Source: an uncultured Actinomycetes bacterium | Lineage (GTDB): Bacteria; Actinomycetota; Acidimicrobiia; Acidimicrobiales; Acidimicrobilacustridaceae | Length of the DNA: 64,000 nt | Reading direction: 5' to 3' | NCBI GenBank assembly: GCA_963702555.1 | Contig: CAVPCW010000011.1 | Span: forward strand, 499,753 to 563,752 | Shown here: one piece after another, positions 1-64,000 of the stretch | Layout of the letters: every line of letters starts with the position of its first letter | Position numbering within the stretch: the stretch's first letter is position 1 | Notes under the pieces: model-generated | What the model was told of the DNA's origin: nothing | The model's input: the letters and a program-made list of their open reading frames with translations, nothing else | Databases searched by the model: none | Translations under genes and position numbers: made by a program

Positions 1-979
1 GCTCGGGGTCGAGTATCCGGATCTCGGTGTCTCGGTAGCCGCGCCCGACGCTGCCCGGGTGCAGGAGCCATTCGTCGCCGCGCATCGCCGCCAGGCCGAG
101 GCCCTCGGTCATGCCGTAGGCCATGAAGAAGCGCTCGGCGCCGAGGAGGTCGATCCACCGTCGCACGAGCGAGGGGGCGATGGCAGCCGCACCTTGGAGC
201 ACCCACACCAGCGAACTGAGGTCCCGGTCGTCCACGCCGGGCAGGTCGGCGATGCGACTCAGCATCGTCGGGGTGGCGGTGAAGGTGGTCACCCTGTGGC
301 GTTCGACGAGGTCGACGAGGCGACCGGCGTCGAAGCGTTCCAGCAGCACGAGGCGGTCGCCGGCGAGCAGCGAGGCGAGGGTGGCGAAACCGTTGGTGTG
401 GTAGAGCGGAGCCGCAACCAGCACGATCTGGGGAGTCGGGACCTCGATCCACCCGCTCACGAAGGGCTCGACCGGCTCCCATCGCGCCGGGCGCTCGATG
501 ACGATCACCTTGGGCGTGCCGGTGGAGCCGCTGCTGCAGATCCCGTGGGTCTGTGGGGACACGGCGTCGGACACGAGGTCGTCGGGCCCGTCGATCGTGG
601 CGGCGAGCCATGCGAGGTCGTCGGGGCCGACGTCGATCGCGGCATCGATGACCTGGAGCACCCGTTCGCACTCCCAGTCGGGCAGGTCCCACCGCACGGG
701 AACCGGCACCGCTCCGAGCTTCCACGTCGCCAGCACGGTCTGGACGAGCTCGGGTGAGTTGACCAGTCGAACCGAGACACGGTCACCCGGTCCGACCCCT
801 CGGCCGCGCAGCGCCAGCGCGATCTGGCGGCCCCGGCGGTCCAGGTCGGCCCAGGTGAACTGCTGCTCGGTGCCGTCGACAGCGGCGACGACGAGCGCGA
901 TCTCCTCGGGTCGGTCGCGGGCGAGGTCGGAGACCCGCTGTCCGTAGGAGGGCGCCTCGGGGGCCGTGGCGTCGCTCAT
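1..979 (-). CDS. AMP-dependent acyl-CoA synthetase/ligase, N-terminal ~326 aa (C-terminus lies beyond the window start)
   Basis: Own translation of the minus strand from ATG at 979-977 gives MSDATAPEAPSYGQRVSDLARDRPEE... It contains the AMP-binding motifs SSGSTGTPK (about 520-545) and YGMTEG (about 100-120). The frame stays open to position 1, so it is absent from the start-to-stop ORF track. Plus-strand ORFs here are Arg/Gly-rich shadows. Confidence 0.8.
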   Translation of the reverse strand, partial: MSDATAPEAPSYGQRVSDLARDRPEEIALVVAAVDGTEQQFTWADLDRRGRQIALALRGRGVGPGDRVSVRLVNSPELVQTVLATWKLGAVPVPVRWDLPDWECERVLQVIDAAIDVGPDDLAWLAATIDGPDDLVSDAVSPQTHGICSSGSTGTPKVIVIERPARWEPVEPFVSGWIEVPTPQIVLVAAPLYHTNGFATLASLLAGDRLVLLERFDAGRLVDLVERHRVTTFTATPTMLSRIADLPGVDDRDLSSLVWVLQGAAAIAPSLVRRWIDLLGAERFFMAYGMTEGLGLAAMRGDEWLLHPGSVGRGYRDTEIRILDPE

Positions 980-1036
980 CGTCCGTTGGCCCTCTCTGGC
1001 GCGACCGGCGTCACGACGGGGTGAGGCGCACCGGGC

Positions 1037-1801
1037 CTACTTCGGGGGGAAGCGCAGGGCGCCGTCGAGGCGGATGTTCTCGCCGTTGAGGTAGCTGTTG
1101 CGGGCGATGTGCTCGACGAGCAGCCCGAACTCCTCGGGGCGGCCCATCCGCTTCGGGTTGATGATGCTGGACACGAGGTGGTCGCGGAACGCCTCGGGCG
1201 CGCCCATCATGAGCGGGGTGCCCATGGTGCCGGGGGCGATGGCGCAGACGCGCACGCCGAGTGCGGCGAGGTCGCGGGCGAGCGGGAGGGTCATGCCGAG
1301 GATCGCCGCCTTGGCCGCCCCGTAGGCGATCTGGCCGGTCTGGCCCTCGATGCCGGCGATCGAGGCGGTGTTGACCACCACGCCGCGCTGACCGTCCTCG
1401 TCGGGCTCGTTGGCCGCCATGGCCGAGGCGACGAGACGGGTGACGTTGAACGTGCCGAACGCGTTCAACGTCATGACGCCCTTGAAGGCCTCCATGTCGT
1501 GGGGTGCGCCGTCGCGACCGACGGTGCGGGCGCTGATGCCCCCGCCGGCGACGTTGACCACCAGTGACAGCGGACCGAGGGCCTGGGCGGCCTCGATCGA
1601 GCGGGCCACGTCGGCGTCGTCGTTGACGTCGCCACCCACGGCGGCTCCCGAAGGCAGTGTGGCTGCGAGGGCCGCGGCCCCCGCATCGTCACGGTCGAAC
1701 ACGACCACGCCCATCCCGACGTCGGCCAGCCGTTGCACGGTCGCCGCGCCGAGCCCACCGGAACCGCCGGTCACGATCGCGGAGCGTCCAGTCAGTTCCA
1801 C
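1037..1801 (-). CDS. Short-chain dehydrogenase/reductase, 3-hydroxyacyl-CoA dehydrogenase-like
   Basis: 254-aa ORF with a GTG start preceded by GGGGGA. It has the Rossmann motif TGGSGGLG and SDR-like length and composition. Confidence 0.85.
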   Translation of the reverse strand: MELTGRSAIVTGGSGGLGAATVQRLADVGMGVVVFDRDDAGAAALAATLPSGAAVGGDVNDDADVARSIEAAQALGPLSLVVNVAGGGISARTVGRDGAPHDMEAFKGVMTLNAFGTFNVTRLVASAMAANEPDEDGQRGVVVNTASIAGIEGQTGQIAYGAAKAAILGMTLPLARDLAALGVRVCAIAPGTMGTPLMMGAPEAFRDHLVSSIINPKRMGRPEEFGLLVEHIARNSYLNGENIRLDGALRFPPK

Positions 1802-1840
1802 AGTTCCCCCAGATGTCGTGGCCGCCCGGGCGGGCCTCGG

Positions 1841-1857
1841 ATGACGTGAGTGTCAGA
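1841..1857. promoter_or_regulatory. Candidate operator box ATGACGTGAGTGTCAGA (TGAC-N6-GTCAGA)
   Basis: Lies 40 nt upstream of the SDR start at 1801. It matches the recurrent box family, and an extra GTCAGATC half-site copy follows at 1867-1874. Confidence 0.5.
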
Positions 1858-1901
1858 TCATAGGGGCGTCAGATCCTGCCCCGTGGGTCGAGATGCCTCG
1901 A

Positions 1902-2651
1902 TCAGCGTCCGGTCCACCGGGGCTCGCGCTTCTCCATGAACGCGGCGGCACCTTCGCGGGCGTCGGCGCTGCCGAAGACGCTCTGCATCTCGTCGGGTGA
2001 GGCCATGGCGTCGGGGGCGGCGGCGGCTCGGCGCATCAGCTTCTTGGTGAGCTGCACCCCGAGGGGCCCGTTGGCGGCGATCGTCTCGGCCAGCTCGAGC
2101 GCGACGGTCCTCAGCTCGTCGGCGGGGGCCACCCGGTTCACGAGGCCCAGGTGCTTCGCTCGTTCGGCGTCGATGTACTCCCCGGTGAGGCCGATCTCGA
2201 GGGCCAGTGCCATGGGGATCCGGGTGCTGAGCACGGTGCCCCCGCCGGCGGCGTAGAGCCCCCGCTTCACCTCGGGCAGCCCGAAGCGGGCATGGTCGGC
2301 GGCGACCACGAGGTCGCAGTTGAGGACCAGCTCGAAGCCCCCACCGACGGCGGCGCCGTTGACAGCGGCGACGATGGGCTTGGGGTAGGTGCCACTCATG
2401 AGGGCGCCGAAGGCGGGGCTGAGCTTCCCCGGGTCCTTGCCCTCTCCGAAGGCCTTGAGGTCCATCCCCGCGCAGAAGGCCTTCTCGCCGGCACCGGTGA
2501 GCACGACGACGCGGGCGTCGACGTCGTCGAGGCACTCCTGGAGGGCCACGCCCATCTCGGCCATCAGCTCGGGGCTGAGGGCATTGCGCGCCTCGGGACG
2601 GTTCAGGGTCAGGACCTCGACCGTTCCGATGCGTTCACGTTCGACCAACAC
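1902..2651 (-). CDS. Enoyl-CoA hydratase/isomerase (crotonase fold)
   Basis: 249-aa ORF. It shows VEVLTLNRPEARNAL, FCAGMDL and other crotonase hallmarks. Confidence 0.9.
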   Translation of the reverse strand: MLVERERIGTVEVLTLNRPEARNALSPELMAEMGVALQECLDDVDARVVVLTGAGEKAFCAGMDLKAFGEGKDPGKLSPAFGALMSGTYPKPIVAAVNGAAVGGGFELVLNCDLVVAADHARFGLPEVKRGLYAAGGGTVLSTRIPMALALEIGLTGEYIDAERAKHLGLVNRVAPADELRTVALELAETIAANGPLGVQLTKKLMRRAAAAPDAMASPDEMQSVFGSADAREGAAAFMEKREPRWTGR

Positions 2652-2772
2652 TGCCGTCCTCCTCGTTCTCGTCCTCGTCGACCGGTTCGGACGCGGGGTC
2701 GTCGGGCATCCCGTCGAACGTGGACGCCACCGGGGGCAGATGGATCCCGTCGGCGACGGTCACGGACCCACT

Positions 2773-2789
2773 TCTGACATTGGTGTCAT
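2773..2789. promoter_or_regulatory. Candidate operator box TCTGACATTGGTGTCAT
   Basis: Lies in the divergent region between the hydratase (start 2651) and the ACAD pair (start 2924). Inverted repeat of the TGAC-N6-GTCA family. Confidence 0.5.
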
Positions 2790-2861
2790 GTGGGCAGCGT
2801 AGCCATCGATCCCGGGGTGGCGGAGAGGGCGGCGAGTGAGGTGCGATGGCGGAGCGCGTAC

Positions 2862-2878
2862 CTGACACAGCTGTTAGG
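2862..2878. promoter_or_regulatory. Candidate operator box CTGACACAGCTGTTAGG
   Basis: Second box in the same divergent region, about 45 nt upstream of the ACAD start at 2924. Confidence 0.5.
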
Positions 2879-2923
2879 TTCTCGTTCCGCGCCAGGGGAC
2901 GTCGACGCTCCGGGCGGTCGAGC

Positions 2924-4069
2924 ATGGGGAGGTTCGGGGTGGAGGTCACCCTCACCGACGACCAGGAGTTCTTCCGGGACACCACGCAGCGGTTCCTGGC
3001 CGCGGAGTGCCCGCTGACCACCGTGCGGTCGCTGACCGCGTCCGACGCGGGCTTCGAGGCCTCGTACTGGCGGCAGGGCGCGGAGCTGGGATGGACCTCG
3101 CTGCTCGTCCCCGAAGCCCTCGGTGGCGGCAGCATCAGCGGTAGCGGGGTGGTGGACCTCACCATCGTGGCCGACGCCTTCGGTGGCCACGCTGCGCCCG
3201 GACCGCTGGTGCCCACGAACGTGGTGGCGGCCGCGGTGGCCCGTAGCGGCACCGACGCCCAGCGCGACGCCGTCCTCGCACCCGTCATCGCGGGCGACCT
3301 CGTCGTCGCCTGGTGCGGCGCCGAGTCGGCGACCGTGGGCGGCCCGCCGACCGTGACGGCCGTCGCGGCAGGCGACGGGGTCACCCTCTCGGGGACGGCC
3401 GGTCCGGTCGAGGCCGGTGCCCAGGCCGCACAGCTCCTGGTCACGGCCCAGACCTCCGACGGTCCCGCCCAGTTCCTCGTCCCGGTCGACACCGTCGGGG
3501 TCACCGTGACCCCGCTGCAGAGCGTCGACCTCGTCCGCCGCTTCGCCCGGGTCAGCTTCGACGGCGTGGTCGTACCCGCCTCGGCCCGGGTCGGCGCGTC
3601 GTCGTCGGCCGACGACGTCGAGCGCCAACTCCAGCTGGCGCTCGTGATGCAGACCGCCGAGATGGTCGGCGCCGCCCAGTGGGCCTTCGACGTGACGGTC
3701 GAATGGGCCTTCGATCGCTACTCCTTCGGCCGGCCACTGGCCTCGTACCAGGAGCTCAAGCACCGGTTCGCCGACATGAAGACGTGGCTGGAGGCCAGCC
3801 ACGCCCTCGCCGCCGCGCTGGCCCGCGAGGTCCAGGAGGACCAGTCGTCGGCGGTCGAGACGGCCAGCGCCGCCAAGGCCTACATCGGGCAGTACCTCGC
3901 CGAGCTCATGCAGGACTGCGTGCAGATGCACGGCGGCATCGGCCTGACCTCCGATCACGACCTGCACCTCTTCCTCCGCCGGGTCGTGGCCGACCGCTCC
4001 ACCTACGGCACCCCGGCTGACCACCGCCAGCGCATTGCCGCGCTCCACGCCGACCGACCGGCGGCGTGA
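2924..4069 (+). CDS. Acyl-CoA dehydrogenase family protein, beta-type partner of a tandem pair
   Basis: ORF 2846-4069; the likely start is ATG 2924 (MGRFGVEVTLTDDQEFF). ACAD-like throughout. The C-terminus is QMHGGIGLTSDHDLHLFLRR and lacks the GGTxE..RN.I.ERVLG.PRE motif of its neighbour. Paralog of 29322-30479. Confidence 0.85.
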   Translation: MGRFGVEVTLTDDQEFFRDTTQRFLAAECPLTTVRSLTASDAGFEASYWRQGAELGWTSLLVPEALGGGSISGSGVVDLTIVADAFGGHAAPGPLVPTNVVAAAVARSGTDAQRDAVLAPVIAGDLVVAWCGAESATVGGPPTVTAVAAGDGVTLSGTAGPVEAGAQAAQLLVTAQTSDGPAQFLVPVDTVGVTVTPLQSVDLVRRFARVSFDGVVVPASARVGASSSADDVERQLQLALVMQTAEMVGAAQWAFDVTVEWAFDRYSFGRPLASYQELKHRFADMKTWLEASHALAAALAREVQEDQSSAVETASAAKAYIGQYLAELMQDCVQMHGGIGLTSDHDLHLFLRRVVADRSTYGTPADHRQRIAALHADRPAA

Positions 4070-4115
4070 TGGCGGCAGACCACCTTCCGACCGAGACGAG
4101 GGAGAACCGGTGACG

Positions 4116-5387
4116 ATGGACACCGAGCAGGAGAGCGTGGAGGCGTTCGCAGCCCGCGCCGAGGCCTGGCTCGCCGACAACATGCCCCGCCGCGACCCGG
4201 ACTTTCACCTCGCCATGCGGGGGTTCGGGTCCGACGAGGAGGAGCTGGCCACGGTGCAGCGCGCTCGGGACCTGCAGCGCACCTTGTTCGACGGCGGCTT
4301 CGCCGGCATCTGCTTCCCCCGGGAGTACGGCGGGCAGGGCCTGTCGCCGGCCCATCAACAGGCCTTCAACCGGGTCTGTGCCCCGTACGAGATGCCGAGC
4401 ATCATCAACGTGCCCACGTTCGTGCCGTGTGCCGCGATCCTGCTCGAGTTCGGCACCGAGGCGCAGAAGCAGCAACACCTCCCGGCCATCCTGAGGGGGG
4501 AGGAGCTGTGGATGCAGTTCCTCTCCGAGCCGAGCGGCGGCTCCGACGTCGCGAGCGCCCTCACCACGGCGGTGCGCGACGGCGACGAGTGGGTGGTCAA
4601 CGGCTCCAAGGTCTGGACCACCGGGGCCTGGTGGTCCGACTACGGCCTGTGCCTCCTGCGCACCAACTGGGAGGTGCCCAAGCACAAGGGCCTGTCCGTG
4701 TTCATCATCAAGATCCGCCAGCCCGACATCGAGGTGCAGCGCATCGAGATGATCAATGGCTCGCGTGAGTTCTGCCAGGAGTTCATGACCGATCTGCGCA
4801 TCTCCGACGACCGTCGGGTGGGGGAGATCGACGACGGGTGGACGATCGGCCGCCGCTGGATGTTCCACGAGCGCAACGCCATGGGCGGAGGCTCTCCGTT
4901 CGTGAGCGGACCGAGCCCCGGTCACGCCGCTCCCACCGGCGGAGAGGACAGCCTCGTCCGGCTGGCCCGCGAGACCGGCCAGCTCGACGACCCCAGGGTC
5001 CGGGATCTCATCGGCGAGGCCCGTGCCCTGCAGCGGGCCGGCACCGAGCTGAGCAAGCGAATCGGCGCGGGAATGGCCACCGGTGCCATCCCTGACACCG
5101 CCGCGGCCATCGCCCGGCTGATGAGCGCCGTGATCAGCGAACGCACCACCAGCATCCGCCTGGAGCTCGCAGGATCATCGGCGGCGGCGTGGAGCGCCGA
5201 CGATCCGGCCGCCGACGCCGGAGTGGGCTATCTCATGCGCCAGACCAACAGCATCGCGGGCGGCACCACCGAGATGGCCCGCAACAACATCAGCGAGCGG
5301 GTGCTCGGCATGCCCCGCGAGCGCACGCTCGACAAGGACGTCGCCTTCCGCGACGTCCCCAAGGGCCCGCCCGCCGGCGGTTCCTAG
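4116..5387 (+). CDS. Acyl-CoA dehydrogenase, alpha-type partner
   Basis: ORF 4035-5387; the likely start is ATG 4116 or GTG 4110, behind GAGGGAGA. Motifs FLSEPSGGSDV, VVNGSKVW and AGGTTEMARNNISERVLGMPRE. Paralog of 30476-31762. Confidence 0.85.
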   Translation: MDTEQESVEAFAARAEAWLADNMPRRDPDFHLAMRGFGSDEEELATVQRARDLQRTLFDGGFAGICFPREYGGQGLSPAHQQAFNRVCAPYEMPSIINVPTFVPCAAILLEFGTEAQKQQHLPAILRGEELWMQFLSEPSGGSDVASALTTAVRDGDEWVVNGSKVWTTGAWWSDYGLCLLRTNWEVPKHKGLSVFIIKIRQPDIEVQRIEMINGSREFCQEFMTDLRISDDRRVGEIDDGWTIGRRWMFHERNAMGGGSPFVSGPSPGHAAPTGGEDSLVRLARETGQLDDPRVRDLIGEARALQRAGTELSKRIGAGMATGAIPDTAAAIARLMSAVISERTTSIRLELAGSSAAAWSADDPAADAGVGYLMRQTNSIAGGTTEMARNNISERVLGMPRERTLDKDVAFRDVPKGPPAGGS

Positions 5388-5437
5388 CCTGCCCGCCGTC
5401 GGTCCCTGGCCCGGCGTCACGGGACGGACGGTTTCGG

Positions 5438-6646
5438 TCAGACCTTGACGTGCTCCTTCACGCCCATGAGTCGGGCCAGGTTGCCGCCCATGATCTTGGC
5501 CTTGTCCGTTTCGGTGAACTCGCTCAGTTCGTCGACGAAGGAGATCGGGTCGGCCAGTCCCTCGGGGTGCGGGTAGTCGGAGCCGAAGATCACGTTGTCG
5601 ACGCCGATCAGGTCGGCCAGCCCCCTCGGGTCGTCCTCGTGGAACGGGTGCACGTAGACGCACCGCTTGAAGACCTCGACGGGATCCTCCTCGAAGCTGG
5701 TGGGGTTGAACTTGTACGCGTGCTCCATCGAGGAGATCAGCGGTCGCACCCAGCCCGAGCCGTTCTCCACGGGGGCGAGGCGGAGGTCCGGGAAGCGGCT
5801 CAGCATCCCGTGGCCGATGGCCGACGCGATGGTGTCGGAGATGGCCCGTCCCCCGCCGCCGGTGATGGCCGCGAAGCCCGAGCCGCCCTTGAAGGGGAGG
5901 AACTCCCCGCCGCGTACGCCCTCCCACTCGTTGATGTAGCGCTGGTAGCCGCTGTCGCTGGCGTGCATGCCGACGAGGATGCCCGCCTCCTGGACCTTCT
6001 CCCAGAACGGGTCGAACTCGGGAAGGGCGAACGATCGTGAGGTCTGGAACCCGGGTACGGGGGCCGGCCGCACGAGGATGACCCTCGCGCCGCGCGCGAG
6101 CACCCACTCGAGCTCCTCGATGGCCTTCTCGACGACCGGGAGGGTGATCACCGGCGTCGGGAAGATGCGGTCGTCGAAGTTGAAGGTCCACTGCTCGTAC
6201 ATCCACTGGTTCAGTGCGTGGACCACGGCGTGGATCGCCAGCGGATCGTCGCGCAGGCGTTCCTCCACGAGGCTGGCCAGCGTCGGCCACATGAGCGAAC
6301 GGTCGATGCCCAGCTCGTCCATCAACTCGATGCGCGGACCGGGCTCCCGGAACGCCGGCGGCGACTCGATGGCCTTGCCCATGATCTCCCGGCGGGACTT
6401 GCCCTCGGGGTTCCCGATGCGGAAGTACTCCTCCTGGGCTCCCGGAGCCGCCACCTTGGCGAAGGTGGGGTTGGGGATGTAGTCGCTGATCTGGCCCTTG
6501 ACCGTGATCTTGGTGCGGCCCTTCACCTCGACGTAGTCGATGACGCCCTTGTAGTCGTCCGCGATGTACTTGGTGAGCGCGTCCGGGGTCTCGTACATGT
6601 GGTTGTCGCAGTCGAAGACCGGGAAGTCGAGCTGGCGTGAGGGCAT
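5438..6646 (-). CDS. Amidohydrolase_2 family metal-dependent hydrolase/decarboxylase-like protein
   Basis: ORF 5438-6694; the internal ATG at 6646 has an AGGGA RBS. Motifs FDCDNHMYE near the N-terminus and FGSDYPHPEG near the C-terminus. Confidence 0.85.
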   Translation of the reverse strand: MPSRQLDFPVFDCDNHMYETPDALTKYIADDYKGVIDYVEVKGRTKITVKGQISDYIPNPTFAKVAAPGAQEEYFRIGNPEGKSRREIMGKAIESPPAFREPGPRIELMDELGIDRSLMWPTLASLVEERLRDDPLAIHAVVHALNQWMYEQWTFNFDDRIFPTPVITLPVVEKAIEELEWVLARGARVILVRPAPVPGFQTSRSFALPEFDPFWEKVQEAGILVGMHASDSGYQRYINEWEGVRGGEFLPFKGGSGFAAITGGGGRAISDTIASAIGHGMLSRFPDLRLAPVENGSGWVRPLISSMEHAYKFNPTSFEEDPVEVFKRCVYVHPFHEDDPRGLADLIGVDNVIFGSDYPHPEGLADPISFVDELSEFTETDKAKIMGGNLARLMGVKEHVKV

Positions 6647-6703
6647 GGCAAGGGTCCCTTCTCGTGATGGCGCCGTCGCGGTGGCGTTCGTCACGAAGTG
6701 TAG

Positions 6704-6720
6704 ATGACGTGGCTGTTAGA
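6704..6720. promoter_or_regulatory. Candidate operator box ATGACGTGGCTGTTAGA
   Basis: Lies in the divergent region between the amidohydrolase (6646) and hypothetical gene 6822. With its flank (GTAGATGACGTG.CTGT.AGA) it is almost identical to the box at 40650. Confidence 0.55.
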
Positions 6721-6747
6721 GAACACTACCGCGAGCCCCGGCCGATG

Positions 6748-6764
6748 TCTAACATCGGCGTCAT
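6748..6764. promoter_or_regulatory. Candidate operator box TCTAACATCGGCGTCAT
   Basis: Second box in the same divergent region, in opposite orientation. It shares the spacer ATCGGC with the box at 29266. Confidence 0.55.
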
Positions 6765-6821
6765 GGATTCCGAACGCCCGCAGTCCGGTGTGGCCGCTCG
6801 ACCGACCGCACCCGGTCATCG

Positions 6822-7802
6822 GTGGTCGAGGTGACCGTCGAGCTCGTCGATCACCCGTGGTTCGCGACGTCGGTGCTGCGACCCGATCAGGACGTGCTCG
6901 ACCTGCTGGCGGCGCGTGCCGCCGAAGAAGGTGGTCGCGCGCCGTCCGACATGCCGAGGTTCCTCTTCGGGTACGTGCCGGTGCAGGTGTTCGACGACCT
7001 GTTCTCGGGCCGAGGTGACATCCCCGACCCGACGGCCCGCTGGCTGCTCTACCTCTCGGGGTACTTCGGGGGTCGTTGGCTGCGGGCCGCCATCGCGGCC
7101 GCTCAGCCCGAGGCACCCCTGGTCGCGTTCTCGGTCGAACCGACCGCTGAGGCCTTCGCCACGGCCATGAGCCGCGCGGCGCGGGCGGTCGAGGCGGCTG
7201 CCGCCGAGGACGCGACGGTGCTCGCCTTCGCGTGGTCGAGCCTGTTGGACGAGCCGCCGGCGGAGCCCGGCGGGACGGCGGTCCCTGGGCTGGTCGACTC
7301 GTTCGGCTACAACGCCGGCTACAACCTCGAGATCCTCGCCGCCCCGCCCGTGGGGCTCGCGGCCGCGCCGCACCACCGGGTGTCCTGCACCGGGCTCCTC
7401 CGATGTGCCTTCGCCACCCCCCGGCTCGCCGCCACCTCCCCCCTCGTGGCGGTGGCCGACGCGCTGAACGGGACCGATCCCGCCTATGGCGACGCGCGGG
7501 TAGTGCTGCAGCCGCTCCAGGACGCCGCGCTCCCCCGTGGGCGGTCGGTGTGGAGCACCGGGCTGTCGGTGCAGGGGTTCGACCAGGTCGACTACGACCA
7601 GTTGCTCGAGGTGAGCTCGTCGTTCCTCGAGACCGTCCAGGCCGCCGCGCTGACCATGGTCCGGGCCCACGTGACCGCCGACCCGACTGCCGCCCGCACC
7701 GGCGCACGGGCGGCGGCCGCCATGGTGGTGTGGCTCGATGCCTACATGGTCGGCCTCCTGGACGGGAGCGACGGGCCGACGCTTCCCCGGTTCGTCGGCT
7801 GA
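6822..7802 (+). CDS. Hypothetical protein, 326 aa, no family recognised
   Basis: GTG start. Third codon positions are strongly G/C-biased and the Ala/Leu/Asp/Val composition is ordinary. The overlapping minus-strand ORFs are Arg/Pro/Gly-rich shadows. Flanked by operator boxes and followed by a ferredoxin. Confidence 0.6.
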   Translation: MVEVTVELVDHPWFATSVLRPDQDVLDLLAARAAEEGGRAPSDMPRFLFGYVPVQVFDDLFSGRGDIPDPTARWLLYLSGYFGGRWLRAAIAAAQPEAPLVAFSVEPTAEAFATAMSRAARAVEAAAAEDATVLAFAWSSLLDEPPAEPGGTAVPGLVDSFGYNAGYNLEILAAPPVGLAAAPHHRVSCTGLLRCAFATPRLAATSPLVAVADALNGTDPAYGDARVVLQPLQDAALPRGRSVWSTGLSVQGFDQVDYDQLLEVSSSFLETVQAAALTMVRAHVTADPTAARTGARAAAAMVVWLDAYMVGLLDGSDGPTLPRFVG

Positions 7803-7819
7803 CCCGGCACGGGGGTGAT

Positions 7820-7836
7820 CTGACACCGACGTCAGC
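7820..7836. promoter_or_regulatory. Candidate operator box CTGACACCGACGTCAGC
   Basis: Lies 32 nt upstream of the ferredoxin ATG at 7868. Palindromic CTGAC-N6-GTCAG. Confidence 0.5.
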
Positions 7837-7867
7837 AAGAGCGGCTCCGGCGCGCTAGACAGGCGAG

Positions 7868-8062
7868 ATGCGAGTCGAGTTCGATCAAGAGGCCTGCACC
7901 GGTCATGGCCGGTGCTACGCCCTCGCTCCCGAGTTCTACGGCGCGGACGACGACGGCTACTGCGTGGACCCGAGCGGGGCCGTGCCCCCCGCGCTCGAGG
8001 CCGCGGCGCGCCGCGGCGCCTACAACTGCCCCGAGAACGCCATCACGATCGTCGAGGGTTAG
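7868..8062 (+). CDS. Small 3Fe-4S-type ferredoxin (P450 redox partner type)
   Basis: 64 aa. It has CTGHGRC ... NCP cluster ligands (CxxHxxC...CP), typical of actinobacterial P450-associated ferredoxins. Confidence 0.85.
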   Translation: MRVEFDQEACTGHGRCYALAPEFYGADDDGYCVDPSGAVPPALEAAARRGAYNCPENAITIVEG

Positions 8063-9357
8063 CGGGCGCGGGCCTCGGCCGATCGGGCGGGTTCGAGCCC
8101 CAGCAGTCCCCGGCGCACGATGAGACCGGCCGCGTCGACGGCCTGCTCCTCGGTGACGTACCCGAGCACCAGCATGCTGTAGGGAACCCTCTCGATGACC
8201 GACAGCAGCACGATGGCATCGACGGTCGAATCGCCGAAGCCGCGTCGGTTCACGATCCGCACCAGGCGGTCGAAGGCCACCGTGGCGATCCCGAGGGAGA
8301 ACTCCGCCAGCGCCGGATCGGATTGTCCGATCTCCTGCCAGGCGCTCAGGATGCCGCCGTTGTCGCTGTAGGTGGTGACCCACCGTTGCAGCCAGGAGCG
8401 AACGGCCGTCTCGCTCGCGTCGTCGGGGAAGTCGCCGAGCAGGTCGACCATCGCCGTCGCGGCGGTGGTGGCCAGCACCTGGAAGAGGTCGTCCTTGCTG
8501 TCGAAGTAGCGGTAGAAGCTGCCATGGGAGATGCCGGCCTCCTCGACGATGTCGTCGATGCGCGTCTCGTGGTAGCCGAGGATCGGCAGCACGGCACTCC
8601 CGGCCTGGAGCAGTTGGCCACGGGTCTGTTGGCCGCGTGGTCTCAGTGGCCTGGCCGCACGGTGATCCGGGGGCGACACCGGCCACTTCGGCACTCGCTT
8701 GGGCGGTGGCTTGACGACCGGTCCGACGTTGACGCCGGGGATCGTCCCGAACAGCAGTCGATGAAGCGACTGGGCGAGGCCATCGAGGAAGCGGCCGCGC
8801 GCGATCTGGCCGAGACCGAGACGCCAGTAGTGGATGGCCCTGAGCATGACCGAGACGGTGACGCTCGCCGTCGGTCGGCGGGCCACGTCGGGTCGATCGA
8901 GGTCCCGCAGGATCGCTTCACCGAGGCGCTCGCTGACGCTGCGCGACCCCTTCGCGGTGCGGGCCTGCTCGCGCATGGCCGCTTGGAAGGCGGCGAGGAG
9001 CGGGGCATAGGTGTCGCACAGGTCGACGACCTCGTCGAGCCAGACCCGCAAGGTGTCCACACCCGACGCATCCGGGTCGACGGTGCCCAGGCGATGGCTG
9101 ATGGCGTCCATCTCCTTCGCCATCTGGGCCGCGAGGCGCCAGAAGACGTCCTCCTTGCTGGCGAAGTACTGGTAGAACGCCGGTCGGGAGCAGCCGGCCG
9201 CCTTGGTGATGAGCTCGACGCGGGTTTCGTGGTAGCCCTTCTCGCCGAACACGTCGAGGGCGGCGTCGAGGATCCGCCGTTGGGTGGTCGCACCCCGTTC
9301 CCCGACGAGGGGGTTGTCCCCGAACGGCGAGCGCCGGGTCACGTCGACTGAATTCAC
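8059..9357 (-). CDS. Single-chain tandem TetR-family regulator (two HTH modules, ~432 aa; Mce3R-like architecture)
   Basis: This is the C-terminal part of the 1118-aa track ORF, with an in-frame GTG at 9357 (VNSVDVTRR). Two TetR_N modules are present: RRILDAALDVFGEKGYHETRVELITKAAGCSRPAFYQYFASKEDVF and RGQLLQAGSAVLPILGYHETRIDDIVEEAGISHGSFYRYFDSKDDLF. Confidence 0.8.
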   Translation of the reverse strand: MNSVDVTRRSPFGDNPLVGERGATTQRRILDAALDVFGEKGYHETRVELITKAAGCSRPAFYQYFASKEDVFWRLAAQMAKEMDAISHRLGTVDPDASGVDTLRVWLDEVVDLCDTYAPLLAAFQAAMREQARTAKGSRSVSERLGEAILRDLDRPDVARRPTASVTVSVMLRAIHYWRLGLGQIARGRFLDGLAQSLHRLLFGTIPGVNVGPVVKPPPKRVPKWPVSPPDHRAARPLRPRGQQTRGQLLQAGSAVLPILGYHETRIDDIVEEAGISHGSFYRYFDSKDDLFQVLATTAATAMVDLLGDFPDDASETAVRSWLQRWVTTYSDNGGILSAWQEIGQSDPALAEFSLGIATVAFDRLVRIVNRRGFGDSTVDAIVLLSVIERVPYSMLVLGYVTEEQAVDAAGLIVRRGLLGLEPARSAEARAR

Positions 9358-9434
9358 CGGGCGATCGTACCCGGGCCGAAACTGCAGCTCGGACGTCGGC
9401 GACCCTTCCTCGTCGTCGCGTCCGGCCGTCCGGT

Positions 9435-10175
9435 TCACGACGCGGGTGGTCGATCGATCACGGCGACGTCGTCGATGTGCGCCGGTGACTCGAGCACGTG
9501 CAGCACGGTGGCGGCGACGTCGTCGGGGCTCATGATGCCTTCGGAGCCGAGGACCCCCGAGGCCAGCCAACGTTCGGTGGCCGCCTCGATGGCGTCGGGG
9601 TCCCACGTCGTCGCGAAGTCGGTGTCGCCGGTGTTGCCGACCACGACCCGCGTGACGAGCAGGCCAGGGAACTCGAGGGGGAGGCATCGCATCAGCCCGT
9701 CGAGGGCGAACTTGGAGGTGGTGTAGAGGGCCAGGTCCGGGAACGGCCGGCGCACCGCCTTCGACGAGAGGATCACCAGCTGGCCTCCGCTGGCCACCAG
9801 GTGGGGGGCCGCTGCCGTGCTGACGAGGGCCGCGCCGATCACGTTGGTGTCGAAGACCTGGTGCCAGTCGGCCTGGGTGGCGTCGGCCATCGCCAGCAGC
9901 GGCGACATGCCGACGGTGTGCACGACGGCGTCGAGTCCTCCGAGCGCGGCGACGGCGCCATCGACCACCGCGGAGACGGAGGTCTCGTCGCGGACGTCGC
10001 CCGGAAGGGCGACCGTCCCGGGATGGGCGGCGACCAACTCGGCCAGTCGCTCCTCGCTGCGGGCGCTCACCGCCACCCTGGCCCCCCGGGAGGCGGCCAG
10101 GCGGGCCACCGCGGCGCCGATGCCGGACGAGGCCCCGACGACGAGGATGCGCTTGCCCGCAAGGATGTCGCTCAT
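9435..10175 (-). CDS. Short-chain dehydrogenase/reductase
   Basis: ORF 9435-10217; ATG 10175 is preceded by GGGGGAG. Starts MSDILAGKRILVVGASSGIG. It lies directly upstream of the TetR gene on the same strand. Confidence 0.85.
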   Translation of the reverse strand: MSDILAGKRILVVGASSGIGAAVARLAASRGARVAVSARSEERLAELVAAHPGTVALPGDVRDETSVSAVVDGAVAALGGLDAVVHTVGMSPLLAMADATQADWHQVFDTNVIGAALVSTAAAPHLVASGGQLVILSSKAVRRPFPDLALYTTSKFALDGLMRCLPLEFPGLLVTRVVVGNTGDTDFATTWDPDAIEAATERWLASGVLGSEGIMSPDDVAATVLHVLESPAHIDDVAVIDRPPAS

Positions 10176-10237
10176 CGAACTCCCCCAACTGAAGAAATCT
10201 GGTGGCTCGGCTTGCATCCCGCTCGCCGATCACTAAT

Positions 10238-10254
10238 CTAACACTTCTGTCACT
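10238..10254. promoter_or_regulatory. Candidate operator box TCTAACACTTCTGTCAC
   Basis: Lies in the relatively AT-rich divergent region between SDR-TetR (start 10175) and the amidohydrolase operon (start 10279). Confidence 0.55.
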
Positions 10255-10278
10255 TACCGAGTCGTGGGGGGCCATGAG

Positions 10279-11562
10279 ATGCAGGCAGAAGACCTGATCC
10301 TCGTCAGCGTCGACGACCACGTCGTCGAACCGCCGGACATGTTCGAGGGGCGTCTGTCGGCCAAGGCCGCGGCGCGCGCCCCGTTCGTGAAACGACTGGA
10401 CGACGGGCGCGACGTGTGGATGTTCGAGGGCAACGCCATGCCCAACGTCGGGCTCAACGCCGTGTCCGGTCGGGTGCCCGAGGAGTGGGGACTCGACGCG
10501 CTCTCCTTCGAGCAGATGCGCCCTGGCTGCTACGACATCCACGAGCGCATCCGCGACATGAACGTCAACGGCGTCCTCGGCTCCTTGAACTTCCCGAGCC
10601 TCACCGGGTTCGCCGGTCAGCTCTTCGCCACCTGCGACGACAGGGCCATCGGCCTGGAGCTCCTCCAGGCCTACAACGACTGGCACATCGACGAGTGGTG
10701 CGGCACCTATCCGGGGCGCATGATCCCCCTCACCATCCCACCGCTCTGGGACCCCGAGCTGATGGCGGCCGAGATCCGGCGCACCGCCGCGAAGGGGAGC
10801 CATGCCGTCACCTTCTCCGAGAACCCCGAGAAGCTCGGCTACCCCAGCTTCCACAGCGACCACTGGGACCCGTTCTGGCAGGCCTGTTGTGACACCGACA
10901 CCGTGGTGTGCATGCACATCGGGTCGTCCTCGACGCTGGTGTCCACGTCCTCCGATGCCCCTCTCGACACCCTCATCACCCTCCAGCCCATGAACATCGT
11001 CCTGTGCGCCGCCGACCTGCTGTGGTCGCCGGTGCTGCGCAAGTTCGACAAGCTGCGCGTCGCCCTCTCCGAAGGCGGCATCGGGTGGGTGCCCTACTTC
11101 CTGGAGCGGGTCGACTACACGTACCAGCACCACCACACCTGGACCAACCAGGACTTCGGCGGCAAGTTGCCGAGCCAGGTGTTCAACGAGCACATCCTCA
11201 CCTGCTTCATCGACGACGCCGCCGGCATGGAGGTGCGCCACCACCTCAACGGCGACCACATCATGTGGGAGTGCGACTATCCCCACTCCGACTCGACCTG
11301 GCCGAATGCACCCGAGATGGCATGGAAGTACCTGCACGGCCTGCCCGAGGACGAGATCCACAAGATCACCCACCTGAACGCCATGCGGGCCTTCTCGTTC
11401 GATGCCTTCTCCCACGTCCCGCGTGAGGAGGCGACCGCCGGCGCCCTGCGAGCCCAGGCCGCGGACGTCGACACGACGCTCGTCAGCTACGGGACCGGCA
11501 AGTTCCAGGACGAGGGCCTGGTGACCACCATGTCCCTCGTGCAGCGGATGGCGAACCGGTAG
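10279..11562 (+). CDS. Amidohydrolase_2 family protein
   Basis: ORF 10264-11562; ATG 10279 lies behind a G-run RBS. Motifs VSVDDHVVEPPDMF and WECDYPHSDSTWP. Confidence 0.85.
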   Translation: MQAEDLILVSVDDHVVEPPDMFEGRLSAKAAARAPFVKRLDDGRDVWMFEGNAMPNVGLNAVSGRVPEEWGLDALSFEQMRPGCYDIHERIRDMNVNGVLGSLNFPSLTGFAGQLFATCDDRAIGLELLQAYNDWHIDEWCGTYPGRMIPLTIPPLWDPELMAAEIRRTAAKGSHAVTFSENPEKLGYPSFHSDHWDPFWQACCDTDTVVCMHIGSSSTLVSTSSDAPLDTLITLQPMNIVLCAADLLWSPVLRKFDKLRVALSEGGIGWVPYFLERVDYTYQHHHTWTNQDFGGKLPSQVFNEHILTCFIDDAAGMEVRHHLNGDHIMWECDYPHSDSTWPNAPEMAWKYLHGLPEDEIHKITHLNAMRAFSFDAFSHVPREEATAGALRAQAADVDTTLVSYGTGKFQDEGLVTTMSLVQRMANR

Positions 11563-11632
11563 GCGACGCCGGGTCGGCCGTCGCGGCCCGAACCCGTCCG
11601 CTGCCGCCCCGCCAGATCAAGGACCACGACCG

Positions 11633-12043
11633 ATGACCGATCTCCCCTTCCGCGCCCTCCCCACGTTGGACGAGACCAACGAGTTCTTCTGGACGTCGGG
11701 GGCGGACGGACGGCTGCGCCTCCTGCGCTGCCAGAGTTGCGGGTACTTCCTTCACCCACCGGGACCGCGCTGCCCCGCCTGCGGTGGCCTCGAGCTCGCT
11801 CCCGAGGCCGTGAGCGGTCGAGCGGTCGTGCTCACCTACACCGTGAACCACCAGCCCTGGGTCGGCCCGGCCGATCCCTACGTCATCGCCATCGTCGGTC
11901 TGCCCGAGCAGGACGACCTGCGGCTCACCACCAACATCGTCGGCACCGACGTCGGCGACGTCACGATCGGCATGGGCGTGCAGGTCGTGTTCGAGCACCA
12001 GGGCGACGTGTGGCTGCCACTCTTCGAGAGGGTCACGTCGTGA
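11633..12043 (+). CDS. DUF35 Zn-ribbon/OB-fold protein (thiolase-like partner)
   Basis: 136 aa. It has the rubredoxin-like CQSCGYFLHPPGPRCPACG followed by an OB-fold-like segment. Its stop overlaps the next start (GTGA at 12040-12043). Confidence 0.85.
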   Translation: MTDLPFRALPTLDETNEFFWTSGADGRLRLLRCQSCGYFLHPPGPRCPACGGLELAPEAVSGRAVVLTYTVNHQPWVGPADPYVIAIVGLPEQDDLRLTTNIVGTDVGDVTIGMGVQVVFEHQGDVWLPLFERVTS

Positions 12044-13224
12044 CGGACTTCGAGCGGCGCTCGATCATCTCCGGCATCGGGCAGTCCGACATCGGCCGGC
12101 GCCTCAACCGCACCGGTCTCGATCTCACCGTCCAGGCCGCTCTCGTCGCCGTGGCCGACGCCGGACTCACCCTGGCCGACATCGACGGCATCGCGACCTA
12201 CCCGGGAGGGGTGGGCGGGGCCGGAGCGGGTTTCGCCGGCCCGGGCACGCCGGAGGTGCAGGAGGCCCTGCGCCTCGAGGTCAACTGGCACACCGGCGGC
12301 ATCGAGGGCGCAGCCCAGCTCGCGGCGGTCGTGAACGCGGTGATGGCGGTGGGTGCGGGCCTGGCCAACCACGTGCTCGTGTACCGCACGGTGACCGAGG
12401 CGACGGCGCAGGGTTCCGGTGGGCGCCAGGGCATCGGCGGGGGCGGTGGCGGCATCAGCGGTTCGATGCAGTGGAACATCCCGTTCCGCGCCTACTCGGC
12501 GGCGAACTGGCTGGCCATGAACGCCCAGCGGCACTTCCACGAGTACGGCACCACCCGTGAGCAGCTCGGCATGATCGCGGTGACGGCCCGTCGCAACGCC
12601 GGGCTGAACCCGAACGCGATCTACCGCGATCCGATGACGCTCGACGACTACCTCGCGGCGCGCATGATCACGACGCCGTTCGGGCTCTTCGACTGCGATG
12701 TCCCGGTCGACGGGTCGACCGCGCTCATCGTGTCGAGGGCCGACCACGCCGCCGACGTCGACCATCCCGTGGCCCGCGTCGAGGCGGTCGGGACGGCGCT
12801 GCGCGGCCGCCCGTCCTGGGACCAGTTCGACGATCTGACCACCATGGCGGCCCGCGACGCCGGTGCCCACCTCTGGACTCGGACCGACCTGACCCCGGCG
12901 GACGTCGACATCGTCGAGCTCTACGACGGCTTCAGCTTCCTGGCCATGGTGTGGCTCGAGGCCCTCGGCTTCTGCGGCAAGGGCGAGGCCGGTCCCTTCG
13001 TCGAAGGGGGAGCGCGCATCGCCCTCGACGGCGAGCTGCCCCTCAACACCCACGGAGGCCAGCTGTCCGCCGGCCGCCTCCACGGGTTCGGGTTCATCCA
13101 CGAGGCCTGCCTCCAGCTCCGGGGCGATGCCGGTGAGCGGCAGGTCGCTGACGTCGAGGTGGCGGCCGTGGGCAACGGCGGCGGCCCGATCGCCGGTGCG
13201 CTGCTGCTCTCCCGGGAGAGTTGA
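12040..13224 (+). CDS. Thiolase-like lipid-transfer protein (SCP-x/Ltp family), lacking the nucleophilic cysteine
   Basis: In-frame GTG at 12040 within track ORF 11737-13224. The thiolase fold is recognisable (NTHGGQLSAG, GFGFIHEA). Where thiolases carry C(A/G)SG, the sequence reads GGIEGAAQL. Confidence 0.8.
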   Translation: MTDFERRSIISGIGQSDIGRRLNRTGLDLTVQAALVAVADAGLTLADIDGIATYPGGVGGAGAGFAGPGTPEVQEALRLEVNWHTGGIEGAAQLAAVVNAVMAVGAGLANHVLVYRTVTEATAQGSGGRQGIGGGGGGISGSMQWNIPFRAYSAANWLAMNAQRHFHEYGTTREQLGMIAVTARRNAGLNPNAIYRDPMTLDDYLAARMITTPFGLFDCDVPVDGSTALIVSRADHAADVDHPVARVEAVGTALRGRPSWDQFDDLTTMAARDAGAHLWTRTDLTPADVDIVELYDGFSFLAMVWLEALGFCGKGEAGPFVEGGARIALDGELPLNTHGGQLSAGRLHGFGFIHEACLQLRGDAGERQVADVEVAAVGNGGGPIAGALLLSRES

Positions 13225-13236
13225 GGTCGGGGTCGA

Positions 13237-14526
13237 ATGAACGGCTCTCCGGGTGGAGCGCTCGGTGACGAACTCGGCGAGTGGCTGGCCGCGAACTGGT
13301 CGCCGGAGTCGACCGTGCGCGCCTGGTGGGCGCGTCTGAGCAGTGCTGGTTGGGCGATGCCCACCTGGCCCGCTGGTCTCGGCGGTCGGGCCCTGGGCGC
13401 CGCCGATGCCCGCCTCGTGGCCAGGGCCCTCGCCAGTGCCGGTGTGGTGGGGCCGCCGACCGGCGTGGGCCAGACGATGGGCGGGCCGACGGTGCTGGCG
13501 CACGGGCGACGGGAGCAGATCGACGCCCTCGTCCCTGCCCTGGCCGACGGCACGGAGGCGTGGTGCCAGTTGTTCTCGGAGCCAGGGGCAGGGTCGGACC
13601 TCGCCGGGCTGGCGACGTCGGCCGTGCGCGACGGCGACGAGTGGGTCGTGAACGGACAGAAGGTGTGGAACTCGGGAGCGCATCTCGCGAGCCGCGGGCT
13701 CCTGTTGGCGCGCACCGACCCGTGGGTGCCCAAGCACGAGGGGATCAGCTACTTCGTCATCGACATGGAGCAGCCGGGGATCGAGGTGCGGCCGTTGCGG
13801 CAGATGAACGGCGAGTCGGAGTTCTGCGAGGTGTTCCTGACCGACGCCCGAGTGCGGACCGATCGCATGCTCGGTGACCCTGGCGAGGGCTGGAGCATCG
13901 CCCAGACCACCCTCGCGTTCGAACGGGCGGGGGTGGCGTCGTCCGGTGGGCCGACGGTGACCGTCGTGCCGGGGTCGATCGCCGGCCATCTGGACAGGAC
14001 GTGTGCCGAGGTCCTCGCCGATGCCCGTCGCTCCCCGCGTCGCGCCGTCAGTGGCTTCGTGGTCGGGAACGGCCCGCTCCGGGGTCTGGCCCGGGAGGCG
14101 GGACGGGCGAGCGACCCGCTCGTCCGCCAGCACCTGGCCGCCTTCACGTCGGGGACCGAGGTCAACCGGCTCAACGGCCTGCGCGGCCGAGCCGCGGTCT
14201 CCCGCACCGGTCGACCCGGGCCCGAGGGATCGATCGGCAAGCTGGCCATGTCGAACATCGCCCGACGGTCCCGTGACCTCACCTTCTCGCTCCTCGGGGC
14301 CGAGGGCATGTTGGCAGGGGACGACGCCCCGGGCGACGGCGCCTACGTCGACGTGGCTCTCGCCAGCTTCGGTGCCAGCCTCGGGGGTGGCACCGACGAG
14401 ATCCAGCGCAACGTGATCGGTGAACGCACACTGGGTCTCCCACGCGAGCCGCAGGTCGACCGGGGTCGGCCGTTCGCCGACTCGACGCGAGCTGGTGCCG
14501 ACGCGGTGCCGGAGGAGGCAGGATGA
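13237..14526 (+). CDS. Acyl-CoA dehydrogenase
   Basis: 429 aa. Motifs FSEPGAGSDLAG, VVNGQKVWNS and GGGTDEIQRNVIGERTLGLPRE. Confidence 0.85.
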   Translation: MNGSPGGALGDELGEWLAANWSPESTVRAWWARLSSAGWAMPTWPAGLGGRALGAADARLVARALASAGVVGPPTGVGQTMGGPTVLAHGRREQIDALVPALADGTEAWCQLFSEPGAGSDLAGLATSAVRDGDEWVVNGQKVWNSGAHLASRGLLLARTDPWVPKHEGISYFVIDMEQPGIEVRPLRQMNGESEFCEVFLTDARVRTDRMLGDPGEGWSIAQTTLAFERAGVASSGGPTVTVVPGSIAGHLDRTCAEVLADARRSPRRAVSGFVVGNGPLRGLAREAGRASDPLVRQHLAAFTSGTEVNRLNGLRGRAAVSRTGRPGPEGSIGKLAMSNIARRSRDLTFSLLGAEGMLAGDDAPGDGAYVDVALASFGASLGGGTDEIQRNVIGERTLGLPREPQVDRGRPFADSTRAGADAVPEEAG

Positions 14527-15005
14527 CCGGCGGCGGCACGGAACGGCGCGGCGTGCGCATGACCGAGGACGAGGCGTGGGCCTTCCTCACCGATGCCCAC
14601 ACCGGCATCCTCACGACCTTGCGTCGTGACGGGTCACCGATCGCCCTGCCCGTCTGGTTCGCCGTGCTCGACCGGCGGATCTACGTCGTCACCCGTGGCA
14701 AGAAGGTGCTGCGGGTGCAGAACGACCCGCGTTGCTCGTTCCTGGTCGAGTCGGGTGAGCGATGGGCCGAGCTCATGGCGGTGCACGTCAGTTGCGAGGG
14801 CCGGGTGGTCGACTCCCTCGATACCGACCTGTCGTCGCGCCTGCGGTCCGAGATCGCCCGGAAGTACGCGTCGTACCGCACCGTCCCCCGTGCCATGCCC
14901 GACGCCACCCGCGCCCACTACGCAGAGGCCGCCGGCGCCACCATCGAGCTCACGCCGCACGGCCGCCTCCTCAACTGGGACAACAACCGGCTGGGCTCGG
15001 GCTGA
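14523..15005 (+). CDS. Pyridoxamine 5'-phosphate oxidase-family (FMN/F420-binding split-barrel) protein
   Basis: 160 aa. ATGA overlap with the preceding ACAD stop. The sequence AWAFLTDAHTGILTTLRRDGSPIALPVWF is typical of PPOX-class proteins. An alternative start exists at 14559. Confidence 0.7.
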   Translation: MTGGGTERRGVRMTEDEAWAFLTDAHTGILTTLRRDGSPIALPVWFAVLDRRIYVVTRGKKVLRVQNDPRCSFLVESGERWAELMAVHVSCEGRVVDSLDTDLSSRLRSEIARKYASYRTVPRAMPDATRAHYAEAAGATIELTPHGRLLNWDNNRLGSG

Positions 15006-15044
15006 CGTTTCCGTCGGCGGGAGCGGCGGCAGGCACCCTCACGG

Positions 15045-15061
15045 CTGACGGACCGGTCAGA
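15045..15061. other. Box-like palindrome CTGACGGACCGGTCAGA at a convergent gene junction
   Basis: It matches the operator pattern but lies between two gene ends and overlaps the ligase stop codon at 15057-15059. It could instead act as a small terminator hairpin. Confidence 0.25.
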
Positions 15062-16628
15062 TCGAGCGGTCGTGGCCCTCCCAGTACGGGGCACGCAGCA
15101 CTCGCTTCTGCAGCTTGCCGCTCGGCAGGCGAGGCAGGTGCTCGACGACGTCGATGCGGCGGGGCATCTTGAAACGGGCCACCCGCCCGGCACAGTGCTC
15201 CAGGATGGCCGCGGTGGTGGCGTCGCCGGGCTCGACGCCCTCGGCCAACTCGACGATGGCCAGCACCGACTCGCCGCGATCCTCGTCGGGGACGCCGATC
15301 ACGGCGGCGTCACCGACCAGCGGACACTCCAGGAGGGCGCTCTCGACCTCGGCGGGGTAGATGTTGACACCGGCCGAGATGATCATGTCGACGCTGCGGT
15401 CCTTGAGGAAGAGGTAGCCGTCCTCGTCGAGCAGGCCGACATCGCCGAGCGTGACCCAGTCACCCCGCCGCATCCGGGTCGTCTTCTCGGGGTCCTTGAA
15501 GTACTCGGCGACCGGGGCGTTCCGGTTCTCGATGTAGATCGTGCCGGTCTCGCCGGGACCGCACTCGACGTCGTCCTCACCCACGACGTGGACGGTGACG
15601 CCGTGGATCGCCCGCCCGACGGTGCCGGGCTTCTGGAGCCAGCGCCGCGGGGTGGCGATGGTCGCGACCGACTCCGTGCCGCCGTAGGTCTCGTAGACGA
15701 CCGGGCCGAACCACTCCATGAACCGGGTCTTCACGGGCACCGGGCAGGGGGCACCTGTGTGCATGACGCTGGTGACGCTGCTCACGTCGTAGCGGGCCCG
15801 CACGTCGGCGGGAAGGGCGAGCAGGCGGTGGAACATCGTCGGCACCATCTGGGTGCTCGTCACCCGGTGCTCCTGGACGAGGGCGAGGCAGGCCTCGGGC
15901 TCCCAGCGGTCCATGAGCACGATGGTGTTGCCCGCGTGCAGGCTGCTCGTGGCTGATGACGACGGCCCTGCGTGGTAGAGCGGGCCGCACACCAGGTGCA
16001 CGCCCGGCCCGGGCTCGATTCCGAAGCCGGTGCAGTAGACGTGAGCGGTGCGGCCGAGCACGACGTCGGCCTCCTCCTCGGGGAGCGGGCGGCGCACGCC
16101 CTTCGGCCGCCCGGTGGTTCCCGAGGTGTACATCATCGTCGTCCCGGCCCCGAGGGCCGGCGGGAGGTGCGGCGCGGCGCGGCCGCGGGTGACCAGCTCG
16201 CTCAGTGGCGGCAGGTCGGTGGCGTCGGGGTCGGCGAAGCACATGCGTGGGTCGAGCGAGGCCTCCCGGATGGCCGGTCGGCACAGCTCGGCGGTCGAGG
16301 CGTGCACGATCAGCGCGCGTGCGTCCGAGTCCGCAACGATGTGGGCGACCTCCGGCGCGGCGAGGTGGGTGTTGACGGGGACGACGTACAGCCCGACCCG
16401 CATCCCCGCGAGGTGGGCGACGAACCAGTTCGTCACGTTCGGCATCACGACGGCCAGGCCGTCGCCGCGCCGGAGCCCGAGATCCCGCAGGCCACGCGCC
16501 ACGGCATCGGACACCTCGTGCATCTCACCGAAGGTCGTGACGGTTCCGTTGCCGTCGATCACCGCGGGTCGGTCCGGGTCGGCGGCGGCCACGCTCCAGA
16601 ACCCGCCCGGCCCGACAGCGTCGGTCAT
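15057..16628 (-). CDS. AMP-dependent acyl-CoA synthetase (FadD-like)
   Basis: 523 aa. Motifs YTSGTTGRPKGV and YGGTE, with a C-terminal PRLPSGK. Confidence 0.9.
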   Translation of the reverse strand: MTDAVGPGGFWSVAAADPDRPAVIDGNGTVTTFGEMHEVSDAVARGLRDLGLRRGDGLAVVMPNVTNWFVAHLAGMRVGLYVVPVNTHLAAPEVAHIVADSDARALIVHASTAELCRPAIREASLDPRMCFADPDATDLPPLSELVTRGRAAPHLPPALGAGTTMMYTSGTTGRPKGVRRPLPEEEADVVLGRTAHVYCTGFGIEPGPGVHLVCGPLYHAGPSSSATSSLHAGNTIVLMDRWEPEACLALVQEHRVTSTQMVPTMFHRLLALPADVRARYDVSSVTSVMHTGAPCPVPVKTRFMEWFGPVVYETYGGTESVATIATPRRWLQKPGTVGRAIHGVTVHVVGEDDVECGPGETGTIYIENRNAPVAEYFKDPEKTTRMRRGDWVTLGDVGLLDEDGYLFLKDRSVDMIISAGVNIYPAEVESALLECPLVGDAAVIGVPDEDRGESVLAIVELAEGVEPGDATTAAILEHCAGRVARFKMPRRIDVVEHLPRLPSGKLQKRVLRAPYWEGHDRSI

Positions 16629-16641
16629 CGCCGAGGCCCGA

Positions 16642-17538
16642 TCACATCACTGCCGAGCCCGAGGCACCCGGCGGCGGGTCGCCGAGGCCCCGCACGATGC
16701 TCTCCTGGCTGAACGACGCCACGAGCTCTCCCGACCGGGTGAACACGTGGGCTCGCCCGTAGGCGCGACCGCCGCCGGCGAACGGGCTCTCCAGCGCCAT
16801 GAGCAGCCACTCGGACGCGTCGAAGGGTCGGTGGAAGCTCAGGGCCTCGGAGATGACTCCGGTCGAGATGGTGCGGTGGGCCTGTTCCTGGCCGATGCCG
16901 GCATGGGGGCGCATGGCGGTGGCGATCAGGTAGCCGTCGGTGGCCCATGCCAGCACGGCCTGGCTGGCGGTCAGGTCGAGCGCGGGGCCGGGCAGGCGCG
17001 TCCAGAGGAAGAGCTCGGCGGGCCCGACGGGCGCGTCGGCGTGCACCAGGTCGACGTCGTCCACGATGCGGACCTCGGCTCCCGGGTAGACCAGGTAGTT
17101 CGAGGCGGGAGCCAACGCGTCGGGACCCGGCACGTCGGGCATCGGAGGCGAGTGGTCGAGGAGGTCCGGTTCCTCGACGTCGAGCAGCACGACGGCCTGG
17201 ACGCAGTTCCGGTCGCCCTGACGGACGCTCACGTTCTGGCTGCCGAAGACTCGACCGACGTGGACCGGCTCGACGACGATCTCGAGCGGAGCCTTGAAGC
17301 TGGCGGCCCGCGCGAACACCGCCTGGAGCGACTTGACCCGCTTGCCCGGGGTGCGCGCCGTGGCCGCCACGACCATCTGCGCGAGCATCTGCCCGCCGAA
17401 GACGACGTCGCGCACCTCACCGTCGCCGTGGTGCGGTGCCAGGAAGCGCCCCTCGCCGAGGTGCTCGAGGCGCAGCATGTCGAGGTCGTCGGCCGCCGCG
17501 GCAACGGTCCCGTGGTCGTCGTCGTCGTCGTGGGTCAT
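16642..17538 (-). CDS. Acyl-CoA thioesterase II (TesB-like, double hotdog)
   Basis: 298 aa. It contains VFGGQMLAQ and a later ATDGYL...SFHRPF segment typical of TesB. The acidic N-terminus reads MTHDDDDDHG. Confidence 0.8.
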   Translation of the reverse strand: MTHDDDDDHGTVAAAADDLDMLRLEHLGEGRFLAPHHGDGEVRDVVFGGQMLAQMVVAATARTPGKRVKSLQAVFARAASFKAPLEIVVEPVHVGRVFGSQNVSVRQGDRNCVQAVVLLDVEEPDLLDHSPPMPDVPGPDALAPASNYLVYPGAEVRIVDDVDLVHADAPVGPAELFLWTRLPGPALDLTASQAVLAWATDGYLIATAMRPHAGIGQEQAHRTISTGVISEALSFHRPFDASEWLLMALESPFAGGGRAYGRAHVFTRSGELVASFSQESIVRGLGDPPPGASGSAVM

Positions 17539-17594
17539 CGTGTCCTGCCTCCTCGTCGGGCGAGGCCGAGGGTAGCGAAGAAAGCACCCGGCAT

Positions 17595-17611
17595 CTGACG
17601 CGTGCGTCAGC
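17595..17611. promoter_or_regulatory. Candidate operator box CTGACGCGTGCGTCAGC
   Basis: Near-perfect palindrome in the divergent region between TesB-FadD (start 17538) and the ABC importer operon (start 17648). Confidence 0.5.
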
Positions 17612-17647
17612 TATGGTGACCCAACGGTTGGGGAACCAGGGGAAAAC

Positions 17648-19012
17648 ATGAAGCGGTTCAGGTCTCGCCTGCTGTTCGCACTCGTCGCGGTGGTGTTCGT
17701 CGCCGCGGCGTGCAGCAACTCCGATGGCACGTCGTCGTCACCGAGTACCAGCGGCGGCTCGTCGGGTACGTCGGCCGCGGGTGACCGTGACACCAATGTG
17801 CCCATCAGCGGCGTTCCGGGGGTCACCGACGACTCCATCAGCTACGCCATCATCGGCACCAAGGCCAACAACCCTCTGGGGACGTGCATCCTCGACTGTT
17901 ACGCAGCAGGCGTGAAGGCCTACTTCGACTACCAGAACACCGAGTTCGGTGGCATCTACGGCCGCCAGCTCGACGCCACCAACGTCCTCGACGACGAGTT
18001 GGCCAACAACCAGGCGCGTTCCATCGAGGTGATCTCGGCCGGTGAGGACTTCGGAGTCTTCGTGGCCACCCTCGTCGCCGCCGGCTACGGCGACCTCAAC
18101 GACGCCGGTGTCCCGACGTACGGCTGGGGCATCCACGCCACCGAGGCGAACGGTCGCGAGGCCATCTTCCCGAGCGTTCCCGTGGCGTGCGCCGACTGCA
18201 CCTCGCGTGGTGGTTCCTACCTGCTGAAGCAGACAGGCCTCACCAAGGTGGCTGCCCTCGGCTACGGCGTCAGCGAGAACTCCAAGGTCTGCACGGGCAC
18301 GGCACGGGACTCCTTCGAGAACTACGCCGACGTCACTGGAGCCGAGGTCGTGTACTTCAACGACGACCTCGGCTTCGGGCTCCCGAACGGCATCGGCCCA
18401 GAGGTCACGGCCATGAAGGCGGCGGGGGTCCAGTACATCTCGACCTGCATGGACCTCAACGGCATGAAGACCCTCGCCCAGGAGCTGCAGCGCCAGGGCA
18501 TGGAGGACGTCGTGCTCGCCCATCCCAACACGTACAACCAGGACTTCGTCGCTGACGCCGGGACGCTCTTCGAGGGCGACTTCGTCACCCCCGCCTTCCG
18601 GCCCTTCGAGGCCACGCCCAACGAGTCGCAACAGAAGTTCGTGGAGTACATGGGCAAGGCCAACCAGGAGCTCAGCGAGCTCGCGATGACCGGCTGGATC
18701 AACGCCACCGTCGCCGTCGGCGGACTGCTCGCCGCCGGCCCGGACTTCGACCGCCAGAGCGTCATCGACGCCACCAACACCCTGACCGCCGACAGCGCTG
18801 GCGGGCTGATCGTCCCGGTCGACTGGTCCAAGCAGCACACCCCGCCGACGCAGGACAACCCCTCGGCGGGTGGTCAGTACGAGTGCATCGCCAGCGTCAA
18901 GGTGGTGGGCGGAAAGTTCGTCACGGTCGCCGACCCGGACACGCCCTTCATCTGCTGGTCCACCAGTTCTCGGGACTGGGTCGAGCCCGAACAGAAGGCC
19001 TTCGACGAGTGA
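17648..19012 (+). CDS. ABC transporter substrate-binding lipoprotein (Liv/PBP1 type)
   Basis: 454 aa. It has a signal peptide with lipobox VAAAC followed by a Ser-rich linker, and type-1 periplasmic-binding-fold-like sequence. Confidence 0.8.
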   Translation: MKRFRSRLLFALVAVVFVAAACSNSDGTSSSPSTSGGSSGTSAAGDRDTNVPISGVPGVTDDSISYAIIGTKANNPLGTCILDCYAAGVKAYFDYQNTEFGGIYGRQLDATNVLDDELANNQARSIEVISAGEDFGVFVATLVAAGYGDLNDAGVPTYGWGIHATEANGREAIFPSVPVACADCTSRGGSYLLKQTGLTKVAALGYGVSENSKVCTGTARDSFENYADVTGAEVVYFNDDLGFGLPNGIGPEVTAMKAAGVQYISTCMDLNGMKTLAQELQRQGMEDVVLAHPNTYNQDFVADAGTLFEGDFVTPAFRPFEATPNESQQKFVEYMGKANQELSELAMTGWINATVAVGGLLAAGPDFDRQSVIDATNTLTADSAGGLIVPVDWSKQHTPPTQDNPSAGGQYECIASVKVVGGKFVTVADPDTPFICWSTSSRDWVEPEQKAFDE

Positions 19013-19062
19013 GCGTGCTGCGTTGACGGCCCGACGACGTCCGAACCTGAGCTGAGGATCCG

Positions 19063-21228
19063 GTGATACTCGCCTCAGGCGCGGCCGAGGACCTCTTCCG
19101 GTCCGTCCTCCAGGGGCTGCCCCCGGGGTCGGTCTACGCGCTCATCGCGCTCGGGTTCGTCTTGACCTACAAGACCTCCGGCGTGTTCAACCTGGCCTTC
19201 GGTGCCCAGGCGTACATGTCGGCGGCGCTGTACTTCAAGGCGCGCAACGACTGGGGCTGGCCCACCCTTCCCGCGCTGTTCGTCTCCGTGTTCGTCCTCG
19301 CTCCGTTGGTCGGGTTGATCCTCGAGCGGTTCATCTTCCGGCACCTGCGCACCGCATCGGCGGTGGCCAAGCTCGTCGTGTCCATCGGGCTCACCGTGGC
19401 CATGCCCGCGCTCTTCGACCTGATCTTCGGCTTCACCGCCGTCGCCGGCCGGACTCCCACCGGCATCCTGGCCGGAGGCGCCGACGTCTTCTACGACCCG
19501 TTCGGGGTGTACCCGTTCAGTCGCAACGAGTTGGCCCAGCTCGTCATCGCCGTGACCGCCATGCTGGCCATGGCGGCGCTGTTCCGGTTCACCGCGCTCG
19601 GCCTGCGCATGCGCGCCGTGGTCGAGAGCCCCCGCATGGCCGAGCTGAACCGGGTCGACGCCAACAAGGTGTCGGCCTTCTCCTGGGCTCTGTCGAGCTT
19701 CTTCGCCGGCCTCGCCGGTGTGCTGATCGCCCCTCGGTTCAACACCCTGGTCGCCCCGGACTTCTTCGGCCTCGTCATCGTGGCGGTGGCCGCCGCGGCC
19801 ATCGGCCGGCTGGTCAGCCTGCCCCGGGCGCTCATCGGAGGTCTGGGCCTCGGGGTGTTCATCTCGCTGTTCAACACGTTCCTGCCGCAGTGGAGCGAGT
19901 CCCTCGCGTTCCTACGACCCATCCAGGACAACATCACGCCCGCGGTGCCGTTCCTCGTCCTCTTCGGGATCTTCGTCTTCTGGCCGGCCGTCAGGAAGGC
20001 CCCCGAGGCCTCGGATCCCATGGCCGGTGTCGACCCCCCACCACCGGTTGACGCCACCGCGGAACGGAGCCGCACGCTGACCATCGCCGTTCGCGTCTTC
20101 GGGGTCACGTTCCTCGTCGCGATCTTCGCAGTGGTGTTCCTCCGGGCCGACCAGTTCTGGCTGTTCCTCGTCACCCAGGGGGTGGTGCTCGGCATCATCT
20201 TCCTGTCCATCACGGTGATCACCGGCTTCGCCGGGCAGATCTCGTTGTGCCAGGGGGCTTTCGCCGCGATCGGTGGCTTCACCGTGTTCCAGATGGCCTC
20301 CCGCTACGACATGTCGGTCCTGTTGGCAGCCGTCATAGGTGCGGTGATCGCCGCCGCCGTCGGCGCGCTCCTGGCCTACCCGGTGCGCCGCCTCGGAGGG
20401 GTCTGGTTGGCCATCGCCACCCTGGCCTTCGCCTTCTTCTTCGACGCCGTCGTCGTGAAGTTCTCGTGGGTGGGTGGAGGGAGCACCCTGCAGGGCACCC
20501 GCGTCCCGCGGCCGGAGCTCGGGCCGTTCGACTTCAACAACGGCAAGACCTTCCTGGCGCTGTGCCTCATCGTGTTCACTGTCGTGGCCGTCGTCGTGAT
20601 CCAACTGCGGGGCGGCACCTTCGGGCGCACCCTCCGGGCCATCCAGGGCAGCGAGGTCGCCGCCCAGTCCATCGGCATCTCCCCGGCCCGGGCGCGGATC
20701 ATCGCCTTCGCCGTGTCGGCCTTCATCGCCGGACTCGGTGGCGCGTTCCTCTCGATCGCCCAGAAGAACGTCAACTACGGCAACAACTTCGCACCGGTAC
20801 CGGCGTTGTTCTGGTTGGTGCTCGTGGTCAGCCTCAGCTCGCGGACGGTGACCGGTGCTGCGCAGGCGGGCGGCGTGTTCATGCTCTTCGACGCCGTCAT
20901 CCTGAAGGGGGCGTTCCTCGGCTGGATCCTCGGGGGGCAGAGCCAGATCCCCGGGCTCTTCCCGATCGACCCGAAGTGGAGGTTCGTGCTGTTCGGCCTC
21001 ACCGCGGTCCAGTACGCCAAGCATCCCGAGGGCATGCTCGAGTACAGCACTCGCAAGAACACGGCGAGGATCGACGCGTGGTTGGCGAAGCGGCGAACGC
21101 GGGCCAGCGGGGACGCAGGGCCGCCCGGGGAAGCCGGTGTCGCCGTCCTCTCCGGGCCCCCCGGTCCGGCGGATGACCCCGTCGGAGCAGACGCCGGACC
21201 GCCGGATCCCGTCGAGGCGCCACGATGA
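19063..21228 (+). CDS. Fused branched-chain-amino-acid-type ABC permease (LivH-like plus LivM-like halves)
   Basis: 721 aa and very hydrophobic. The N-terminal half is LivH-like (GSVYALIALGFVLTYKTSGVFNLAFG). The C-terminal half is LivM-like (GFAGQISLCQGAFAAIGG). It ends in a Pro/Gly-rich tail. Confidence 0.85.
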   Translation: MILASGAAEDLFRSVLQGLPPGSVYALIALGFVLTYKTSGVFNLAFGAQAYMSAALYFKARNDWGWPTLPALFVSVFVLAPLVGLILERFIFRHLRTASAVAKLVVSIGLTVAMPALFDLIFGFTAVAGRTPTGILAGGADVFYDPFGVYPFSRNELAQLVIAVTAMLAMAALFRFTALGLRMRAVVESPRMAELNRVDANKVSAFSWALSSFFAGLAGVLIAPRFNTLVAPDFFGLVIVAVAAAAIGRLVSLPRALIGGLGLGVFISLFNTFLPQWSESLAFLRPIQDNITPAVPFLVLFGIFVFWPAVRKAPEASDPMAGVDPPPPVDATAERSRTLTIAVRVFGVTFLVAIFAVVFLRADQFWLFLVTQGVVLGIIFLSITVITGFAGQISLCQGAFAAIGGFTVFQMASRYDMSVLLAAVIGAVIAAAVGALLAYPVRRLGGVWLAIATLAFAFFFDAVVVKFSWVGGGSTLQGTRVPRPELGPFDFNNGKTFLALCLIVFTVVAVVVIQLRGGTFGRTLRAIQGSEVAAQSIGISPARARIIAFAVSAFIAGLGGAFLSIAQKNVNYGNNFAPVPALFWLVLVVSLSSRTVTGAAQAGGVFMLFDAVILKGAFLGWILGGQSQIPGLFPIDPKWRFVLFGLTAVQYAKHPEGMLEYSTRKNTARIDAWLAKRRTRASGDAGPPGEAGVAVLSGPPGPADDPVGADAGPPDPVEAPR

Positions 21229-21995
21229 CAGCGCTGCTCGAAGCGACGGCCATCACCAAATCCTTCTCGGGGATCCGCGCCCTCGACGGGGTCGACCTCT
21301 CCGTCGAGAAGGGCCAGCGGGTGGGGCTGATCGGACCCAACGGGGCGGGCAAGACCACGTTCTTCAACTGCCTGCTCGGCATCAGCCCGCAGACCACAGG
21401 CAAGATCGTCTTCGACGGCCACGACCTTCGGGGGATGTCGGTGCAGCGCCGGGCCCGCGCCGGCATCGGCCGGACCTTCCAGCGCATCGAGCTCTTCGCG
21501 GACACGACCGTCCGTGAGCACCTGCTGATCGCCGAGCGGATCCGCAACGGCACCGGCTCCTTCTTCAAGGACCTCATCGGCCTCGGTCGTTCCACCGCGG
21601 CCGAGATCGCCGAAGCCGATGCCGTCCTGGAGCTGCTCGGGCTCGAAGATCTCGCCGACGCCCAGATCGAGAGCCTCAGCCTCGGCAAGGGTCGCCTGGT
21701 CGAGGTGGGGCGGGCGCTGATGACCCGACCCCAGCTGCTTCTGCTCGACGAGCCGTCGTCAGGTCTCGATCACTCGGAGACGGCGGCGCTGGCCCAGACC
21801 CTCCGGGAGGTCCAGGCGGAGCAGGGCTTCGCCATCCTCCTGGTGGAGCACGACGTGGAGCTGGTGACCAGCTTCACGGAGCGGACCTACGTCCTGGACT
21901 TCGGCCGCACCATCGCCGCCGGGCCGACCGCCGAAGTCATGCACGACCCCGCCGTGCGCAGGGCCTACCTCGGGGACCTGGGGGTGGGGCGATGA
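21225..21995 (+). CDS. ABC transporter ATP-binding protein (LivG-like)
   Basis: 256 aa. Walker A GPNGAGKTT, LLLLDEPSSGLD. ATGA overlap with the permease stop. Confidence 0.9.
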   Translation: MTALLEATAITKSFSGIRALDGVDLSVEKGQRVGLIGPNGAGKTTFFNCLLGISPQTTGKIVFDGHDLRGMSVQRRARAGIGRTFQRIELFADTTVREHLLIAERIRNGTGSFFKDLIGLGRSTAAEIAEADAVLELLGLEDLADAQIESLSLGKGRLVEVGRALMTRPQLLLLDEPSSGLDHSETAALAQTLREVQAEQGFAILLVEHDVELVTSFTERTYVLDFGRTIAAGPTAEVMHDPAVRRAYLGDLGVGR

Positions 21996-22711
21996 TCGCC
22001 GTCGCCCCGATGCTCGAGCTCGACGACGTCTACGCCTCGTACGGACCGTTCCGTGCCCTCTTCGGCGTGTCGTTGACCGTCGGGCGGGGTGAGGCCGTGG
22101 CCCTGCTCGGTGCCAACGGGATGGGCAAGACGACCGTGGCTCGCGTCGCCAGCGGCCTGGTCAAGCCGACCTCGGGGACGGTGTCGCTCGAAGGCATCGA
22201 CGTCACCAATCGCCCGACCCGTGACTTCGCCCGGCTGGGGGTGGCCCATGCACCTGAGGGCCGGTCGGTCTTCGCCACGTTCACGGTGGAGGAGAACCTG
22301 ACGTTGTCGTTCCGGGGGTCGCTCGGTCGGGCCGGCGTGAGCGGCGGACTGGAACGGGCCTACGAGCTGTTCCCGAAGCTCGGGGTGCGTCGTAAGCAGA
22401 TCGCCGGCACGCTCTCGGGGGGTGAGCAGCGCATGCTCTCCCTGGCCCGGGTGATGGTGGAGGCTCCGAAGCTCCTCGTTGCCGACGAGCTCTCGTTGGG
22501 GCTGGCGCCCATCATCGTCGACGAGGTCTACGAGCTCCTGGCCACCATCCGCGACGGCGGCACCTCGTTGCTGATCGTCGAGCAGCAGATCGGTCCCGCT
22601 CTCCGGCTGTGCAGCAGGGCGGTGCTGCTGGATCGCGGCGCCGTGCGCTGGGAAGGAGACGCGGAGGGGGCGGCCGACATCATGGCCGACGCCATGTTCC
22701 AAGGAGAGTGA
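21992..22711 (+). CDS. ABC transporter ATP-binding protein (LivF-like)
   Basis: 239 aa. Walker A GANGMGKTT and signature LSGGEQRML. ATGA overlap with the preceding gene. Confidence 0.9.
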   Translation: MIAVAPMLELDDVYASYGPFRALFGVSLTVGRGEAVALLGANGMGKTTVARVASGLVKPTSGTVSLEGIDVTNRPTRDFARLGVAHAPEGRSVFATFTVEENLTLSFRGSLGRAGVSGGLERAYELFPKLGVRRKQIAGTLSGGEQRMLSLARVMVEAPKLLVADELSLGLAPIIVDEVYELLATIRDGGTSLLIVEQQIGPALRLCSRAVLLDRGAVRWEGDAEGAADIMADAMFQGE

Positions 22712-22714
22712 GCC

Positions 22715-23908
22715 GTGGAGTTCGACCCGTTCAGCAGGGAGTTCTTCGAAAGCCCTGACGAGGTGTACCGGTGGCTGCGGGACGAGGCGCCCGTCTACCA
22801 CAACCCGGATGTCGGGTTCTGGGCGGTCTCGCGCTACGCCGACTGCGTCGAGGTGCACCGCGACGTCGCCGCGTTCACCTCGACCCACGGGCTGACCATC
22901 GACCAGCTCACCAGTCCCGAGTTCGGCGAGATGACCGGCTTGATGAACTCGATGATCATGATGGACCCGCCGATGCACGACCGGATGCGAAAGCTCGTCA
23001 GCCGGGCGTTCACGCCACGACGCATCGCCGACTGGGGCCCGGTGGTCGACACCGTGATCGGCTCGATCCTCGACGACCTCGAAGGACGCGACGGCTTCGA
23101 CCTGGTCAGGGACTTCAGTGGCCCGTTCCCGGTGGAGGTCATCTGCGCCATCGTCGGCGTCCCGGAGGGCGACCGTCAGCAGATCCGGCACTGGACCGAT
23201 CGCCTGCTCGAACGGGAGGTGGGCAATCCGTTCCCCACCGCGGCCGGCATCGAGGCCGCCCTCGAATCCTCCGCCTACATGCAGCAACTGGTGGCCGACA
23301 AGCGTCGGCACCCGTCCGACGACATGGTCGGCCACCTCGTAGAGGCCGAGATCGAGCGCGAGGACGGATCGATCGACCATCTCGACGACACCGAGATCGC
23401 CGGCTTCGTCAGCCTCCTCACTGCCGCGGGCAGTGAGACGGTCACGAAGCTCATCGGCAATGCCGCGTTGATCTTCGCCGACAACCCCGGCGAGCTCGCC
23501 CGGATCAAGGCCGACCCGTCGCTGACCCCCGGGGCCGTCGAGGAGGTGTTGCGGTACCGCCCGCCGTCGCAGTACCAGGGTCGCTTCTGCCTCGAGGACC
23601 GGACGTTCCACGGCGTCACCATCCCTGCGGGAAGCCCCGTCCTCGTCGTCACCGGCGCCGCGACCCGCGACCCGCGGGCCTACGAGGATCCGGATCGTTT
23701 CGACATCCAGCGGGAGGGACCGCTCGGCATCACGTTCGGCCACGGGATCCACTACTGCATCGGTGCCCACCTGGCCCGGCTCGAGAGTCGCGTCGCCATC
23801 GACGAGCTCTACCGCCGCTGGCCCGATCTCGAGATCGACCGCGCCGGAGTCGAGTGGGTGCAGATGTCGAACGTCGCCGGTCCCGCCAGCGTGCCGGTCG
23901 CGGTCTGA
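22715..23908 (+). CDS. Cytochrome P450
   Basis: 397 aa. GTG start 3 nt after the livF-like stop. Heme loop FGHGIHYCIGAHLARLE; the EVLRYRPP region supplies the ExxR motif. Confidence 0.9.
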   Translation: MEFDPFSREFFESPDEVYRWLRDEAPVYHNPDVGFWAVSRYADCVEVHRDVAAFTSTHGLTIDQLTSPEFGEMTGLMNSMIMMDPPMHDRMRKLVSRAFTPRRIADWGPVVDTVIGSILDDLEGRDGFDLVRDFSGPFPVEVICAIVGVPEGDRQQIRHWTDRLLEREVGNPFPTAAGIEAALESSAYMQQLVADKRRHPSDDMVGHLVEAEIEREDGSIDHLDDTEIAGFVSLLTAAGSETVTKLIGNAALIFADNPGELARIKADPSLTPGAVEEVLRYRPPSQYQGRFCLEDRTFHGVTIPAGSPVLVVTGAATRDPRAYEDPDRFDIQREGPLGITFGHGIHYCIGAHLARLESRVAIDELYRRWPDLEIDRAGVEWVQMSNVAGPASVPVAV

Positions 23909-23938
23909 GGGGGTCGAGGCCTCACTCGCCGGCCGCGC

Positions 23939-25276
23939 TCAGCGGGAACGGGCGGGTGCCCAGACCTCGGAGGGACCGCCGGCTGCGGGCGTGTCCCAGA
24001 GCAGCTGCCGGCGTCGGGCTCGGCGCACCAGGAGGTCGAGGAGCCTGTGGTCGCCGGCGCCGGCGGCCGCGGAGGCGAGATCGGCCAGGTCCGCGTCCAC
24101 CGCGCCGGCCCCGAGGGTGGCGCGGAGGTCGCCGGCCTCGAGCGACTGCAGTTCGTCGTTGAGGTGTTCCCTCGCCTCGTCGTGTTCCAGGACCAGGAGT
24201 CGATCGCGGATCCGCAGCTTCGCCACCGGGTCGGTGTCGGCGGCGAGCTCGTCACGGAGATCGTGGATGGTCGCGGCGCGGGTCGACGTGTCGCCGATCG
24301 TGGGAGGCTCCGGAACCTCCGCCGTCGTGGGCGTGAACCCCACGGCGTCGGCGAGGGCGCAGCCGAGCCCGGTGAGGAAGCGGTGGTGGGGGGCCATGTA
24401 GGCGTTGAGCCCGAGGGCGCCGCCGCCGCGGTGGATGACCGCTCCGGTCGTGACCGCGCAGCGGAGCTGGACCATCGCCGCGTAGTAGCGCACCGCTTCC
24501 GGGTCAACGGCGCACCCGGTCGCCTCCTCGTACAGTTGGTCGCGGCGTCCGGTGTCGGCGAACGCCCCCCGCTGACCGGAGCGCATGTCGATCCAGGCGA
24601 TGTCGTCCATCGGATCGCCGAGGTGGGCGAACTCCCAGTCGACCAGGCCCGTGACGACGCCGGCCTCGTGCAGGAAGTTCCCCGGCCCGGTGTCTCCCTG
24701 GACGAGGGCGGTGCGGCTGACCGCGCCGGGTGCCATCCGCTGGAGCCAGCCGAACCCGTACACGATCATCGGTTCGCTCATCAGCCCGTTCGCCGTGGCG
24801 ATCCGGCGCCAGCGATCGAGGTCGTCGAGGGCGTGGGCCTCGGCGGAGGTGGGGCTGGTGAAGCCGGGGAGATCGAGGTCGGAGGGGTCGAGGCGGTGGA
24901 GCGCACCGAGCGCACCGAAGAAGCCGGCCAGCACCCGGCCGGCCTCGGGGCCGTCCTCGTCGTCGATCCTGGCCGTGCCCGGGAGGCGCTCGAGCACGAG
25001 TGTCTCGCCGTCAGGAGCCGTGGCGATCAGATCGGCGATCGGCGGCCCCGTGTCCTTCAGCGCCCGGTAGACCACGGCTTCGCGTGCCAGGGAGAACGCC
25101 GTCCCGCCGAAGGCCCCTCCTTCTCCCTGCTGTCGCACGACGATCCGACGGGAGTCCTCCGGTCGACCGATCTCGACGAACCACGTCTCACGGGAGCCCC
25201 CGCCGAAGCTGCGGCGCGCCGAGGTGATCGGGCCGTCGAGCTCGGCCTCGAGCCAGCGTCGGAGGTCGGCGTCCAC
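23939..25276 (-). CDS. Phosphotransferase (APH/choline-kinase-like) family protein with a ~110-aa C-terminal extension
   Basis: 445 aa. Catalytic-loop-like LVQGDTGPGNFL and GLVDWEFAHLGDPMDDIAW. Confidence 0.8.
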   Translation of the reverse strand: MDADLRRWLEAELDGPITSARRSFGGGSRETWFVEIGRPEDSRRIVVRQQGEGGAFGGTAFSLAREAVVYRALKDTGPPIADLIATAPDGETLVLERLPGTARIDDEDGPEAGRVLAGFFGALGALHRLDPSDLDLPGFTSPTSAEAHALDDLDRWRRIATANGLMSEPMIVYGFGWLQRMAPGAVSRTALVQGDTGPGNFLHEAGVVTGLVDWEFAHLGDPMDDIAWIDMRSGQRGAFADTGRRDQLYEEATGCAVDPEAVRYYAAMVQLRCAVTTGAVIHRGGGALGLNAYMAPHHRFLTGLGCALADAVGFTPTTAEVPEPPTIGDTSTRAATIHDLRDELAADTDPVAKLRIRDRLLVLEHDEAREHLNDELQSLEAGDLRATLGAGAVDADLADLASAAAGAGDHRLLDLLVRRARRRQLLWDTPAAGGPSEVWAPARSR

Positions 25277-25288
25277 GGGCCGACTCCG

Positions 25289-26569
25289 TCAGATGCCGCG
25301 ACGGGCGTTGTCCAGCTCGATGTGGCGGGCGTGCAGCTCGACCGCCTTGTGCGCCAGCTCGTGGGGGACCGTCGCGAACATCGGCAGTCCCGCCGTCCGC
25401 GACGGCAGCCCCACCGTGGCCTTGCCGTTGGCGGTCTCGACTCCGCGCTGGTTGACCATCGTGAGCTCGATGTCGACGACGTGGCCGGCCTCCTCGACCC
25501 GCTTGTCGACCACCGACGCGCTGAGGAACTGGGTGTCGCCCTGGTAGTTGAACTTGCGGATCGAGTCCTCGAGGCGCAGGAGGCAGCCGTCGTCGCCCAT
25601 CCAGTCGGTGACGTGGTGTTGGAACCAGCTCTGGCGCATGACCCCGTAGTCGTAGGCCATCGGGTTGCCGATGGCCTGGGCCCACGCCGAGTCCCAGTGC
25701 AGGCGTTGTGCCACGTCGGGGACACCCATCTCGTTCTTGATGTAGAAGGGCCTGATACGGGTCCGGTTCTTGTAGCCGACACGCGAGGAGCGCAGGCCGT
25801 AGGGCACGAATCCGTACCCGCCGGCATGGAAGGCGATGATCTCGGTGACGGTGAGCGGGCCCTTCACCATCGGCTGCAGCTCGTCACCGACGGCCACGTC
25901 CTCCCACCACCGCTTCTCCGGACCCCGTACCTCTTCGTTGGAGTAGATCTCGTCGATCCGTGCGATGTCGTCGTCGGTGTAGTGAGCCGGCTCGATGTCG
26001 AGGTACTTGCCGCGGTCGCGGGACTCCTTGCGGGCGGTGAGGATGGTGAGCACCCGGTAGACCCCGACGACCTCCACGCGCTGGTTGAAGATGGCCTGAC
26101 GGCTGACCTGGATCACCGAGCGGCCGGCGAACTCGGAGTCCTTCGTCTCGACGGACTCGAGCCCGCTGAAGCTGTAGAGGCGGTCGCCGGGATAGACCTG
26201 TCGGTAGAAGTCCCACGTCCCGCCGGAGACGAAGACGTGGATGCCGCGGAACAGGCCCTTGGTGGCTCGGGCGATGTCCTTGGGGATCGGGTCGCCCAGC
26301 AGCGGGGCCTTGAGATGGCCGATGAAGGTGGGTGACGCCACCTGTGAACCCCAGCGGGTCGTTGGTCCGTACTCCTCGTCGACGTGCAAGGGGTTGTCGT
26401 CACCCATCCCGAGCGCCCAGTTCCGGATCGCGTCCGGCGTGGCCGTCGAGATGTGCTCCCGTCGGCGGTTCGTGGTCTCGATCCCGATGAGCAGCCGTGC
26501 GTTCTCGATGTCCTCGTCTGACAACTCGTAGGACACGGCGCGCTCGAACTCGGCTTCCAGGTCGCTCAT
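25289..26569 (-). CDS. MaoC-like/FAS1-like acyl dehydratase with two hotdog domains
   Basis: ATG 26569 (MSDLEAEF) lies behind GGGGAG, within track ORF 25289-26782. The sequence DAIRNWALGMGDDNPLH is typical of the N-terminal hotdog, and the second half is MaoC-like. Confidence 0.75.
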   Translation of the reverse strand: MSDLEAEFERAVSYELSDEDIENARLLIGIETTNRRREHISTATPDAIRNWALGMGDDNPLHVDEEYGPTTRWGSQVASPTFIGHLKAPLLGDPIPKDIARATKGLFRGIHVFVSGGTWDFYRQVYPGDRLYSFSGLESVETKDSEFAGRSVIQVSRQAIFNQRVEVVGVYRVLTILTARKESRDRGKYLDIEPAHYTDDDIARIDEIYSNEEVRGPEKRWWEDVAVGDELQPMVKGPLTVTEIIAFHAGGYGFVPYGLRSSRVGYKNRTRIRPFYIKNEMGVPDVAQRLHWDSAWAQAIGNPMAYDYGVMRQSWFQHHVTDWMGDDGCLLRLEDSIRKFNYQGDTQFLSASVVDKRVEEAGHVVDIELTMVNQRGVETANGKATVGLPSRTAGLPMFATVPHELAHKAVELHARHIELDNARRGI

Positions 26570-26610
26570 CCCGGCTCCCCTTTCCCCCCGGCTGCCCAGT
26601 CGGGCCACCG

Positions 26611-26639
26611 CCGAAAACCTATCGCCATTAGGGTTTCGG
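26611..26639. promoter_or_regulatory. Imperfect 11-bp inverted repeat CCGAAAACCTA-N7-TAGGGTTTCGG (a second operator type)
   Basis: Lies in the divergent region between the dehydratase (start 26569) and the hydratase operon (start 26664). One mismatch between the arms. It differs from the TGAC box. Confidence 0.4.
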
Positions 26640-26663
26640 CGACGCTGCCGAGAGGATCTGCGA

Positions 26664-27467
26664 GTGCCAGACGCTGCCGCATCCACGCTGATCGCCGAGC
26701 AGGCGACGGGGGTGTTGACCCTCACCATCAACCGACCCGAGCGGGGAAACGCCCTCGACGGACCGACGGTGGACCTGTTCATCGACGTCCTCCAGGATCT
26801 GGCCGCCGATCCGGGGGAGGTCCGTGCCGTGCTGCTGCGCAGCGAGGGCAGTCACTTCTGCACGGGCGCGGACATCGGAGGCGCGGATCGCGGGCAGAGA
26901 GGAACCGTCGGGCACATGGTTCGCGCCCTCGGGCGGGGGCCTCACCGGCTGATCGAACTGCTGTGGGACTGCCGCCTGCCGGTGGTGGCCGAGTTGACGG
27001 GCCGGTCCTCGGGCCTCGGTCTCCACGTCGCTCTGACCGCAGATGTCACCGTGGCGGCCGAGAGCGCCACGTTCGCGGAGCCGTTCGTCGACCGCGGGTT
27101 CAGCGTCGACAGTGGCGGCTCGTGGCTCCTGCCCCGCTTCGTTGGCCTCACCCGCGCCAAGCGGATGCTCTACACGTCCGAGGTGGTCGACGCGTCGACC
27201 GCCCTGGAGTGGGGGCTGGTGTCCGAGGTGGTGCCCGACGCCGGGGTCGCCACGCGCGCCCAGGGGGCCGCCCAGAGCCTCGCCCGGCAGGCCACCTTCG
27301 CCCTCGGTGTCACCAAGGGATTGCTCCACCGTCACCTCGACGGCGACCTGGGCGCCGCGGTGCAGGCGGAGGCCGAAGCCATCGAGCTGACGATCCGCAG
27401 TGACGACTTCAAGGAAGGGATCCGCGCCTTCTCGGAGAAGCGTCCCCCCGACTTCAGGGGGCACTGA
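26664..27467 (+). CDS. Enoyl-CoA hydratase/isomerase
   Basis: 267 aa. GTG start behind AGAGGA. Motifs LTLTINRPERGNAL and FCTGADI. Confidence 0.85.
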   Translation: MPDAAASTLIAEQATGVLTLTINRPERGNALDGPTVDLFIDVLQDLAADPGEVRAVLLRSEGSHFCTGADIGGADRGQRGTVGHMVRALGRGPHRLIELLWDCRLPVVAELTGRSSGLGLHVALTADVTVAAESATFAEPFVDRGFSVDSGGSWLLPRFVGLTRAKRMLYTSEVVDASTALEWGLVSEVVPDAGVATRAQGAAQSLARQATFALGVTKGLLHRHLDGDLGAAVQAEAEAIELTIRSDDFKEGIRAFSEKRPPDFRGH

Positions 27468-27531
27468 CCATGGTTCCCCCGCGCCCGGATGATCCGGGGC
27501 CCGGCCAAGGCTCGTTCCCTAGACTCCTCGG

Positions 27532-28311
27532 ATGAGCAGCATCACGGTCAGCCTCGATGACGGCATCGCGACCGTGGTGTTCGATCGGCCGCCGGTCAAC
27601 GCCATCGACCGGCCGTCGATGGTCGAGCTGGGGGAGATCTTCGCCTCGTTCGAGGCCGACCGGAACGTCCGGGTGGCCATCTTCACCTCGGCCGGTCGGC
27701 GGGCGTTCATCGCCGGCGTCGATCTGGGTACCGTCGGGGGTGGCGAGTCGGATGAGGAGGATCCGGGTGCGCTGCTGGATCCCGGTCGTGTGGCTCGCGA
27801 TGCCATGTGGGCGATCACCGACTGCGCGGTGCCGGTGATCGCGGCGGTCAACGGGCCCGCCATCGGGGCGGGACTCGCGTTCGCCGCGTGCTGCGACATG
27901 ATCGTCGCCAGCGACAACGCCACCTTCGGGACCACGGAGATCAACGTCGGGCTCCTCGGTGCCAGTGCCCACCTCTCCACCCTGGTCGGTCGGCACAAGG
28001 CGAGGGAGATGTTCTTCACCGGCGAGCTGGTGCCGGCCGCCGATCTCCATCGCATCGGTGCCGTGCGGGCGGTGGTGGAACACGACCAGCTCATGCCCAC
28101 GGCACTGGAACTCGCTCGTGCCCTCGCCGACAAGAGCCCGATCGCCTTGCGCATGGCCAAGGCGTCGATGAACCAGGTCGAGGGCCTCCCCCTGAAGGAG
28201 GCCTACCGGATCGAACAGACCTACACGGACAGACTGGCCCGCTTCGAGGACTCGTCGGAAGCGCGAGAGGCCTTCTTCGAGAAGCGAGAACCGCACTGGA
28301 AGTGGCGTTGA
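27532..28311 (+). CDS. Enoyl-CoA hydratase/isomerase
   Basis: 259 aa. Motifs VVFDRPPVNAI, FIAGVDL and a C-terminal FFEKREPHWKWR. Confidence 0.9.
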   Translation: MSSITVSLDDGIATVVFDRPPVNAIDRPSMVELGEIFASFEADRNVRVAIFTSAGRRAFIAGVDLGTVGGGESDEEDPGALLDPGRVARDAMWAITDCAVPVIAAVNGPAIGAGLAFAACCDMIVASDNATFGTTEINVGLLGASAHLSTLVGRHKAREMFFTGELVPAADLHRIGAVRAVVEHDQLMPTALELARALADKSPIALRMAKASMNQVEGLPLKEAYRIEQTYTDRLARFEDSSEAREAFFEKREPHWKWR

Positions 28312-28335
28312 GCGGCGTCGGGACGCGGTGGGTGA

Positions 28336-29340
28336 ATGGCCGAGGGTGACCAGCGACTGCTCACGCCGGCAGACGACGACTTCCATGCCCCGGTGGCGGA
28401 CGAGTGGTGGTCCCACGAGACGTGCTGGTTCTGGTTCTCGGTGCCCGAGAGGGCGTTGGGGGCCTGGATCTACAACTGGATCCGACCGAACATCGGCGTC
28501 ACCGGTGGGGGGGTGTCGGTCTGGGATGACAGCACCTCCTCGCACTGGGAGGCGCCGTACCACTCGAACTACTCCAACCTGCGTCTGCCCGCGCCGCGTG
28601 ATCTCCGCCGGATCACCTTCCCGACGGGGGTGTCGGTGGAGATGCTGGAACCCCTGAGCCGCTACCGCCTCTCCTTCGCCGACGAGCCGATGATCTCCTT
28701 CGACCTGGAGTTCGCCGCGGTGATGGAACCCTGGGTGAGCGTGGTCGAGGTCGACGGGGTTCCGCGGCCCAACCACTTCGACCAGTTCGGACGGGTCACC
28801 GGATCCCTCGACCTGCACGGGGAGCAGATCGAGGTCGACTGCCTCGCCATACGCGACCGCACGTGGACGATTCGATCCGAACGGTGGAGGCGCGGGGGCG
28901 GGTACGGCTACACGAGCGCGGCGGCCGACTCCGGCGAGTCGTTCCTCGTCATCGGCGACGAGGAGTCGGTTCACGGCTTCGTGGTGCTCGATGGGCGGAG
29001 GTCGGGGCTGGTTGCCGGTGGTCGGCGGGTCGAACGCCATCCGGAGCACGGGTATGTCACCCGGGTGATGATCGACGCCGCGGACACCGAGGGCAGGACG
29101 CTGGTGGCCGAGGGTCGGTCGATCAGTCGGATCGCCATGCCCGTCCCGGGCGTCCACGGAGTGGTGTGGGCCAGCGTCGTGGCCTGGACGATCAACGGTG
29201 TCGCGGCATGGGGGGACGATCAGGAGCCGTGGCCGGTCACGGGCTGGTCGAGGCTGCCGTCGAAACTGACATCGGCGTCAGGTAGTCGCTACGCTCTTCC
29301 CAGCGGACGTACCGGGGGGTCGTGGTGCAGCTCGGGTTGA
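28336..29340 (+). CDS. Hypothetical Trp-rich protein, 334 aa, embedded in the hydratase-ACAD operon
   Basis: Good G/C third-position bias. The N-terminus reads EWWSHETCWFWFSVPERALGAWIYNWIRPN. I could assign no enzyme family with confidence. Its 3' end overlaps the next ACAD start and contains a box. Confidence 0.65.
   Translation: MAEGDQRLLTPADDDFHAPVADEWWSHETCWFWFSVPERALGAWIYNWIRPNIGVTGGGVSVWDDSTSSHWEAPYHSNYSNLRLPAPRDLRRITFPTGVSVEMLEPLSRYRLSFADEPMISFDLEFAAVMEPWVSVVEVDGVPRPNHFDQFGRVTGSLDLHGEQIEVDCLAIRDRTWTIRSERWRRGGGYGYTSAAADSGESFLVIGDEESVHGFVVLDGRRSGLVAGGRRVERHPEHGYVTRVMIDAADTEGRTLVAEGRSISRIAMPVPGVHGVVWASVVAWTINGVAAWGDDQEPWPVTGWSRLPSKLTSASGSRYALPSGRTGGSWCSSG
29266..29282. promoter_or_regulatory. 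Candidate operator box CTGACATCGGCGTCAGG
   Basis: Lies 40 nt upstream of the ACAD GTG at 29322, inside the 3' end of the preceding ORF. Confidence 0.4.
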
Positions 29341-30479
29341 GTGCGGATCAGGAGCTCCTCAGGTCGACCACACGGAAGTTCCTCGAGGCGGAGAGTCCTC
29401 TCACCGATGTGCGAGCACTCGCCGACGACCCGGCCGGGTTCACGAGGGACTACTGGCGCCGGGCGGCGCAGCTCGGGTGGACCACCATGCTGGTGGCCGA
29501 GGCCGACGGCGGGGGGAGCCTGAGCGGTGAGGGCCTCCTCGACCTCGTGATCGTGGCCGAGGAGATGGGACGACTCGTCGCGCCGGGCCCGTTCGTTCCC
29601 ACCAACGTGGTGGCCTCGGCGCTGAGTCGTTCGGGTTCTGCGGACGCGCGCTCGGAGTTCCTTCCCGGCCTCGTCGACGGCAGCCTGGTGGCGGCGTGGG
29701 TCGCCTCTGACGGCATGCCGTCCCGGGCGATCGGCGGCTGCCGGGCTGATCGATCGGCCGATGGCTTCGTGCTGAACGGGGTAGCGGCACCCGTCGAGGC
29801 AGGAGCACAGGCCGACGTGGTCCTCGTGACGGCGGCGACCGAGGCCGGCCCCACCCAGTTCCTCGTCGACACCCGCGCCCGTGGGGTGACGGCGGTCCCG
29901 ATGGGCTCGATCGACCTGGTGCGTCGTTTCGCCGAGCTCCGTTTCGACGACGTCGCCATCGCTGCGCCCAGGATGGTCGGGGAGATCGGTGACGCCGCCG
30001 TCGAGCTGGAGCAGCAACTGCGCATCGCGTTGGTGCTGCAGTGCGCGGAGACCGTGGGAGCCACACAACAGGTACTGGACTTCACCCTCGCGTACGTCGC
30101 GGACAGGTACTCGTTCGGACGACCGCTGGCGTCCTATCAGGCCCTCAAACATCGCTTCGCCGACATGAAGATGTGGCTCGAGGCGAGCCACGGCACCACG
30201 GCCGCAGCGGCGCGCGCCGTGCAGGACGGGGCGGTCGGGGCCGGTGAGCTGGTGAGCGCCGCGAAGGCCTACGTCACCGTCAACGCCACCGAGATCGTGC
30301 AGGACTGCGTGCAGATGCACGGAGGCATCGGGATCACCTGGGAGCACGACCTGCACCTCTACCTGCGCCGCGCGACGTTGAACCGGGGCCTCTACGGTTC
30401 TCCGGCCGATCACCTCGAACGCATCGCCGGTCTCCTCGGCATGGGCGAACCCTCCGCGATCGGGTGCGCGGACCGATGA
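29322..30479 (+). CDS. Acyl-CoA dehydrogenase family protein, beta-type partner
   Basis: 385 aa. Clear paralog of 2924-4069 (for example GPFVPTNVVASALSRSG, QMHGGIGITWEHDLHLYLRR). Confidence 0.85.
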   Translation: MVQLGLSADQELLRSTTRKFLEAESPLTDVRALADDPAGFTRDYWRRAAQLGWTTMLVAEADGGGSLSGEGLLDLVIVAEEMGRLVAPGPFVPTNVVASALSRSGSADARSEFLPGLVDGSLVAAWVASDGMPSRAIGGCRADRSADGFVLNGVAAPVEAGAQADVVLVTAATEAGPTQFLVDTRARGVTAVPMGSIDLVRRFAELRFDDVAIAAPRMVGEIGDAAVELEQQLRIALVLQCAETVGATQQVLDFTLAYVADRYSFGRPLASYQALKHRFADMKMWLEASHGTTAAAARAVQDGAVGAGELVSAAKAYVTVNATEIVQDCVQMHGGIGITWEHDLHLYLRRATLNRGLYGSPADHLERIAGLLGMGEPSAIGCADR

Positions 30480-31762
30480 CGGTCGCGAGTGCGATGGAGC
30501 CGGTCGAGTCCTTCCGGGTGCGAGCCCGGCGGTGGCTGGCCGAGAACCTTGCTCCGGCCGACGCCGCCACCGGCACCCGTTCCGACGAGCGCCATGAGAG
30601 GGAGCGGGAGCTGCAGCACCGCATCTGGGTCGGCGGATTCGCCGGCATCTGCTGGCCGGCGGAGTACGGAGGTCTCGGCCTCGACCTCGCCCACCAGCGG
30701 GCCTTCGACGACGAGTCGACGGGCTACGACCTGCCGCTGTCGTTCAACATCCCGACGTTCGGGATCCTGGCGGCGACCCTGATGGACTGCGGTACCCACG
30801 AGCAGAAGGCCCGACACCTCCCCGCCATCCTGAGGGGTGAGGAGCGGTGGGTCCAGTTCCTCTCCGAGCCGAGCGGCGGATCAGATCTCGCCGGCTGCAT
30901 CACCCGGGCCGACCGCGACGGGGACGTCTTCGTCCTCAACGGGTCGAAGATCTGGAGCTCGGCGGCGGCGGTGAGCGACTACGCGATGTGCCTGGCGCGC
31001 ACGAACTGGGACGTTCCCAAGCATCGCGGTCTCACGATGTTCATCGTGGAGATCCACCAGCCCGGCATCCAGATCGACCCCATCGAGCAGGTCAACGGCT
31101 CGATGGAGTTCTGCCAGGAGTTCTTCGACGACGTCGTCATCCCGGAAGCCGACGTGGTGGGCGAGGTCGACGACGGCTGGAAGGTGGCCTCGCGGCTGCT
31201 CCTCCACGAGCGCACCGCGGTCGGCGGTGGTTCGCCGTACACGAGCGGTCGGTCGGCCGGCACCTCCAATGCCGGACCCGACCGTTCCCTCCTGCGGCTC
31301 GCCGAGGCGACGGGACAGAGCGCGGATCCCCGGGTCAGGCAGATCGTCGCCGGCCTCCACGTCGAGCACCTGGTGAACGGCCATCTCGTCGAACGTGTCG
31401 CCGAGGGCATCCGCACCGGCGCCCTGCCCCCGGCGTCGGGCTCGATGACCAAGCTCTTCCACGCGGTGTACGGGGTGAAGCTGGCCGAGGCCGCCCTACA
31501 GGTCGGTGGTGCCGAAACGGTGGTCTGGCCGGAAGGGTCCGATGGCCTCGGGCGGGTGCTCGGCGAGGCCAGCCTCTCCCGCCAGGCGATGTGCCTCGGC
31601 GGCGGGAGCAACGAGATCCAGCGCAACATCATCAGCGAGCGGGTGCTGGGGATGCCCCGCGAATGGTCGGCCGATCGGGACGTGCCCTACCGCGACGTGA
31701 AGCGCAACACCATGCCTGTCGACCCACGACACCATGCATCCCCGGGGAACGAGCCATCGTGA
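30476..31762 (+). CDS. Acyl-CoA dehydrogenase, alpha-type partner
   Basis: ATG 30476 overlaps the preceding stop (ATGA). Paralog of 4116-5387 (FLSEPSGGSDLAG, GGGSNEIQRNIISERVLGMPRE). Confidence 0.85.
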   Translation: MTVASAMEPVESFRVRARRWLAENLAPADAATGTRSDERHERERELQHRIWVGGFAGICWPAEYGGLGLDLAHQRAFDDESTGYDLPLSFNIPTFGILAATLMDCGTHEQKARHLPAILRGEERWVQFLSEPSGGSDLAGCITRADRDGDVFVLNGSKIWSSAAAVSDYAMCLARTNWDVPKHRGLTMFIVEIHQPGIQIDPIEQVNGSMEFCQEFFDDVVIPEADVVGEVDDGWKVASRLLLHERTAVGGGSPYTSGRSAGTSNAGPDRSLLRLAEATGQSADPRVRQIVAGLHVEHLVNGHLVERVAEGIRTGALPPASGSMTKLFHAVYGVKLAEAALQVGGAETVVWPEGSDGLGRVLGEASLSRQAMCLGGGSNEIQRNIISERVLGMPREWSADRDVPYRDVKRNTMPVDPRHHASPGNEPS

Positions 31763-32937
31763 ACGACACGCACACCCACCCGGCCGACGCGTTCGGGCGA
31801 GAGCTGCGGGACTGGTTCTCCGCGAACTTCACCCCGGAGGTGAAGGCGTCGCTGGAGCTCGGTGACGATGACATGCGGTTCGACGCCCAGCGCAGGTGGA
31901 ACGCCACGCTGGCCGACGCCGGGTACGCAGCGATCTCCTGGCCGGTCGAGTACGGAGGGCGGGACGCAGGCATCGAGGAGCAGCTCGCCTACAACACCGA
32001 ATCGGCGCGGGTCGGCGCGCCTGGCCCGGTGAACGCCATCGGGGTGGCCAACATCGCACCGGCGATCATGGCGATGGGCACCGACGAGCAGAAGGAGCGG
32101 TTCCTCCGGCCGATGCTCCGCGGGGACGAGGTCTGGAGCCAGGGCATGTCCGAACCGGGCGCCGGGTCGGACCTCGCCTCACTGGCGTGCCGGGCCGTCC
32201 GCGACGGTGACCACTTCGTGGTGAACGGTCAGAAGACGTGGAACTCCAACGGGGACCGGGCCGACTGGTGTCAGCTCTACGTGCGCACCAACCTCGATGT
32301 ACCGAAGCACCAGGGCATCACGTGCCTGCTGGTCGACATGCGTACGCCGGGCATCGAGGTCAGGCCGATCCTCACGATGGCCGGGGACCGCGGGTTCAGC
32401 GACGTGTTCTTCACCGACGCCCGTGTCCCGGTGACCGCGCTGCTGGGGGAGATGGACGCCGGGTGGGCCGTGGCCACCAACACCTTGTCGAACGAGCGGG
32501 CGGGCGTGGCCCGCATGTACCTCGATCTGCGCGCCTCCTTCGACCGCCTCCTCACCGCCGCCTCGGTCGTCCGGGCCGACGGCACCCGTGCGGTCGACGC
32601 CCCTGTCGCCCGTGACGAGTTGATGACCCGCTTCGTCGAGGTCCGCAACCTGGAGTTCCTGGCCAAGCGGGCGCTCGGCGCCGCCCTCAGCGGGAGGCCC
32701 CCCGGGGCCGAGGGCAGCGTGATGAAGTTGGCCTGGTCGGAGACGAGTCGGGCGCTGTCCCGCACTGCCGTCGACGTGCTCGGGATGGAGGCCCTCGACG
32801 GGCCGTGGGGGCACGGTCTGTTGTCGTCCACCTCATTGACCATCGCCGGTGGCACCAGCGAGGTGAACCGCAACATCATCGCGGAACGGGTGCTCGGGCT
32901 CCCACGCGAACCGAAGCCGTCGACGCCTTCCTCCTGA
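31759..32937 (+). CDS. Acyl-CoA dehydrogenase (third gene of the set)
   Basis: GTG 31759 overlaps the preceding stop (GTGA). This is the C-terminal 392 aa of track ORF 30847-32937. Motifs MSEPGAGSDLAS and AGGTSEVNRNIIAERVLGLPRE. Confidence 0.85.
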   Translation: MNDTHTHPADAFGRELRDWFSANFTPEVKASLELGDDDMRFDAQRRWNATLADAGYAAISWPVEYGGRDAGIEEQLAYNTESARVGAPGPVNAIGVANIAPAIMAMGTDEQKERFLRPMLRGDEVWSQGMSEPGAGSDLASLACRAVRDGDHFVVNGQKTWNSNGDRADWCQLYVRTNLDVPKHQGITCLLVDMRTPGIEVRPILTMAGDRGFSDVFFTDARVPVTALLGEMDAGWAVATNTLSNERAGVARMYLDLRASFDRLLTAASVVRADGTRAVDAPVARDELMTRFVEVRNLEFLAKRALGAALSGRPPGAEGSVMKLAWSETSRALSRTAVDVLGMEALDGPWGHGLLSSTSLTIAGGTSEVNRNIIAERVLGLPREPKPSTPSS

Positions 32938-32995
32938 GCATCGGCCGCCTCGGTCGGACGGGGGTCGGGCCGACGGACACCGATCCGTCGGCCCG

Positions 32996-33012
32996 GCTAA
33001 CATCCATGTCAG
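32996..33012. promoter_or_regulatory. Candidate operator box GCTAACATCCATGTCAG
   Basis: Lies about 25 nt upstream of the SDR start at 33035/33041. Confidence 0.45.
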
Positions 33013-33034
33013 TTTCGACTGGGGCCGAGAGGGA

Positions 33035-33860
33035 GTGACCGTGGACGATCCGCTGCAGTACGAGGGCGCCCGTGTGGTGGTGACCGGAGCCGCCTCGGGC
33101 ATGGGTGCGGCGTGTGCTGCTGCGCTCACCGAGCTGGGCGCGGAGGTGCACGGCATCGACATCAACGACGGCGGCGGGGGACTGGCGGCGTTCCACCGCT
33201 GCGACCTCGGGGATCCCGCGTCGATCGACGCCACGGTCGCCGAGATCGGCGGGTCGGTCGACTCCCTGTTCAACTGTGCCGGCCTGCCGACCACGGCCCC
33301 GAGCCAGAAGATCGTGCTCGTGAACTTCGTCGGACACCGGCACCTGACCGAGGCACTCATCCCTCACATGGGGCCTGGCTCGAGCATCGGGTTCATCTCC
33401 TCGGCCGCCGGCATGGGCTGGATCATGAACATGGCGAACTTGTACGGCCTGCTGATGACCCCCGACTTCGAGGCCGCCCAGGCCTGGTGCGCGGACAACG
33501 CCGTGCTCATCGGCGAGAACGGTTACGGGTTCTCGAAGGAAGCCATCAACGCCTATGCGGCCTTCCGTGGCTTCCAGCTGGCTCCCGAGGGGATCCGGGT
33601 GAACGCCATCATGCCGGGCCCGACCGACACGCCGATGATGCCGTCCTTCGTCGAGAGCATGGGGCGAGGAGTTCTTCCAGGCGTTCCCCAAGCCGGTCGG
33701 ACGGAACTCGACGCCCGAGGAGCAGGCCTGGCCGCTCATCATGCTCAACAGCAGGCGTTCGAGCTACGTCACCGCGACGACGTTGATGACCGATGGAGGG
33801 TTCTCCGGTGGTATCTACACCGGTGGCATCGACCCGTCGGTGCTGACGCCGCCGGCCTGA
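33035..33860 (+). pseudogene. Short-chain dehydrogenase/reductase interrupted by a +1 frameshift (pseudogene or sequence error)
   Basis: The frame from 33035 is SDR-like (VVVTGAASGMG) up to ...TPMMPSFVESMG. After the G-run at 33661-33664 the sensible sequence continues only in the next frame: EEFFQAFPKPVGRNSTPEEQAWPLIMLNSRRSSYVTATTLMTDGGFSGG..., ending at TGA 33858-33860. Confidence 0.7.
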
Positions 33861-33884
33861 GACCTGTCGCCCAGGCGACGGGAG

Positions 33885-35108
33885 TCAGAGGATGGCGCCC
33901 GAGGCCTTCATCGCCTCGAGGTCGTCCCAGTCGAGGCCGGCGGCCAGCAGCACCAGTTCCGTGTGCTCGCCGTGCTCCGGGCACCGGCTGACCTCGACCG
34001 CCTGCTCGTCGAACTGGGCGGGGCTGGCCACGAGCTGGACCTCCTGGCCGTTGCCGGCGGTCATGGTGGGCAGATAGCCGTTGGCGATGACCTGGGGGTC
34101 CTCGTAGAGCTCGTCGAGGGTCTGGAACGGGGTCCACACGCCGTCGAAGTCGGCCAGCGCCTCCTTCCAGTGGGAAAGAGGGTGTGCGCCGAACGCCTCG
34201 TCGAGCAGGGTGATGCACTCGGCGCTGTTCTCCGCCCGGGCGGCGTGGTCGATGAAGCGCTCGTCGGTGGCCATCTCGGGCCTGCCGAGCCGGCGCACGA
34301 AGTCGGTCCAGAACTTGTCGCTCTGCAGGAGGATGAGGCTGATGTACCGGTCATCGGCGGTGCGATAGGCCCCGACCACGGGGTTGGGCGACAGCTTGCG
34401 GTCGCTCTGCTGGGGCATCTTCGTCATCCCGAAGAGCTTCGAGGCCACGATCAGAGGGGAGATCTGCCACATGGCCGTGGCCAGCAGGGACACGTCGACG
34501 ACGCTGGTCTCACCGGTGTTGGCCCGCTTGAACAACGCCGCGGCGATGGCGCCGGCCGTGGCGAGCCCGCCCATCACGTCGCCGTACGCCGGCCCCGGCT
34601 GACCCGCCGGCCACCCTTCGGCGTTCTCGGGCAGGATCGAGGCCATGCCGCTGCGGGCCCAGAACGAGGCGCCGTCGTAGCCGCCCTTCTCGGCATCGGG
34701 CCCCTTGGGACCCTGCCCGGTGCCCTTGGCGATGATGATCCGGGGGTTCCGGGCGCGGATGTCCTCGATGTCGATGCCCAGCTTCCGCCGGACCTTGGGC
34801 ATGTAGTTCGTGAGCAGCACATCGGCGGTCTCGACGAGCTTCAGGAACGCCTCGTGTCCATCGGGTTTGGTGAGATCGATGGCCACCGACTGCTTGCCCC
34901 GGTTGGGCTGCTCCATCATGAAGTTCACCCCGCCCGCGCCACCGGGTACGAGGCCGGACGTGACGAGGCCCCGTTGCGGGTCACCACCCAGCGGAGGTTC
35001 CACCTTGATGACCTCGGCCCCCCAGTCGACGAGCACGGCGCCCCCCGACGGGATGAACATCCAGCTCGACAGTTCGATGACGCGAATGCCGTCCAATGGT
35101 CCTGACAT
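33885..35108 (-). CDS. Family III CoA-transferase (CaiB/BaiF type)
   Basis: ATG at 35108 (MSGPLDGIRVIELSSWMFIPSGGAVLVDWGAEVIKVEPP). This is the C-terminal 407 aa of the 817-aa track ORF. Confidence 0.9.
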   Translation of the reverse strand: MSGPLDGIRVIELSSWMFIPSGGAVLVDWGAEVIKVEPPLGGDPQRGLVTSGLVPGGAGGVNFMMEQPNRGKQSVAIDLTKPDGHEAFLKLVETADVLLTNYMPKVRRKLGIDIEDIRARNPRIIIAKGTGQGPKGPDAEKGGYDGASFWARSGMASILPENAEGWPAGQPGPAYGDVMGGLATAGAIAAALFKRANTGETSVVDVSLLATAMWQISPLIVASKLFGMTKMPQQSDRKLSPNPVVGAYRTADDRYISLILLQSDKFWTDFVRRLGRPEMATDERFIDHAARAENSAECITLLDEAFGAHPLSHWKEALADFDGVWTPFQTLDELYEDPQVIANGYLPTMTAGNGQEVQLVASPAQFDEQAVEVSRCPEHGEHTELVLLAAGLDWDDLEAMKASGAIL

Positions 35109-35130
35109 TGTGCTTCGTTCCCCTTGGTCG

Positions 35131-35147
35131 ATGACGGGGTCGGCAGA
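35131..35147. promoter_or_regulatory. Degenerate box ATGACGGGGTCGGCAGA (one mismatch to GTCAGA)
   Basis: Lies 23 nt upstream of the CoA-transferase start and just after the ALDH stop. Confidence 0.2.
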
Positions 35148-35152
35148 CTGGC

Positions 35153-36616
35153 TCAGGCCTGCGGCCAGCCGACGGTCTTGGTCTCGGTGAAGATCTCCAG
35201 CCCCTCGATACCGCACTGGCGGCCGATGCCCGACTGCTTGTAGCCACCGAACGGGGCATCGGCGCCGTACCAGACCCCACCGTTGAGCGCGAGCGTGCCG
35301 GTACGGATGCGGCGGGCGACGGACTTGGCCCGTTCGAGGTCCCCCGAGGTGATGGCTCCGGAGAGGCCGTACCGGCTGTCGTTGGCGATGCGGACCGCGT
35401 CGTCGTCGTCGTCGTAGCCGATCATGACGAGCACCGGCCCGAAGATCTCCTCCTGGGCGATGGTCATCGAGTTGTCCACGTCGGCGAACAGGGTCGGCTC
35501 GACGTAGAAGCCCTTGTCGAACTGAGGAGGGACCCCACCGCCGGTGACGAGCCGTGCGCCCTGCGCCTTGCCCTTCTCGATGTAGTCGAGCACCCGGAGC
35601 TGTTGGCGCTTCGAGACCTGCGGGCCCTGGAGGTTCGACGGGTCGGTGGGGTCTCCGTAGGTGACCGCGGCGAAGGCGGCGGCGACGATGTCGACCGCTT
35701 CGGCGTAGCGCGAGTTGGGAACCATGAGGCGGGTCGGGATGGCACAACCCTGGCCGGCATGGAAGCAGGCCCCTGCGGCGCCGGGAAGGGCCGCGGTCAG
35801 GTCGGCGTCGTCGAGCACCAGGTTGACGGACTTGCCTCCCAACTCGAGGAAGACCGGCTTCAGGGTGTCCGCGGCGGCGGCCATGATGCGCCGTCCCGTG
35901 GCCGTCGACCCGGTGAAGGCCATCATGTCGACGTCGGGGGAGGTGCTCATCACCTCGCCGATGAGGTGGTCCTGGCCGACGACGATGTTGACCACCCCCG
36001 GGGGGATGTCGGTCTTCTCGGCGATGAGGCGACCGAGACGCAGTGCGTTCCACGGGGTGTCGGGGGCGGGCTTGAGAACGCAGGTGTTGCCCATGGCCAG
36101 CACCGGGCCGAGCTTGTTGAGGATGATCTCGATCGGGAAGTTCCACGGCACGATGACGGCCACGACCCCGATCGGCTCCTTCCACACCTCTCGTTCGGTC
36201 TGCACGCCCATGCCGAACGCGTCCTTCGGGCCGAGGGACCGCGTCCACTCGAACCGGTCGATCATCTCGGCCGGCCACAGCAGCGCTTCGCGGAGCGGCG
36301 CGTCGAGCTGTGGCCCGTAGGTGAGCAGCACCGGGCAACCGACCTCGGCCACCAGCTCGGCCCGCAGCTCCTCCTGTTCGGACTCGATGGCGGCCTGGAG
36401 CTGGAGCAGGCAGGTCTTGCGGAACGCGTGGTCGGTCGCCCAGCCGGTGGTGTCGAACGCGGCGCGGGCCGCGGCGATGGCGGCACGCATGTCGGCGGCG
36501 GTGCCGTCGGCGACCGGCCCGAGCACCTCTTCGGTGGCGGGGTTGATGTTGTCGAAGGTGCCGCCCCCCTCGGCGTCGACCAGCTTTCCTCCGATGAGCA
36601 GGCGTGCGTCGCCCAT
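35153..36616 (-). CDS. NAD(P)-dependent aldehyde dehydrogenase
   Basis: 487 aa. Motifs FTGSTATGRRIM, ELGGKS and the catalytic-Cys region GQGCAIPTR. Confidence 0.9.
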   Translation of the reverse strand: MGDARLLIGGKLVDAEGGGTFDNINPATEEVLGPVADGTAADMRAAIAAARAAFDTTGWATDHAFRKTCLLQLQAAIESEQEELRAELVAEVGCPVLLTYGPQLDAPLREALLWPAEMIDRFEWTRSLGPKDAFGMGVQTEREVWKEPIGVVAVIVPWNFPIEIILNKLGPVLAMGNTCVLKPAPDTPWNALRLGRLIAEKTDIPPGVVNIVVGQDHLIGEVMSTSPDVDMMAFTGSTATGRRIMAAAADTLKPVFLELGGKSVNLVLDDADLTAALPGAAGACFHAGQGCAIPTRLMVPNSRYAEAVDIVAAAFAAVTYGDPTDPSNLQGPQVSKRQQLRVLDYIEKGKAQGARLVTGGGVPPQFDKGFYVEPTLFADVDNSMTIAQEEIFGPVLVMIGYDDDDDAVRIANDSRYGLSGAITSGDLERAKSVARRIRTGTLALNGGVWYGADAPFGGYKQSGIGRQCGIEGLEIFTETKTVGWPQA

Positions 36617-36722
36617 GATCGTGTTCCCCCGTGCGGTGATGGTGTTGGGTCGGGTGTCGCGGTGGTGTGGTGCGGTCGACTCCAGAGTCGCGGTCGAGCG
36701 GCTCGTCAGGGTCTGGACTCGT

Positions 36723-37922
36723 TCACCAGACGAGTTCGAGGTTCTCCACCGATCGGAGCCCCTGGCTGTAGACGAGTTCGATGCCCTCGGCGAGGGCGTA
36801 GCTGGGCACGGCGGCGTGCCACTCCTCGATCGCCACCCGTAGTTCCATGCGGGCGAGGTGGGACCCGAGGCAGCGGTGGGCGCCGCCCCCGAAGGCCAGG
36901 TGCTTGTTCGACTCGCGGGTGAAGTCGATCGTGTCGACGTCGGGCCAGGCCTTCTCGTCGGTGTTGGCCGAGCCGAGCATCACACTGACGGTCGTGCCCT
37001 TCTCGATGGGGCAGCCGGCCAGGACGGTGTCCTCGGTGGTGATGCGCACGACACCTGAGACCGGGCTCTCCCAGCGCAGCATCTCCTCGATGGCGGAGGG
37101 GATCAGCGCAGGGTCGTCGACGATCGACTGGCGGTGTTCGGGGTGCTGCGCGAGGTAGGCGACGAAGCAGTCGAGCGAGGCGGTGACCGTGTCGAGGCCG
37201 GCGAGGAAGAACAGGTAGCAGATGTCGAGGATCTCGTCATGGGTCAGCGTGTGCCCGTCGACCTCGGCGGTCAGGAACCCCGAGATGAAGTCGTCCCGGG
37301 GGTCCTTGGTCCGCTCGTCGAGCACCTCCTCGAGCACGGCGTAGATCTTGGCTCCGGTGGCGTTCACCAACTCGAGGCGTTCCTCGGGCGTGTGGGCCGG
37401 AGGGCGGATGATGCCGTCCTTGAGCTCGATGAACTCCCTGCGACGCGACACCGGGAGGCCGAGCAACTCCAGGAACACGGTGGTGGGCAGTGGTTCGGCG
37501 ACGGCGCTGTGGAAGTTGCCCTGACCCTGGTCGACGATCTCACCGATCATCTCGCGCACGAGAGCCCGCGTCCGGTCCTCGATGGCCGCGGCCTGCTTGG
37601 GAGCGAACAGCGGGTCGAGGATCTTGCGGAAGTTCTTGTGGTCCGGGGGATCGATCTGGAGGGGGATGAGCGGTCGGACCTGCCCGATGTGCACGGCGTC
37701 GATGCCCGAGGAGAACACCTCGGGGTGCTTGAGGACCTCGCGGACCTCGGCTTCGCCGGCGACCAGCACCATGGTGGCGCTGGTGCCCACGCCCATGTTG
37801 TCCATCGGCATCACCGGCGCCACGCTGCGGAGCATCTGGTACCCCTCCTGGGGGTGGGCCAGCAGGTGGAGATCGATCCCCGGATCGTCGCCGTCGACCT
37901 TGACCGGTTCGCTGGAGCTCAC
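36723..37922 (-). CDS. Cytochrome P450
   Basis: 399 aa. Heme loop FGGGAHRCLGSHLARMEL and EMLRWESP (ExxR). Confidence 0.9.
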   Translation of the reverse strand: MSSSEPVKVDGDDPGIDLHLLAHPQEGYQMLRSVAPVMPMDNMGVGTSATMVLVAGEAEVREVLKHPEVFSSGIDAVHIGQVRPLIPLQIDPPDHKNFRKILDPLFAPKQAAAIEDRTRALVREMIGEIVDQGQGNFHSAVAEPLPTTVFLELLGLPVSRRREFIELKDGIIRPPAHTPEERLELVNATGAKIYAVLEEVLDERTKDPRDDFISGFLTAEVDGHTLTHDEILDICYLFFLAGLDTVTASLDCFVAYLAQHPEHRQSIVDDPALIPSAIEEMLRWESPVSGVVRITTEDTVLAGCPIEKGTTVSVMLGSANTDEKAWPDVDTIDFTRESNKHLAFGGGAHRCLGSHLARMELRVAIEEWHAAVPSYALAEGIELVYSQGLRSVENLELVW

Positions 37923-37963
37923 GGATCCTCCTCGGATGGGTGCCGAGCCCTGTCTAGCGCAAA

Positions 37964-37980
37964 TCTAACGTCAGTGTCAT
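37964..37980. promoter_or_regulatory. Candidate operator box TCTAACGTCAGTGTCAT
   Basis: Lies in the divergent region between the P450-ALDH-CoA-transferase operon (start 37922) and the acyl-CoA ligase (start 38038). Confidence 0.55.
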
Positions 37981-38037
37981 GGAGAAGGGCGGGGCGCTAA
38001 GGTCCGCCTGGCTCGCCGGCATCGAACTCGGGGGAGT

Positions 38038-39657
38038 GTGATGTTCGACCTCGATGACCATGGGCTGGTCGCCTCGGCCACTCCACCACGTGACATCGGT
38101 GGACCTCGATCGGTGGCGCGCCTGATCGACGGAGCTCGCGCCGTCGAACCGGACCGGGTGCTGCTCGTCGGCCGCCACGATCGCCACACGGCGGCCGACC
38201 TCGACGAGCTGAGCACCCGCGTGGCGGCGATGCTGCACCAGCTCGGTGTGCGGCCCGGGGCCCGGGTGGCCGCGGCCCTGCCCAACGACGACGCCATCGT
38301 GGTGGCGTTCCTCGGCGCGATGAAGGCCGGGGCGATCTGGGTCGGGTTGAACCGGGCACTGGCCGCGCCCGAGAAGGCGTACATGCTGCGCGATGCCCAG
38401 GTCTCGGTCCTGTTCGCCGACCCGGAGACAGCCGATCAGCTCGTCGAGGCGCGCCGCGAGCTGCCCGACCTCGATCGGGTCGTCGTGGTGGCCCCGGACG
38501 ACGATGATCGTGACGAGTGGACGCAGCTCCTGCGTTCGGCTCCCGTCATGGAGCTCGCCGACGTGGAACCCGGCTGGCCCGCCGCGATCGCCTACACGAG
38601 CGGCACGACCGGGTTCCCGAAGGGGGCCGTCCACACTCATCACAACCTGTTGCTCCCCGGCAAGGTCGGACGGCGACGACTGCTCCCCCCGGACCCGGCC
38701 CATCGACCGGTCATGGGGGTGGCATTGCCCCTCACCATCCTCAACCTCATGGTGCTCGGTCCGATCGCCGCCTTCCAGAGCGGCACGCCGGTCGTGGCCA
38801 TGGACCGCATCGACGCCGTGGGAATGGCCGAGTGGATCGAGCGGGAGCGGATCACGACGTTCGCCGCGGTCCCGGCCATGGTGCACGACCTGCTGACCCA
38901 CCCGGACGTCAACGATGAGATGCTCCGCAGCATCGAGGCCATCGGCGTCGGCGGCGCCGACATGCCGGAGGCCTTCCGGCGGATGTACGAGGAGCGATTC
39001 GGTCGAAGGGTGGGCACCGGCTACGGCCTGACCGAAGCACCGACGAGCGTCACCATGGAGGACGTCGCCCTACCGCCGGTGCCGGGGACGTGCGGCCGGG
39101 CGCTGCCCCACATCCGGATCCAGATCGTCGACGGGGCCGGCGCCGAGCTGCCTTCTGGTGAGCCCGGTGAGGTGTGCATCGGCCCCGCGCTCGAGGGAGA
39201 CCTCGCCGACGTCTACCGCCCCATGCTCGGCTACTGGAACCGGCCGGCCGAGAGCCGTGAGGCCCTCCGAGGGGGCGTGCTCCACACCAACGACGTCGGG
39301 TACCTCGACGACGACGGCAACCTCTTCATCAAGGACCGTCGCAACGACCTCATCGTGCGGGGCGGAGCCAACGTCTATCCCGCCGAGGTGGAGCGAGTGC
39401 TGCACGACGAGCCGGCGGTCGCGGCGTGCGCGGTGATCGGCCGGCCCGACGAGCGCCTGGGGGAGCGGGTGGTGGCATTCGTCGAGCTCGTTCCCGGGAC
39501 CGAGCTCGACCCCGAGGCGTTGCTCGAGCGTTGTCGGGCGAACCTGGCCCGCTACAAGGTGCCGGAGTCGATCACCGTGGTCGAGCGCTTCGACCGCACG
39601 CCGATGGGCAAGATCCGCAAGACCACGCTGCGCGAGCGGGTCGCCGACCAGGCGTGA
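38038..39657 (+). CDS. AMP-dependent acyl-CoA synthetase
   Basis: 539 aa. Motifs YTSGTTGFPKGA and GYGLTE, with a C-terminal PMGKIRK. The start is GTG 38038 or ATG 38041, behind GGGGAG. Confidence 0.9.
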   Translation: MMFDLDDHGLVASATPPRDIGGPRSVARLIDGARAVEPDRVLLVGRHDRHTAADLDELSTRVAAMLHQLGVRPGARVAAALPNDDAIVVAFLGAMKAGAIWVGLNRALAAPEKAYMLRDAQVSVLFADPETADQLVEARRELPDLDRVVVVAPDDDDRDEWTQLLRSAPVMELADVEPGWPAAIAYTSGTTGFPKGAVHTHHNLLLPGKVGRRRLLPPDPAHRPVMGVALPLTILNLMVLGPIAAFQSGTPVVAMDRIDAVGMAEWIERERITTFAAVPAMVHDLLTHPDVNDEMLRSIEAIGVGGADMPEAFRRMYEERFGRRVGTGYGLTEAPTSVTMEDVALPPVPGTCGRALPHIRIQIVDGAGAELPSGEPGEVCIGPALEGDLADVYRPMLGYWNRPAESREALRGGVLHTNDVGYLDDDGNLFIKDRRNDLIVRGGANVYPAEVERVLHDEPAVAACAVIGRPDERLGERVVAFVELVPGTELDPEALLERCRANLARYKVPESITVVERFDRTPMGKIRKTTLRERVADQA

Positions 39658-39694
39658 TCGGCGACCCTTCTCGGAGCCGACTCGGCCGCGGTGA

Positions 39695-40597
39695 CTAGGC
39701 CGGCGCAGCGGCGCGAGCGGTGGTCTTCTCGGCCGGCACGACCGGCGCAGCGTCTTTCCAGGGGGCGACGCCGTCGGCGGGCTGGGCCGCCGGGAAGCGG
39801 TCGTCATGTACCTCCGCCCAGTGGGAGTGGTTGAGCTGGTGGATCGTGAAGCACACGTTGAGGGCGTTGTGGAAGCCCTGGTTGTCGACGGTCTGGTTGA
39901 CGGACTCCTTGATCATGAGCGCGGTCATCGTCGGCAGCTCGGCGATCCGACGCGCCAACTCGTTGGTCCGCGCCGCGAGGTCGTCGCGCGGGAAGACCTT
40001 CGACACCATGCCGAGGCGGTGGGCCTCGTCGATGTCGAGGCTGTCCCCGGTCAGGAGGAGCTCCTTGGCCTTGCGGGGCCCGAACTCCCACGGGTGGGCG
40101 AAGTACTCGAGCCCGCACATGCCGAGCCGGGTGCCCACGACATCGGCGAAGGTGACGTCGTCGGCGCCGACGATCAGGTCGCAGGCCCACATCAACATCA
40201 GCCCGGCCCCGTAGACCTTGCCGTGGACCTCGGCGATGGTGATCTTGCGCAGGTTCCGCCACCGCAGCGTGTTCTGGAAGTAGTAGTGCCACTCGCCGAG
40301 CATCCGGGCCTCGGCTCCCTTGCGGGTGGCGCCGTTGATCTTGAACGTCGGATGGTTGGCGTACTCGTCACGAGCCTGGGCCGAGCCCATGTCGTGCCCC
40401 GACGAGAAGAGCGTCCCCTCGCCGCCCAGGATCACCACCCGCACCTGATCGTCGGCCTGGGCGCGCATGAACGCGTCGTCGAGCTCGACGAGCATGCCGC
40501 GGTTCTGGGCGTTCCTCGCCTCGGGTCGGTCGAGCATGATTCGGGCGATGAGGCCGTCGTCGAGGGTCTCGTAGCTGATGAACTCGTACTCGGGCAT
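39695..40597 (-). CDS. Enoyl-CoA hydratase/isomerase family protein (~300 aa)
   Basis: ORF 39695-40645; ATG 40597 lies behind GAGGAG (MPEYEFISYETLDDGLIARIMLDRPEARNA). Confidence 0.85.
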   Translation of the reverse strand: MPEYEFISYETLDDGLIARIMLDRPEARNAQNRGMLVELDDAFMRAQADDQVRVVILGGEGTLFSSGHDMGSAQARDEYANHPTFKINGATRKGAEARMLGEWHYYFQNTLRWRNLRKITIAEVHGKVYGAGLMLMWACDLIVGADDVTFADVVGTRLGMCGLEYFAHPWEFGPRKAKELLLTGDSLDIDEAHRLGMVSKVFPRDDLAARTNELARRIAELPTMTALMIKESVNQTVDNQGFHNALNVCFTIHQLNHSHWAEVHDDRFPAAQPADGVAPWKDAAPVVPAEKTTARAAAPA

Positions 40598-40649
40598 CGG
40601 GGTGCTCCTCTGGCGATGGTCTCCGACGGGGAGTGATGGCGCCACGTAG

Positions 40650-40666
40650 ATGACGTGTCTGTCAGA
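40650..40666. promoter_or_regulatory. Candidate operator box ATGACGTGTCTGTCAGA
   Basis: Lies 53 nt upstream of the hydratase start at 40597. It shares the extended flank GTAGATGACGTG with the box at 6704. Confidence 0.55.
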
Positions 40667-40770
40667 ATACCCGTCGTGTCGCGCCGGGGTTTCTGGCTGG
40701 GAGTTCGGCTGCCTCGCCGGTCGGGAACTCGATGGTCGGGCCCGCTCGGTGGTCGCCTAGCCTCTCGACG

Positions 40771-41640
40771 ATGACGCGGATCGCCGACCTCCTCGCCGCG
40801 GGGCGCACCTGCTCGTTCGAGTTCTTCCCCCCGAAGACCGACGAGGCGGCGCGCTCGCTCGAGAAGACCATCGCCGAGCTCGAGGTGCTGCACCCGTCCT
40901 TCGTGTCGGTCACCTACGGCGCCGGCGGCTCCACCCGCGAGCGCACCCGCGACATCGTCATCCACATCGAGCGCGACACCGGCGTCACCGCCATGGCCCA
41001 CCTGACCTGCGTCGGGCACACCACCGAGCAGCTCTCGGGCCTGCTGAACGAGTACCGCGATGCCGGCATCTCCAACATCTTGGCCCTCGCCGGCGACCCG
41101 CCCCCCGATGCGCCCGACGCCTTCGACACCGGCGATTTCGTCCACGCCCTCGAGCTGGTCGAGCTGATCCGCGAGCACGACGCCTTCTCGGTCGGCGTGG
41201 CCGCCCACCCCGAGGGCCACCCCCGCTCGCCCGACCTCGAGTCCGACCGGCGTCACCTCGCCGCCAAGCTCGAGGCCGCCGACTTCGCCATCACCCAGTT
41301 CTTCTTCGAGGTCGAGCCGTACCTGTCGATGGTCGACGACCTCGCCGCCCTGGGCTGCACGAAGCCGGTGATCCCGGGGATCATGCCGGTCACCAACGCC
41401 GGCCAGGTCGCCCGGTTCGCCCAGCTCGCCGGGGCCGAGTTCCCGCGGCATCTCGCCGAGCGGTTCGAGGCGGTGGCCGACGACGCCGAGGCCGTGCGCC
41501 AGCTAGGCGTGCAGCTGGCCACCGAGCTCTGCGAGCGGCTGCTGGCCGAGGGCGTGCCCGGCCTGCACTTCTACACGTTGAACCGGTCGACGGCGACCCG
41601 CGAGATCGCCACCAACCTCGGCCTCGACCGCTCGAACTGA
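40771..41640 (+). CDS. metF: Methylenetetrahydrofolate reductase
   Basis: ATG 40771 within ORF 40732-41640. Sequence MTRIADLLAAGRTCSFEFFPPKT ... VSVTYGAGGSTRERT ... HLTCVGH. Confidence 0.85.
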   Translation: MTRIADLLAAGRTCSFEFFPPKTDEAARSLEKTIAELEVLHPSFVSVTYGAGGSTRERTRDIVIHIERDTGVTAMAHLTCVGHTTEQLSGLLNEYRDAGISNILALAGDPPPDAPDAFDTGDFVHALELVELIREHDAFSVGVAAHPEGHPRSPDLESDRRHLAAKLEAADFAITQFFFEVEPYLSMVDDLAALGCTKPVIPGIMPVTNAGQVARFAQLAGAEFPRHLAERFEAVADDAEAVRQLGVQLATELCERLLAEGVPGLHFYTLNRSTATREIATNLGLDRSN

Positions 41641-41677
41641 GCCGGGCCTGCGTCGGGCACGGGTCGGGACTGAGCCC

Positions 41678-41694
41678 GGTCGCTCCGAGCGACC
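41678..41694. terminator. Hairpin GGTCGCT-CCG-AGCGACC between convergent genes
   Basis: 7-bp perfect stem with a 3-nt loop, between the metF stop (41640) and the lipoprotein stop (41716). Confidence 0.35.
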
Positions 41695-41715
41695 GACCGG
41701 ACGGCACCCGTGTGG

Positions 41716-42543
41716 CTACGAGCTGGCGACCAGCGAGAGCTGGGTGGCGCCCGTGCCGTCGCGGAGCGTGACCTGCTGGCCGGTGCGCTCCCAGGTCGCC
41801 GAGGCGGTGAGGGCGGCGAGGAACTGCTGCTCGAAGGCCTGGGCATCGGCCTCGCACGCCATCATCGTGGCCGCCACGTTCCCGTCGATGACGATGGTGT
41901 CGCCGGTCACCTCGTAGGTGCCGGAGAACGAGTTGCAGCCGGTGTTGCCGCTCACCGTGCCGTCGGCGCCGAAGGTGATGTTGGCGTTCTCGGCCGCCGA
42001 GGAGCCGACGACGGCGCCGTTGCCGTTGTTGACGCCGGTGACGGCGTAGGCGCCCTCGATGCCGTCGGGGCCCCGGGTCCAGGTGAACAGGGCGCTCCCG
42101 GAGGAGTCCTCCATGGTGAGGGTGGTGCCGCTGAGCGTGGAGTCGGTGACCTTCGGAAGGCCGGTGGTGAGCGCCGTCTCCTGGGCGGTGACCGCGGGGT
42201 CGGTGCACGCCATCTGGTTCATGGCGCCGGGGGTGATGGTGAACGCACCGTTGGGTGAGCCGGTCCAGGTGCCGACCAGGTTGTTGCAGCCGGTGGTGCC
42301 GGCGAACTTCCCGCCGGTGGTGAGGGTGATGGTGGCCGGTGTGGCGGCGGCCGGGGTCTGGGCCGAGCCCGACAGGTAGGAGGTGAGGGTCCAGGCGCCG
42401 TCGATGCCATCGCCGTCGGAGGTGGTGGTCGCCGTGGTGGAGGCCGAGCTGCCGGAGCTGGAGCTGCTCGATCCGCAGGCGGTCGCCACGAGGGCGAGGG
42501 TGGCGAGGGCGATGGCGGCCAGGACGGCGAAGTGTCGACGCAT
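41716..42543 (-). CDS. Lipoprotein with two META (HslJ-like) domains
   Basis: ATG 42543 (MRRHFAVLAAIALATLALVATACGSSSSS, lipobox). There are two repeats, each with the GCN..(V/S)G(T/Y) ... M(A/M)AC pattern of META domains. Confidence 0.75.
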   Translation of the reverse strand: MRRHFAVLAAIALATLALVATACGSSSSSSGSSASTTATTTSDGDGIDGAWTLTSYLSGSAQTPAAATPATITLTTGGKFAGTTGCNNLVGTWTGSPNGAFTITPGAMNQMACTDPAVTAQETALTTGLPKVTDSTLSGTTLTMEDSSGSALFTWTRGPDGIEGAYAVTGVNNGNGAVVGSSAAENANITFGADGTVSGNTGCNSFSGTYEVTGDTIVIDGNVAATMMACEADAQAFEQQFLAALTASATWERTGQQVTLRDGTGATQLSLVASS

Positions 42544-42693
42544 GGCCGAGACGTTATGCGCCGAGGGGACGCGGGCATGGGTCATGGGTCCCGGGCGGTC
42601 GTGGTGGCAGACGGCCGTCGCGGGGGCGACCACCACCCCGGTAACCTCCGCCGTGGCCCCCGGGGCCATGTAGGGGAACGCCCGAGGAGCGAC

Positions 42694-44475
42694 GTGGAGC
42701 AGAACCCGCCGGTGCAGTCAGGCAGCATCGCCCGTCGCGGTGCGCGCCTGCTGTGGGGCTATGTCCGGGCCAACCCGGCGCCGTTCCTCGTCTCCATCAC
42801 CGGTGCGGCGATCTACGCGGGCGCCGCGGTGGCGATGACCATGGCCCTCGGCCGCATCACCAACGACGTGATCGTGCCCTCGTTCGAGACGGGCCGGGTG
42901 TCGGCGAGCACGGTGCTGGCGGCCGGCGCCACCCTGATGATCATCGGGTTCATCCGGGCCTCCACCATCGCCCTGCGGCGCTACTTCGCCGCCATGCTCA
43001 CCTACCGCACCCAGGCGGGGTGGCGCCGTCGCCTCAGCGCCACCTACCTCGAGGTGCCGCTGCGCTACCACCGGCGCACGTCCACCGGTCAGCTGCTCGC
43101 CCACGCCGACGCCGACATCCTGGCGGCCACCGAGGTCGTCAACGCCCTCCCGTTCACCATCGGCGTGCTCACGCTGGTCGTGGTCGCCGTCATCAGCCTG
43201 GCGACCGTCGACTGGATGCTGATGCTGGTCGCCCTGCTGCTGTTCCCGACGCTCGCGATCGTGAACCGGCTCTACACCAGCCGGGTCGAGAAGCCCATCG
43301 GCGAGGTGCAGCAGCGGGTGGGCGAGGTCAGCAGCGTCGCCCACGAGAGCTTCGACGGTGCCCTGGTCATCAAGACCCTCGGGCGGGCCCCCGACGAGAT
43401 CGAGCGCCTCGATGCCGCGGCCGCCCGGCTGCAGGAGGCCCGCATCGGGGTCGGCCGCATCCGGGGAACGTTCGAGCCCATGATCGACACCATCCCGAAC
43501 CTGGGCATCATCGCCCTGCTGCTGATCGGGTCGTGGCAGGTCTCGATCGGCCGCCTCGACACCGGCCAGGTCGTGCAGGCGGCCGCCCTGTTCGCGCTGC
43601 TGGCGTTCCCGATGAGGGTCGTCGGCTTCTTCCTCCAGGAGCTGCCCCGCAGCGTCGTGGCGTCGGCCCGCCTCTCGATCGTCCTCGAGAACGAGCGCGA
43701 GGCCGCGGGCGCGCCGGTCGACTCGCCCGACCTCCCGGACGGCCCGCTCTCCGTCGAGTTGCGGGGTGTGAGCTACCGCCACGGCGACGACCCGCCCGTG
43801 CTCGACCGGCTCGACCTCGACGTGCCCGCCGGTGAGGTCGTGGCCCTCGTCGGGGCCACCGGCGCCGGCAAGTCGTCGCTGTGCGAGCTGCTGCCCCGCC
43901 TCGTCGACCCCGACAGCGGGTCGGTGCACCTCGGCGGCGTCGACCTGCGCGACCTCGACCCGGAGGCGGTCCGGGCCGCGGTGGCCCTCGTCTTCCAGGA
44001 GACCTTCCTCTTCGCCGACAGCGTGCGCGAGAACGTCACCCTCGGCGAGGACATCGACGACGACGCCCTGCGGTCGGCCGCCGCCATCGCCCACGCCGCC
44101 GACTTCGTCGACCGCCTGCCCGAGGGCTGGGACACCGTCGTGGGGGAGCGCGGCGTCACCCTCTCCGGTGGTCAGCGCCAGCGCCTCGCCCTCACCCGCG
44201 CCCTCCTGCGCCGGCCCCGGGTGCTGGTGCTCGACGACGCCACCAGTGCGGTCGACCCCGTCATCGAGGCGGCGATCCTCGCCGACCTGCGCCGCTCGCT
44301 CGCCACCTCGACCCTGGTCGTGGCCCACCGCATCTCCACCATCGAGCTGGCCGACCGGGTCGCGTTCCTCGACGAGGGCCGCATCGTCGCCGAGGGCTCG
44401 CACCAGGAGCTGCTCGCCACCGTTCCCGCCTACGGCCGCCTCGTGCGGGCCTACGCCGAGGCGGCCGAGCGATGA
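42694..44475 (+). CDS. ABC exporter, fused permease/ATPase half-transporter
   Basis: GTG 42694 lies behind GAGGAG, within ORF 42532-44475. Six-TM region, Walker A GATGAGKSS, signature LSGGQRQR. Confidence 0.85.
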   Translation: MEQNPPVQSGSIARRGARLLWGYVRANPAPFLVSITGAAIYAGAAVAMTMALGRITNDVIVPSFETGRVSASTVLAAGATLMIIGFIRASTIALRRYFAAMLTYRTQAGWRRRLSATYLEVPLRYHRRTSTGQLLAHADADILAATEVVNALPFTIGVLTLVVVAVISLATVDWMLMLVALLLFPTLAIVNRLYTSRVEKPIGEVQQRVGEVSSVAHESFDGALVIKTLGRAPDEIERLDAAAARLQEARIGVGRIRGTFEPMIDTIPNLGIIALLLIGSWQVSIGRLDTGQVVQAAALFALLAFPMRVVGFFLQELPRSVVASARLSIVLENEREAAGAPVDSPDLPDGPLSVELRGVSYRHGDDPPVLDRLDLDVPAGEVVALVGATGAGKSSLCELLPRLVDPDSGSVHLGGVDLRDLDPEAVRAAVALVFQETFLFADSVRENVTLGEDIDDDALRSAAAIAHAADFVDRLPEGWDTVVGERGVTLSGGQRQRLALTRALLRRPRVLVLDDATSAVDPVIEAAILADLRRSLATSTLVVAHRISTIELADRVAFLDEGRIVAEGSHQELLATVPAYGRLVRAYAEAAER

Positions 44476-46427
44476 CCGACCGCGTGGTCGACGCCGCCCA
44501 CGACGAGCTCGTCACCCTCGAGCACGGCGCCGCCTTCGACGACCCCACCGCCATCGAGCGCGACCTCGCCCGCGAGCAGGAGCAGCACGCCCAGGACCAG
44601 GAGCAGCAGGAGCGCCGCCGGGCCCTCGCCGTGCTGCGCCGGGGCCTGGCCGACAGCCCCGAGCTGCGCCAGGGCCTACGCCTCACGGTGCTGTTCGCCG
44701 TGCTCGTGGCCGTCGGCCGGCTCACCATCCCCGTGCTCGTGCAGCAGGTCATCGACAAGGGCCTGCTCGCCGACGAGGGCTTCCGCCCCGCGTTCACGCT
44801 GCTGGCGTGCGGCGGCGCGGCTGTGATCGTCATCGGGGTGATGCTGCTCAGCCGGGTCACCTACGTCCGCCTCGTGAAGGCCGCCGAGGCCATGCTCCGC
44901 AGCCTGCGGGTGCGGGCGTTCACCCACGTCCACAAGCTGCCCATGGCCGACCACGACGCCACCCGCCGGGGTGAGCTCACCTCCCGGGTCACCAGCGACA
45001 TCGAGACCATCGCCCGGTTCGCCCAGTACGGCGGCGTCGCCTGGATCGTGAACTCGGTCGTCATCGTGGGCACCCTCGCCCTGATGGCGGTCTACGCCTG
45101 GCAGCTGGCCATCGTCACGATGGTCCTCGCCGCCCCGGTGCTGCCGTTGTTCCGGGTGATGCAGCGCCGCCAGCTGAAGGCCTACGACCAGGTGCGGTCG
45201 CGGGTCGGCGAGACCCTCTCCGAGGTGTCCGAGGCCGTGCAGGGCGCCGCCCCGATCCGCGCCTACGGCATGCAGCGGCGGGCGTCGCAGCGGCTCGACG
45301 TCGCCATCCAGCGCCAGTTCCGCGCCGAGATGGGTGCGGCCAAGTGGTTCGCGCTGATGTTCCCTCTCGGCGACCTCTTCGGCGGCATGGCACTGGCCGC
45401 CGTCACCATGGTCGGCGTGTGGTGGGGCCCGGAGTGGGGCCTCAACGCCGGCGGACTGGTGGCCTGCCTGTTCCTGGTGCAGCTCATCCTCGGCCCCATC
45501 GGCGAGCTGGGCGAGGTCCTCGACCAGACCCAGACCGCCATCGCCGGCTGGTCGAAGGTGCTCGACCTGCTCGACACCCCGATCACGCTCGTCGAGCCCG
45601 ACGACGGCCGGGCACTGCCCCTCGGCCCGCTCGCCGTGCACGCCGCGGGCGTCGGCTTCACCTACCGCACCGGTGGGCCCGTGCTGAGCGACGTCGACGT
45701 CGACATCCCGGCCGGGGCCAGCGTCGCCATCGTGGGCGAGACGGGCTCGGGCAAGACCACCTTCGCCAAGTTGCTCTCCCGCCTCGCCGACCCCAGCGAG
45801 GGCTCGGTCACCGTCGGTGGGGTGCCTCTGCCCGACGTCGACCCCCGCTCGCGCACCGAGCGCATCCGGATGGTGCCCCAGGACGGCTTCGTGTTCGATG
45901 CCAGCCTCGGCGAGAACATCGCCATGGGCCACCCCGGCGCCACCCTCGACGACGTCCGCCGCTCCATCGACGAGCTCGGCCTCGGGGAGTGGGTCGCGGG
46001 CATGCCCCGCGGGCTCGACACCGAGGTGGGTGAGCGCGGCGAGGGCCTGAGCGTCGGTGAGCGCCAGCTCGTCGCCCTCCTGCGGGCCCAGCTCGCCGAC
46101 CCCGGCCTGCTCGTGCTCGACGAGGCCACCAGCGCCGTCGACCCCCGCACCGAGCGCTCGCTCACCACCGCGCTCCACCGTCTCGCCGAGGGCCGCACCA
46201 CGGTGAGCGTGGCCCATCGCCTCTCGACCGCCGAGCAGGCCGACCTGGTGCTCGTCTTCGACGCGGGCCACCTGGTCGAGGAGGGCAGCCACGCCGAGCT
46301 GGTCGCCCTCGGCGGGCGCTACGCCGAGCTCTACCGCAGCTGGTTGGGCAACACCGGTCAGGTCGTCGACGCCGGGGCCGAGGCCGAAGACCCCACGACG
46401 CGAGCGGAGCCCGTCGACCCGCTCTAG
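44472..46427 (+). CDS. ABC exporter, fused permease/ATPase half-transporter (partner)
   Basis: ATG 44472 overlaps the preceding stop (ATGA). Walker A GETGSGKTT, signature LSVGERQ. It has a charged N-terminal extension rich in E/Q. Confidence 0.85.
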   Translation: MTDRVVDAAHDELVTLEHGAAFDDPTAIERDLAREQEQHAQDQEQQERRRALAVLRRGLADSPELRQGLRLTVLFAVLVAVGRLTIPVLVQQVIDKGLLADEGFRPAFTLLACGGAAVIVIGVMLLSRVTYVRLVKAAEAMLRSLRVRAFTHVHKLPMADHDATRRGELTSRVTSDIETIARFAQYGGVAWIVNSVVIVGTLALMAVYAWQLAIVTMVLAAPVLPLFRVMQRRQLKAYDQVRSRVGETLSEVSEAVQGAAPIRAYGMQRRASQRLDVAIQRQFRAEMGAAKWFALMFPLGDLFGGMALAAVTMVGVWWGPEWGLNAGGLVACLFLVQLILGPIGELGEVLDQTQTAIAGWSKVLDLLDTPITLVEPDDGRALPLGPLAVHAAGVGFTYRTGGPVLSDVDVDIPAGASVAIVGETGSGKTTFAKLLSRLADPSEGSVTVGGVPLPDVDPRSRTERIRMVPQDGFVFDASLGENIAMGHPGATLDDVRRSIDELGLGEWVAGMPRGLDTEVGERGEGLSVGERQLVALLRAQLADPGLLVLDEATSAVDPRTERSLTTALHRLAEGRTTVSVAHRLSTAEQADLVLVFDAGHLVEEGSHAELVALGGRYAELYRSWLGNTGQVVDAGAEAEDPTTRAEPVDPL

Positions 46428-46438
46428 GGTGCCGGGCC

Positions 46439-47332
46439 ATGGCTAGCGAGGAATACCAGGCGTTCCAGAAGATGATGGCGGAGCGGCCCGTGCCGCCGCC
46501 CCCGGCGAACCTGCAGGAGCTGCGGGACCGCATCGACAACAACATGAAGGACCTGCCCCTCGCCGAGGGCACCGAGGCCGTCGAGGTCGACGCCGACGGC
46601 GTGCCCTGCATCGAGGTGCGGGTGGCCGACGCCGGTGCCGACGCCCCGGTGCTGCTCTACTTCCACGGCGGCGGGTTCCGCATGGCGTCGGCTCTGGCCT
46701 ACCGATCGTTCGGGTCGCAGCTGGCCAAGGCCATCGGCGGGAGGGTGCTCCTGGTCGATTACCGACTGGCCCCCGAGAACCCGTTCCCGGCCGCGGCCGA
46801 CGACGCCGAGACGGCCTACCGCTGGCTGATCGCCCAGGGCACCGACCCGGGCAAGGTCGTGGTGGCGGGCGACTCCGCCGGCGGCGGGCTCACCGCCTCG
46901 CTGGCGCTGCGAACGCTGGCCCAGGGACCCGTGCCCGCCGCGCTGATCTGCAGCTCGCCGGTCACCGACCTCACCAACAGCGGCGCCACCTACGACACGA
47001 ACGCCGAGTCCGACAAGCTCTGGTCGCGCAACTCGGCCGAGGAGGTCGCCGAGCTCTACCTCGCCGGCCACGACCCCACCGACCCGCAGGCCTCGCCGCT
47101 CCTCGGCTCGTGGGAGGGCTCCCCGCCCCTGCTCGTCCAGGTCGGCTCGGTCGAGACGCTGCTCGACGACTCCGTCCGCCTGGTCGACAAGGTCAACGCC
47201 GCCGGCGGCGAGGCCGTCCTGCAGGTCTACGAGGACATGCCCCACGTGTGGCAGATGAGCTACCCGGCGTTCCCCGAGGCCGTCTCGGCGGTCGACGAGA
47301 TGGCCGCCTGGGTCGAGCGCTTCACCGCCTGA
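46439..47332 (+). CDS. Alpha/beta hydrolase (HSL-type esterase/lipase)
   Basis: 297 aa. Oxyanion motif HGGGF and nucleophile elbow GDSAGG. Confidence 0.85.
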   Translation: MASEEYQAFQKMMAERPVPPPPANLQELRDRIDNNMKDLPLAEGTEAVEVDADGVPCIEVRVADAGADAPVLLYFHGGGFRMASALAYRSFGSQLAKAIGGRVLLVDYRLAPENPFPAAADDAETAYRWLIAQGTDPGKVVVAGDSAGGGLTASLALRTLAQGPVPAALICSSPVTDLTNSGATYDTNAESDKLWSRNSAEEVAELYLAGHDPTDPQASPLLGSWEGSPPLLVQVGSVETLLDDSVRLVDKVNAAGGEAVLQVYEDMPHVWQMSYPAFPEAVSAVDEMAAWVERFTA

Positions 47333-47349
47333 TCGCCGGAGGCCATGCC

Positions 47350-47790
47350 GTGGATCTCGACACGTTGCTGGCCGAGCGGGCGATCGAGCGTCAGCTGATC
47401 CGTTTCGCCCGGGGCATGGACGAGCGCGACTGGGAGACCGTCCGCGGGCTGATGTTCGACGACGCGACCGCCGACTTCGGTGCGGGGGCGCTGGAGGGCA
47501 GCGCGGCCATCGCCGACTCGATCCGCGGGTATCTCGACGCGTGCGGGCCCACCCAGCACCTGCTCGGCAACGTGCTGGTCGAGGTCGACCTCGCCGCCGG
47601 AACGGCCACCAGTCGGGCCTACGTCAGCGACGTGCACCTCGGTCAGGGGACGAGGAGTGAGCTGACGTTCTCGACCCTCGGTGACTATCGCGACACCTGG
47701 GAGTTCGACGGCGCCACCTGGCGCATCAGGCACCGCACCAAGCTCAACCGCGGCGTGGTCGGATCGATGGACGTGTTCCTCGGCCCCTGA
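47350..47790 (+). CDS. SnoaL-like / NTF2-fold domain protein
   Basis: In-frame GTG 47350 lies 9 nt after GGAGG. The sequence LLAERAIERQLIRFARGMDERDWETV is typical of SnoaL_4 proteins. Confidence 0.65.
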   Translation: MDLDTLLAERAIERQLIRFARGMDERDWETVRGLMFDDATADFGAGALEGSAAIADSIRGYLDACGPTQHLLGNVLVEVDLAAGTATSRAYVSDVHLGQGTRSELTFSTLGDYRDTWEFDGATWRIRHRTKLNRGVVGSMDVFLGP

Positions 47791-47884
47791 GCCCGGCGAC
47801 GTCACCCGCGTCCCGAGGATGTGACAACGTGCGGGGTCGAAGGGGCGTCGGGGGTCCGGCGTCGCGAGCTCAGGGGGAAACACC

Positions 47885-49511
47885 ATGGCCGAGTCGTGGG
47901 ATCGCGTCGTCGACGTCGTCATCGTCGGAACCGGGGGAGCGGCCCTGACCGCCGCCACCCTGGCCCACGACGGTGGCGCCGAGGTGCTGATCGTCGAGAA
48001 GGAGCCCATGCTCGGCGGCACCACCGCCGTGTCGGGCGGCGGCGTGTGGCTGCCGGGCAACCACGTGATGAAGGCCGCCGGCGTGGAGGACTCCAAGGAA
48101 GAGGCCCTCGCCTACGTGCGCCGGGTGTGTGGCGGCAGCGAGCCCGACCCCGAGCTGCTCGAGGTCTACATCGACACCGCGCCCGAGGTGCTGCGCTACC
48201 TCGAGGACAACACGCCGCTGTCGACCCACATCCAGCCGCTGCCCGACTACTACTGGCCGTGGGGCTTCCCCGGCACGAAGATGCAGCCCGGTCGCACGGT
48301 CGAGGCCGACCCCTACCCGGTGGGCGACGAGCTCCCCGAGTGGAAGGACCGCATCGTCAAGCGCGGCACGCTCATGTCGTTGGGCGCGGCCACGACCCTC
48401 GCCGAGGACCTCCTGCCCCAGGGCCCGGAGCTGGAGGCCGAGCTGAAGCGCCGCGAGGAGCAGGACATCCGCCCCAAGGGTGCCGCGCTCATCGCCCGGC
48501 TGTTCAAGGGCCTGCTCGAGCGGGGCGTCGAGACGCTGCTCGAGACCCCGGCCAAGGAGATCGTGACCGACGACGCCGGCGACGTGATCGGCATCGTCGT
48601 CGAGCACGAGGGCGTCCGCACCCGCATCGGTGCCCGCAAGGGCGTGGTGCTGGCGTGCGGTGGCTTCGAGTGGAACCCGGCGCTGGTGAAGGCCCACCTC
48701 GGCTACGAGGTCTTCCCCCTCAGCCCCGGTGGCAACACCGGCGACGGGCTGATGATGGCGGTCGAGGCCAAGGCCCAGCTCGGCAACATGCCGTCCTACT
48801 GGGGCACCCCGGTGATGTTCGACCCCGAGATCACCCGCGACGGCCGGCCCGTCCCCCAGTTCGAGTGGGGCCGTGGTGCTCCTGCGTCGATGGTGGTGAA
48901 CCAGAAGGGCAACCGCTTCGCCAACGAGGCCCTGCCCTACAACGACTTCCCGAAGGCGTTCGGGGTCTACGACGCCGACGCCGTCGAGTTCCCCAACGCC
49001 GGCCCCGGCTACCAGATCTTCGACAGGACGGTCCGTGACTCCCAGCGCATCCTGTCGCTGTTCCCCGGCGAGCCCGACCCCGACTGGGTGGTCAAGGCCG
49101 ACACCATCGGCGAGCTGGCCGAGAAGATCGGGATCGATCCGGTCGCCCTCGAGGCCACCGTCGAGCGCTTCAACGCCAACGCCGTCGAGCGCCAGGATCC
49201 CGGACTTCGGGCGCACCGCCCACGGCCTCATGTCGCCCGGCGCGGTGCGGCCCCTCACGCAGGCGCCGTTCTACGCCGTCGAGATCCACCCCGGCATGCT
49301 CGGCACCAACGGGGGCCCCCGCCTCGACCGCAACGGGCAGGTGCTCCGCTTCGGTGGTGGCGTGGTCGGCGGCCTCTACGCCGCCGGCAACACCGCGGCC
49401 AACGTGTTCGGCGTGGCCTACCCGAGCGGTGGCGGGACCCTCGGCAACGGCCTGGTGTTCGGCTTCCTCGCCGGCCGCCACGCCGCCGCCCAACCCGCCC
49501 GCCCCGTCTAG
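47885..49511 (+). pseudogene. FAD-dependent oxidoreductase, 3-ketosteroid-delta1-dehydrogenase (KstD)/fumarate-reductase-flavoprotein-like, with a +1 frameshift
   Basis: The N-terminus reads DVVIVGTGGAALTAATLAHDGGAEVLIVEKEPMLGGTTAVSGGGVW. The frame is sensible to ...ERFNANAVERQDP (49201). It then continues only in the next frame (track ORF 49035-49511): DFGRTAHGLMSPGAVRPLTQAPFYAVEIHPGMLGTNGGPRLD..., ending at TAG 49509-49511. Confidence 0.75.
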
Positions 49512-49640
49512 ACCCCGTCACACCTGAAAGGTGGCTCACCTGCTTCGGCGGGCTGGATCGTGTGAGCCACCTTTCGCCTCGACCCCGAAAGCTGGCTCAC
49601 CTGCTTCGGCGGGCTGGATGGTGTGAGCCACCTTTCGGGA
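49511..49640. repeat. Tandem duplication of a ~51-nt hairpin element
   Basis: Cores at 49526-49576 and 49587-49637 differ at 2 positions. Each has 14-nt arms GAAAG(G/C)TGGCTCAC / GTGAGCCACCTTTC around a 22-nt loop. Both copies are preceded by GACCCCG. Confidence 0.85.
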
Positions 49641-49642
49641 GG

Positions 49643-50533
49643 TCAGGTCGGGGGGCGGCCGCCGGCCTGGCGGCTGATCACGGCCGCGCAGTCGCGCACC
49701 TTGCGGCCGGCCTCGGCGACGGTGGAGGCCGGCAGGCCCCAGGGGAAGCCGGTGGCGCTCACCGCCGCGATCACGCCGCCGTCGGGCCCGAACACGGGCG
49801 CGGCCACGATGCCGACGTCGAAGTGGTGGTCGTCGTCGAGCTCGACGACGGGGTAGTCCTCCCGGGCGAGGGCGGCGAACAGCTCGGCCACGTCGTCGCG
49901 CAGCTCGGTGCGACCGGGGTCGTCGGTGAGGGTGAAGGCCCGCTCGCCGAGCATGCGCTGGGCGTCGGAGCCGGCGGTGACGGCGAAGCCGCGTGACCGC
50001 ACCAGCTCGAGCGCGTCCCGGCACCGGGCCACGGCCCCGGCCGAGCCCTCCGGCGTGCGGGCCAGCCAGTCCTCGACGTCGTCGGGGTCGGCCCACGCCA
50101 TGAACACCGCGCCGAACGGGGGCACGAGCGGCACCCTCTCGCCCTCGCGCACCGCGGGCCCGTAGGGCGTGGGCTCGCCGGCGCGGGCCACGAAGATGAT
50201 CTCGTCGACGGTGCGGGCGGCGAGGACGACCTCGGTGCCGAGCTCGGCGGCGAGCGGGCCGATCAGGCGCCGGCCGGCCTCGACGCCGGGCTGGTGCTCG
50301 AGGGCCACCACGCCGGCGACCACCAGCGCGGGGCCGAGGGTGTAGGCCTTCGTGGTCGGGTGCCGGCTCACGTGGCCGCTCTGCTCGAGCACCGCCAGCA
50401 CGGCGTGGGCCGACCCGAGGCTCATCCCCGTGCGCCGCACCAGCTCGCTGAGGGTGAAGCGCTCGGTGGGGTGGGTGACCAGCAGGTCGAGCACCTGGAC
50501 GGCACGGGCGGCGGCGGGTGCGGGTCGGGCCAT
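49643..50533 (-). CDS. IclR-family transcriptional regulator
   Basis: ATG 50533 within ORF 49643-50638. N-terminal wHTH RAVQVLDLLVTHPTERFTLSELVRRTGMSLGSAHAVLAVLEQSGHV, followed by an IclR effector-domain-like C-terminus. Confidence 0.85.
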   Translation of the reverse strand: MARPAPAAARAVQVLDLLVTHPTERFTLSELVRRTGMSLGSAHAVLAVLEQSGHVSRHPTTKAYTLGPALVVAGVVALEHQPGVEAGRRLIGPLAAELGTEVVLAARTVDEIIFVARAGEPTPYGPAVREGERVPLVPPFGAVFMAWADPDDVEDWLARTPEGSAGAVARCRDALELVRSRGFAVTAGSDAQRMLGERAFTLTDDPGRTELRDDVAELFAALAREDYPVVELDDDHHFDVGIVAAPVFGPDGGVIAAVSATGFPWGLPASTVAEAGRKVRDCAAVISRQAGGRPPT

Positions 50534-50607
50534 CGGGATCTCGTTTCGAGGCTGATTGACGGGTCGACAGCGGGTGTCTACGGTCACAGCACCATAGCGA
50601 AGAGACC

Positions 50608-50621
50608 TTCGCAATTGCGAA
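50608..50621. promoter_or_regulatory. Perfect 14-bp palindrome TTCGCAATTGCGAA
   Basis: Lies in the comparatively AT-rich divergent region between the IclR gene (start 50533) and the LLM oxidoreductase (start 50652). Confidence 0.45.
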
Positions 50622-50651
50622 ACAAGAGCGAGATGCACCGGGGGAGATGAC

Positions 50652-51812
50652 GTGAAGCTCGACCTGCTCTACGAGTTCCAGCCCAAGATCGGCCCGTACG
50701 ACGAGCCGTTCCCGTACGGCCAGAAGAAGGCCGAGCAGGCCACCTACGACGAGGCCATCGAGGAGATCCGCTTCGCCGACACCCTCGGCTTCGAGACGGT
50801 CTGGTGCGTCGAGCACCACTTCCGCGACGGCCGGTCGGCCTGCCCGAGCAACGAGGTCGTCCTCGGCGCCCTCTCCACCATCACCAAGGACATCCGCCTC
50901 GGCTTCGGCGTGAGCCTCATGCCGCCCGGCTTCCAGCACCCGGCCCGCGTGGCCGAGAAGGTCGCCACCGTCGACGTGCTCTCCCACGGCCGCGTCGAGT
51001 GGGGCACCGGCCGCTCCACCCCGATGGAGCAGATCGCCTTCGGCGTGCCCGCCGACGACCGCAGCCGCGACATGTGGCGCGAGGCCGTCGAGTTCGTCGT
51101 CGCCGCCTGGACCCAGGAGACCATCTCCTGGGACACCGACCTGCTGCAGTTCCCCGAGCGCAAGCAGTGCCCCAAGCCCTTCCAGGACCCCCACCCGCCG
51201 GCCTGGCTCGCCGCCGCCAGCGCCCCCTCCGCGGTGGCCGCCGGCAAGCTCGGCTTCGGCCTGCTGTCCTTCGCCCTGCTGCAGCCGGTCGAGGTCATGG
51301 CCGACATCATCAACCAGTACCGGGCGGCCCAGCTCGAAGCCGAGATCGAGGGCATCAAGCCCCTCACGAAGGTCCGCAACGACCGGGTCGGCGCCTACAC
51401 GCTCGTGCACTGCACCGACGACATGGACGCCGCCCACGACTACCTCTGGGACTCCATCACCTGGTGGTACCGCCACCTGGCGGAGTTCACCCTCCAGTGG
51501 GAGGCGCCGAACCTCTCCCCCGAGGAGCGGGCCCAGGTGTTCCCGTTGCTGGAGGACACCATCAACGGCACCGTCGACGTCCAGAACTACATCGACCAGG
51601 ACATGATCGTCGTGGGCACCCCCGAGGAGTGCCTCGAGAAGATCATCCGCTACGACGAGGCCGGCGTCGACCAGCTGCTCTGCTACGTGCAGTTCGGCAC
51701 GGTGCCCCACGAGAAGGTCATGCGCAGCCTCGAGCTGCTCGGCACCAGGGTCATCCCCGAGCTCGAGAAGCGCGGCCACCGCGTCGACGCCCGCGCCGCG
51801 GTCGCCGGTTGA
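50652..51812 (+). CDS. Luciferase-like (LLM class) flavin/F420-dependent oxidoreductase
   Basis: 386 aa with a GTG start. The sequence FETVWCVEHHF ... is typical of LLM-class enzymes. Confidence 0.85.
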   Translation: MKLDLLYEFQPKIGPYDEPFPYGQKKAEQATYDEAIEEIRFADTLGFETVWCVEHHFRDGRSACPSNEVVLGALSTITKDIRLGFGVSLMPPGFQHPARVAEKVATVDVLSHGRVEWGTGRSTPMEQIAFGVPADDRSRDMWREAVEFVVAAWTQETISWDTDLLQFPERKQCPKPFQDPHPPAWLAAASAPSAVAAGKLGFGLLSFALLQPVEVMADIINQYRAAQLEAEIEGIKPLTKVRNDRVGAYTLVHCTDDMDAAHDYLWDSITWWYRHLAEFTLQWEAPNLSPEERAQVFPLLEDTINGTVDVQNYIDQDMIVVGTPEECLEKIIRYDEAGVDQLLCYVQFGTVPHEKVMRSLELLGTRVIPELEKRGHRVDARAAVAG

Positions 51813-51826
51813 GCGAGGATCACACC

Positions 51827-52705
51827 ATGGACATGATCTCCGGCATCCGGAACCGAGCCGCCAACGGGGAGCCCCAGGGCGCCGCGGGGCCCGACGACCG
51901 CCCCCTCCTCTCCGAGGAGCTCGCCCAGCAGTTCTCGCTCAAGGGCCGCACCGCGGTCATCACGGGTGCGGCCGGTGGCATCGGCCGCCAGGCCGCGCTC
52001 ACCTTCACCCAGGCCGGGGCCGACGTCGTCATCGCCGACGTCGGCACCGACGGCCTCGAGGAGACCGCGGCGATGGTCGAGGCCATCGGCGGCCGGGCCC
52101 TCGTGGTGCCCACCGACGTCGGCGACCGCGACCAGGTCAACGCCCTCGCGGTGGCGGCCATCAAGGCGCACGGCCGCCTCGACGTGTGGGCCAACGTCGC
52201 CGGCATCATCCGCAACTCGCTCATCATCGACTCCACGCCGGAGGACGTCGAGGCCGTCACCCGGGTGAACCTCTGGGGCACCTACTGGGGCATCGCCGCC
52301 GCCGGCCGGGCCATGAAGAACGGCGGTTCGATCATCAACACCTCGTCGGCGGGTGGCGAGATGCCCGCCCCGACGCTGTCGATCTACGCCATGACCAAGG
52401 CCGGCGTCTCCCACCTCACCCGGTGTGCCGCCACCGAGCTCGGCGGGGCCAACATCCGGGTCAACGCCATCGCTCCGGGCTTCACCGACACGCCGATGGT
52501 GCAGCGCAACTGGACCAAGCCCGACGGCTCGGTCGACGACACCGCGCGCCAGGCCCTCCTCGAGCAGCGGTCCGCGCAGTCGCCCCTGCGCACCACCGGT
52601 ACACCCGAGGACCAGACATGGGCCATGCTCTACCTCGCCTCGGACGCCTCCCGTTTCGTGACGGGACAGGTGATCCGACCGAACGGAGGGGTGGTGATGG
52701 CATGA
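51827..52705 (+). CDS. Short-chain dehydrogenase/reductase
   Basis: ATG 51827 within track ORF 50804-52705. Motifs TGAAGGIGRQ, NTSSAGG and YAMTKAG. Confidence 0.85.
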   Translation: MDMISGIRNRAANGEPQGAAGPDDRPLLSEELAQQFSLKGRTAVITGAAGGIGRQAALTFTQAGADVVIADVGTDGLEETAAMVEAIGGRALVVPTDVGDRDQVNALAVAAIKAHGRLDVWANVAGIIRNSLIIDSTPEDVEAVTRVNLWGTYWGIAAAGRAMKNGGSIINTSSAGGEMPAPTLSIYAMTKAGVSHLTRCAATELGGANIRVNAIAPGFTDTPMVQRNWTKPDGSVDDTARQALLEQRSAQSPLRTTGTPEDQTWAMLYLASDASRFVTGQVIRPNGGVVMA

Positions 52706-53511
52706 CGACCGGTGACGAGTCTCCGATCCCGGACTATCTGTCGATGCTCAGGCTCGACGGACGCAACTACGTGGTGGCCGGTGCCGGTGTCGGCATGGGT
52801 CGGCACACGACCCACGCGCTGGCGCAGGCGGGGGCCGCCAAGATCGTGTGTGTCGACATCGAGGCCTCGCGTGCCGACGAGATCGCCGACGAGGTCGGTC
52901 GCGACGTCGCCATCCCGTGGGTGGGCGACGTCACCACCCGCGAGGGCGCCGCGGCGCTCGGCGCCTTCGCCGAGCAGGAGCTGGGCAAGATCGACGGCTT
53001 CGTCGACATCATCGGCATGGCGAAGTGGGAGTCCATCCTCGACATGACCGACGAGACCTTCGACTGGGAGATCGACATGAACCTGCGTCATGCGTTCCTC
53101 CTCTCCCAGGAGCTGGGTCGACGCATGATCACGACCGGCGGCGGCACCATGACCTTCGTGGCGTCCGTCAGCGGCCTCACGTCGGGCCCGATGCACGCCG
53201 CCTACGGCGCGGCCAAGGCCGGGCTCATGGCCTGGATCCAGACGCTGTCCGAGGAGCTCGGACCCCAGGGCATCCGCGCCAACGCGGTGGCCCCGGGCAC
53301 CATCCTCAGCCCGCGCATGGACGCCGTGTTCAACGACGACCAGCGGCGGGTCAACGCCGCCAACTCGCCGCTCGGCCGCATGGGCGCCACGTCCGACATC
53401 GCGGCGGCGTGCCTGTTCCTGACGAGCGACCTGTCGGGCTACATCAGCGGGCGCACGATCGTCGTCGACGGTGGCGTCGACGCGAAGTTCCCGTACCCCA
53501 CGACGCTCTAG
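52702..53511 (+). CDS. Short-chain dehydrogenase/reductase
   Basis: ATG 52702 overlaps the preceding stop (ATGA). Motifs VVAGAGVGMG and YGAAKAG. Confidence 0.85.
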   Translation: MTTGDESPIPDYLSMLRLDGRNYVVAGAGVGMGRHTTHALAQAGAAKIVCVDIEASRADEIADEVGRDVAIPWVGDVTTREGAAALGAFAEQELGKIDGFVDIIGMAKWESILDMTDETFDWEIDMNLRHAFLLSQELGRRMITTGGGTMTFVASVSGLTSGPMHAAYGAAKAGLMAWIQTLSEELGPQGIRANAVAPGTILSPRMDAVFNDDQRRVNAANSPLGRMGATSDIAAACLFLTSDLSGYISGRTIVVDGGVDAKFPYPTTL

Positions 53512-53534
53512 CTCACCGCAGGGGGGACAACGCA

Positions 53535-53559
53535 CGGCCCGCCCCGACAGGGCGGGCCG
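53535..53559 (+). terminator. GC-rich hairpin CGGCCCGCC-N7-GGCGGGCCG
   Basis: 9-bp perfect stem, 24 nt downstream of the SDR stop at 53511. Confidence 0.4.
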
Positions 53560-53615
53560 TTGCGCGTCCGGGCCCGTGGTTTCCCCGTCGTTTTCCTGGT
53601 CGCGGGGCCCTCTGA

Positions 53616-55559
<1,944 letters not shown>

Positions 55560-55562
55560 GGC

Positions 55563-55946
55563 TCAGCCCGCCGGTTCCCGCAGGGGGGCGAGCACGTCGG
55601 TGAGCGCGGCGAGCAGCTCCTGATGGGCGAGCAGGGCGCCGACGTCGCCGCCGACGCGCAGGTGGCCCGCCATGAACGCGGCCTGGGCGCTGGTGCGGCC
55701 CTGGTGCACGTCGAGGGCGGTGGCCCGATCGCAGTGGAAGGTCACCGTGGCGTCGTCGGCCGCCCCCGCCACGAGGCGGACGGTGCCGTCGTCGAGTCGG
55801 ATCTGCCAGGTCGTGGCCGGCTCCGGGTCGTCGACCGTCTGTTGCAGCACGAGGTGGACGCCGCGGCTGGCGTCGGCGAGCCCGGGGTCGGCCCGCAACG
55901 CCGCGTCGGCGGCGTCGAACCAGGCGGGTGAGAGGTACTCCGGCAC
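55563..55946 (-). CDS. SCP2 (sterol carrier protein 2-like) domain protein
   Basis: 127 aa. It has PAWFDAADAALRADPGL and a C-terminal AFMAGHLRVGGD, typical of bacterial SCP2 domain proteins. Confidence 0.7.
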   Translation of the reverse strand: MPEYLSPAWFDAADAALRADPGLADASRGVHLVLQQTVDDPEPATTWQIRLDDGTVRLVAGAADDATVTFHCDRATALDVHQGRTSAQAAFMAGHLRVGGDVGALLAHQELLAALTDVLAPLREPAG

Positions 55947-56077
55947 CGTCGCAGACTACGGCCCCGGCGATCGGGAGCGGTCCTCGTCGTCGGTCCCGAC
56001 CGGTCACGGACGCATCGAGAGCTTCTGCGACAAGCACCATCAAGTGAGCCGGCCACATTTCACGTGGGGGCGAGGTT

Positions 56078-56548
56078 GTGGGGCGCCGAGGCGGCGTTAT
56101 GTTGGCCCTCATGTCCCAACGTACTGAAAGCCCCAAGGGCGATCTGAACGTGAAGCTGATGCGGGTCGCCCGTGCGCACCGCACCGTTGCCGCGTCACTC
56201 CTGTCCCAGGTCGGTCTCCACCCCGGGCAGGAAGCCCTCCTCATGGAGCTCTGGGATCACGACGGCCGCACCCAGGCCGACCTGGCCGAGTCCCTCGGCG
56301 TCGAGCCCCCCACGGTCACCAAGATGCTCCAGCGCATGGAGCACGGTGACCTCGTCGACCGCCGTCCTGATGCCACCGACCGCCGTGCCATCCGGGTCTA
56401 CCTGACCCCGAAGGGCCGCCGGCTCAAGGGCAAGGTCGACAAGCTGTGGTCCGAGCTCGAGAGCCGCACCCTCGACGGCCTCTCCGACCGTCAGCAGAGC
56501 TCGCTGCGCTCGTTGCTCAACACCCTCGAGGGCAACCTCGCCGGCTGA
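56078..56548 (+). CDS. MarR-family transcriptional regulator
   Basis: 156 aa; the true start is possibly ATG 56111. wHTH region TQADLAESLGVEPPTVTKMLQRMEHGDLVDRRPDATDRRAIRVYLTPKG. Confidence 0.85.
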   Translation: MGRRGGVMLALMSQRTESPKGDLNVKLMRVARAHRTVAASLLSQVGLHPGQEALLMELWDHDGRTQADLAESLGVEPPTVTKMLQRMEHGDLVDRRPDATDRRAIRVYLTPKGRRLKGKVDKLWSELESRTLDGLSDRQQSSLRSLLNTLEGNLAG

Positions 56549-56647
56549 AGGTCCTCCGGCCGTACCCTCCGCCACGGCGCTTCGGTACAGTCGACCCCAC
56601 GCCACGGGCAGCGGTCCCGGGTGGAACGATCCTCCGGAGGGCAGCGC

Positions 56648-57151
56648 ATGGGTTTCCTCGACAAGGTCAAGGAAGCAGGCAACCAGGTCGCCAACACGGT
56701 CAACGACACCGTGAACAAGGGCCAGCAGTCGATGGACCAGAGCCAGTCCCGCAAGGCGGCCGACGCGCTGCTGCGTGATCTCGGGGCGCTGGTCTACGCC
56801 CGTGACACCGGCCGCGGCGCCGAGACCACCGACGCCGACATCGCCCGGGTCATGACCGATCTCCAGGCCCACGAGGCCCAGGGCGGCGTGATCGACCTCG
56901 CCGAGCGCTCCCGGCCGCCGGCTCCCGGCGCCGCCGGAGGCGCTCCGCCTCCCCCCGGTGCCGCCGCCGCTCCGCCTCCTCCGGGTGGCGCCGTGGCCCC
57001 GCCCCCTCCTCCCGGTGGTGCACCGGCCGCCGCGCCCCCGCCCCCGGCCGCCGCCCCGCCGGTCGCTCCGCCTCCGCCCCCGTCGACGGTGGCCCCGCCG
57101 CCCCCGCCCGGCACCGTGGCACCCCCGCCTCCCCCCGGGACGGTGTCGTAG
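56648..57151 (+). CDS. Hypothetical protein with a helical N-terminal half and a poly-proline/alanine C-terminal half
   Basis: ATG 56648 (MGFLDKVKEAGNQVANTV...) within ORF 56621-57151. The C-terminal ~80 aa are PPPP(G/A) repeats. Confidence 0.55.
   Translation: MGFLDKVKEAGNQVANTVNDTVNKGQQSMDQSQSRKAADALLRDLGALVYARDTGRGAETTDADIARVMTDLQAHEAQGGVIDLAERSRPPAPGAAGGAPPPPGAAAAPPPPGGAVAPPPPPGGAPAAAPPPPAAAPPVAPPPPPSTVAPPPPPGTVAPPPPPGTVS
56912..57148 (+). repeat. Low-complexity coding repeat (Pro/Ala/Gly; units such as TVAPPPPPG)
   Basis: The translation reads PPAPGAAGGAPPPPGAAAAPPPPGGAVAPPPPPGGAPAAAPPPPAAAPPVAPPPPPSTVAPPPPPGTVAPPPPPGTVS. Confidence 0.7.
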
Positions 57152-57161
57152 CGTCGGAGCC

Positions 57162-58104
57162 GTGCTCCGCATCCTCAGCCACGTCGGTCGCCTCGAGGCG
57201 ATCACCCTTCCGCCCGAGATCGCCGCACGGGTCGAGATCATCCCGATCCCGATGGACGGCGACCTCGACGAGGGCGTCGAGGGTGAGGTCCTGCTCTCCA
57301 CCCCGACCGCGGTGCCCAACCTCGCCGACGCGCTGTCGCGGGGCGTTCGCTGGGTGCACCTGATCGGCACCGGCATCGACCAGTTCCCGGTCGACCTGAT
57401 CGGTCCCGACCGGGTGCTCACCAACTCGCGTGGTCTCGAGCGCGGTGCCCATCTCCGAGTGGGTGATGGCGTGCATGCTGGCGTTCGAGAAGCGCCTGCC
57501 CGACGCGTGGATCCAGGAGGCGCCGGCCCGGTGGAACATCCCCACCAGCCCGCTCGGCACCCTCGACGGCAAGACCCTCGCCCTGCTCGGGATGGGCGGC
57601 ATCGGCTCGGCCGTCGCGGTGCGGGCGCTGCCCTTCGGCATGACCGTCAAGGCGATGCGCCGCAGCGACGCCCCGAGCCCGGTCGAGGGCGTGGAGATGG
57701 TCTCGTCGGCCACCGAACTGGTCGCCGGCGCCGACCATGTGGTGCTGGTCGCCCCGCTCACCGATGCCACCCGCGGCCTCGTCGACCGCGACCTCTTCGC
57801 CGCCATGACGCCGGGGGTGCACCTGGTGAACGTGGCCCGGGGCCCGATCGTCGTGCAGGACGACCTCCGGGCGGCCCTCGACGACGGCATCGTGGCCCGG
57901 GCCACCCTCGACACCACCGACCCCGAGCCTCTACCGGCCGGCCACTGGCTCTACGAGCACCCGCAGGTGAGGCTCAGCCCCCACACCTCGTGGAGCTTCC
58001 CGGGCGCCTTCCCCGCCATGTTCGAGATGTTCGCCGAGAACCTGGGCCGCTACCTCGATGGCCGGCCGCTGCTCTCGGTCGTCGATCCCGCCGACGGCTA
58101 CTGA
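57162..58104 (+). pseudogene. D-isomer-specific 2-hydroxyacid dehydrogenase with a +1 frameshift
   Basis: GTG 57162 lies behind GGAG. The N-terminal part VLRILSHVGRLEAITLPPE...WVHLIGTGIDQFPVDLIGPDRVLTNSRG is in the frame of track ORF 56958. From about 57435 the protein continues in the frame of ORF 57430-58104 (SSAVPISEWVMACMLAFEKRLPD...LLGMGGIGSAVA...). Confidence 0.7.
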
Positions 58105-58105
58105 C

Positions 58106-58693
58106 GTGGGCCCCGGGGGACTCCCCGGTCCGTCGTCCGCCGGGGCGGGGATCACCGCCGCCGACGAGGGGCGCCATCCCGGAAGCCCCGCCGAGCAGTG
58201 GACCTTCACCGCCGGCCGGGCCGGCCTCGACCAGCTCCTCGTCGTGCAGCTCACCCTGGTGCCGTCCGAGGAGCGGGCGTCCTTCACCGCCGCCGTCCGC
58301 CTCGACCCCACCTACGCGGTGGTGCTGGTGGCCGCCGACCTGCCGATGCCCCAGCTGGGGCTCGAGCTGCGCGGCCCCGGCATCTGGGCCGATCACAACA
58401 TCGAGGAGCCCCTCGAGCGGTGGTCACTCGGGCTGGAGGCGTTCGGGGTCGGCATCGAGGTCACCCCGGCCGACGACCTCGAGGTGCTGCTGGCCACGAG
58501 CGGCTCCCCTGACCTGCGGGGCGACCGCGCGCCTCTCGGCTGGGACCTCGAGTGGACGACGCTGTCACCCCCGGACACCGCTGGCGAAGCGTCACGCGGC
58601 TACCGGATCGACTGCCGGGCCGAAGGCGAGATCCTCACCGGCGACGGAAGCCGGGAGGTCGACGAGCCGGGAGCGCGCACGCACCGCTGGTGA
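58106..58693 (+). CDS. Hypothetical protein (~195 aa)
   Basis: GTG 58106 lies 1 nt after the preceding stop, within ORF 58058-58693. Coding-like third-position bias. No family assigned. Confidence 0.5.
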   Translation: MGPGGLPGPSSAGAGITAADEGRHPGSPAEQWTFTAGRAGLDQLLVVQLTLVPSEERASFTAAVRLDPTYAVVLVAADLPMPQLGLELRGPGIWADHNIEEPLERWSLGLEAFGVGIEVTPADDLEVLLATSGSPDLRGDRAPLGWDLEWTTLSPPDTAGEASRGYRIDCRAEGEILTGDGSREVDEPGARTHRW

Positions 58694-58744
58694 GCCGGAG
58701 CGAGCGCCACTGAACCGGGTGGGGGCGCCACTAACCTCGGCCGG

Positions 58745-59452
58745 ATGCATTCGCAGCTGTTCGCCGCCATCTTCGCTGTCGGGATCGACCCGGAGAAGCT
58801 CCTCCAGTCCGTCGGCCTCATCGGCCTCTTCCTGGTGATCTTCGCCGAGTCCGGCATCATGATCGGCTTCTTCCTCCCGGGCGACTCGCTGCTCTTCACC
58901 GCCGGGCTCCTCACCACCGGCGTGGTGCTCAAGGAGGGCAACGACCCCTTCGTGTTCGCCGGTGGCCACGTGTGGCTGGTGGCGCTCGGCTGTGCCATCG
59001 CCGCGGTGGCCGGCGACCAGGTCGGCTACGTGTTCGGCCAGAAGGTCGGCCCGTCGCTGTTCAGGCGCCCCGAGTCCCGGCTGTTCAAGCCCGAGTACGT
59101 CATGAAGGCCGAGCTCTTCTTCGAGAAGCACGGCGCCAAGGCGATCATCCTCGCCCGCTTCGTGCCCGTGGTGCGCACCTTCACGCCGATCGTGGCCGGC
59201 ACCTCCAACATGCACTACCGCACGTTCGTGAAGTACAACGTGATCGGCGGCGTGGTGTGGGCCGTCGGCTTCGTGATGATGGGCTACTGGCTCGGTTCGG
59301 CGTTCCCCTCGATCGGCAAGAACATCGAGCTGGTCGTCGTCATCATCGTGGTGTTCTCGCTCATCCCGATCGGCATCGAGGTGTGGCGCCACCGCCGCAA
59401 GGCCAAGCTCGATGCCGCCCTCGCCGAGTACAACGAGGAGCACCCGGGCTGA
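58745..59452 (+). CDS. DedA/VTT-domain membrane protein
   Basis: 235 aa. It has FAESGIMIGFFLPGDSLLFTAG and ARFVPVVRTFTPIVAG, both typical of the DedA family. Confidence 0.85.
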   Translation: MHSQLFAAIFAVGIDPEKLLQSVGLIGLFLVIFAESGIMIGFFLPGDSLLFTAGLLTTGVVLKEGNDPFVFAGGHVWLVALGCAIAAVAGDQVGYVFGQKVGPSLFRRPESRLFKPEYVMKAELFFEKHGAKAIILARFVPVVRTFTPIVAGTSNMHYRTFVKYNVIGGVVWAVGFVMMGYWLGSAFPSIGKNIELVVVIIVVFSLIPIGIEVWRHRRKAKLDAALAEYNEEHPG

Positions 59453-59478
59453 TCGCCGGGGCCGGCGGACGGCCCTGC

Positions 59479-59640
59479 TCAGCTCCGGTCGGTCGACGAC
59501 CTCGGTGACGACGCGTCGCCGAGGGCCTCGGCCACCCGTCGCAGGACCCGGGGGTCGGCGCCGGGCTGGGCCGACTCGGCCGGGGTGGTGTCGGCGTGAC
59601 GGCGCTGGGGCAGCGCGGCCGGCTCGGGTCGCTCGGGCAT
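59479..59640 (-). CDS. Possible small protein (53 aa), unknown function
   Basis: ATG 59640 (MPERPEPAALPQRRHADTT...). Third positions are mostly G/C. No homology recognised, so this is a weak call. Confidence 0.25.
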   Translation of the reverse strand: MPERPEPAALPQRRHADTTPAESAQPGADPRVLRRVAEALGDASSPRSSTDRS

Positions 59641-59792
59641 CGCACCATGGTGCCCGACGGTCCGGCGGCGCGCGCTGATGAGGAGGCGGGGCCACCTCAT
59701 CGTGACCCGCCTCCCCGACGCGCGCCGCCCGGGGCTCGGCCTCGGCCGATGCCCCGGGCGGGTCGTCGTTCCTGGTCCGACCCCGACGGGGA

Positions 59793-60563
59793 TCAGACGA
59801 AGCCGAAGAAGCAGCCGCGGTCCTCACCGAGGTTCTCGATGGCCCCGGAGGCGTCGGCGGTGTCGAGCCCGCCTTCGAGGTCGCCGTTGGAGATCTGGGC
59901 ATCGCTGAGTGCGATCAACGCCTCCATCTGGCCGGCGTAGACCTCGCACTCCTGGTCGGTCGCTCCGCCCTGGCCGGTGGCCCCGCCGACCACCTTGGCC
60001 GTGGTGCGCACCAGCTGGTCCTCGGGGTCCTGGGCGTTGCGGGGCTGGAGGGTGACCTGGCGGCTGGTGCGGGTGCCGTCGGCGCCGTGGGCGGTGAGCA
60101 CGAAGGTGTGCGGCGACGAGCAGTTGAACGGGAGGTCGGCCTCGCCGTCGGCCGGGTACTCGGCGTACACGCCGGGGCCGTCGATCGAGATCGAGACGCC
60201 GGAGGCACCGGTGGTGGTCCAGGCGGCGGTGAAGGTCTGCAGGTTCCCGTTGTGGCAGTCGATGTCGTCGGGCGTGGTGAAGCTGTCGATGACCGGAGCG
60301 TCGGCCGTCGTCGACGAGCCGCTGCCCGTCGGCGTGGGTGCGGCGTCACCGGCAGGGGCCACCACGACGGGGCCGTCCTGGAGGGCCTGGGGGGAGGGGG
60401 CCGACGCCCGGACGGCGGCGGGAAGCACCGAGCCGCTGGCGTCATCGGTGGAGGTGGAGCCACAGGCCCCGAGGCCGGCGGTGAGGGCGAGGGCACCGGC
60501 GACGGCGGCGACGGCGACGCGGGTGCGGCGGGTGGTGGCGATGGAGGTGAGGGTGATGGTCAT
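59793..60563 (-). CDS. Secreted lipoprotein, unknown function
   Basis: 256 aa. It has a signal peptide with lipobox LTAGLGAC and a Ser/Thr/Pro-rich linker followed by a beta-rich domain. Confidence 0.7.
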   Translation of the reverse strand: MTITLTSIATTRRTRVAVAAVAGALALTAGLGACGSTSTDDASGSVLPAAVRASAPSPQALQDGPVVVAPAGDAAPTPTGSGSSTTADAPVIDSFTTPDDIDCHNGNLQTFTAAWTTTGASGVSISIDGPGVYAEYPADGEADLPFNCSSPHTFVLTAHGADGTRTSRQVTLQPRNAQDPEDQLVRTTAKVVGGATGQGGATDQECEVYAGQMEALIALSDAQISNGDLEGGLDTADASGAIENLGEDRGCFFGFV

Positions 60564-60682
60564 GATGGGCTCCCGGTGTGAGGCGCCGCCGGTCCGTCCG
60601 GCAGCATCGGGATCCCTGACGGACGGGTCGGACCGCGCTTACACCCCGTCGCCGGATTTCTTCTGCGGGCGCTCGAGCCGGG

Positions 60683-61969
60683 TCAGCCGGTGCGGCGTCG
60701 GTAGGTCACGACGCACGGGTCCGCGGCCCGGGCCACCCCGCCGATCTGCACCGGCAGCGGCACGACCTCGCGGAAGCGGGGCTCGATCTCGTAGCCGGCG
60801 AAGAAGCGCGCGGCCGAGGCGCACATGGCGGCCAGCGAGAACGGCTGGGCCGGGCAGGTGTGGGCGCCGTGGCCGAACGTCGTGACCATCTCCCGAGCGG
60901 GGAGCTCGGCCTCGTCCTTCAGGCGGCGGCGGGCCCAGCGGTCGGGGTCGTAGGCATCGAGGCCGGGCGCGGCGGTGGTGTTGGTGAGCGGCAGCAGCGT
61001 GGCGATCTGGGCGCCGGCGGGCACGGCGTAGGTGTGGTGCTCGTCGGTGACGCTCGTGGGGGCCAGGACCGCCCGCAGCATGATGGAGCGCTGTCCGAGC
61101 CGGGTCGACTCCAGGGCACACCGCTCGAGCAGCCCGGGCTCGTCGGCCCGCACCCGGGCCAGCACGTCGGGGTGGGTGGCGAGCTGGGCGAGCATCCACC
61201 CGGCGGCGGCGAACAGGTTGGACATCGAGCCGATGTGCACGAGGATGACGTCGCGGGCGATGCCGATCGAGCGCTCGGGCTCGGCCACGTCGGCCCAGCG
61301 GGCCACGATGCGGGCGAACAGGTCGTCCTGCGGGGGAGCGGCGTCCCGGGCCTCGATCGACTCGATCAGCAGGCGCTCGACCGCCGCCATGGCCTCCCGC
61401 TCGGCCTGCTTGCCACCGGCGGCCACCTCGGCCATCGCCTCGGGGTGCACGAAGGCGGCCGAGCCGTCGAGCACGTCGAACGACTCGACGAGGGCATCGA
61501 AGCGGGGGCCGACGGCCGGCACCTCGCCCGCCCAGCACGCCAGGCCCATGCGGTGGCCGAGCCGGCGGGTGAAGGCGAACAGATCGACGTCGCCGGACTC
61601 GCCCAGCTCCTCGAACGCCACGGTGATCGCCGCGTCGAGCTGGGCCAGGTAGGCGGCCACGTCCTCGCGGCCGAAGAGGTCGGCGATGTTCGTGCGCCGG
61701 TCGAAGAACAGCTCGTCGGGCAGCTTGCGGGTGAGCATCATCCAGTCGGCGACGCCCTTGCTGGCCTCCGCCTCGGGCAGGGCGTAGAAGCTCCGCAGCC
61801 CCTCGGGGGAGAGCAGGAACAGCGTCGGGTACCTCGGCCCCTCCACCACGAAGGTGTCGCCGACGCGCTCACGGGCGCCGGCCAGCGCGGCCACCGGGTC
61901 GGCGATCTCCTCGTCCCATGGCAGCGCGACGTCGGCGACCGGCGGGGCCGGTGTGATCTCCCCCTTCAC
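60683..61969 (-). CDS. Cytochrome P450 (divergent heme loop FGHGAHTCPAQ)
   Basis: This is the C-terminal 428 aa of the 557-aa track ORF, with an in-frame GTG at 61969 (VKGEITPAPP). The alternative ATG at 62038 would run through the hairpin at 62019-62059. Confidence 0.8.
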   Translation of the reverse strand: MKGEITPAPPVADVALPWDEEIADPVAALAGARERVGDTFVVEGPRYPTLFLLSPEGLRSFYALPEAEASKGVADWMMLTRKLPDELFFDRRTNIADLFGREDVAAYLAQLDAAITVAFEELGESGDVDLFAFTRRLGHRMGLACWAGEVPAVGPRFDALVESFDVLDGSAAFVHPEAMAEVAAGGKQAEREAMAAVERLLIESIEARDAAPPQDDLFARIVARWADVAEPERSIGIARDVILVHIGSMSNLFAAAGWMLAQLATHPDVLARVRADEPGLLERCALESTRLGQRSIMLRAVLAPTSVTDEHHTYAVPAGAQIATLLPLTNTTAAPGLDAYDPDRWARRRLKDEAELPAREMVTTFGHGAHTCPAQPFSLAAMCASAARFFAGYEIEPRFREVVPLPVQIGGVARAADPCVVTYRRRTG

Positions 61970-62018
61970 GGGTCGGACCGTAGCGCCGACCACGCGAGGG
62001 CACGGCCGAGAACGACGA

Positions 62019-62059
62019 CCGGCACCGCCTACCCCCATCAGGAGGTGGTTCGGTGCCGG
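62019..62059 (-). terminator. Hairpin CCGGCACCG-N23-CGGTGCCGG downstream of sdhB
   Basis: 9-bp perfect stem, 39 nt after the sdhB stop (62098) on the minus strand. Confidence 0.35.
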
Positions 62060-62097
62060 GCGAGGGTGTCCTCGGCGGGTGGGCCGCCGGAGGAGGT

Positions 62098-62859
62098 CTA
62101 GGACTGACCGAGCAGCTTGCGGTTCTTGAACTTCGACTTGAGGTAGTCGCGGTTCATGAGAGCGATGAAGTCGATCGGGATCTCCTTCGGGCACGCTTCC
62201 TGGCACTCGCCGTAGTTCGTGCAGGACCCGAAGAACATCTCCATGGTCTCGACCATGTCCTCGGTGCGCTTCCAGCGCTCGGCCTGGCCCTGGGGCAGCA
62301 GGTTGAGGTGGGCGAGCTTGGCCGAGGTGAACAGCTGGCCGGCACCGTTGGGGCACGCTGCCACGCAGGCGCCGCAGCCGATGCAGGCCGCCGCGTCCAT
62401 GGCGGTGTCGGCGGCCGGCTTCGGGATCGGGATCTCGTTGGCGTCCCGCGGCGCACCGGTGTCGGCGGTGATGTAGCCACCGGCCTCGATGATGGCGTCG
62501 AGCGCCGAGCGGTCGACCATGAGGTCCTTCTGGACCGGGAAGGCGGCCGCCCGCCAGGGCTCGATGGTGACGGTCTCGCCGTCCTTGAACTTCCGCATGT
62601 GCAACTGGCAGGTGGCGGTGCCCAGCTGGGGGCCGTGCGCCTGGCCGTTGATCATGAGGCCGCAGGTGCCGCAGATGCCTTCACGGCAGTCGCTGTCGAA
62701 GGTGATCGGCTCGCGGCCGGCCTCGATCAGCGCCTCGTTGACGTTGTCGAGCATCTCGAGGAAGGACATCTCGTCCTTCACGTCGCTGGCCTGGTAGGTC
62801 TCGAAGCGTCCCGGATCGTTCGGGCCGTCCTGACGCCAGACCTTGAGGGTGAGGTTCAC
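62098..62859 (-). CDS. sdhB: Succinate dehydrogenase/fumarate reductase iron-sulfur subunit
   Basis: GTG 62859 lies behind GGAGA. Three Cys clusters: CREGICGTCG, CIGCGACVAACP and CTNYGECQEACP. Confidence 0.9.
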   Translation of the reverse strand: MNLTLKVWRQDGPNDPGRFETYQASDVKDEMSFLEMLDNVNEALIEAGREPITFDSDCREGICGTCGLMINGQAHGPQLGTATCQLHMRKFKDGETVTIEPWRAAAFPVQKDLMVDRSALDAIIEAGGYITADTGAPRDANEIPIPKPAADTAMDAAACIGCGACVAACPNGAGQLFTSAKLAHLNLLPQGQAERWKRTEDMVETMEMFFGSCTNYGECQEACPKEIPIDFIALMNRDYLKSKFKNRKLLGQS

Positions 62860-62881
62860 GTGGTCTCCAGTGGGCCAGGGT

Positions 62882-64000
<1,119 letters not shown>

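Follow-up and report, generated by a model that had tools for sequence, protein, structure and literature searches.

The window, a stretch of 64,000 nucleotides from an uncultured Actinomycetes bacterium, carries a 40-kb island of genes for lipid/terpenoid degradation, and the gene labels assigned in a preliminary description of this DNA agreed with Pfam. A tandem (duplicated) TetR-family gene is the only regulator gene inside 1.8-40.7 kb, and a short box recurs in front of the island genes (Table 1). The pattern TGACNNNNNNGTYA gave 20 strand matches in the window, representing 13 distinct places, the number of occurrences reported previously; the small shifts from the earlier coordinates reflect one or two flanking bases that had been included there. 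The mean of dinucleotide-shuffled sequences was 2.66 matches and the largest value was 9, and none of 100 shuffles reached the observed count. The earlier rough estimate of one or two chance copies was about right.

Position weight matrices (PWMs) separated 12 real sites of this TGAC-N6-GTYA box. A 20-bp symmetric PWM placed them at 19.5-25.8 bits, apart from the rest of the window, with the next matches at 13.1 bits (1855) and 12.9 bits (15043). An asymmetric PWM trained only on sites of other genomes recovered the identical 12 sites at 20.8-37.1 bits, and the next best match in the window scored 7.3 bits. Two previously listed copies were rejected: the pattern match at 15046 (15043..15062), at a convergent gene junction, has G at position 13, where Y is required, and reached 12.9 bits (symmetric PWM) and 5.4 bits (other-genome PWM); the 'one-mismatch copy' at 35129..35148 scored 4.3 and 5.5 bits, respectively. 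Non-coding DNA amounts to 1964 bases in the first 41 kb (4.8% of the island) and holds 11 of the 12 sites (binomial P = 3.5e-14); the twelfth stands 48 bp before an ACAD start codon. The description of 12 promoter-proximal boxes in 10 regulatory regions was borne out. Beyond 41 kb, where no copy had been noticed before, no asymmetric-PWM score exceeded 3.6 bits and the intergenic regions were without the box.

Table 1 Boxes and related genes in the window. Scores are from the PWM trained on other genomes; genes and their starts are those of our own crude codon-usage caller, which makes the distances to the starts approximate.
Feature	Positions	Strand	Pattern place	Score (bits)	Placement and remarks
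Box 1	1839..1858	-	1842	20.8	Intergenic, upstream of SDR 1037-1801(-), 47.5 bp from its start; B half gene-proximal; FadD 2-979(-) downstream of SDR
Box 2	2772..2791	+	2775	20.9	Divergent region, ECH 1902-2651(-) / ACAD pair 2924-5387(+)
Box 3	2860..2879	-	2863	26.9	Divergent region of box 2, 88 bp from box 2, 54.5 bp from ACAD start; TAGGTT of A half reads towards ACAD gene
Box 4	6702..6721	-	6705	27.0	Divergent region, amidohydrolase-fold 5438-6646(-) / hypothetical 6822-7802(+); TACACT abuts B half, reads towards 5438-6646
Box 5	6747..6766	+	6750	21.0	Divergent region of box 4, 45 bp from box 4
Box 6	7818..7837	+	7821	25.3	Upstream of ferredoxin gene 7868-8062(+) (Pfam Fer4_15), 40.5 bp from its start; B half gene-proximal
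Box 7	10236..10255	+	10239	37.1	Strongest site, ATCTAACACTTCTGTCACTT; SDR-tandem TetR operon (10175 back to 8059) diverges from 10264-15005 operon (DitZ-like, DUF35, Ltp, ACAD, PNPOx); A half towards TetR side, TAGATT inside on TetR-reading strand
Box 8	17593..17612	+	17596	22.0	Divergent region, TesB-FadD (17538 back to 15057) / 17648-23908 operon (ABC binding protein, permease, two ATPases, P450); TATGGT abuts B half, reads towards ABC operon
Box 9	29264..29283	+	29267	25.7	Within 3' end of DUF7065 gene 28336-29340, 48 bp upstream of ACAD start at 29322; heads three ACAD genes 29322-32937(+)
Box 10	32995..33014	+	32998	23.8	Upstream of SDR 33035-33991(+); B half gene-proximal
Box 11	37963..37982	+	37966	25.9	Divergent region, P450-ALDH-CoA-transferase operon (37922 back to 33885) / FadD 38038-39657(+); TAGATT of A half reads towards P450 operon
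Box 12	40648..40667	-	40651	30.3	60 bp upstream of ECH 39695-40597(-), right edge of island; MTHFR gene 40771-41640(+) on the other side, 113 bp away
Tandem (duplicated) TetR-family regulator	8059..9438	-			Two PF00440 stretches; candidate reader of the box
DitZ-family amidohydrolase-related dinuclear oxygenase	10264..11562	+			Most conserved target gene of the box
Second amidohydrolase-fold gene	5438..6646	-			Second most conserved target
APH	23939..25276				No box at promoter
MaoC	25289..26569				No box at promoter
ECH	26664..27467				No box at promoter
ECH	27532..28311				No box at promoter
DUF7065	28336..29340				No box at promoter

The comparison set consisted of 80 Acidimicrobiales loci, one per genome, with an orthologue of the tandem TetR (40-69% identity; 1.36 Mb), and the box scan covered the window and these TetR-bearing loci. 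In total, 209 boxes were found in the 80 loci and none in shuffled sequence. In 73 of the 80 genomes, the promoter of the TetR gene or of its operon has the box: at most 300 bp upstream of the TetR gene in 65 loci and upstream of the TetR-containing operon in 8 more, with 7 loci having no box at the TetR promoter. All 65 direct TetR-upstream sites share one orientation relative to the gene. In 8 loci, as in the window, the TetR gene has been relocated behind an SDR gene, and the promoter of the resulting operon carries the box. The orthologous TetR/amidohydrolase divergon carries the box in most of the 80 genomes, and the box is retained in loci of 50-59% G+C. By sequence comparison, the pair of box and tandem TetR is kept across an order of mostly uncultured Actinobacteria.

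The box had been described as a 17-bp inverted repeat; it is instead a 20-bp asymmetric pseudo-palindrome, 5'-ATCTAACA-N4-YGTCA-SNT-3', and this asymmetry is what is new here. The half-site cores have a spacing of 10 bp; the sequence of the A half is TCT(A/G)ACA, and that of the B half on the opposite strand is NNTGAC(G/A). Across 182 distinct sites, many of them orthologous to one another and hence not independent, an orientation-mixture model gained 343 nats over the symmetric model (null 22 ± 4, maximum 36). The gain was 243 (null 10.5 ± 3.2) for the 20-bp core only, and was still 165 (null 10.7 ± 3.1) after removal of all TetR-upstream sites. TAAC occurred in both halves at none of the 182 sites against 28.5 expected (P = 3.5e-14), and C was present at position 3 in 181 sites and at the mirror position in 78. 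The asymmetry was not significant in the 12 sites of the window alone (cross-validated gain 14.8 nats). Positions C3, T4, A6, C7, G14, T15, C16 and A17 are invariant, and conservation extends over 20-22 bp without extended repeat flanks. Such systematically unlike halves would suit a protein with two unlike helix-turn-helix (HTH) motifs.

The tandem TetR, proposed as the candidate regulator in the preliminary description (8059-9357), has this architecture. Its homologues begin at ATG 9357 (432 aa); the alternative start, GTG 9438, shares bases with the stop codon of the SDR gene. Aligned over 187 aa, the halves of the protein have 28% identity; HTH 1 contains GCSRPAFYQYF and HTH 2 contains SHGSFYRYF, and both recognition helices are unchanged in 28 homologues, yet unlike each other. 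The AF2 single-chain model (pLDDT 87.9, pTM 0.86) had Mce3R (PDB 9b7y) as its best and only full-length match, although the fit of this predicted structure was loose (TM 0.51-0.56, rmsd 9.1 A). Mce3R is a single-chain pseudo-dimer on an asymmetric operator (PMC11667970). The island TetR is likewise predicted to be a single-chain pseudo-dimer with two different HTH motifs, but it is no orthologue of Mce3R, and its putative operator is unrelated in sequence.

Hexamers resembling the -10 element (TANNNT) overlap the A half or abut the B half according to the direction of the neighbouring gene. Of 14 sites flanked by a gene on the A side alone, 9 have the A-side hexamer, compared with 7 of 34 sites whose only gene is on the B side (p = 0.006). 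For the B-side hexamer the corresponding numbers are none of 14 and 15 of 34 (p = 0.002). A -10-like hexamer reads towards the TetR gene in 58 of the 65 direct TetR-upstream sites. The box is the sole AT-rich patch within ±70 bp in intergenic regions of 70% G+C, and on the B side the distribution of box centres has its maximum 20-40 bp ahead of the start codon. A sigma-70 consensus scan returned no promoters at all, and only the TANNNT statistics define the -10 assignment. The direction-matched hexamers suggest repression by promoter occlusion.

The DitZ-like gene matched PDB 8uyr (DitZ) over its full length (E 8.7e-102) and had 56 box-adjacent orthologues with a mean identity of 76%; its family, that of a diiron oxygenase, is described in PMC13154177. 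The second amidohydrolase-fold gene matched PDB 4dzi (E 1.5e-85) and, more distantly, PtmU3 (E 4.1e-17), had 35 box-adjacent orthologues (mean identity 70%), and is only distant kin of the superfamily of the DitZ-like gene. One repressor had been envisaged for essentially the whole island. The ABC importer, both P450 genes and the ferredoxin gene do belong to box-headed transcription units, but the promoters that serve 5 of the 36 island genes have no box, and no PWM match was found in 26570-26663. The boxed region ends at about 1.8 kb on the left; further left, 6.4 kb of sequence outside the window contain no box and have their own ordinary TetR gene.

From these observations, the 12 boxes are quite probably operators of the tandem TetR of the island, acting as a repressor; this proposal was in keeping with each computational test made. 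We infer binding, repression, occupancy by one molecule per box, the inducer and the pathway substrate as follows. The single-chain pseudo-dimer would place its two unlike HTH motifs in successive major grooves, with the recognition helices SRPAFYQYF and SHGSFYRYF reading the two halves of the box, and the bound repressor would block RNA polymerase at the -10 region. The repressor would silence about 31 of the 36 island genes in the window, its own operon among them; the silenced genes would comprise acyl-CoA synthetases, acyl-CoA dehydrogenases, hydratases, the Ltp/DUF35 pair, the ABC importer, two P450s and the ferredoxin, and two amidohydrolase-fold genes (one DitZ-like). A pathway intermediate, probably the CoA thioester of a terpenoid- or steroid-like substrate, may enter the single ligand pocket and release the protein; KstR, KstR2 and FadR-type TetRs serve as the model for this proposed induction.

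It is unlikely that another regulator, such as an ordinary homodimeric TetR or a global regulator with its gene elsewhere, binds the box and that the tandem TetR gene merely adjoins a target. An ordinary TetR gene (237 aa) does lie 4 kb left of the window (L081 13188-13901), and the DitZ-like gene and the tandem TetR gene adjoin a box equally often (56 each), so that TetR-box adjacency may be a by-product; co-localisation cannot fully separate the TetR gene from this usual divergent neighbour. However, a homodimer would be expected on a symmetric site, whereas the halves of the box differ systematically; the 6.4 kb that surround the ordinary TetR gene are free of boxes, as is the neighbourhood of the IclR and MarR genes of the window; and the box is found at the operon promoter when the tandem TetR gene has been relocated. 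The single orientation of the 65 direct sites, with 58 hexamers towards the TetR gene, is what autoregulation predicts. Activation or dual regulation by the tandem TetR is rather improbable: some TetR-family proteins activate, such as FasR and DhaS (both among weak NCBIfam matches), and for some boxes the nearest start codon is 100-200 bp away, beyond the expectation of simple occlusion, but most characterised family members, including Mce3R, KstR and BkaR, are repressors (PMC11667970, PMC3920632), and the direction-matched hexamers with the 20-40 bp peak fit the geometry of occlusion, not that of an upstream activator site.

A structural repeat without a dedicated regulator, such as a repetitive extragenic palindrome, a small mobile element or an RNA/DNA hairpin (5'-UTR or terminator), could give many copies of inverted-repeat appearance between genes, and one terminator-like pattern overlaps the 17593 box; we regard it as very unlikely, since base identity rather than pairing is kept. 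There is no covariation between positions 8 and 13 (odds ratio 0.99, p = 1), 144 of the 182 sites have an A.C mismatch at 5/16, and the bases at 2/19 and 3/18 do not pair in most sites. Moreover, the sites stand in front of genes (of 161 sites, 118 are in divergent regions and just 2 at convergent junctions), terminator-like matches are fewer than in shuffles (2 versus 4.4), Rfam gave no match in the window, and extended repeat flanks are absent. Chance, or a by-product of AT-rich promoters in a GC-rich genome, is scarcely credible. Many boxes do contain -10-like hexamers, and the AT-rich DNA of such genomes lies at promoters, but the shuffled sequences reached neither the count in the window nor a single box across 1.36 Mb, the invariant positions differ from those of the -10 hexamer and stay invariant in the 34 sites without a gene read from the A side, and the intergenic regions beyond 41 kb lack the box.

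Like boxes 4 and 5 of the window, boxes in three loci (L002, L006 and L058) are paired, there with a spacing of 53-55 bp. The longer identity noted earlier between the 6704 and 40650 boxes (GTAGATGACGTG.CTGT.AGA) is present.

The core TGAC-N6-GTYA, whose recurrence in the catabolic island had been pointed out in the preliminary description, gives 20 strand matches in the window, corresponding to 13 places that are the same as those named there; dinucleotide-preserving shuffles averaged 2.66 matches and never exceeded 9. Gene calling relied on codon usage learned from the window itself, since lists of six-frame ORFs are of no use at 70% G+C, and names were taken from Pfam. The gene starts are those of this crude caller and are therefore approximate, and the gene labels proposed earlier agreed with the Pfam comparison. 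With a symmetric weight matrix of 20 bp derived from the window sites, 12 sites (19.5–25.8 bits) stood apart from everything else (at most 13.1 bits). The identical 12 were recovered in the window at 20.8–37.1 bits, followed by a next match at 7.3 bits, when the matrix was built from the sites of other genomes only. Two copies that had been counted previously, one at a convergent junction (15043, 5.4 bits) and one taken as a one-mismatch copy (35129, 5.5 bits), are not sites under this cross-genome matrix, and a weak copy at 1855 (2.2 bits) was rejected likewise. No site was detected past 41 kb in the window scan, which agrees with the earlier reading. The non-coding DNA, only 1964 bases of the first 41 kb, holds 11 of the 12 sites (P = 3.5e-14), and the twelfth is an internal promoter/operator inside coding sequence. 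Within the window, paired boxes are spaced 45 and 88 bp; in the other loci such pairs are 16–72 bp apart, and neither a fixed spacing nor a fixed orientation was found across all pairs (16–88 bp).

The boxed region extends from 1.8 to 40.7 kb and contains 36 genes, approximately 31 of which belong to transcription units headed by the 12 boxes. The proposal that one repressor controls essentially the whole island is supported for these genes and does not extend to the five genes behind a box-less promoter. This promoter region, the only divergent one in the island without a box (best PWM score −13.4 bits), separates MaoC-APH from ECH-ECH-DUF7065, and its five genes are therefore controlled differently or constitutive. 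The methylenetetrahydrofolate reductase gene forms the right border of the island. On the left side, a contig with the same DNA (L081) adds 6.4 kb; no box was found in this extra stretch, which consequently looks like a regulatory unit of its own abutting the island. A separate ordinary 237-aa TetR gene is located at 13188-13901 of that contig, approximately 4 kb left of window position 1, with an SDR, ACAD fragments and an ACAD-APH fusion as neighbours.

Coordinates and content of the boxed island, its regulator and neighbouring features (names from Pfam where a family is given)
Feature	Position	Strand	Description
Boxed region, CoA chemistry			Three or four acyl-CoA synthetases, eight acyl-CoA dehydrogenases (Pfam)
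Boxed region, hydratases			Five enoyl-CoA hydratases and one MaoC-type hydratase (Pfam)
Boxed region, further CoA and aldehyde genes			DUF35/Ltp pair, family III CoA-transferase, aldehyde dehydrogenase, TesB thioesterase (Pfam)
Boxed region, redox and uptake genes			Short-chain dehydrogenases, two P450s, ferredoxin, LivK-type ABC importer (Pfam)
Boxed region, amidohydrolase fold			Two 'amidohydrolase 2' proteins (Pfam)
Second amidohydrolase-fold gene	5438-6646	-	
Hypothetical gene	6822-7802	+	326-aa protein behind two boxes
Tandem TetR gene	8059-9438	-	Sole regulator gene of the boxed region; 432/459-aa protein with two TetR_N domains (Pfam)
DitZ-like gene	10264-11562	+	
Box-less divergent promoter region	26570-26663		
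DUF7065 / Rv3169-family gene	28336-29340	+	Stop codon overlaps the following gene's start by 19 bp
Twelfth box site	29264-29283		Within the last 80 bases of the DUF7065 gene; three ACAD genes begin 48 bp downstream
META-domain lipoprotein-like gene	41716-42669	-	
Two fused ABC exporter genes	42694-46427	+	Each ABC_membrane plus ABC_tran; just outside the island
Second catabolic-looking cluster	47885-53511		Box-free
IclR gene	49643-50638	-	Outside the island, no box
MarR gene	56099-56548	+	Outside the island, no box
436-aa ORF	60683-61993	-	
Succinate dehydrogenase/fumarate reductase-like genes	62098-64000	-	

The box was then followed across genomes by scanning, with one genome per species, 80 loci that carry an orthologue of the tandem TetR (the double-domain TetR-family regulator of the island) at 40–69% identity, with up to 10 kb on each side. 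Most of these loci are labelled Acidimicrobiales or Iamiaceae, Microthrixaceae, Ilumatobacteraceae and Acidimicrobiaceae; the remainder have broader actinobacterial or, in two cases, doubtful Bifidobacterium labels. The matrix derived from the window gave 195 matches in 1.29 Mb of loci against 5 in shuffles. Conservation in relatives, which had been put forward as a check of the element, was borne out by the asymmetric matrix, with 209 matches (window included) against none in shuffles, many of these comparative sites being orthologous and hence not independent. In 65 loci, the 300 bp preceding the TetR gene contain a box, which at all 65 direct sites has an identical orientation relative to that gene; in 8 more loci the TetR gene is second or third in its operon and the box is at the operon promoter, as in the window. 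A box is accordingly present at the promoter of the TetR gene or its operon in 73 of the 80 loci. The commonest neighbours of the box are the tandem TetR gene (56) and orthologues of the DitZ-like amidohydrolase (56, mean identity 76%), followed by orthologues of the second amidohydrolase-fold gene (35, mean identity 70%) and then, with falling frequency, by ACADs, ABC binding protein, P450, CoA-transferase, DUF35, SDR and ferredoxin. These frequencies indicate that the ancestral core was a divergent TetR/amidohydrolase pair with one common box, and the island of the window is, on this gene-neighbourhood evidence, an expanded version of it.

The two Bifidobacterium labels belong to metagenome-assembled genomes (L012, Bifidobacterium breve, G+C 0.50; L074, Bifidobacterium sp., G+C 0.54), which have a tandem TetR 40–50% identical to the Acidimicrobiales one and good boxes (5 and 2, respectively). 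These labels look wrong; the contigs may be mis-binned or stem from an Acidimicrobiia lineage of low G+C. The box survives a 20-point drop in G+C in these two loci, and all three loci of 50–59% G+C (L012, L032 and L074) retain it. The hypothetical protein behind two boxes in the window has no Pfam or NCBIfam match, and its orthologue (66% identity) is box-adjacent in three other genomes; it is a predicted conserved member of the regulon without a family match.

The recurrent element had been described as a 17-bp inverted repeat; the recurrence is upheld, and true symmetry is not, because its two half-sites are non-equivalent across 182 distinct sites. An orientation-mixture model fitted to these sites by expectation-maximisation gained 343 nats over a symmetric model, against 22 +/- 4 (maximum 36) for a null simulated under symmetry. 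The gain was 243 for the 20-bp core alone (null 10.5 +/- 3.2) and 165 when every TetR-upstream site was removed (n = 117; null 10.7 +/- 3.1). The window's 12 sites alone show the asymmetry as a trend only (cross-validated gain 14.8 nats), and it became visible because the comparative data were added. The consensus is 5'-A-T-C-T-(A 79%/G 21%)-A-C-(A/G)-N4-(C/T)-G-T-C-A-(G/C/T)-N-T-3', with half-site cores 10 bp apart, i.e. one helical turn. The A half has C3 in 181 and T2 in 148 of the 182 sites, and the mirror positions of the B half show no preference (C3 equivalent in 78/182). TGAC is always present in the B half, and TAAC in both halves was never observed, against 28.5 sites expected (P = 3.5e-14). 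The box is thus an operator with two non-equivalent half-sites, for which the tandem TetR is the putative reader.

Two other explanations of such an element were weighed. A near-palindrome repeated between genes could be a hairpin, a REP element or another RNA element, and 161 of 172 confidently oriented sites are indeed intergenic; only 2 of these 161 lie between convergent genes and 118 lie between divergent ones. The pairing that a hairpin needs is not maintained, given that there is no covariation between positions 8 and 13 (odds ratio 0.99, p = 1.0), that 144 of the 182 sites have an A.C mismatch at 5/16, and that positions 2/19 and 3/18 are mostly unpaired. An Rfam search of the window returned 0 matches, and this reading was rejected. 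Base identity kept without pairing, placement at promoters and co-inheritance with the regulator (73/80) are instead the properties of a transcription-factor operator. The asymmetry itself could come merely from an overlapping -10 hexamer, since the reverse complement of the A half reads TGTTAGATT, and the position that completes this hexamer, position 0, does lose its asymmetry in the 34 sites without an A-side gene. Positions 2, 3 and 5 remain asymmetric in the same 34 sites (C3 in 33/34), and the asymmetry of the core also persists without the TetR-upstream sites; the hexamer was therefore rejected as the sole cause, and the box is retained as an operator with unlike halves.

The position of the box relative to promoters suggests how such an operator could act. 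It is the sole AT-rich patch within +/-70 bp, with an AT content of 0.72 in the A half against a background of 0.32. On the A side, a -10-like TANNNT hexamer of the TAGATT type spans positions 5 to 0 of the bottom strand, pointing outwards from the A half; on the B side, a second one at positions 20 to 25 of the top strand points outwards from the B half. Which of the two is present follows gene direction: among the 14 sites flanked by a gene on the A side only, 9 have the A-side hexamer and 0 the B-side one, against 7 (p = 0.006) and 15 (p = 0.002), respectively, of the 34 sites flanked by a gene on the B side only. At the TetR promoter, the A-side hexamer points to the TetR gene in 58 of 65 sites. 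On the B side, box centres peak 20–40 bp before the start codon, and the B half is proximal to the gene in 26 of 36 one-sided sites (p = 0.011), including all four in the window. Direction-matched hexamers are present at window sites 2860, 6702, 10236, 17593 and 37963. A sigma-70 consensus scan of positions 1-20000 found 0 promoters, this consensus being uninformative for the phylum. Bound tandem TetR would cover the -10 region, and this coverage would repress both the target operons and the regulator's own gene.

The regulator matches PF00440 (E 7.2e-32) in two separate stretches, which places it among the TetR-family regulators (TFRs), and PDB comparisons gave many TFR matches. Translation may begin at the ATG at 9357, which is also where the homologues start, or at the GTG at 9438, which overlaps the stop codon of the SDR gene. 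The halves 1-211 and 236-432 are 28% identical over 187 aa (E 3e-18), ligand domains included, which indicates an internal duplication; two complete TFR modules in one polypeptide are found in this protein and in its homologues of 420–460 aa. A search of 1.84 billion representatives yielded 151 clusters at E <= 1e-30, mostly full-length proteins of 420–460 aa. Most homologues, near and far, are metagenome proteins without a name, and those with a source label come from Acidimicrobiales metagenome-assembled genomes. In an alignment of 28 homologues (48–85% identity), both recognition helices are invariant, yet unlike each other: G-C-S-R-P-(A)-F-Y-Q-Y-F in half 1 and S-H-G-(S)-F-Y-(R)-Y-F in half 2. 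The AlphaFold2 single-chain model is of high confidence (pLDDT 87.9, pTM 0.86) and all-helical, with nine helices per half and one short C-terminal helix. The best and only full-length PDB match of this predicted structure is Mce3R on DNA (9b7y_A; 439 columns, TM 0.51/0.56, rmsd 9.1 A).

The possible function of the regulon was judged from the homologies of its genes. The product of the DitZ-like gene matches DitZ (PDB 8uyr) over its whole length (residues 6-406, E 8.7e-102) and PtmU3 at E 1.2e-36; the product of the second amidohydrolase-fold gene matches the uncharacterised 4dzi (E 1.5e-85) and, more distantly, PtmU3 (E 4.1e-17). Both DitZ, for which diterpenoid hydroxylation is described, and PtmU3 belong to the amidohydrolase-related dinuclear oxygenase (ARO) superfamily and hydroxylate C-H bonds with a diiron centre (PMC13154177). 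The two 'amidohydrolase' genes of the island thus probably encode oxygenases rather than hydrolases, as judged by homology. They are also the most conserved box-controlled genes across genomes (70–76% identity). NCBIfam has no model for either protein or for the product of the hypothetical gene 6822-7802. For the island P450s, a reconstructed CYP125 ancestor heads the PDB matches, and many unrelated P450s resemble them equally well; these matches are too unspecific for the P450s to settle the substrate. The Pfam annotation of the window showed no steroid ring-opening genes of the HsaA-D or KshA type. The DitZ-like gene, together with the many CoA-dependent beta-oxidation genes and Ltp/DUF35, points to a pathway that would break down a bulky carboxylic acid of terpenoid- or steroid-like type in the form of its CoA ester; the candidate inducer would be a pathway intermediate, probably a CoA thioester.

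To our knowledge, Mce3R of Mycobacterium tuberculosis (Rv1963c, PDB 9b7y) is the only structurally characterised duplicated TetR-family repressor. It is a single-chain pseudo-dimer on a 25-bp non-palindromic operator, and its operators are sometimes paired, tens of bp apart (PMC11667970). The tandem TetR shares with it two TetR modules (two HTH, two ligand-domain halves) in one polypeptide and the predicted control of lipid and cholesterol-related oxidation genes, and as modelled it would likewise be a single-chain pseudo-dimer with two non-identical HTH motifs on an asymmetric operator. By sequence, however, Mce3R ranked only 5th (phmmer, E 1.5e-7), and by profile it ranked 2nd through an HTH-only stretch (E 1.6e-12); it is no closer than ordinary single-domain TetRs, and the tandem TetR is therefore not its orthologue. 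The two duplications may be independent, judging from these comparisons, and the tandem TetR can be described as working in the manner of Mce3R without being a member of its family. The Mce3R probe sequences contain no such box and nothing resembling it. The Mce3R operator is 25 bp long and non-palindromic, whereas the box is a 20-bp near-palindrome because both half-sites keep the core T-R-A-C-R; a short and still nearly palindromic operator would suit two heads that resemble each other without being the same. Within one locus, the predicted regulon here is much larger than that of Mce3R (12 operators). Homodimerisation and DNA looping have been seen for Mce3R, and no fixed spacing of paired boxes, like its 53 bp, was found here.

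KstR and KstR2 of mycobacteria and rhodococci are TetR-type repressors of cholesterol catabolic regulons. They are ordinary homodimers on the symmetric 14-bp palindromes TnnAACnnGTTnnA and AnCAAGnnCTTGnT, are autoregulated and are induced by a CoA-thioester pathway intermediate. The present system resembles theirs in that one TetR has many predicted operators across a catabolic island (acyl-CoA synthetases, ACADs, hydratases, Ltp/DUF35, P450s) and in that the motif was found through the same kind of intergenic recurrence; it differs in the tandem protein and in a box that is 20 bp long, asymmetric and differently spaced from the KstR motif. Membership in the KstR regulon was rejected, since the NCBIfam KstR model scored 36.8 bits against a cut-off of 280 and the box differs in length, spacing and symmetry. 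Engineered single-chain Tet repressors (scTetR) also hold two TetR modules in one chain, and versions with unlike heads read an asymmetric tet operator. These are laboratory constructs, whereas the tandem TetR is natural and order-wide, with approximately 200 natural predicted operators. The mycobacterial BkaR/Fad35R (Rv2506) is a TetR repressor that controls its own gene and faces a divergent operon of beta-oxidation type across an intergenic region with two operator copies, and its motif was likewise found by comparing orthologous promoters (PMC3920632). BkaR binds as a homodimer to the symmetric core GTTA-N-T-N4-A-N-TAAC (PMC3920632), whose half-sites face the opposite way from those of the box. 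Its regulon comprises about 10 genes, against about 31 behind the boxes here. Compared with the published operators of Mce3R and BkaR, the box is unlike both. We know of no KstR, KstR2, McbR, AmtR or LexA operator that it matches. Literature searches on DitZ, tandem TetR operators and diterpenoid catabolism with TetR returned nothing relevant. In its predicted working principle, the system resembles Mce3R, but with a regulon organised like those of KstR and BkaR, in which a single TetR controls its own gene and acts through many operators across a catabolic island.

We lean modestly towards the full reading in which a natural single-chain TetR, its two diverged heads fixed on their own half-sites (TCTAACA versus NNTGACG), serves order-wide in mostly uncultured Actinobacteria (Acidimicrobiales) as the master switch of an undescribed catabolism of terpenoid- or steroid-like acids, with a DitZ-like diiron oxygenase and a 4dzi-like relative as top targets. 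If this holds, the approximately 200 natural operators would provide a ready-made specificity map of how DNA recognition is split between the halves of a duplicated repressor, and the protein would be a natural counterpart to Mce3R with a short, well-defined and nearly symmetric operator. The Acidimicrobiales are abundant in soil, water and activated sludge and genetically barely studied. For this order (Iamiaceae, Microthrixaceae, Ilumatobacteraceae and Acidimicrobiaceae relatives), the analysis offers a sequence-based prediction of regulator, operator and regulon, in the form of an operator model 20 bp long, with 12 sites and about 31 genes in the window and approximately 200 sites across 80 other genomes. 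The box may also serve as a marker of a gene set built round two amidohydrolase-fold proteins, one of them DitZ-like, from a newly recognised dinuclear oxygenase superfamily, and this gene set suggests that Acidimicrobiales degrade diterpenoid- or steroid-like acids. The predicted operator-repressor pair could possibly be used as an orthogonal switch in high-GC hosts.

Several features outside the island were also recorded. The META-domain lipoprotein-like gene directly precedes the ABC exporter pair. The second catabolic-looking cluster includes a 703-aa FAD_binding_2 protein (fumarate reductase/KstD-like), a luciferase-like monooxygenase and two SDRs, and the call of its IclR-type regulator overlaps the FAD_binding_2 gene by approximately 350 bp. 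The 436-aa ORF, with a P450 match below threshold (21.4 against a cut-off of 22.8 bits), adjoins the succinate dehydrogenase/fumarate reductase-like genes at the right end of the window.

Follow-up and report, generated by a model that had tools for sequence, protein, structure and literature searches.

The locus analysed here raises the question whether a regulator with two TetR DNA-binding modules in a single polypeptide reads the asymmetric boxes that are scattered around its gene. The window, a continuous stretch of 64,000 nucleotides, belongs to an organism known from metagenome assemblies alone. With a probability of roughly 80% the single-chain double TetR reads the asymmetric box and represses its own operon and about ten further promoters in the 1–41 kb part of the window.

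Architecture of the regulator

The following features define the regulator gene.

8059–9357, minus strand: double-TetR regulator gene, 432 aa plus stop, GTG start at 9357
9142–9273, minus strand: first TetR_N HTH, residues 29–72, recognition helix ...GCSRPAFYQYF...
8641–8745, minus strand: linker between the TetR units, residues about 205–239, ...GVN...P...LRPRG, ordered and conserved
8479–8640, minus strand: second DNA-binding domain, residues 240–293 (Pfam HTH 261–293), recognition helix ...ISHGSFYRYF...

The gene at 8059–9357 forms an uninterrupted open reading frame of 432 aa, and no stop is found in its translation. The GTG start at 9357 is supported by the N-terminus shared with 50 aligned homologues (409–453 aa), all of which start with M-D-G-x-x-V-V-R-R-x-P-F-G. 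The Pfam profile TetR_N (PF00440, gathering cutoff 24 bits) matched two stretches of the whole protein with an E value of 5.8e-32. Residues 1–222 alone scored 60.8 bits with the HTH at 29–72, and residues 223–432 alone scored 52.4 bits with the HTH at 261–293. The original prediction, made from the letters alone, had claimed two TetR N-terminal modules in one chain and had proposed this HMM search. Its claim is borne out by the two matches, each above the cutoff, and both HTH peptides that it quoted are present about 220 aa apart.

In the first HTH the residues C56, S57, R58, P59, Y62, Q63, Y64 and F65 are invariant among 51 homologues. For the second HTH the homologue alignment revealed invariant S277, F281, Y282, R283 and F285, with H278 and G279 conserved in at least 90% of the sequences. 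Each recognition helix thus possesses its own invariant set, SRPAFYQYF in the first and SHGSFYRYF in the second. The linker region is conserved as well (N210, R241 and G242 invariant; V209, P226 and R239 at least 90%). Direct comparison of the N-terminal with the C-terminal half gave 28% identity over 187 aa (BLASTP E 3e-18), and profiles of the two halves were aligned over 190 columns (hhalign probability 99.7%, E 1.2e-26). By these sequence comparisons the two halves are evidently homologous from end to end.

Two complete TFR units per polypeptide are kept throughout the family. The same length and architecture were found in at least 120 listed homologues (49–100% identity), nearly all of them full length, and the nearest named relatives among the matches listed are Acidimicrobiales MAGs. 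An overlooked stop or frameshift between two genes, named in the original prediction as a possible flaw, can be excluded because these listed homologues share architecture and length. High-GC DNA yields long spurious open frames, and the frame is indeed open for 1118 codons upstream. Nevertheless, the idea that faulty assembly or annotation fused two neighbouring TetR genes into the 432-aa protein is already refuted and practically out of the question: no stop or frame change separates the two halves, over 100 homologues of equal length from independent assemblies align end to end, and the conserved linker is modelled with confidence. A scan of genome contigs with the single regulator protein gave only distant single-domain or unrelated TetR matches, since the peptide patterns were too specific.

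The AlphaFold2 model of the regulator consists of one compact fold with a pLDDT of 90.1 and a pTM of 0.88. It contains nine helices in residues 16–203 and nine to ten in residues 240–431, and the linker blocks reach pLDDT values of 82–97. The separate helix set in each half agrees with the earlier claim of a helical segment behind each HTH. Foldseek searches of the PDB returned 9b7y_A, the Mce3R-DNA complex, as the only full-length match among the matches listed (424 columns, TM only 0.55/0.61, E 4.5e-7). The remaining listed matches cover about 200 columns each, corresponding to one half, and each predicted half superposes on solved TFRs. An intrachain pseudo-dimer is predicted with high confidence, presumably with an asymmetric four-helix bundle joining both units; this is the packing for which the original prediction had suggested an AlphaFold model, and both the pTM of the whole chain and the full-length match to 9b7y are consistent with it.

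The regulator operon and its gene neighbourhood

The regulator gene is surrounded by the following genes.

9435–10175, minus strand: SDR (Pfam adh_short), first cistron of the SDR-regulator operon
10264–11562, plus strand: divergent Amidohydro_2 gene (Pfam; start 10264/10279)
7868–8062, plus strand: 64-aa single-cluster ferredoxin (Pfam Fer4_15, 1.4e-14)

The regulator had been described as the second cistron behind the SDR, with a box at 10238 in the promoter region. This arrangement was found: a gap of 77 bp separates the two genes, and the box core at 10237–10252 lies within the 103-bp region between the SDR and the divergent Amidohydro_2 gene. An SDR of 245–256 aa occupies the equivalent position in four of the eight long orthologous loci used for comparison (L024, L025, L026 and L031 of L024–L031), and Amidohydro_2 is divergent from the regulator operon in seven of the eight. 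The Amidohydro_2 operon also carries ChsH2-type OB-fold, thiolase-like, ACAD and PNPOx genes (Pfam). On the other side the ferredoxin gene is convergent with the regulator gene, the stop codons sharing 2 nt, and this convergent neighbour is conserved in L024–L026 and L028.

The cluster at 1–41 kb encodes ACAD pairs, enoyl-CoA hydratases (ECH), Amidohydro_2 enzymes, a ChsH2-OB/thiolase-like pair, two P450s and the ferredoxin, three acyl-CoA synthetases, a CoA-transferase, an aldehyde dehydrogenase and a branched-chain-type ABC importer. Among the Pfam-scanned genes of this region no transcription factor other than the double TetR was identified.

The operator box

The box was detected at the following sites of the window (matrix scores in bits).

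1842–1857, plus strand: exact core, 25.9; 41 bp before SDR 1037–1801 (minus strand), which is followed by an acyl-CoA synthetase gene
2773–2788, minus strand: exact core, 21.3; first of a pair in the divergent ECH/ACAD promoter region
2863–2878, plus strand: one mismatch, 24.3; second of this pair, 90 bp from the first
6705–6720, plus strand: exact core, 30.0; adjoins the start of Amidohydro_2 5438–6694 (minus strand); orthologous counterparts L024:12737 and L025:12746
6748–6763, minus strand: exact core, 19.8; before the conserved unknown gene 6822–7802 (plus strand), 43 bp from box 6705
7819–7834, minus strand: exact core, 27.1; 34 bp before the ferredoxin gene; orthologous counterparts L024:11527 (one mismatch) and L026:11535 (exact)
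10234–10256, minus strand: putative autoregulatory box TAAG-TGACAGAAGTGTTAGA-TTA, core 10237–10252, 32.1
15046–15061, plus strand: exact core, 13.7; doubtful, between two convergent gene ends
17594–17609, minus strand: exact core, 26.1; between a thioesterase/acyl-CoA synthetase operon (minus strand) and an ABC-transporter/P450 operon (plus strand); orthologous sites L024:1793, L025:1743 and L026:6030
29265–29280, minus strand: two mismatches to TGACNNNNNNGTTAGA, 23.0; in the 3' end of gene 28336–29340, 42 bp before the ACAD start at 29322
32996–33011, minus strand: one mismatch, 18.1; before SDR 33035 (plus strand)
37964–37979, minus strand: exact core, 23.5; between P450 36723–37922 (minus strand) and acyl-CoA synthetase 38113 (plus strand)
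40651–40666, plus strand: exact core, 29.8; between ECH 39695–40645 (minus strand) and MTHFR 40732 (plus strand); last box in the window

The motif TGAC-N6-GTYAGA (TGACNNNNNNGTYAGA) occurs 10 times in the window, compared to 0.22 occurrences expected from shuffles. A matrix trained solely on the other genomes (loci L024–L031) found 13 distinct window sites above 12 bits with a null expectation of 0.82. All 13 lie within 1–41 kb and 12 of them are intergenic, box 29265 being the sole matrix site within coding sequence. The highest score in the window (32.1 bits) belongs to the box in front of the SDR-regulator operon. The site at 15046 overlaps a stop codon, scores near the null and is treated as doubtful.

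The box is a 20-bp quasi-palindrome, TAsm-TGAC-R-N4-Y-GTyA-GAT. Its half-sites differ systematically, with aTCTrAC on one side and TAsmTGAC on the other; compared as ATGTGACG and ATCTAACA they are unlike at 3 of 8 positions. This asymmetry was scanned with the symmetric core TGAC-N6-GTCA, which leaves the orientation free. The TC flank was observed on exactly one side of 32 of the 48 sites (chi-square p 0.006). TAAC was present in 15 of the 32 TC-flanked halves and in none of the 32 other halves (Fisher 7e-6), and TA at positions -4/-3 in 16/32 versus 2/32 halves (p 2e-4). Palindromes built from one half only are written A-A (TCTAAC...GTTAGA) and B-B (TAGCTGAC...GTCAGCTA). Thus, the claim that many boxes are asymmetric holds: shuffle, matrix and symmetric-core scans agree that the boxes are genuine, that they exceed chance numbers and that their asymmetry is consistent.

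The GTTAGATT half of the box in the regulator's own promoter resembles a -10 hexamer; in several orthologues this TAGATT lies 6 nt ahead of the ATG. Part of the asymmetry of that site only could therefore be derived from the promoter and not from the protein. The box there probably includes a TANNNT-type -10 element (TAGATT), as judged from orthologues with leaderless spacing. A scan of 10150–10300 with sigma-70 and terminator consensus sequences found nothing; hexamers of the E. coli type are unsuited to this lineage. Two regularities of box placement were considered and rejected. A fixed orientation of the box toward the downstream gene is kept only at the regulator's own promoter and varies at the other sites. 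A fixed relative orientation of paired boxes, corresponding to a C2 dimer of pseudo-dimers, disagrees with the inverted and direct arrangements both found when the pairs 2773/2863 and 6705/6748 of the window were compared with 12690/12737 of L024.

Linkage of box and regulator across genomes

An orthologous box precedes the regulator operon in all eight long loci, and the double TetR is the only transcription factor that recurs beside the boxes in these loci (50–85% identity). Among 76 metagenome orthologues (36–70% identity), 60 carry an exact box at most 200 bp upstream of the regulator in the orientation of the gene, and 2 further ones carry it behind an intervening gene. Eleven of the 76 loci lack a box within 1.2 kb upstream. 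A control of 76 × 1.2 kb of coding sequence contained zero exact boxes. The autoregulation suggested in the original prediction gains from these counts and from the top score of the operon's own box, although it stays a proposal drawn from sequence. The role of the double TetR as the probable reader of the boxes is strongly supported by the comparison of genomes.

Proposed mechanism and alternatives

Most likely, the regulator would switch off itself and the 41-kb lipid-oxidation cluster. We infer the binding of the box by the regulator, its repressor role, the assignment of HTHs to half-sites and the ligand. The two homologous, diverged halves would pack together within one chain as a pseudo-dimer, and this intrachain packing would place two unlike HTHs at a distance of about one DNA turn. 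Both HTHs could then jointly read a quasi-palindrome with unlike half-sites. Bound to the box at 10237–10252 the regulator would repress its own SDR-regulator operon, and via the remaining boxes about ten other promoters across 1–41 kb of the window. Release is presumably brought about by a pathway intermediate in the cavity between the two ligand-domain halves; judged from the gene context alone, an acyl-CoA thioester is the most likely ligand.

A different regulator encoded elsewhere, either an ordinary homodimeric TetR or another HTH protein, might read the boxes, and the double TetR would then be a mere regulon gene with a separate, unseen operator of its own. Ordinary dimers prefer palindromes such as the core TGAC-N6-GTCA, and the 64 kb examined belong to a contig of at least 920 kb. 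We regard this explanation as improbable, because the box stays directly before the double-TetR gene with its orientation kept at 36–85% identity, despite changed neighbours, and because a homodimer does not explain systematically different half-sites. Moreover, there is no second recurring transcription factor in the eight orthologous loci, and no second enriched motif was noticed in the targeted motif scans.

Even with the double TetR as the reader, the chains could be arranged in another way. If two chains paired N-N and C-C, each of the two resulting TetR-like units would be symmetric, with a different palindromic operator and a ligand of its own, an arrangement deemed possible for Mce3R (model D) prior to its structure determination (PMC11667970). 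Boxes in pairs 43–90 bp apart at two divergent promoters would suit such an assembly. It is nonetheless very unlikely here: AlphaFold2 packs the halves within the chain (pTM 0.88), the solved Mce3R, the only full-length structural match among the matches listed, has the intrachain M1-M2 fold (PMC11667970), and a single motif class is enriched whose individual sites pair one half-site of each type.

Comparison with Mce3R and lipid-sensing TetR regulators

The original prediction had pointed to Mce3R (Rv1963c) of M. tuberculosis as the architectural precedent, in agreement with the match to 9b7y. The cryo-EM structure of Mce3R with DNA, published in 2024, revealed an M1-M2 pseudo-dimer fold and a non-palindromic site bound by two different HTHs (PMC11667970). 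As early as 2013, 204 double TetRs had been tabulated (PMC3711444), and so the architecture is neither rare nor unprecedented. When the literature was searched for further double or tandem TetRs that have been characterised, just PMC3711444 came up beyond the Mce3R papers; Mce3R is named in passing in PMC3511530.

Both proteins have two TetR units in a chain of about 400–430 aa and a basic N-terminal arm that is disordered or poorly modelled. Two non-identical HTHs with an asymmetric operator are also common to both, the reading of this operator being predicted here, as are autoregulation and control of beta-oxidation-type lipid genes including ACAD pairs (again predicted here). At some promoters both systems have two sites tens of bp apart.

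In contrast, identity to Mce3R in the structural alignment is only 16%, and the phmmer match (E 1.3e-7) is carried solely by the HTHs. Both halves of the regulator match the M1 HTH best, so that a correspondence of the N half to M1 and of the C half to M2 was rejected, and this offers no evidence for a fusion event shared with Mce3R. Here the halves are homologous over their whole length, whereas Mce3R was attributed to the fusion of diverse TFRs (PMC3711444). For Mce3R, sites of 25 bp that lack palindromic character have been described, compared to the compact 20-bp quasi-palindrome of the box. The hosts differ as well, Acidimicrobiales here and mycobacteria for Mce3R, whose orthologues are confined to a subset of pathogenic mycobacteria (PMC11667970). 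No Mce/MlaD/YrbE-type domains were found among the Pfam-scanned genes of the window and in loci L024–L031. When applied to the Mce3R operator Probe A (122 bp; supplement of PMC11667970), the box matrix scored at best -1.2, and at least 4 of the 10 specified core bases were mismatched; the earlier statement that the operator is unfamiliar from the Mce3R system was thus correct. The 16% identity, the lack of mce/yrbE genes nearby and the unrelated operator rule out an Mce3R orthologue. Consequently, the regulator belongs to the known double-TFR class, and its family and box are previously undescribed. With this putative operator the class has its first clean operator consensus.

Homodimeric lipid-sensing TetRs share the 9-helix TFR fold with each half, namely Bacillus FadR (3whb/5gpc), KstR (3mnl), KstR2 (4w97) and EthR; Foldseek TM values of the halves to such targets range from 0.47 to 0.69. 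They also share the context of fatty-acid or steroid-like catabolism, with acyl-CoA as the expected ligand class. Unlike the double TetR they are chains of about 200 aa which form symmetric homodimers on palindromic sites. NCBIfam equivalog models stayed below their cutoffs on the regulator (KstR 36.8 vs 280, FadR 67.8 vs 200, FasR 70.9 vs 330, MftR 91.1 vs 224.9), and the KstR, FadR and FasR scores lie so far under them that an assignment as KstR, KstR2, FadR or FasR equivalog was rejected. The KstR motif is TnnAACnnGTTnnA and the KstR2 motif AnCAAGnnCTTGnT; their half-sites are spaced by N2, those of the box by N6.

Origin and significance

Tentatively, and with somewhat less than even odds, the family may have arisen apart from Mce3R by internal tandem duplication of a single TetR gene, after which halves and half-sites co-diverged. 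If so, it would constitute a natural, sequence-rich record of a repressor-operator pair breaking symmetry. Among double TetR repressors Mce3R is the one studied example so far, with a long, AT-rich operator that is difficult to dissect. For the family described here there are about 13 sites in a single genome, and the metagenomes contain 56 distinct autoregulatory ones. Since these reduce to a short quasi-palindrome with two clearly different half-sites, the HTH assignment, the degree of asymmetry needed and the release of both heads by one ligand become directly testable. For the uncultured Acidimicrobiales lineage the boxes provide a regulon prediction, a 41-kb cluster that would oxidise a lipid or sterol-side-chain-like substrate.

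The regulator may also serve synthetic biology as a compact natural single-chain repressor with a predicted orientable operator. An engineered single-chain TetR with two subunits head to tail, cited in PMC3711444, likewise replaces a dimer by one polypeptide, so that its two DNA-reading heads can be made unlike. Such constructs are artificial and have a flexible linker and identical halves, whereas the linker of the natural regulator is conserved and ordered and its halves are down to 28% identity.

Two TetR Modules in One Polypeptide

The features at the centre of this analysis are:

8059-9357 (-), double TetR regulator, 432 aa
9435-10175 (-), SDR, which precedes the regulator in its operon
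10237-10252, core of the box (asymmetric candidate operator, TGAC-N6-GTYAGA) at the operon's own promoter
10264 (+), start of the divergent Amidohydro_2 gene

Translation of the regulator ORF gave 432 codons without an internal stop. Since the DNA contains approximately 70% G+C, the frame stays open far upstream. Despite this longer open frame, GTG at 9357 was taken as the start because 50 aligned homologues (409-453 aa) begin there, with the N-terminus M-D-G-x-x-V-V-R-R-x-P-F-G-x-N-P at the aligned position. The original prediction had described the protein correctly in all details. It had expected two TetR modules, and Pfam TetR_N indeed matched the protein twice. Analyzed separately, residues 1-222 scored 60.8 bits (HTH 29-72) and residues 223-432 scored 52.4 bits (HTH 261-293), each above the gathering cutoff of 24. 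The two halves share 28% identity over 187 residues (66.6 bits). Their family profiles aligned over 190 columns, so that both the HTHs and the helices of the ligand domain are included (hhalign probability 99.7%, E 1.2e-26). Against any solved TetR, either half reached at most 41.6 bits. Since the halves are closer to each other than to any solved TetR, their sequences hint, as a working hypothesis, at an internal duplication in the regulator's lineage and not at a fusion of unrelated TFRs.

The structure was predicted by AlphaFold2 with a 51-sequence alignment (mean pLDDT 90.1, pTM 0.88). The model exhibits nine helices in the first half and nine to ten in the second, joined by a linker that is ordered and conserved; only the first 9 residues have a pLDDT below 50. 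A Foldseek search of the PDB returned as best match 9b7y_A, the cryo-EM structure of M. tuberculosis Mce3R (Rv1963c) on DNA (424 columns, TM 0.55/0.61, E 4.5e-7, 16% identity). Among the matches listed this alone covered the whole chain, the others spanning about 200 columns, corresponding to one half. The model supports the pseudo-dimer-type fold that had been proposed.

Relation to Mce3R

The double-TetR architecture is already known. Mce3R is a recognized double TetR, and a list of 2013 contains 204 similar proteins from actinomycetes (PMC3711444). The cryo-EM study of 2024 revealed an intrachain pseudo-dimer of its TetR units M1 and M2 with two unlike HTHs; the site is non-palindromic and 25 bp long, two sites lie 53 bp apart, and on DNA Mce3R forms a C2 dimer of pseudo-dimers (PMC11667970). 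Together with the Foldseek match, these reports confirm Mce3R as the architectural precedent, and the regulator is a member of the Mce3R architectural class. It was rejected as an Mce3R orthologue: sequence similarity is limited to the HTHs, both halves match the M1 HTH best, and no mce/yrbE genes are found near the regulator. The published Mce3R probe showed no match to the box, so that the operator is, as anticipated, unlike that of the Mce3R system. The NCBIfam equivalogs KstR, FadR, FasR and MftR all scored far under their cutoffs.

An Asymmetric Candidate Operator

The window contains 10 copies of the pattern TGACNNNNNNGTYAGA, compared with a mean of 0.22 and a maximum of 2 in dinucleotide-preserving shuffles. 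In order to avoid circularity, a 23-bp weight matrix was trained solely on sites of eight orthologous loci from other organisms. Scanning the window with it yielded 13 distinct sites above 12 bits versus 0.82 in Markov-shuffled windows. All 13 lie within 1.8-40.7 kb and 12 are intergenic; the region of 41-64 kb contained no site above this score. The top score (32.1 bits) belongs to site 10234-10256 upstream of the SDR-regulator operon.

Since the original pattern forces AGA on one side, the window and the eight loci were rescanned with the symmetric core T[GA]AC-R-N4-Y-GT[CT]A and the flanks were compared. A TC flank was present on one side only in 32 of 48 sites, on both in 3 and on neither in 13 (chi-square against independence, p 0.006), which bears out the asymmetry. 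In the 32 sites that could be oriented, TAAC occurred as a variant in 15 TC-flanked halves versus 0 opposite halves (Fisher 7e-6), and TA at -4/-3 in 16 opposite versus 2 TC-flanked halves (p 2e-4). Thus, the candidate operator is aTCTrAC-R-N4-Y-GTCA-ksTA, in which a common TGAC/GTCA core is surrounded by two unlike shells. The 56 distinct autoregulatory sites from metagenomes gave the consensus A-T-G-TGAC-G-nnGn-T-GTTAGA-TTA-s-C, whose half-sites ATGTGACG and ATCTAACA differ in 3 of their 8 positions. The recognition helices (first, C-S-R-P-A-F-Y-Q-Y-F; second, S-H-G-S-F-Y-R-Y-F) are likewise unlike at positions that are each invariant family-wide.

Paired boxes 43-90 bp apart, in varying relative orientation, were observed at several divergent promoters (window 2773/2863 and 6705/6748; orthologous contigs L024 12690/12737 and L025 12687/12746). 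They recall Mce3R, whose dimer of pseudo-dimers bridges two sites at a distance of 53 bp. A palindromic box-like TGACGGACCGGTCAGA is located at 15046-15061, between the ends of two convergent genes, and includes the stop codon of an acyl-CoA synthetase gene. Since its matrix score is close to the null level, it probably represents a coincidental match or a piece of a terminator hairpin.

Conservation of the Box and the Regulator's Promoter

A word-index search retrieved 863 homologues at E ≤ 1e-10. Of the best 120, almost all have full length, and the few named ones are labelled as Acidimicrobiales or Actinomycetota MAGs. When 1.84 billion representatives were searched exhaustively, 151 clusters were obtained at E ≤ 1e-30, mostly of 410-460 aa and matching end to end at identities down to about 28%. 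The regulator belongs to a large Acidimicrobiales subfamily of putative double TetR repressors that has no name as yet; in the present case the candidate operator is well defined and a regulon is predicted.

Eight long contigs with orthologues at 50-85% identity all contain boxes, in each case with one upstream of the regulator operon, which in seven is oriented as in the window. The divergent Amidohydro_2 gene recurs, with or without the SDR between, as do the convergent ferredoxin, the ChsH2-OB/thiolase pair, ACAD pairs, the ABC importer and a P450. Among the metagenome loci, 76 were usable (36-70% identity). Of these, 60 had the exact box within 200 bp upstream in the gene's orientation, 2 had it further upstream past an intervening gene and 3 solely in opposite orientation; 11 had no box within 1.2 kb upstream. 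A coding-sequence control (76 × 1.2 kb) contained zero exact boxes. The suggested autoregulation is supported by this conservation. Because the box lies upstream of the SDR where present and shifts directly upstream of the regulator where the SDR is absent, its position fits co-transcription of both genes and autoregulation.

Several orthologues read TGAC...GTTAGATTAGCCnn-ATG without a Shine-Dalgarno sequence. Here TAGATT, a TANNNT-type -10 hexamer, stands 6 nt ahead of ATG, which is the spacing expected of a leaderless transcript. This suggests a leaderless regulator mRNA with the -10 element inside the putative operator. Since the box would overlap the -10 element, repression by its occlusion is plausible as an inferred step. 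In many orthologues, including those of loci L046, L047, L053 and L058, an invariant TTA(G/C)C comes after the box, at 24-45 bp ahead of the regulator start.

Proposed Mechanism

The original observation and its interpretation are supported. With a probability of roughly 0.8, the regulator is a single-chain pseudo-dimeric repressor which would bind the asymmetric box, autoregulate and control the local catabolic cluster. Its ligand, proposed with much lower confidence from gene content and by analogy with FadR, KstR2 and Fad35R type regulators, would probably be an acyl-CoA intermediate. The system offers a clean, data-rich case of asymmetric recognition by single-chain TetRs but no new principle.

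That another, unseen regulator reads the box appears unlikely; the double TetR is the sole transcription factor found in the 41-kb box stretch, and the IclR-type gene 49643-50533 lies outside it. We consider domain-swapped N-N/C-C dimers more improbable still; the high whole-chain pTM makes the relative placement of the two halves within one chain confident. An assembly artefact has already been refuted and is given practically no weight beside the single-chain repressor.

The Gene Cluster

The boxes precede divergently transcribed operons or stand between them.

Products of the box-flanked operons, 1-41 kb (Pfam)
Acyl-CoA dehydrogenase pairs, enoyl-CoA hydratases
SDRs, two Amidohydro_2 enzymes
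ChsH2-type OB-fold protein with thiolase-like partner
Two P450s, 64-aa ferredoxin
Three acyl-CoA synthetases, thioesterase
Family III CoA-transferase, aldehyde dehydrogenase
Branched-chain-type ABC importer

The regulator stop TAA (8059-8061, -) overlaps the ferredoxin stop TAG (8060-8062, +) by 2 nt; a gap of 20-30 bp separates the two genes in orthologous loci. Between the double box and the ferredoxin, 6822-7802 (+) encodes a 326-aa protein without a Pfam match. Because L024 and L025 hold a likewise unannotated protein (362-384 aa) in the same position, the protein is a conserved but uncharacterized member of the putative regulon. The SDR-like ORF 33035-33991 (+) has adh_short matches in two separate stretches, its C-terminal third resembles out-of-frame sequence, and there is an overlap with the 3' end of the CoA-transferase gene 33885-35108 (-). 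This ORF may be frameshifted or a pseudogene. An APH-family phosphotransferase and a FAS1-like (MaoC-type) dehydratase lie side by side within the cluster at 23939-25276 (-) and 25289-26608 (-), with no box of their own close by.

The putative regulon ends at approximately 40.7 kb. Third-position G+C is 0.94-0.98 in 41000-64000 versus 0.86-0.93 in the box-bearing part, and the former encodes unrelated functions:

Two ABC exporters, META-domain protein, esterase
49643-50533, IclR regulator, divergent from a luciferase-like monooxygenase with two SDRs
Malate/lactate dehydrogenase; succinate dehydrogenase flavoprotein at the window end

What the first reader, a model, noticed from the sequence alone, without database searches (positions are those of the whole stretch)
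49511..49642. Tandemly duplicated ~51-nt hairpin element fills the entire gap between two convergent genes
The 131-bp spacer between the KstD-like stop (49511) and the IclR stop (49643) consists of two copies of the same unit. Each unit is GACCCCG...GAAAG(G/C)TGGCTCAC-CTGCTTCGGCGGGCTGGAT(C/G)GT-GTGAGCCACCTTTCG. Each copy folds into a 14-bp stem, perfect in copy 1 and with one mismatch in copy 2. The 22-nt loop can itself form CUGC-UUCG-GCGG, a small stem closed by a UUCG tetraloop. Copy 1 carries an extra 8 nt (TCACACCT) before the stem. This is far more elaborate than the simple GC hairpins at other convergent junctions in the window (41678, 54674). It resembles a REP/MITE-like repeated palindrome or a structured small RNA, and I found no other copy in the window.
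Basis: seen in the sequence. Interest (0 to 1): 0.6.

Follow-up and report, generated by a model that had tools for sequence, protein, structure and literature searches.

The report
Dispersed palindromic repeat, nuclease-linked family
The two hairpins between the KstD-like and IclR genes are one copy of a REP-like palindromic repeat that occurs about 170 times in this uncultured Acidimicrobiales genome, and each family of the repeat also brackets a gene for a DNA-binding Vsr-like nuclease, which resembles the REP/RAYT partnership but uses an unrelated enzyme.

Summary
Window 49523-49576 and 49584-49637 are two head-to-tail copies (94% identical) of a 50-54-nt palindrome, and they fill the 131-bp gap between two convergent stop codons.

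It is not a local oddity. The genome holds 30 such loci (25 dimers, 5 monomers, 61-nt period). This "family A" is one of at least six families that share the invariant mid-stem core TGGCTC(R)...(Y)GAGCCA. Counts are 170 hairpins here and 37-188 in the four other genomes of the genus, against background levels in 302 other genomes of the order.

Arrays sit at gene 3' ends: 62 of 117 lie between convergent genes, and 90 of 117 lie within 30 nt of a stop codon. There is no Y1/RAYT transposase, no target-site duplication, no Rfam match, no covariation and no orientation bias.

Each family also brackets, on both sides, a paralogue of an AbiEi-wHTH + Vsr/EDxHD-type nuclease gene held at orthologous loci across the genus. 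The one genome without the family-A cassette has no family-A hairpins.

Sites persist between species, but their content is overwritten. The same KstD-IclR junction carries family A, C, D-like or G in four species.

Best reading: a REP-like selfish palindrome maintained by a cognate nuclease. The association is shown; the catalysis is inferred.

The parts
49509..49511 (+). TAG stop codon of the KstD-like gene; left border of the 131-bp gap
   Evidence: ORF 49035..49511 +
49517..49524 (+). GTCACACC, directly left of copy 1. It is identical to the conserved box found 22-30 nt upstream of the start codon of the nuclease genes. Its significance here is uncertain and it may be chance.
49523..49576 (.). 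Copy 1 of the family-A palindrome. Arms are 49526-49539 and 49562-49575. The invariant core is TGGCTCAC at 49532-49539 and GTGAGCCA at 49562-49569. The 22-nt imperfectly palindromic centre is 49540-49561. The polymorphic arm position S is at 49531 (G) and 49570 (C), paired in this copy.
49577..49583 (.). Spacer between the copies. With the outer stem bases it forms the 11-nt non-conserved segment of the 61-nt period. It resembles the left flank of copy 1, as expected for a tandem duplication of flank plus hairpin.
49584..49639 (.). Copy 2 of the family-A palindrome. Arms are 49584-49600 and 49623-49639. The core is TGGCTCAC at 49593-49600 and GTGAGCCA at 49623-49630. The centre is 49601-49622. 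Position S is at 49592 (C) and 49631 (C), a C.C mismatch.
49643..49645 (-). Stop codon (TGA, read on the minus strand) of the IclR-type regulator gene; right border of the gap
   Evidence: ORF 49643..50638 -

Best explanation
The element is a solo tandem pair of a REP-like palindromic DNA repeat, which I call family A.

What is shown:
- It belongs to a genus-restricted superfamily of 50-nt hairpin repeats.
- The families differ in outer and inner stems but share an invariant mid-stem core, TGGCTC(R)/(Y)GAGCCA.
- The repeats occupy a fixed set of about 120 'slots' at gene 3' ends, mostly between convergent genes.
- They form head-to-tail arrays of 1 to 6 or more units by local tandem duplication.
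- They are overwritten in place by other families as species diverge.
- Each family also brackets, as a pair of arrays, one paralogue of a gene for an AbiEi-type winged-helix DNA-binding module fused to a Vsr/EDxHD-type PD-(D/E)XK nuclease with conserved catalytic residues.
- These cassettes sit at orthologous loci across the genus.
- Protein divergence tracks divergence of the bracketing palindrome.
- The genome that lacks the family-A cassette lacks family-A hairpins.

What is inferred: the nuclease binds its cognate palindrome through the shared core and cuts it. Repair from another copy multiplies, homogenises and replaces the scattered copies. This is functionally like RAYT with REP/REPIN, or like a free-standing homing endonuclease.

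At this locus the pair is a passenger. At most it serves as a U-tract-less bidirectional hairpin terminator or RNA 3'-end protector for the KstD-like and IclR genes.
For: Dispersed family:
- There are 30 loci and 55 monomers. The arms TGGCTCAC/GTGAGCCA are invariant in 54 of 54.
- Monomer identity is 95% within a locus and 85% between loci. Inner units of longer arrays are identical, spacer included.

Superfamily and restriction to the genus:
- Pattern counts are 170 (own genome), 188, 61, 64 and 37 in the five genomes of the genus. They are 0-7 in 302 other genomes of the order, the same as the reversed-pattern control.
- A scan of 185,579 species genomes found the family only in Acidimicrobiales MAGs, plus chance hits.

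Position:
- 62 of 117 arrays are convergent, against 17% of junctions (p = 8e-19).
- 90 of 117 have a stop codon within 30 nt.
- Family A is convergent at 19 of 30 loci (p = 2e-8).

Nuclease link:
- Only 4 of 3785 called genes are bracketed within 500 nt on both sides. Two of them are nuclease paralogues, and a third bracketed paralogue is an uncalled pseudogene (Fisher p = 9e-8).
- Brackets are family-specific: A, B and C/D in G000; A, F and C/D' in G003; G in G001.
- More distant paralogues are bracketed by their own palindromes, and three of the four G000 types tested also have solo copies.
- A Mantel test of protein identity against flank-repeat similarity gives r = 0.25, p = 2e-4.
- The cassettes are orthologous across the genus.
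- G001 has an empty A-cassette site, holding a solo palindrome of another family, and has 0 family-A hairpins.

Protein:
- Pfam hits are AbiEi_4 and DUF559.
- The AlphaFold model has pLDDT 90. Its N-terminal part matches AbiEi (6Y8Q, E = 7e-6). Its C-terminal part matches the I-Bth0305I homing-endonuclease catalytic domain (TM 0.80), Vsr and NGO0050.
- S203, E206, D238 and H256 are invariant and E249 is nearly so.

Turnover:
- 28 of 30 G003 arrays have a hairpin at the orthologous G000 site, against 3% background occupancy (p = 2e-40). At least 10 of them carry another family.
- The window junction carries A, C, D-like or G in four species.
Against: - No biochemical or transcript evidence exists.
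- The nuclease's activity on the hairpin is pure inference.
- Family E (16 copies) and the G003 family H have no bracketed nuclease.
- The family-B nuclease in G000 is split, and the family-G nuclease in G001 has an internal TGA, yet both families are abundant.
- The cassettes are stable at orthologous loci, so the gene itself is not visibly mobile.
- Co-divergence of gene and flanks is expected from linkage alone.
- Co-absence rests on a single genome, G001.
- Outside the genus only about a third of homologous genes show flank repeats, and only 1 of 29 shows long palindromes.
- Whole hairpins, including outer arms, are swapped without flanking homology, which simple homologous repair does not explain.
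- An earlier check in this scan, on another clade, went against the repeat tracking the gene.
- No T-tract follows the hairpins, so canonical intrinsic termination is not predicted.
Confidence: 0.55

Rival explanations
1. Reverse causality. The hairpin repeats spread and turn over by some other route, such as host recombination, replication slippage or template switching at palindromes, or an unidentified transposase. The AbiEi-Vsr nuclease genes are free-standing homing-type genes that merely use hairpin sites as safe landing places, so they end up bracketed by whatever family sits there.
For: - At the A-cassette site G001 has a solo palindrome instead of a cassette.
- A non-nuclease 2-kb ECF-sigma cassette is likewise bracketed by family-A dimers and is absent from G003.
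- Families exist without a nuclease gene, and abundant families have broken nuclease genes.
- The nuclease domain matches a homing-endonuclease fold.
Against: - The cassettes are at orthologous loci across species and are not scattered.
- Protein similarity correlates with flank-repeat similarity.
- A conserved internal layout (palindrome, TGTCACA box, ATG) argues for a co-evolved unit.
- No other candidate mobilising enzyme was found. Only Y1 was searched systematically.
Confidence: 0.2
2. The hairpins are primarily functional host elements: bidirectional, U-tract-less transcription terminators or mRNA 3'-end stabilisers at gene ends. Selection for that function, together with concerted evolution, keeps them in place, and the nuclease association is secondary.
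For: - There is a strong 3'-end and convergent-junction bias, and 90 of 117 arrays lie within 30 nt of a stop codon.
- Slots are conserved between species even when the sequence is replaced.
- The hairpins are stable, at -32 to -34 kcal/mol.
- Orientation is irrelevant, as expected for a bidirectional device.
Against: - No T-tract follows the hairpins.
- Only about 3% of junctions carry one, so most genes do without.
- An invariant 8-nt core shared by families that otherwise differ is not required for a terminator.
- One stem position is preferentially unpaired.
- A 3'-end bias is equally expected from purifying selection against insertions in promoters, as for REPs.
- Twelve arrays lie in divergent regions, including those upstream of nuclease genes.
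Confidence: 0.12
3. It is a classical REP/BIME mobilised by a RAYT, or a MITE derived from a conventional insertion sequence.
For: General resemblance: short palindromes, high copy number, extragenic position and clustering.
Against: - No PF01797 (Y1_Tnp) hit in any of the five genomes, including a closed chromosome, while the control genomes do hit.
- No GTAG or CGTC tag in the sequence.
- Dimers are head-to-tail, which is rare or absent in known REPs (PMC3733652).
- No target-site duplication and no locus-specific flank pairing.
Confidence: 0.04
4. It encodes a discrete structured small RNA, or it is just a local duplication of an ordinary terminator.
For: Strong predicted folds. G.U pairs make the forward strand fold better than the reverse.
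Against: - 29 other loci exist, so it is not local.
- No Rfam family matches.
- No compensatory changes occur.
- Orientation relative to the upstream gene is 5 same and 5 opposite in tandem contexts.
- No promoter-like site was found.
Confidence: 0.03

Closest known systems
REP/REPIN sequences with their RAYT gene (REPtrons) of Proteobacteria (PMC2817692, PMC3116915, PMC3337134)
   Same: - Short palindromic extragenic repeats in tens to hundreds of copies.
- Several families per genome.
- Biased to gene 3' ends and often clustered.
- Each family also flanks a low-copy, vertically inherited gene for a DNA-cleaving enzyme.
- Repeat populations turn over within a lineage.
   Different: - No Y1/HUH transposase in the genus; the partner is an AbiEi-wHTH + Vsr/EDxHD-type nuclease.
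- No GTAG tag.
- Units are 50-nt full palindromes arranged head-to-tail with a 61-nt period, not inverted REP doublets.
- Copies are replaced in place at conserved slots.
CGTC-tagged REPs and BIMEs (Di Nocera et al. 2013, PMC3733652)
   Same: Palindromic repeat superfamilies without a dedicated transposase. They form dimers and have intergenic 3' locations.
   Different: - CGTC REPs have 8-9-bp stems, 4-5-nt loops and a CGTC tag, and are mostly head-to-head dimers.
- A text search of that paper found no mention of Actinobacteria.
- Here the stems are 14-17 bp, the core is TGGCTCR, and the dimers are head-to-tail.
Free-standing homing endonuclease genes of the EDxHD/Vsr-like family (I-Bth0305I; PMC3239194, PMC3384342)
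   Same: The C-terminal domain has the same fold (TM 0.80) and the same E...D/Q...H...D motif pattern. It is a selfish, dispensable gene inserted between host genes.
   Different: - I-Bth0305I is intron-encoded in a phage recA gene and targets a unique site.
- Here the gene is chromosomal, has a different DNA-binding module (AbiEi-like), is bracketed by palindromes, and is accompanied by many solo copies of them.
- Cleavage has not been tested.
AbiEi antitoxin/autorepressor of type IV AbiE systems (PDB 6Y8Q; Rv2827c, 1ZEL)
   Same: The N-terminal roughly 200 aa share the AbiEi fold (E = 7e-6). From my own knowledge of the literature, not checked here, AbiEi binds two adjacent inverted repeats in its own promoter. 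That parallels the pair of palindromes about 50-70 nt upstream of these genes.
   Different: - The cassette holds no second gene, so there is no AbiEii toxin partner.
- A nuclease domain is fused instead.
- The palindromes lie on both sides of the gene and at about 100 unrelated 3' gene ends.
MITEs such as Correia/CREE elements, and MIRU-type VNTRs of mycobacteria (comparison from my own knowledge, not checked in a paper here)
   Same: Small non-coding dispersed repeats at gene ends (MITEs). Intergenic tandem arrays whose copy number differs between relatives (MIRU).
   Different: - No terminal inverted repeats plus target-site duplication of an IS type.
- MIRUs are not palindromes and have no partner gene.

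Membership tests
REP/REPIN-RAYT system | A RAYT (Y1 HUH transposase, PF01797) gene is present in the genome and flanked by the repeat | tested here: not met
   0 hits in the own genome and in all 5 genomes of the genus. The same search hits 6 of 14 control genomes.
REP/REPIN-RAYT system | Short imperfect palindrome with a conserved unpaired 5' GTAG (or CGTC) tag | tested here: not met
   The consensus is CCCGAAAGSTGGCTCAC...GTGAGCCASCTTTCGGG with no GTAG or CGTC tag. Definition taken from PMC3733652.
REP/REPIN-RAYT system | High-copy extragenic distribution, biased to 3' ends and convergent junctions | tested here: met
   170 hairpins in 117 arrays. 62 of 117 are convergent (p = 8e-19) and 90 of 117 are within 30 nt of a stop codon.
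REP/REPIN-RAYT system | REPIN architecture: two REPs in inverted orientation forming one long hairpin | tested here: inconclusive
   Each 50-nt unit can be read as two inverted 17-nt arms around a 22-nt centre. The higher-order dimers are head-to-tail, unlike BIMEs or REPIN clusters.
MITE (non-autonomous IS derivative) | Terminal inverted repeats matching an IS in the genome, plus a target-site duplication | tested here: not met
   No direct repeat at the flanks beyond chance (longest common substring 2.07 against 2.12 under shuffling). No locus-specific flank pairing. No matching IS was searched for exhaustively.
Rho-independent (intrinsic) terminator | GC-rich hairpin followed by a U-tract | tested here: not met
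   The scan finds no terminator-like site in 49512-49642, and no T-run follows either hairpin. U-tract-less termination cannot be tested with these tools.
Known RNA family (Rfam 15) | A score at or above a family's gathering threshold | tested here: not met
   The best hit is mir-87 at 27 bits against a threshold of 49, a chance match to a long hairpin.
Palindrome-bracketed AbiEi-Vsr nuclease unit (unpublished; noted by other agents of this scan) | A repeat of the same family brackets a wHTH + Vsr-like nuclease gene on both sides in the same genome | tested here: met
   Family-A dimers lie at G000 C11:51524-51634 and C11:52632-52742, around the gene at 51597-52565. The same holds in G003, and families B, C/D, F and G bracket paralogues.
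Palindrome-bracketed AbiEi-Vsr nuclease unit (unpublished; noted by other agents of this scan) | The repeat family co-occurs with its cognate gene across genomes | tested here: inconclusive
   Four genomes have both the A cassette and A hairpins. One (G001) has neither, and its cassette site holds a solo palindrome of another family. There is only one independent contrast. Some families lack a gene or have a broken one.
Palindrome-bracketed AbiEi-Vsr nuclease unit (unpublished; noted by other agents of this scan) | The protein binds and cleaves its cognate palindrome | not testable with these tools
   Only indirect support: conserved catalytic residues, fold matches to AbiEi and to I-Bth0305I/Vsr, and protein-repeat co-divergence.

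The most novel reading that the evidence does not exclude
The hairpin superfamily and the AbiEi-wHTH/Vsr-type nuclease cassettes form a second, independently evolved repeat-enzyme partnership, analogous to REPIN-RAYT but built on a PD-(D/E)XK homing-type nuclease. On this reading the nuclease recognises the shared TGGCTCR core, and its breaks drive copying and in-place overwriting of palindromes at a conserved set of 3'-end 'slots'. This genus, with 37-188 copies per genome (170 and 188 in the two most contiguous assemblies), family-specific brackets and visible slot turnover, would be the clearest natural system in which to demonstrate it.
Probability: 0.35. Interest if true: 0.85.

Novelty: new variant of a known kind. 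Interest (0 to 1): 0.66.

Why it matters
REP-like repeats are among the most abundant non-coding features of bacterial genomes. The only enzyme known to propagate them is the RAYT transposase. Large REP classes, such as the CGTC class, and whole phyla, such as Actinomycetota, have no known mechanism.

This genus offers a compact, data-rich case:
- Palindromic repeat families are each tied to a paralogue of a different enzyme, a winged-helix-tethered Vsr/EDxHD nuclease.
- Genomic slots are conserved while their content is replaced between species.

If the nuclease is shown to act on its palindrome, it would define a new class of repeat-propagating system and a family of long-site DNA nucleases with naturally diversified specificities. 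It would also explain a multi-copy orphan gene family, found here in 93 of 301 Actinomycetota genomes.

For annotation, the result shows that these junction hairpins are repeat copies and not bespoke regulatory RNAs.

Tried and rejected
- **Rfam** at permissive E-values gave only chance miRNA-hairpin hits.
- **Y1/RAYT transposase search** in the own genome and the genus found none.
- **Target-site duplication and locus-specific flank complementarity** (to test insertion into pre-existing terminator stems) did not differ from shuffled partners.
- **DNA-uptake-sequence-like explanation** for the 8-mer core: unpaired occurrences (1295) are close to my hand estimate of the composition expectation (about 1000), so the motif is enriched only inside hairpins. 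Rejected.
- **Orientation bias** relative to the upstream gene: 5 to 5.
- **Covariation:** the stems are invariant or vary without compensation.
- **Canonical promoter or terminator signals** in the gap: none.
- **Solo arrays as remnants of deleted nuclease genes:** tblastn finds only the nine nuclease loci and no fragments near solo arrays. Deletion between bracketing repeats would leave no trace anyway.
- **GTCACACC box beside the window element as a cassette remnant:** the box motifs are enriched near arrays (12 against 2.1 expected). About a third of the hits (4 of 12) are the cassettes themselves, and two others precede unrelated genes. Left open.
- **Literature:** no paper links DUF559, AbiEi_4 or MTES_1575 proteins to dispersed palindromes. 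The only trace is a table row listing DUF559 among predicted inversion targets.
- **PDB sequence search and NCBIfam** gave nothing for the protein.
- **First two gene-context heuristics** (GC3-only ORF filters) were too noisy. I replaced them with a codon-log-odds caller. It still misses some genes, for example the frameshifted N-terminal part of the KstD-like gene.
Full report
**1. The observation**

- The KstD-like ORF ends at 49511 and the IclR ORF (minus strand) at 49643. The 131 bp between them hold two head-to-tail copies of one unit, 49523-49576 and 49584-49637, 94% identical and 61 nt apart.
- Copy 1 has a perfect 14-bp stem. Copy 2 has a 17-bp stem with one C.C mismatch. Both enclose 22 nt.
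- Predicted folds are much more stable than shuffles: monomers -31.8 and -33.9 kcal/mol as RNA, whole gap -78.3 kcal/mol, z about -6.
- One correction: in the RNA fold the 22-nt 'loop' is an imperfect continuation of the palindrome, closed by G.U pairs with a 4-nt apex. It is not a UUCG mini-hairpin.

**2. A dispersed family, not a local feature**

- BLAST and an iterated nhmmer profile against the window's own genome find 55 strong monomers at 30 loci: 25 tandem dimers and 5 monomers. The genome is 4.24 Mb in 18 contigs, 71.6% G+C, and the window is C11:499753-563752.
- Within the 50-nt core, the arm segments TGGCTCAC and GTGAGCCA are invariant in all 54 comparable copies. The 3' part of the centre and an 11-nt spacer vary.
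- The period is 61 nt at nearly every dimer.
- Monomers at one locus are 95% identical, against 85% between loci.
- In longer arrays of relatives (3 and at least 6 units) the inner units are identical, spacer included. Several spacers also resemble the left flank (window). Arrays therefore grow by local tandem duplication of the 61-nt unit.

**3. One family of a larger, genus-restricted superfamily**

- Searching for the core alone (TGGCTCR, 18-30 nt, YGAGCCA) gives 170 hairpins in 117 arrays in this genome, against 7 for the reversed-pattern control.
- They fall into at least six families that share the core but differ in outer arms and inner stem.
- The four other genomes of the genus have 188, 61, 64 and 37. 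In 302 other genomes of the order the counts are 0-7, equal to the control.
- A pattern scan of one genome for each of 185,579 species found family A (and family E) only in uncultured Acidimicrobiales MAGs, apart from scattered single chance matches.
- Families are species-specific in abundance. G001 has no family A but about 55 copies of a family G that is absent here.

**4. Position**

I used a simple codon-log-odds gene caller. It gives 3785 genes. It is imperfect, and the frameshifted KstD N-terminal part is missed.
- 62 of 117 arrays lie between convergent genes, although convergent junctions are 17% of junctions (p = 8e-19).
- 43 arrays lie in tandem junctions and 12 in divergent junctions.
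- 90 of 117 have a stop codon within 30 nt.
- Family A is convergent at 19 of 30 loci (p = 2e-8).
- In the ten tandem contexts the asymmetric centre points with the upstream gene five times and against it five times.
- The median convergent gap in this genome is 38 nt. This is why the element appears to 'fill the gap'.

**5. What it is not**

- No Rfam family matches.
- There is no compensatory variation. The core never varies. One arm position (S; window 49531/49570 and 49592/49631) is G or C only and is unpaired in 40 of 55 monomers (22 of 30 loci, p = 0.008).
- No T-tract follows the hairpins.
- No Y1/RAYT gene occurs in any genome of the genus, including the closed chromosome, while control genomes score.
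- There is no GTAG or CGTC tag. Known REPs rarely form head-to-tail dimers (PMC3733652).
- There is no target-site duplication and no locus-specific pairing of the flanks. The C-rich and G-rich tails are generic.
- The core 8-mer is not enriched outside hairpins, so it is not an uptake-sequence-like motif.

**6. The nuclease link**

I looked for genes lying between two arrays. Three paralogues of one gene turned up, each bracketed on both sides by hairpin dimers of a different family:

| Locus in G000 | Bracketing family | State of the gene |
|---|---|---|
| C11:51597-52565 | A / A | intact |
| C13:147795-148535 | C,D / C,C | intact |
| C10:280938-281784 | B / B | split, a pseudogene |

- Only 4 of 3785 called genes are bracketed within 500 nt at all (Fisher p = 9e-8 for the enrichment).
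- The upstream arrays of these genes account for several of the rare 'divergent' placements.
- The same holds in relatives. G003 has A/A, F/F and C/D' brackets. G001 has G/G brackets around the orthologue of the C13 gene.
- More distant paralogues lack the TGGCTCR core nearby but are bracketed by their own long palindromes, 86-100% identical between the two sides and mostly 40-150 nt from the ORF. In G000 three of these four palindrome types also have solo copies: 12, 10 and 5 sites including the brackets; the fourth occurs only at its bracket.
- Protein identity and flank-repeat similarity are correlated (Mantel r = 0.25, p = 2e-4).
- A conserved TGTCACA(S)3 box lies 22-30 nt upstream of every start codon.

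**7. The protein**

- It matches Pfam AbiEi_4 at the N-terminus and DUF559/REase_MTES_1575 at the C-terminus. NCBIfam and PDB sequence searches give nothing.
- A 22-sequence alignment shows invariant S203, E206, D238 and H256, and near-invariant E249 and D265.
- The AlphaFold model (pLDDT 90.2) matches the whole AbiEi antitoxin over its first roughly 200 residues (6Y8Q, E = 7e-6).
- Over its last roughly 100 residues it matches the catalytic domain of the EDxHD homing endonuclease I-Bth0305I (TM 0.80), Vsr (1VSR) and the DUF559 protein NGO0050.
- It is therefore a sequence-specific DNA-binding module fused to a probably active Vsr-like nuclease.
- The family occurs in 93 of 301 sampled Actinomycetota genomes, up to 7 or more copies each, and many copies have internal stops.
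- Outside this genus only about a third of loci show flank repeats, and 1 of 29 shows long palindromes.

**8. Evolutionary dynamics**

- The nuclease cassettes are at orthologous loci across the genus even when the bracketing family differs: B in G000 against F in G003, and C in G000 and G003 against G in G001.
- G001 lacks the family-A cassette. Its orthologous site holds 56 nt with a solo palindrome of another nuclease-associated family. G001 is also the one genome without family-A hairpins.
- For solo arrays, I fetched the first 1.2 Mb of the closed G003 chromosome. Of 30 arrays with a clear orthologous site, 28 have a superfamily hairpin at that site in G000. The other two have degenerate ones. 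Background occupancy is 3% (p = 2e-40).
- Copy number differs (5 against 1, 4 against 2, 3 against 2, 1 against 2).
- At 10 or more sites the family differs. Notably, a G003 family H is replaced by family B at six or more sites.
- The window's own junction is the clearest case:

| Genome | Content of the KstD-IclR gap |
|---|---|
| G000 (this window) | family-A dimer |
| G003 | family-C dimer |
| G002 | D-like dimer |
| G001 | family-G monomer |

  The coding flanks are 81-90% identical, and the swap is confined to within about 10 nt of the two stop codons.
- So the slots are old and their content is overwritten.

**9. Interpretation**

- Shown: the element is a copy of a REP-like palindromic repeat. 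The repeat families are physically and phylogenetically tied to paralogues of a wHTH-Vsr nuclease gene. Arrays vary by tandem duplication, and slots persist while families turn over.
- Inferred: the nuclease recognises the palindrome, with the shared core as the obvious candidate site, and its cuts, repaired from other copies, multiply and replace hairpins. This mirrors RAYT with REPINs, or a homing endonuclease with its site.
- Weak points: there is no biochemistry. Some families lack a gene or have a broken one. The cassettes are immobile. Linkage alone predicts co-divergence. Co-absence rests on one contrast. There is no mechanism for swapping whole hairpins without flanking homology.
- Other agents of this scan have reported the same gene-between-palindromes layout in other Actinomycetota, and one later check on another clade went against the repeat tracking the gene. 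I reached the association independently before that look-up. I treat those notes as leads only.
- A terminator or RNA-stabilising side role at this locus is plausible but untested.

**10. Novelty**

- Palindromic dispersed repeats are a known kind.
- This variant differs in four ways: Actinomycetota host, head-to-tail arrays, a core shared across families, and no RAYT but a cognate Vsr-type nuclease cassette with in-place family turnover.
- I found no description of it in the searchable literature. The only trace is DUF559 listed among predicted inversion targets in PMC9881135.

Noticed in passing
G000 C10:478261-480427 (loci L002, L005); G003 locus L090: Two family-A dimers with identical spacers bracket a 1.9-kb segment. 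It encodes an ECF sigma factor and a large downstream protein that may be an anti-sigma factor (function guessed from the sequence only; no domain search was run). The orthologous G003 site has a single dimer and no insert. A second ECF sigma gene (C13:29056-29569) also lies between two family-E hairpins. Hairpin arrays may mediate gain or loss of accessory cassettes.
   Followed up: partly
window 49517-49524; loci L114-L141 upstream of the nuclease start codons: A conserved TGTCACA(C/G)3 box lies 22-30 nt upstream of every AbiEi-Vsr nuclease start codon. It could be a promoter element for a short-leader or leaderless mRNA. The same octamer GTCACACC abuts copy 1 in the window. Similar boxes follow family-B hairpins upstream of two unrelated genes (G000 C8:159401 and C11:785115).
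   Followed up: partly
G003 C1 (loci L179-L238), e.g. 178051, 204646, 405358, 892599: G003 has an abundant hairpin family H (CCCTCTGGCTCAG-TACGTCACG...CGTGACGTA-CTGAGCCAGAGGG). In G000 it survives only as a few, partly degenerate, copies. At orthologous sites G000 mostly carries family B.
   Followed up: partly
G019 and G139 (another genus of the same family), e.g. G019:C1:425996-426035: Two to three copies per genome of a hairpin with the same core (TGGCTCGTTTCTGTTTGCTTCGGCAACCAGAAACGAGCCA). These may be distant members of the superfamily outside the genus. The counts are at background level.
   Followed up: no
L156 (G396, same class, different family): A homologous nuclease gene is bracketed by two copies (98% identical) of an unrelated 54-nt palindrome (CCACCGAACTTCGGGTGATTAGTGTCGCCATAGCGACACTAATCACCCGAAGTT). 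This shows the layout outside the genus.
   Followed up: no
window 47885-49511: My codon-based gene caller called only the last 282 nt of the KstD-like gene. I did not examine it further.
   Followed up: no
G000 C11:51594-51634: The 3' end of the family-A nuclease ORF runs about 40 nt into the downstream hairpin array, so its C-terminal tail (...RRKVAHQIQPRRST) is encoded by repeat sequence. The G003 orthologue ends earlier.
   Followed up: no
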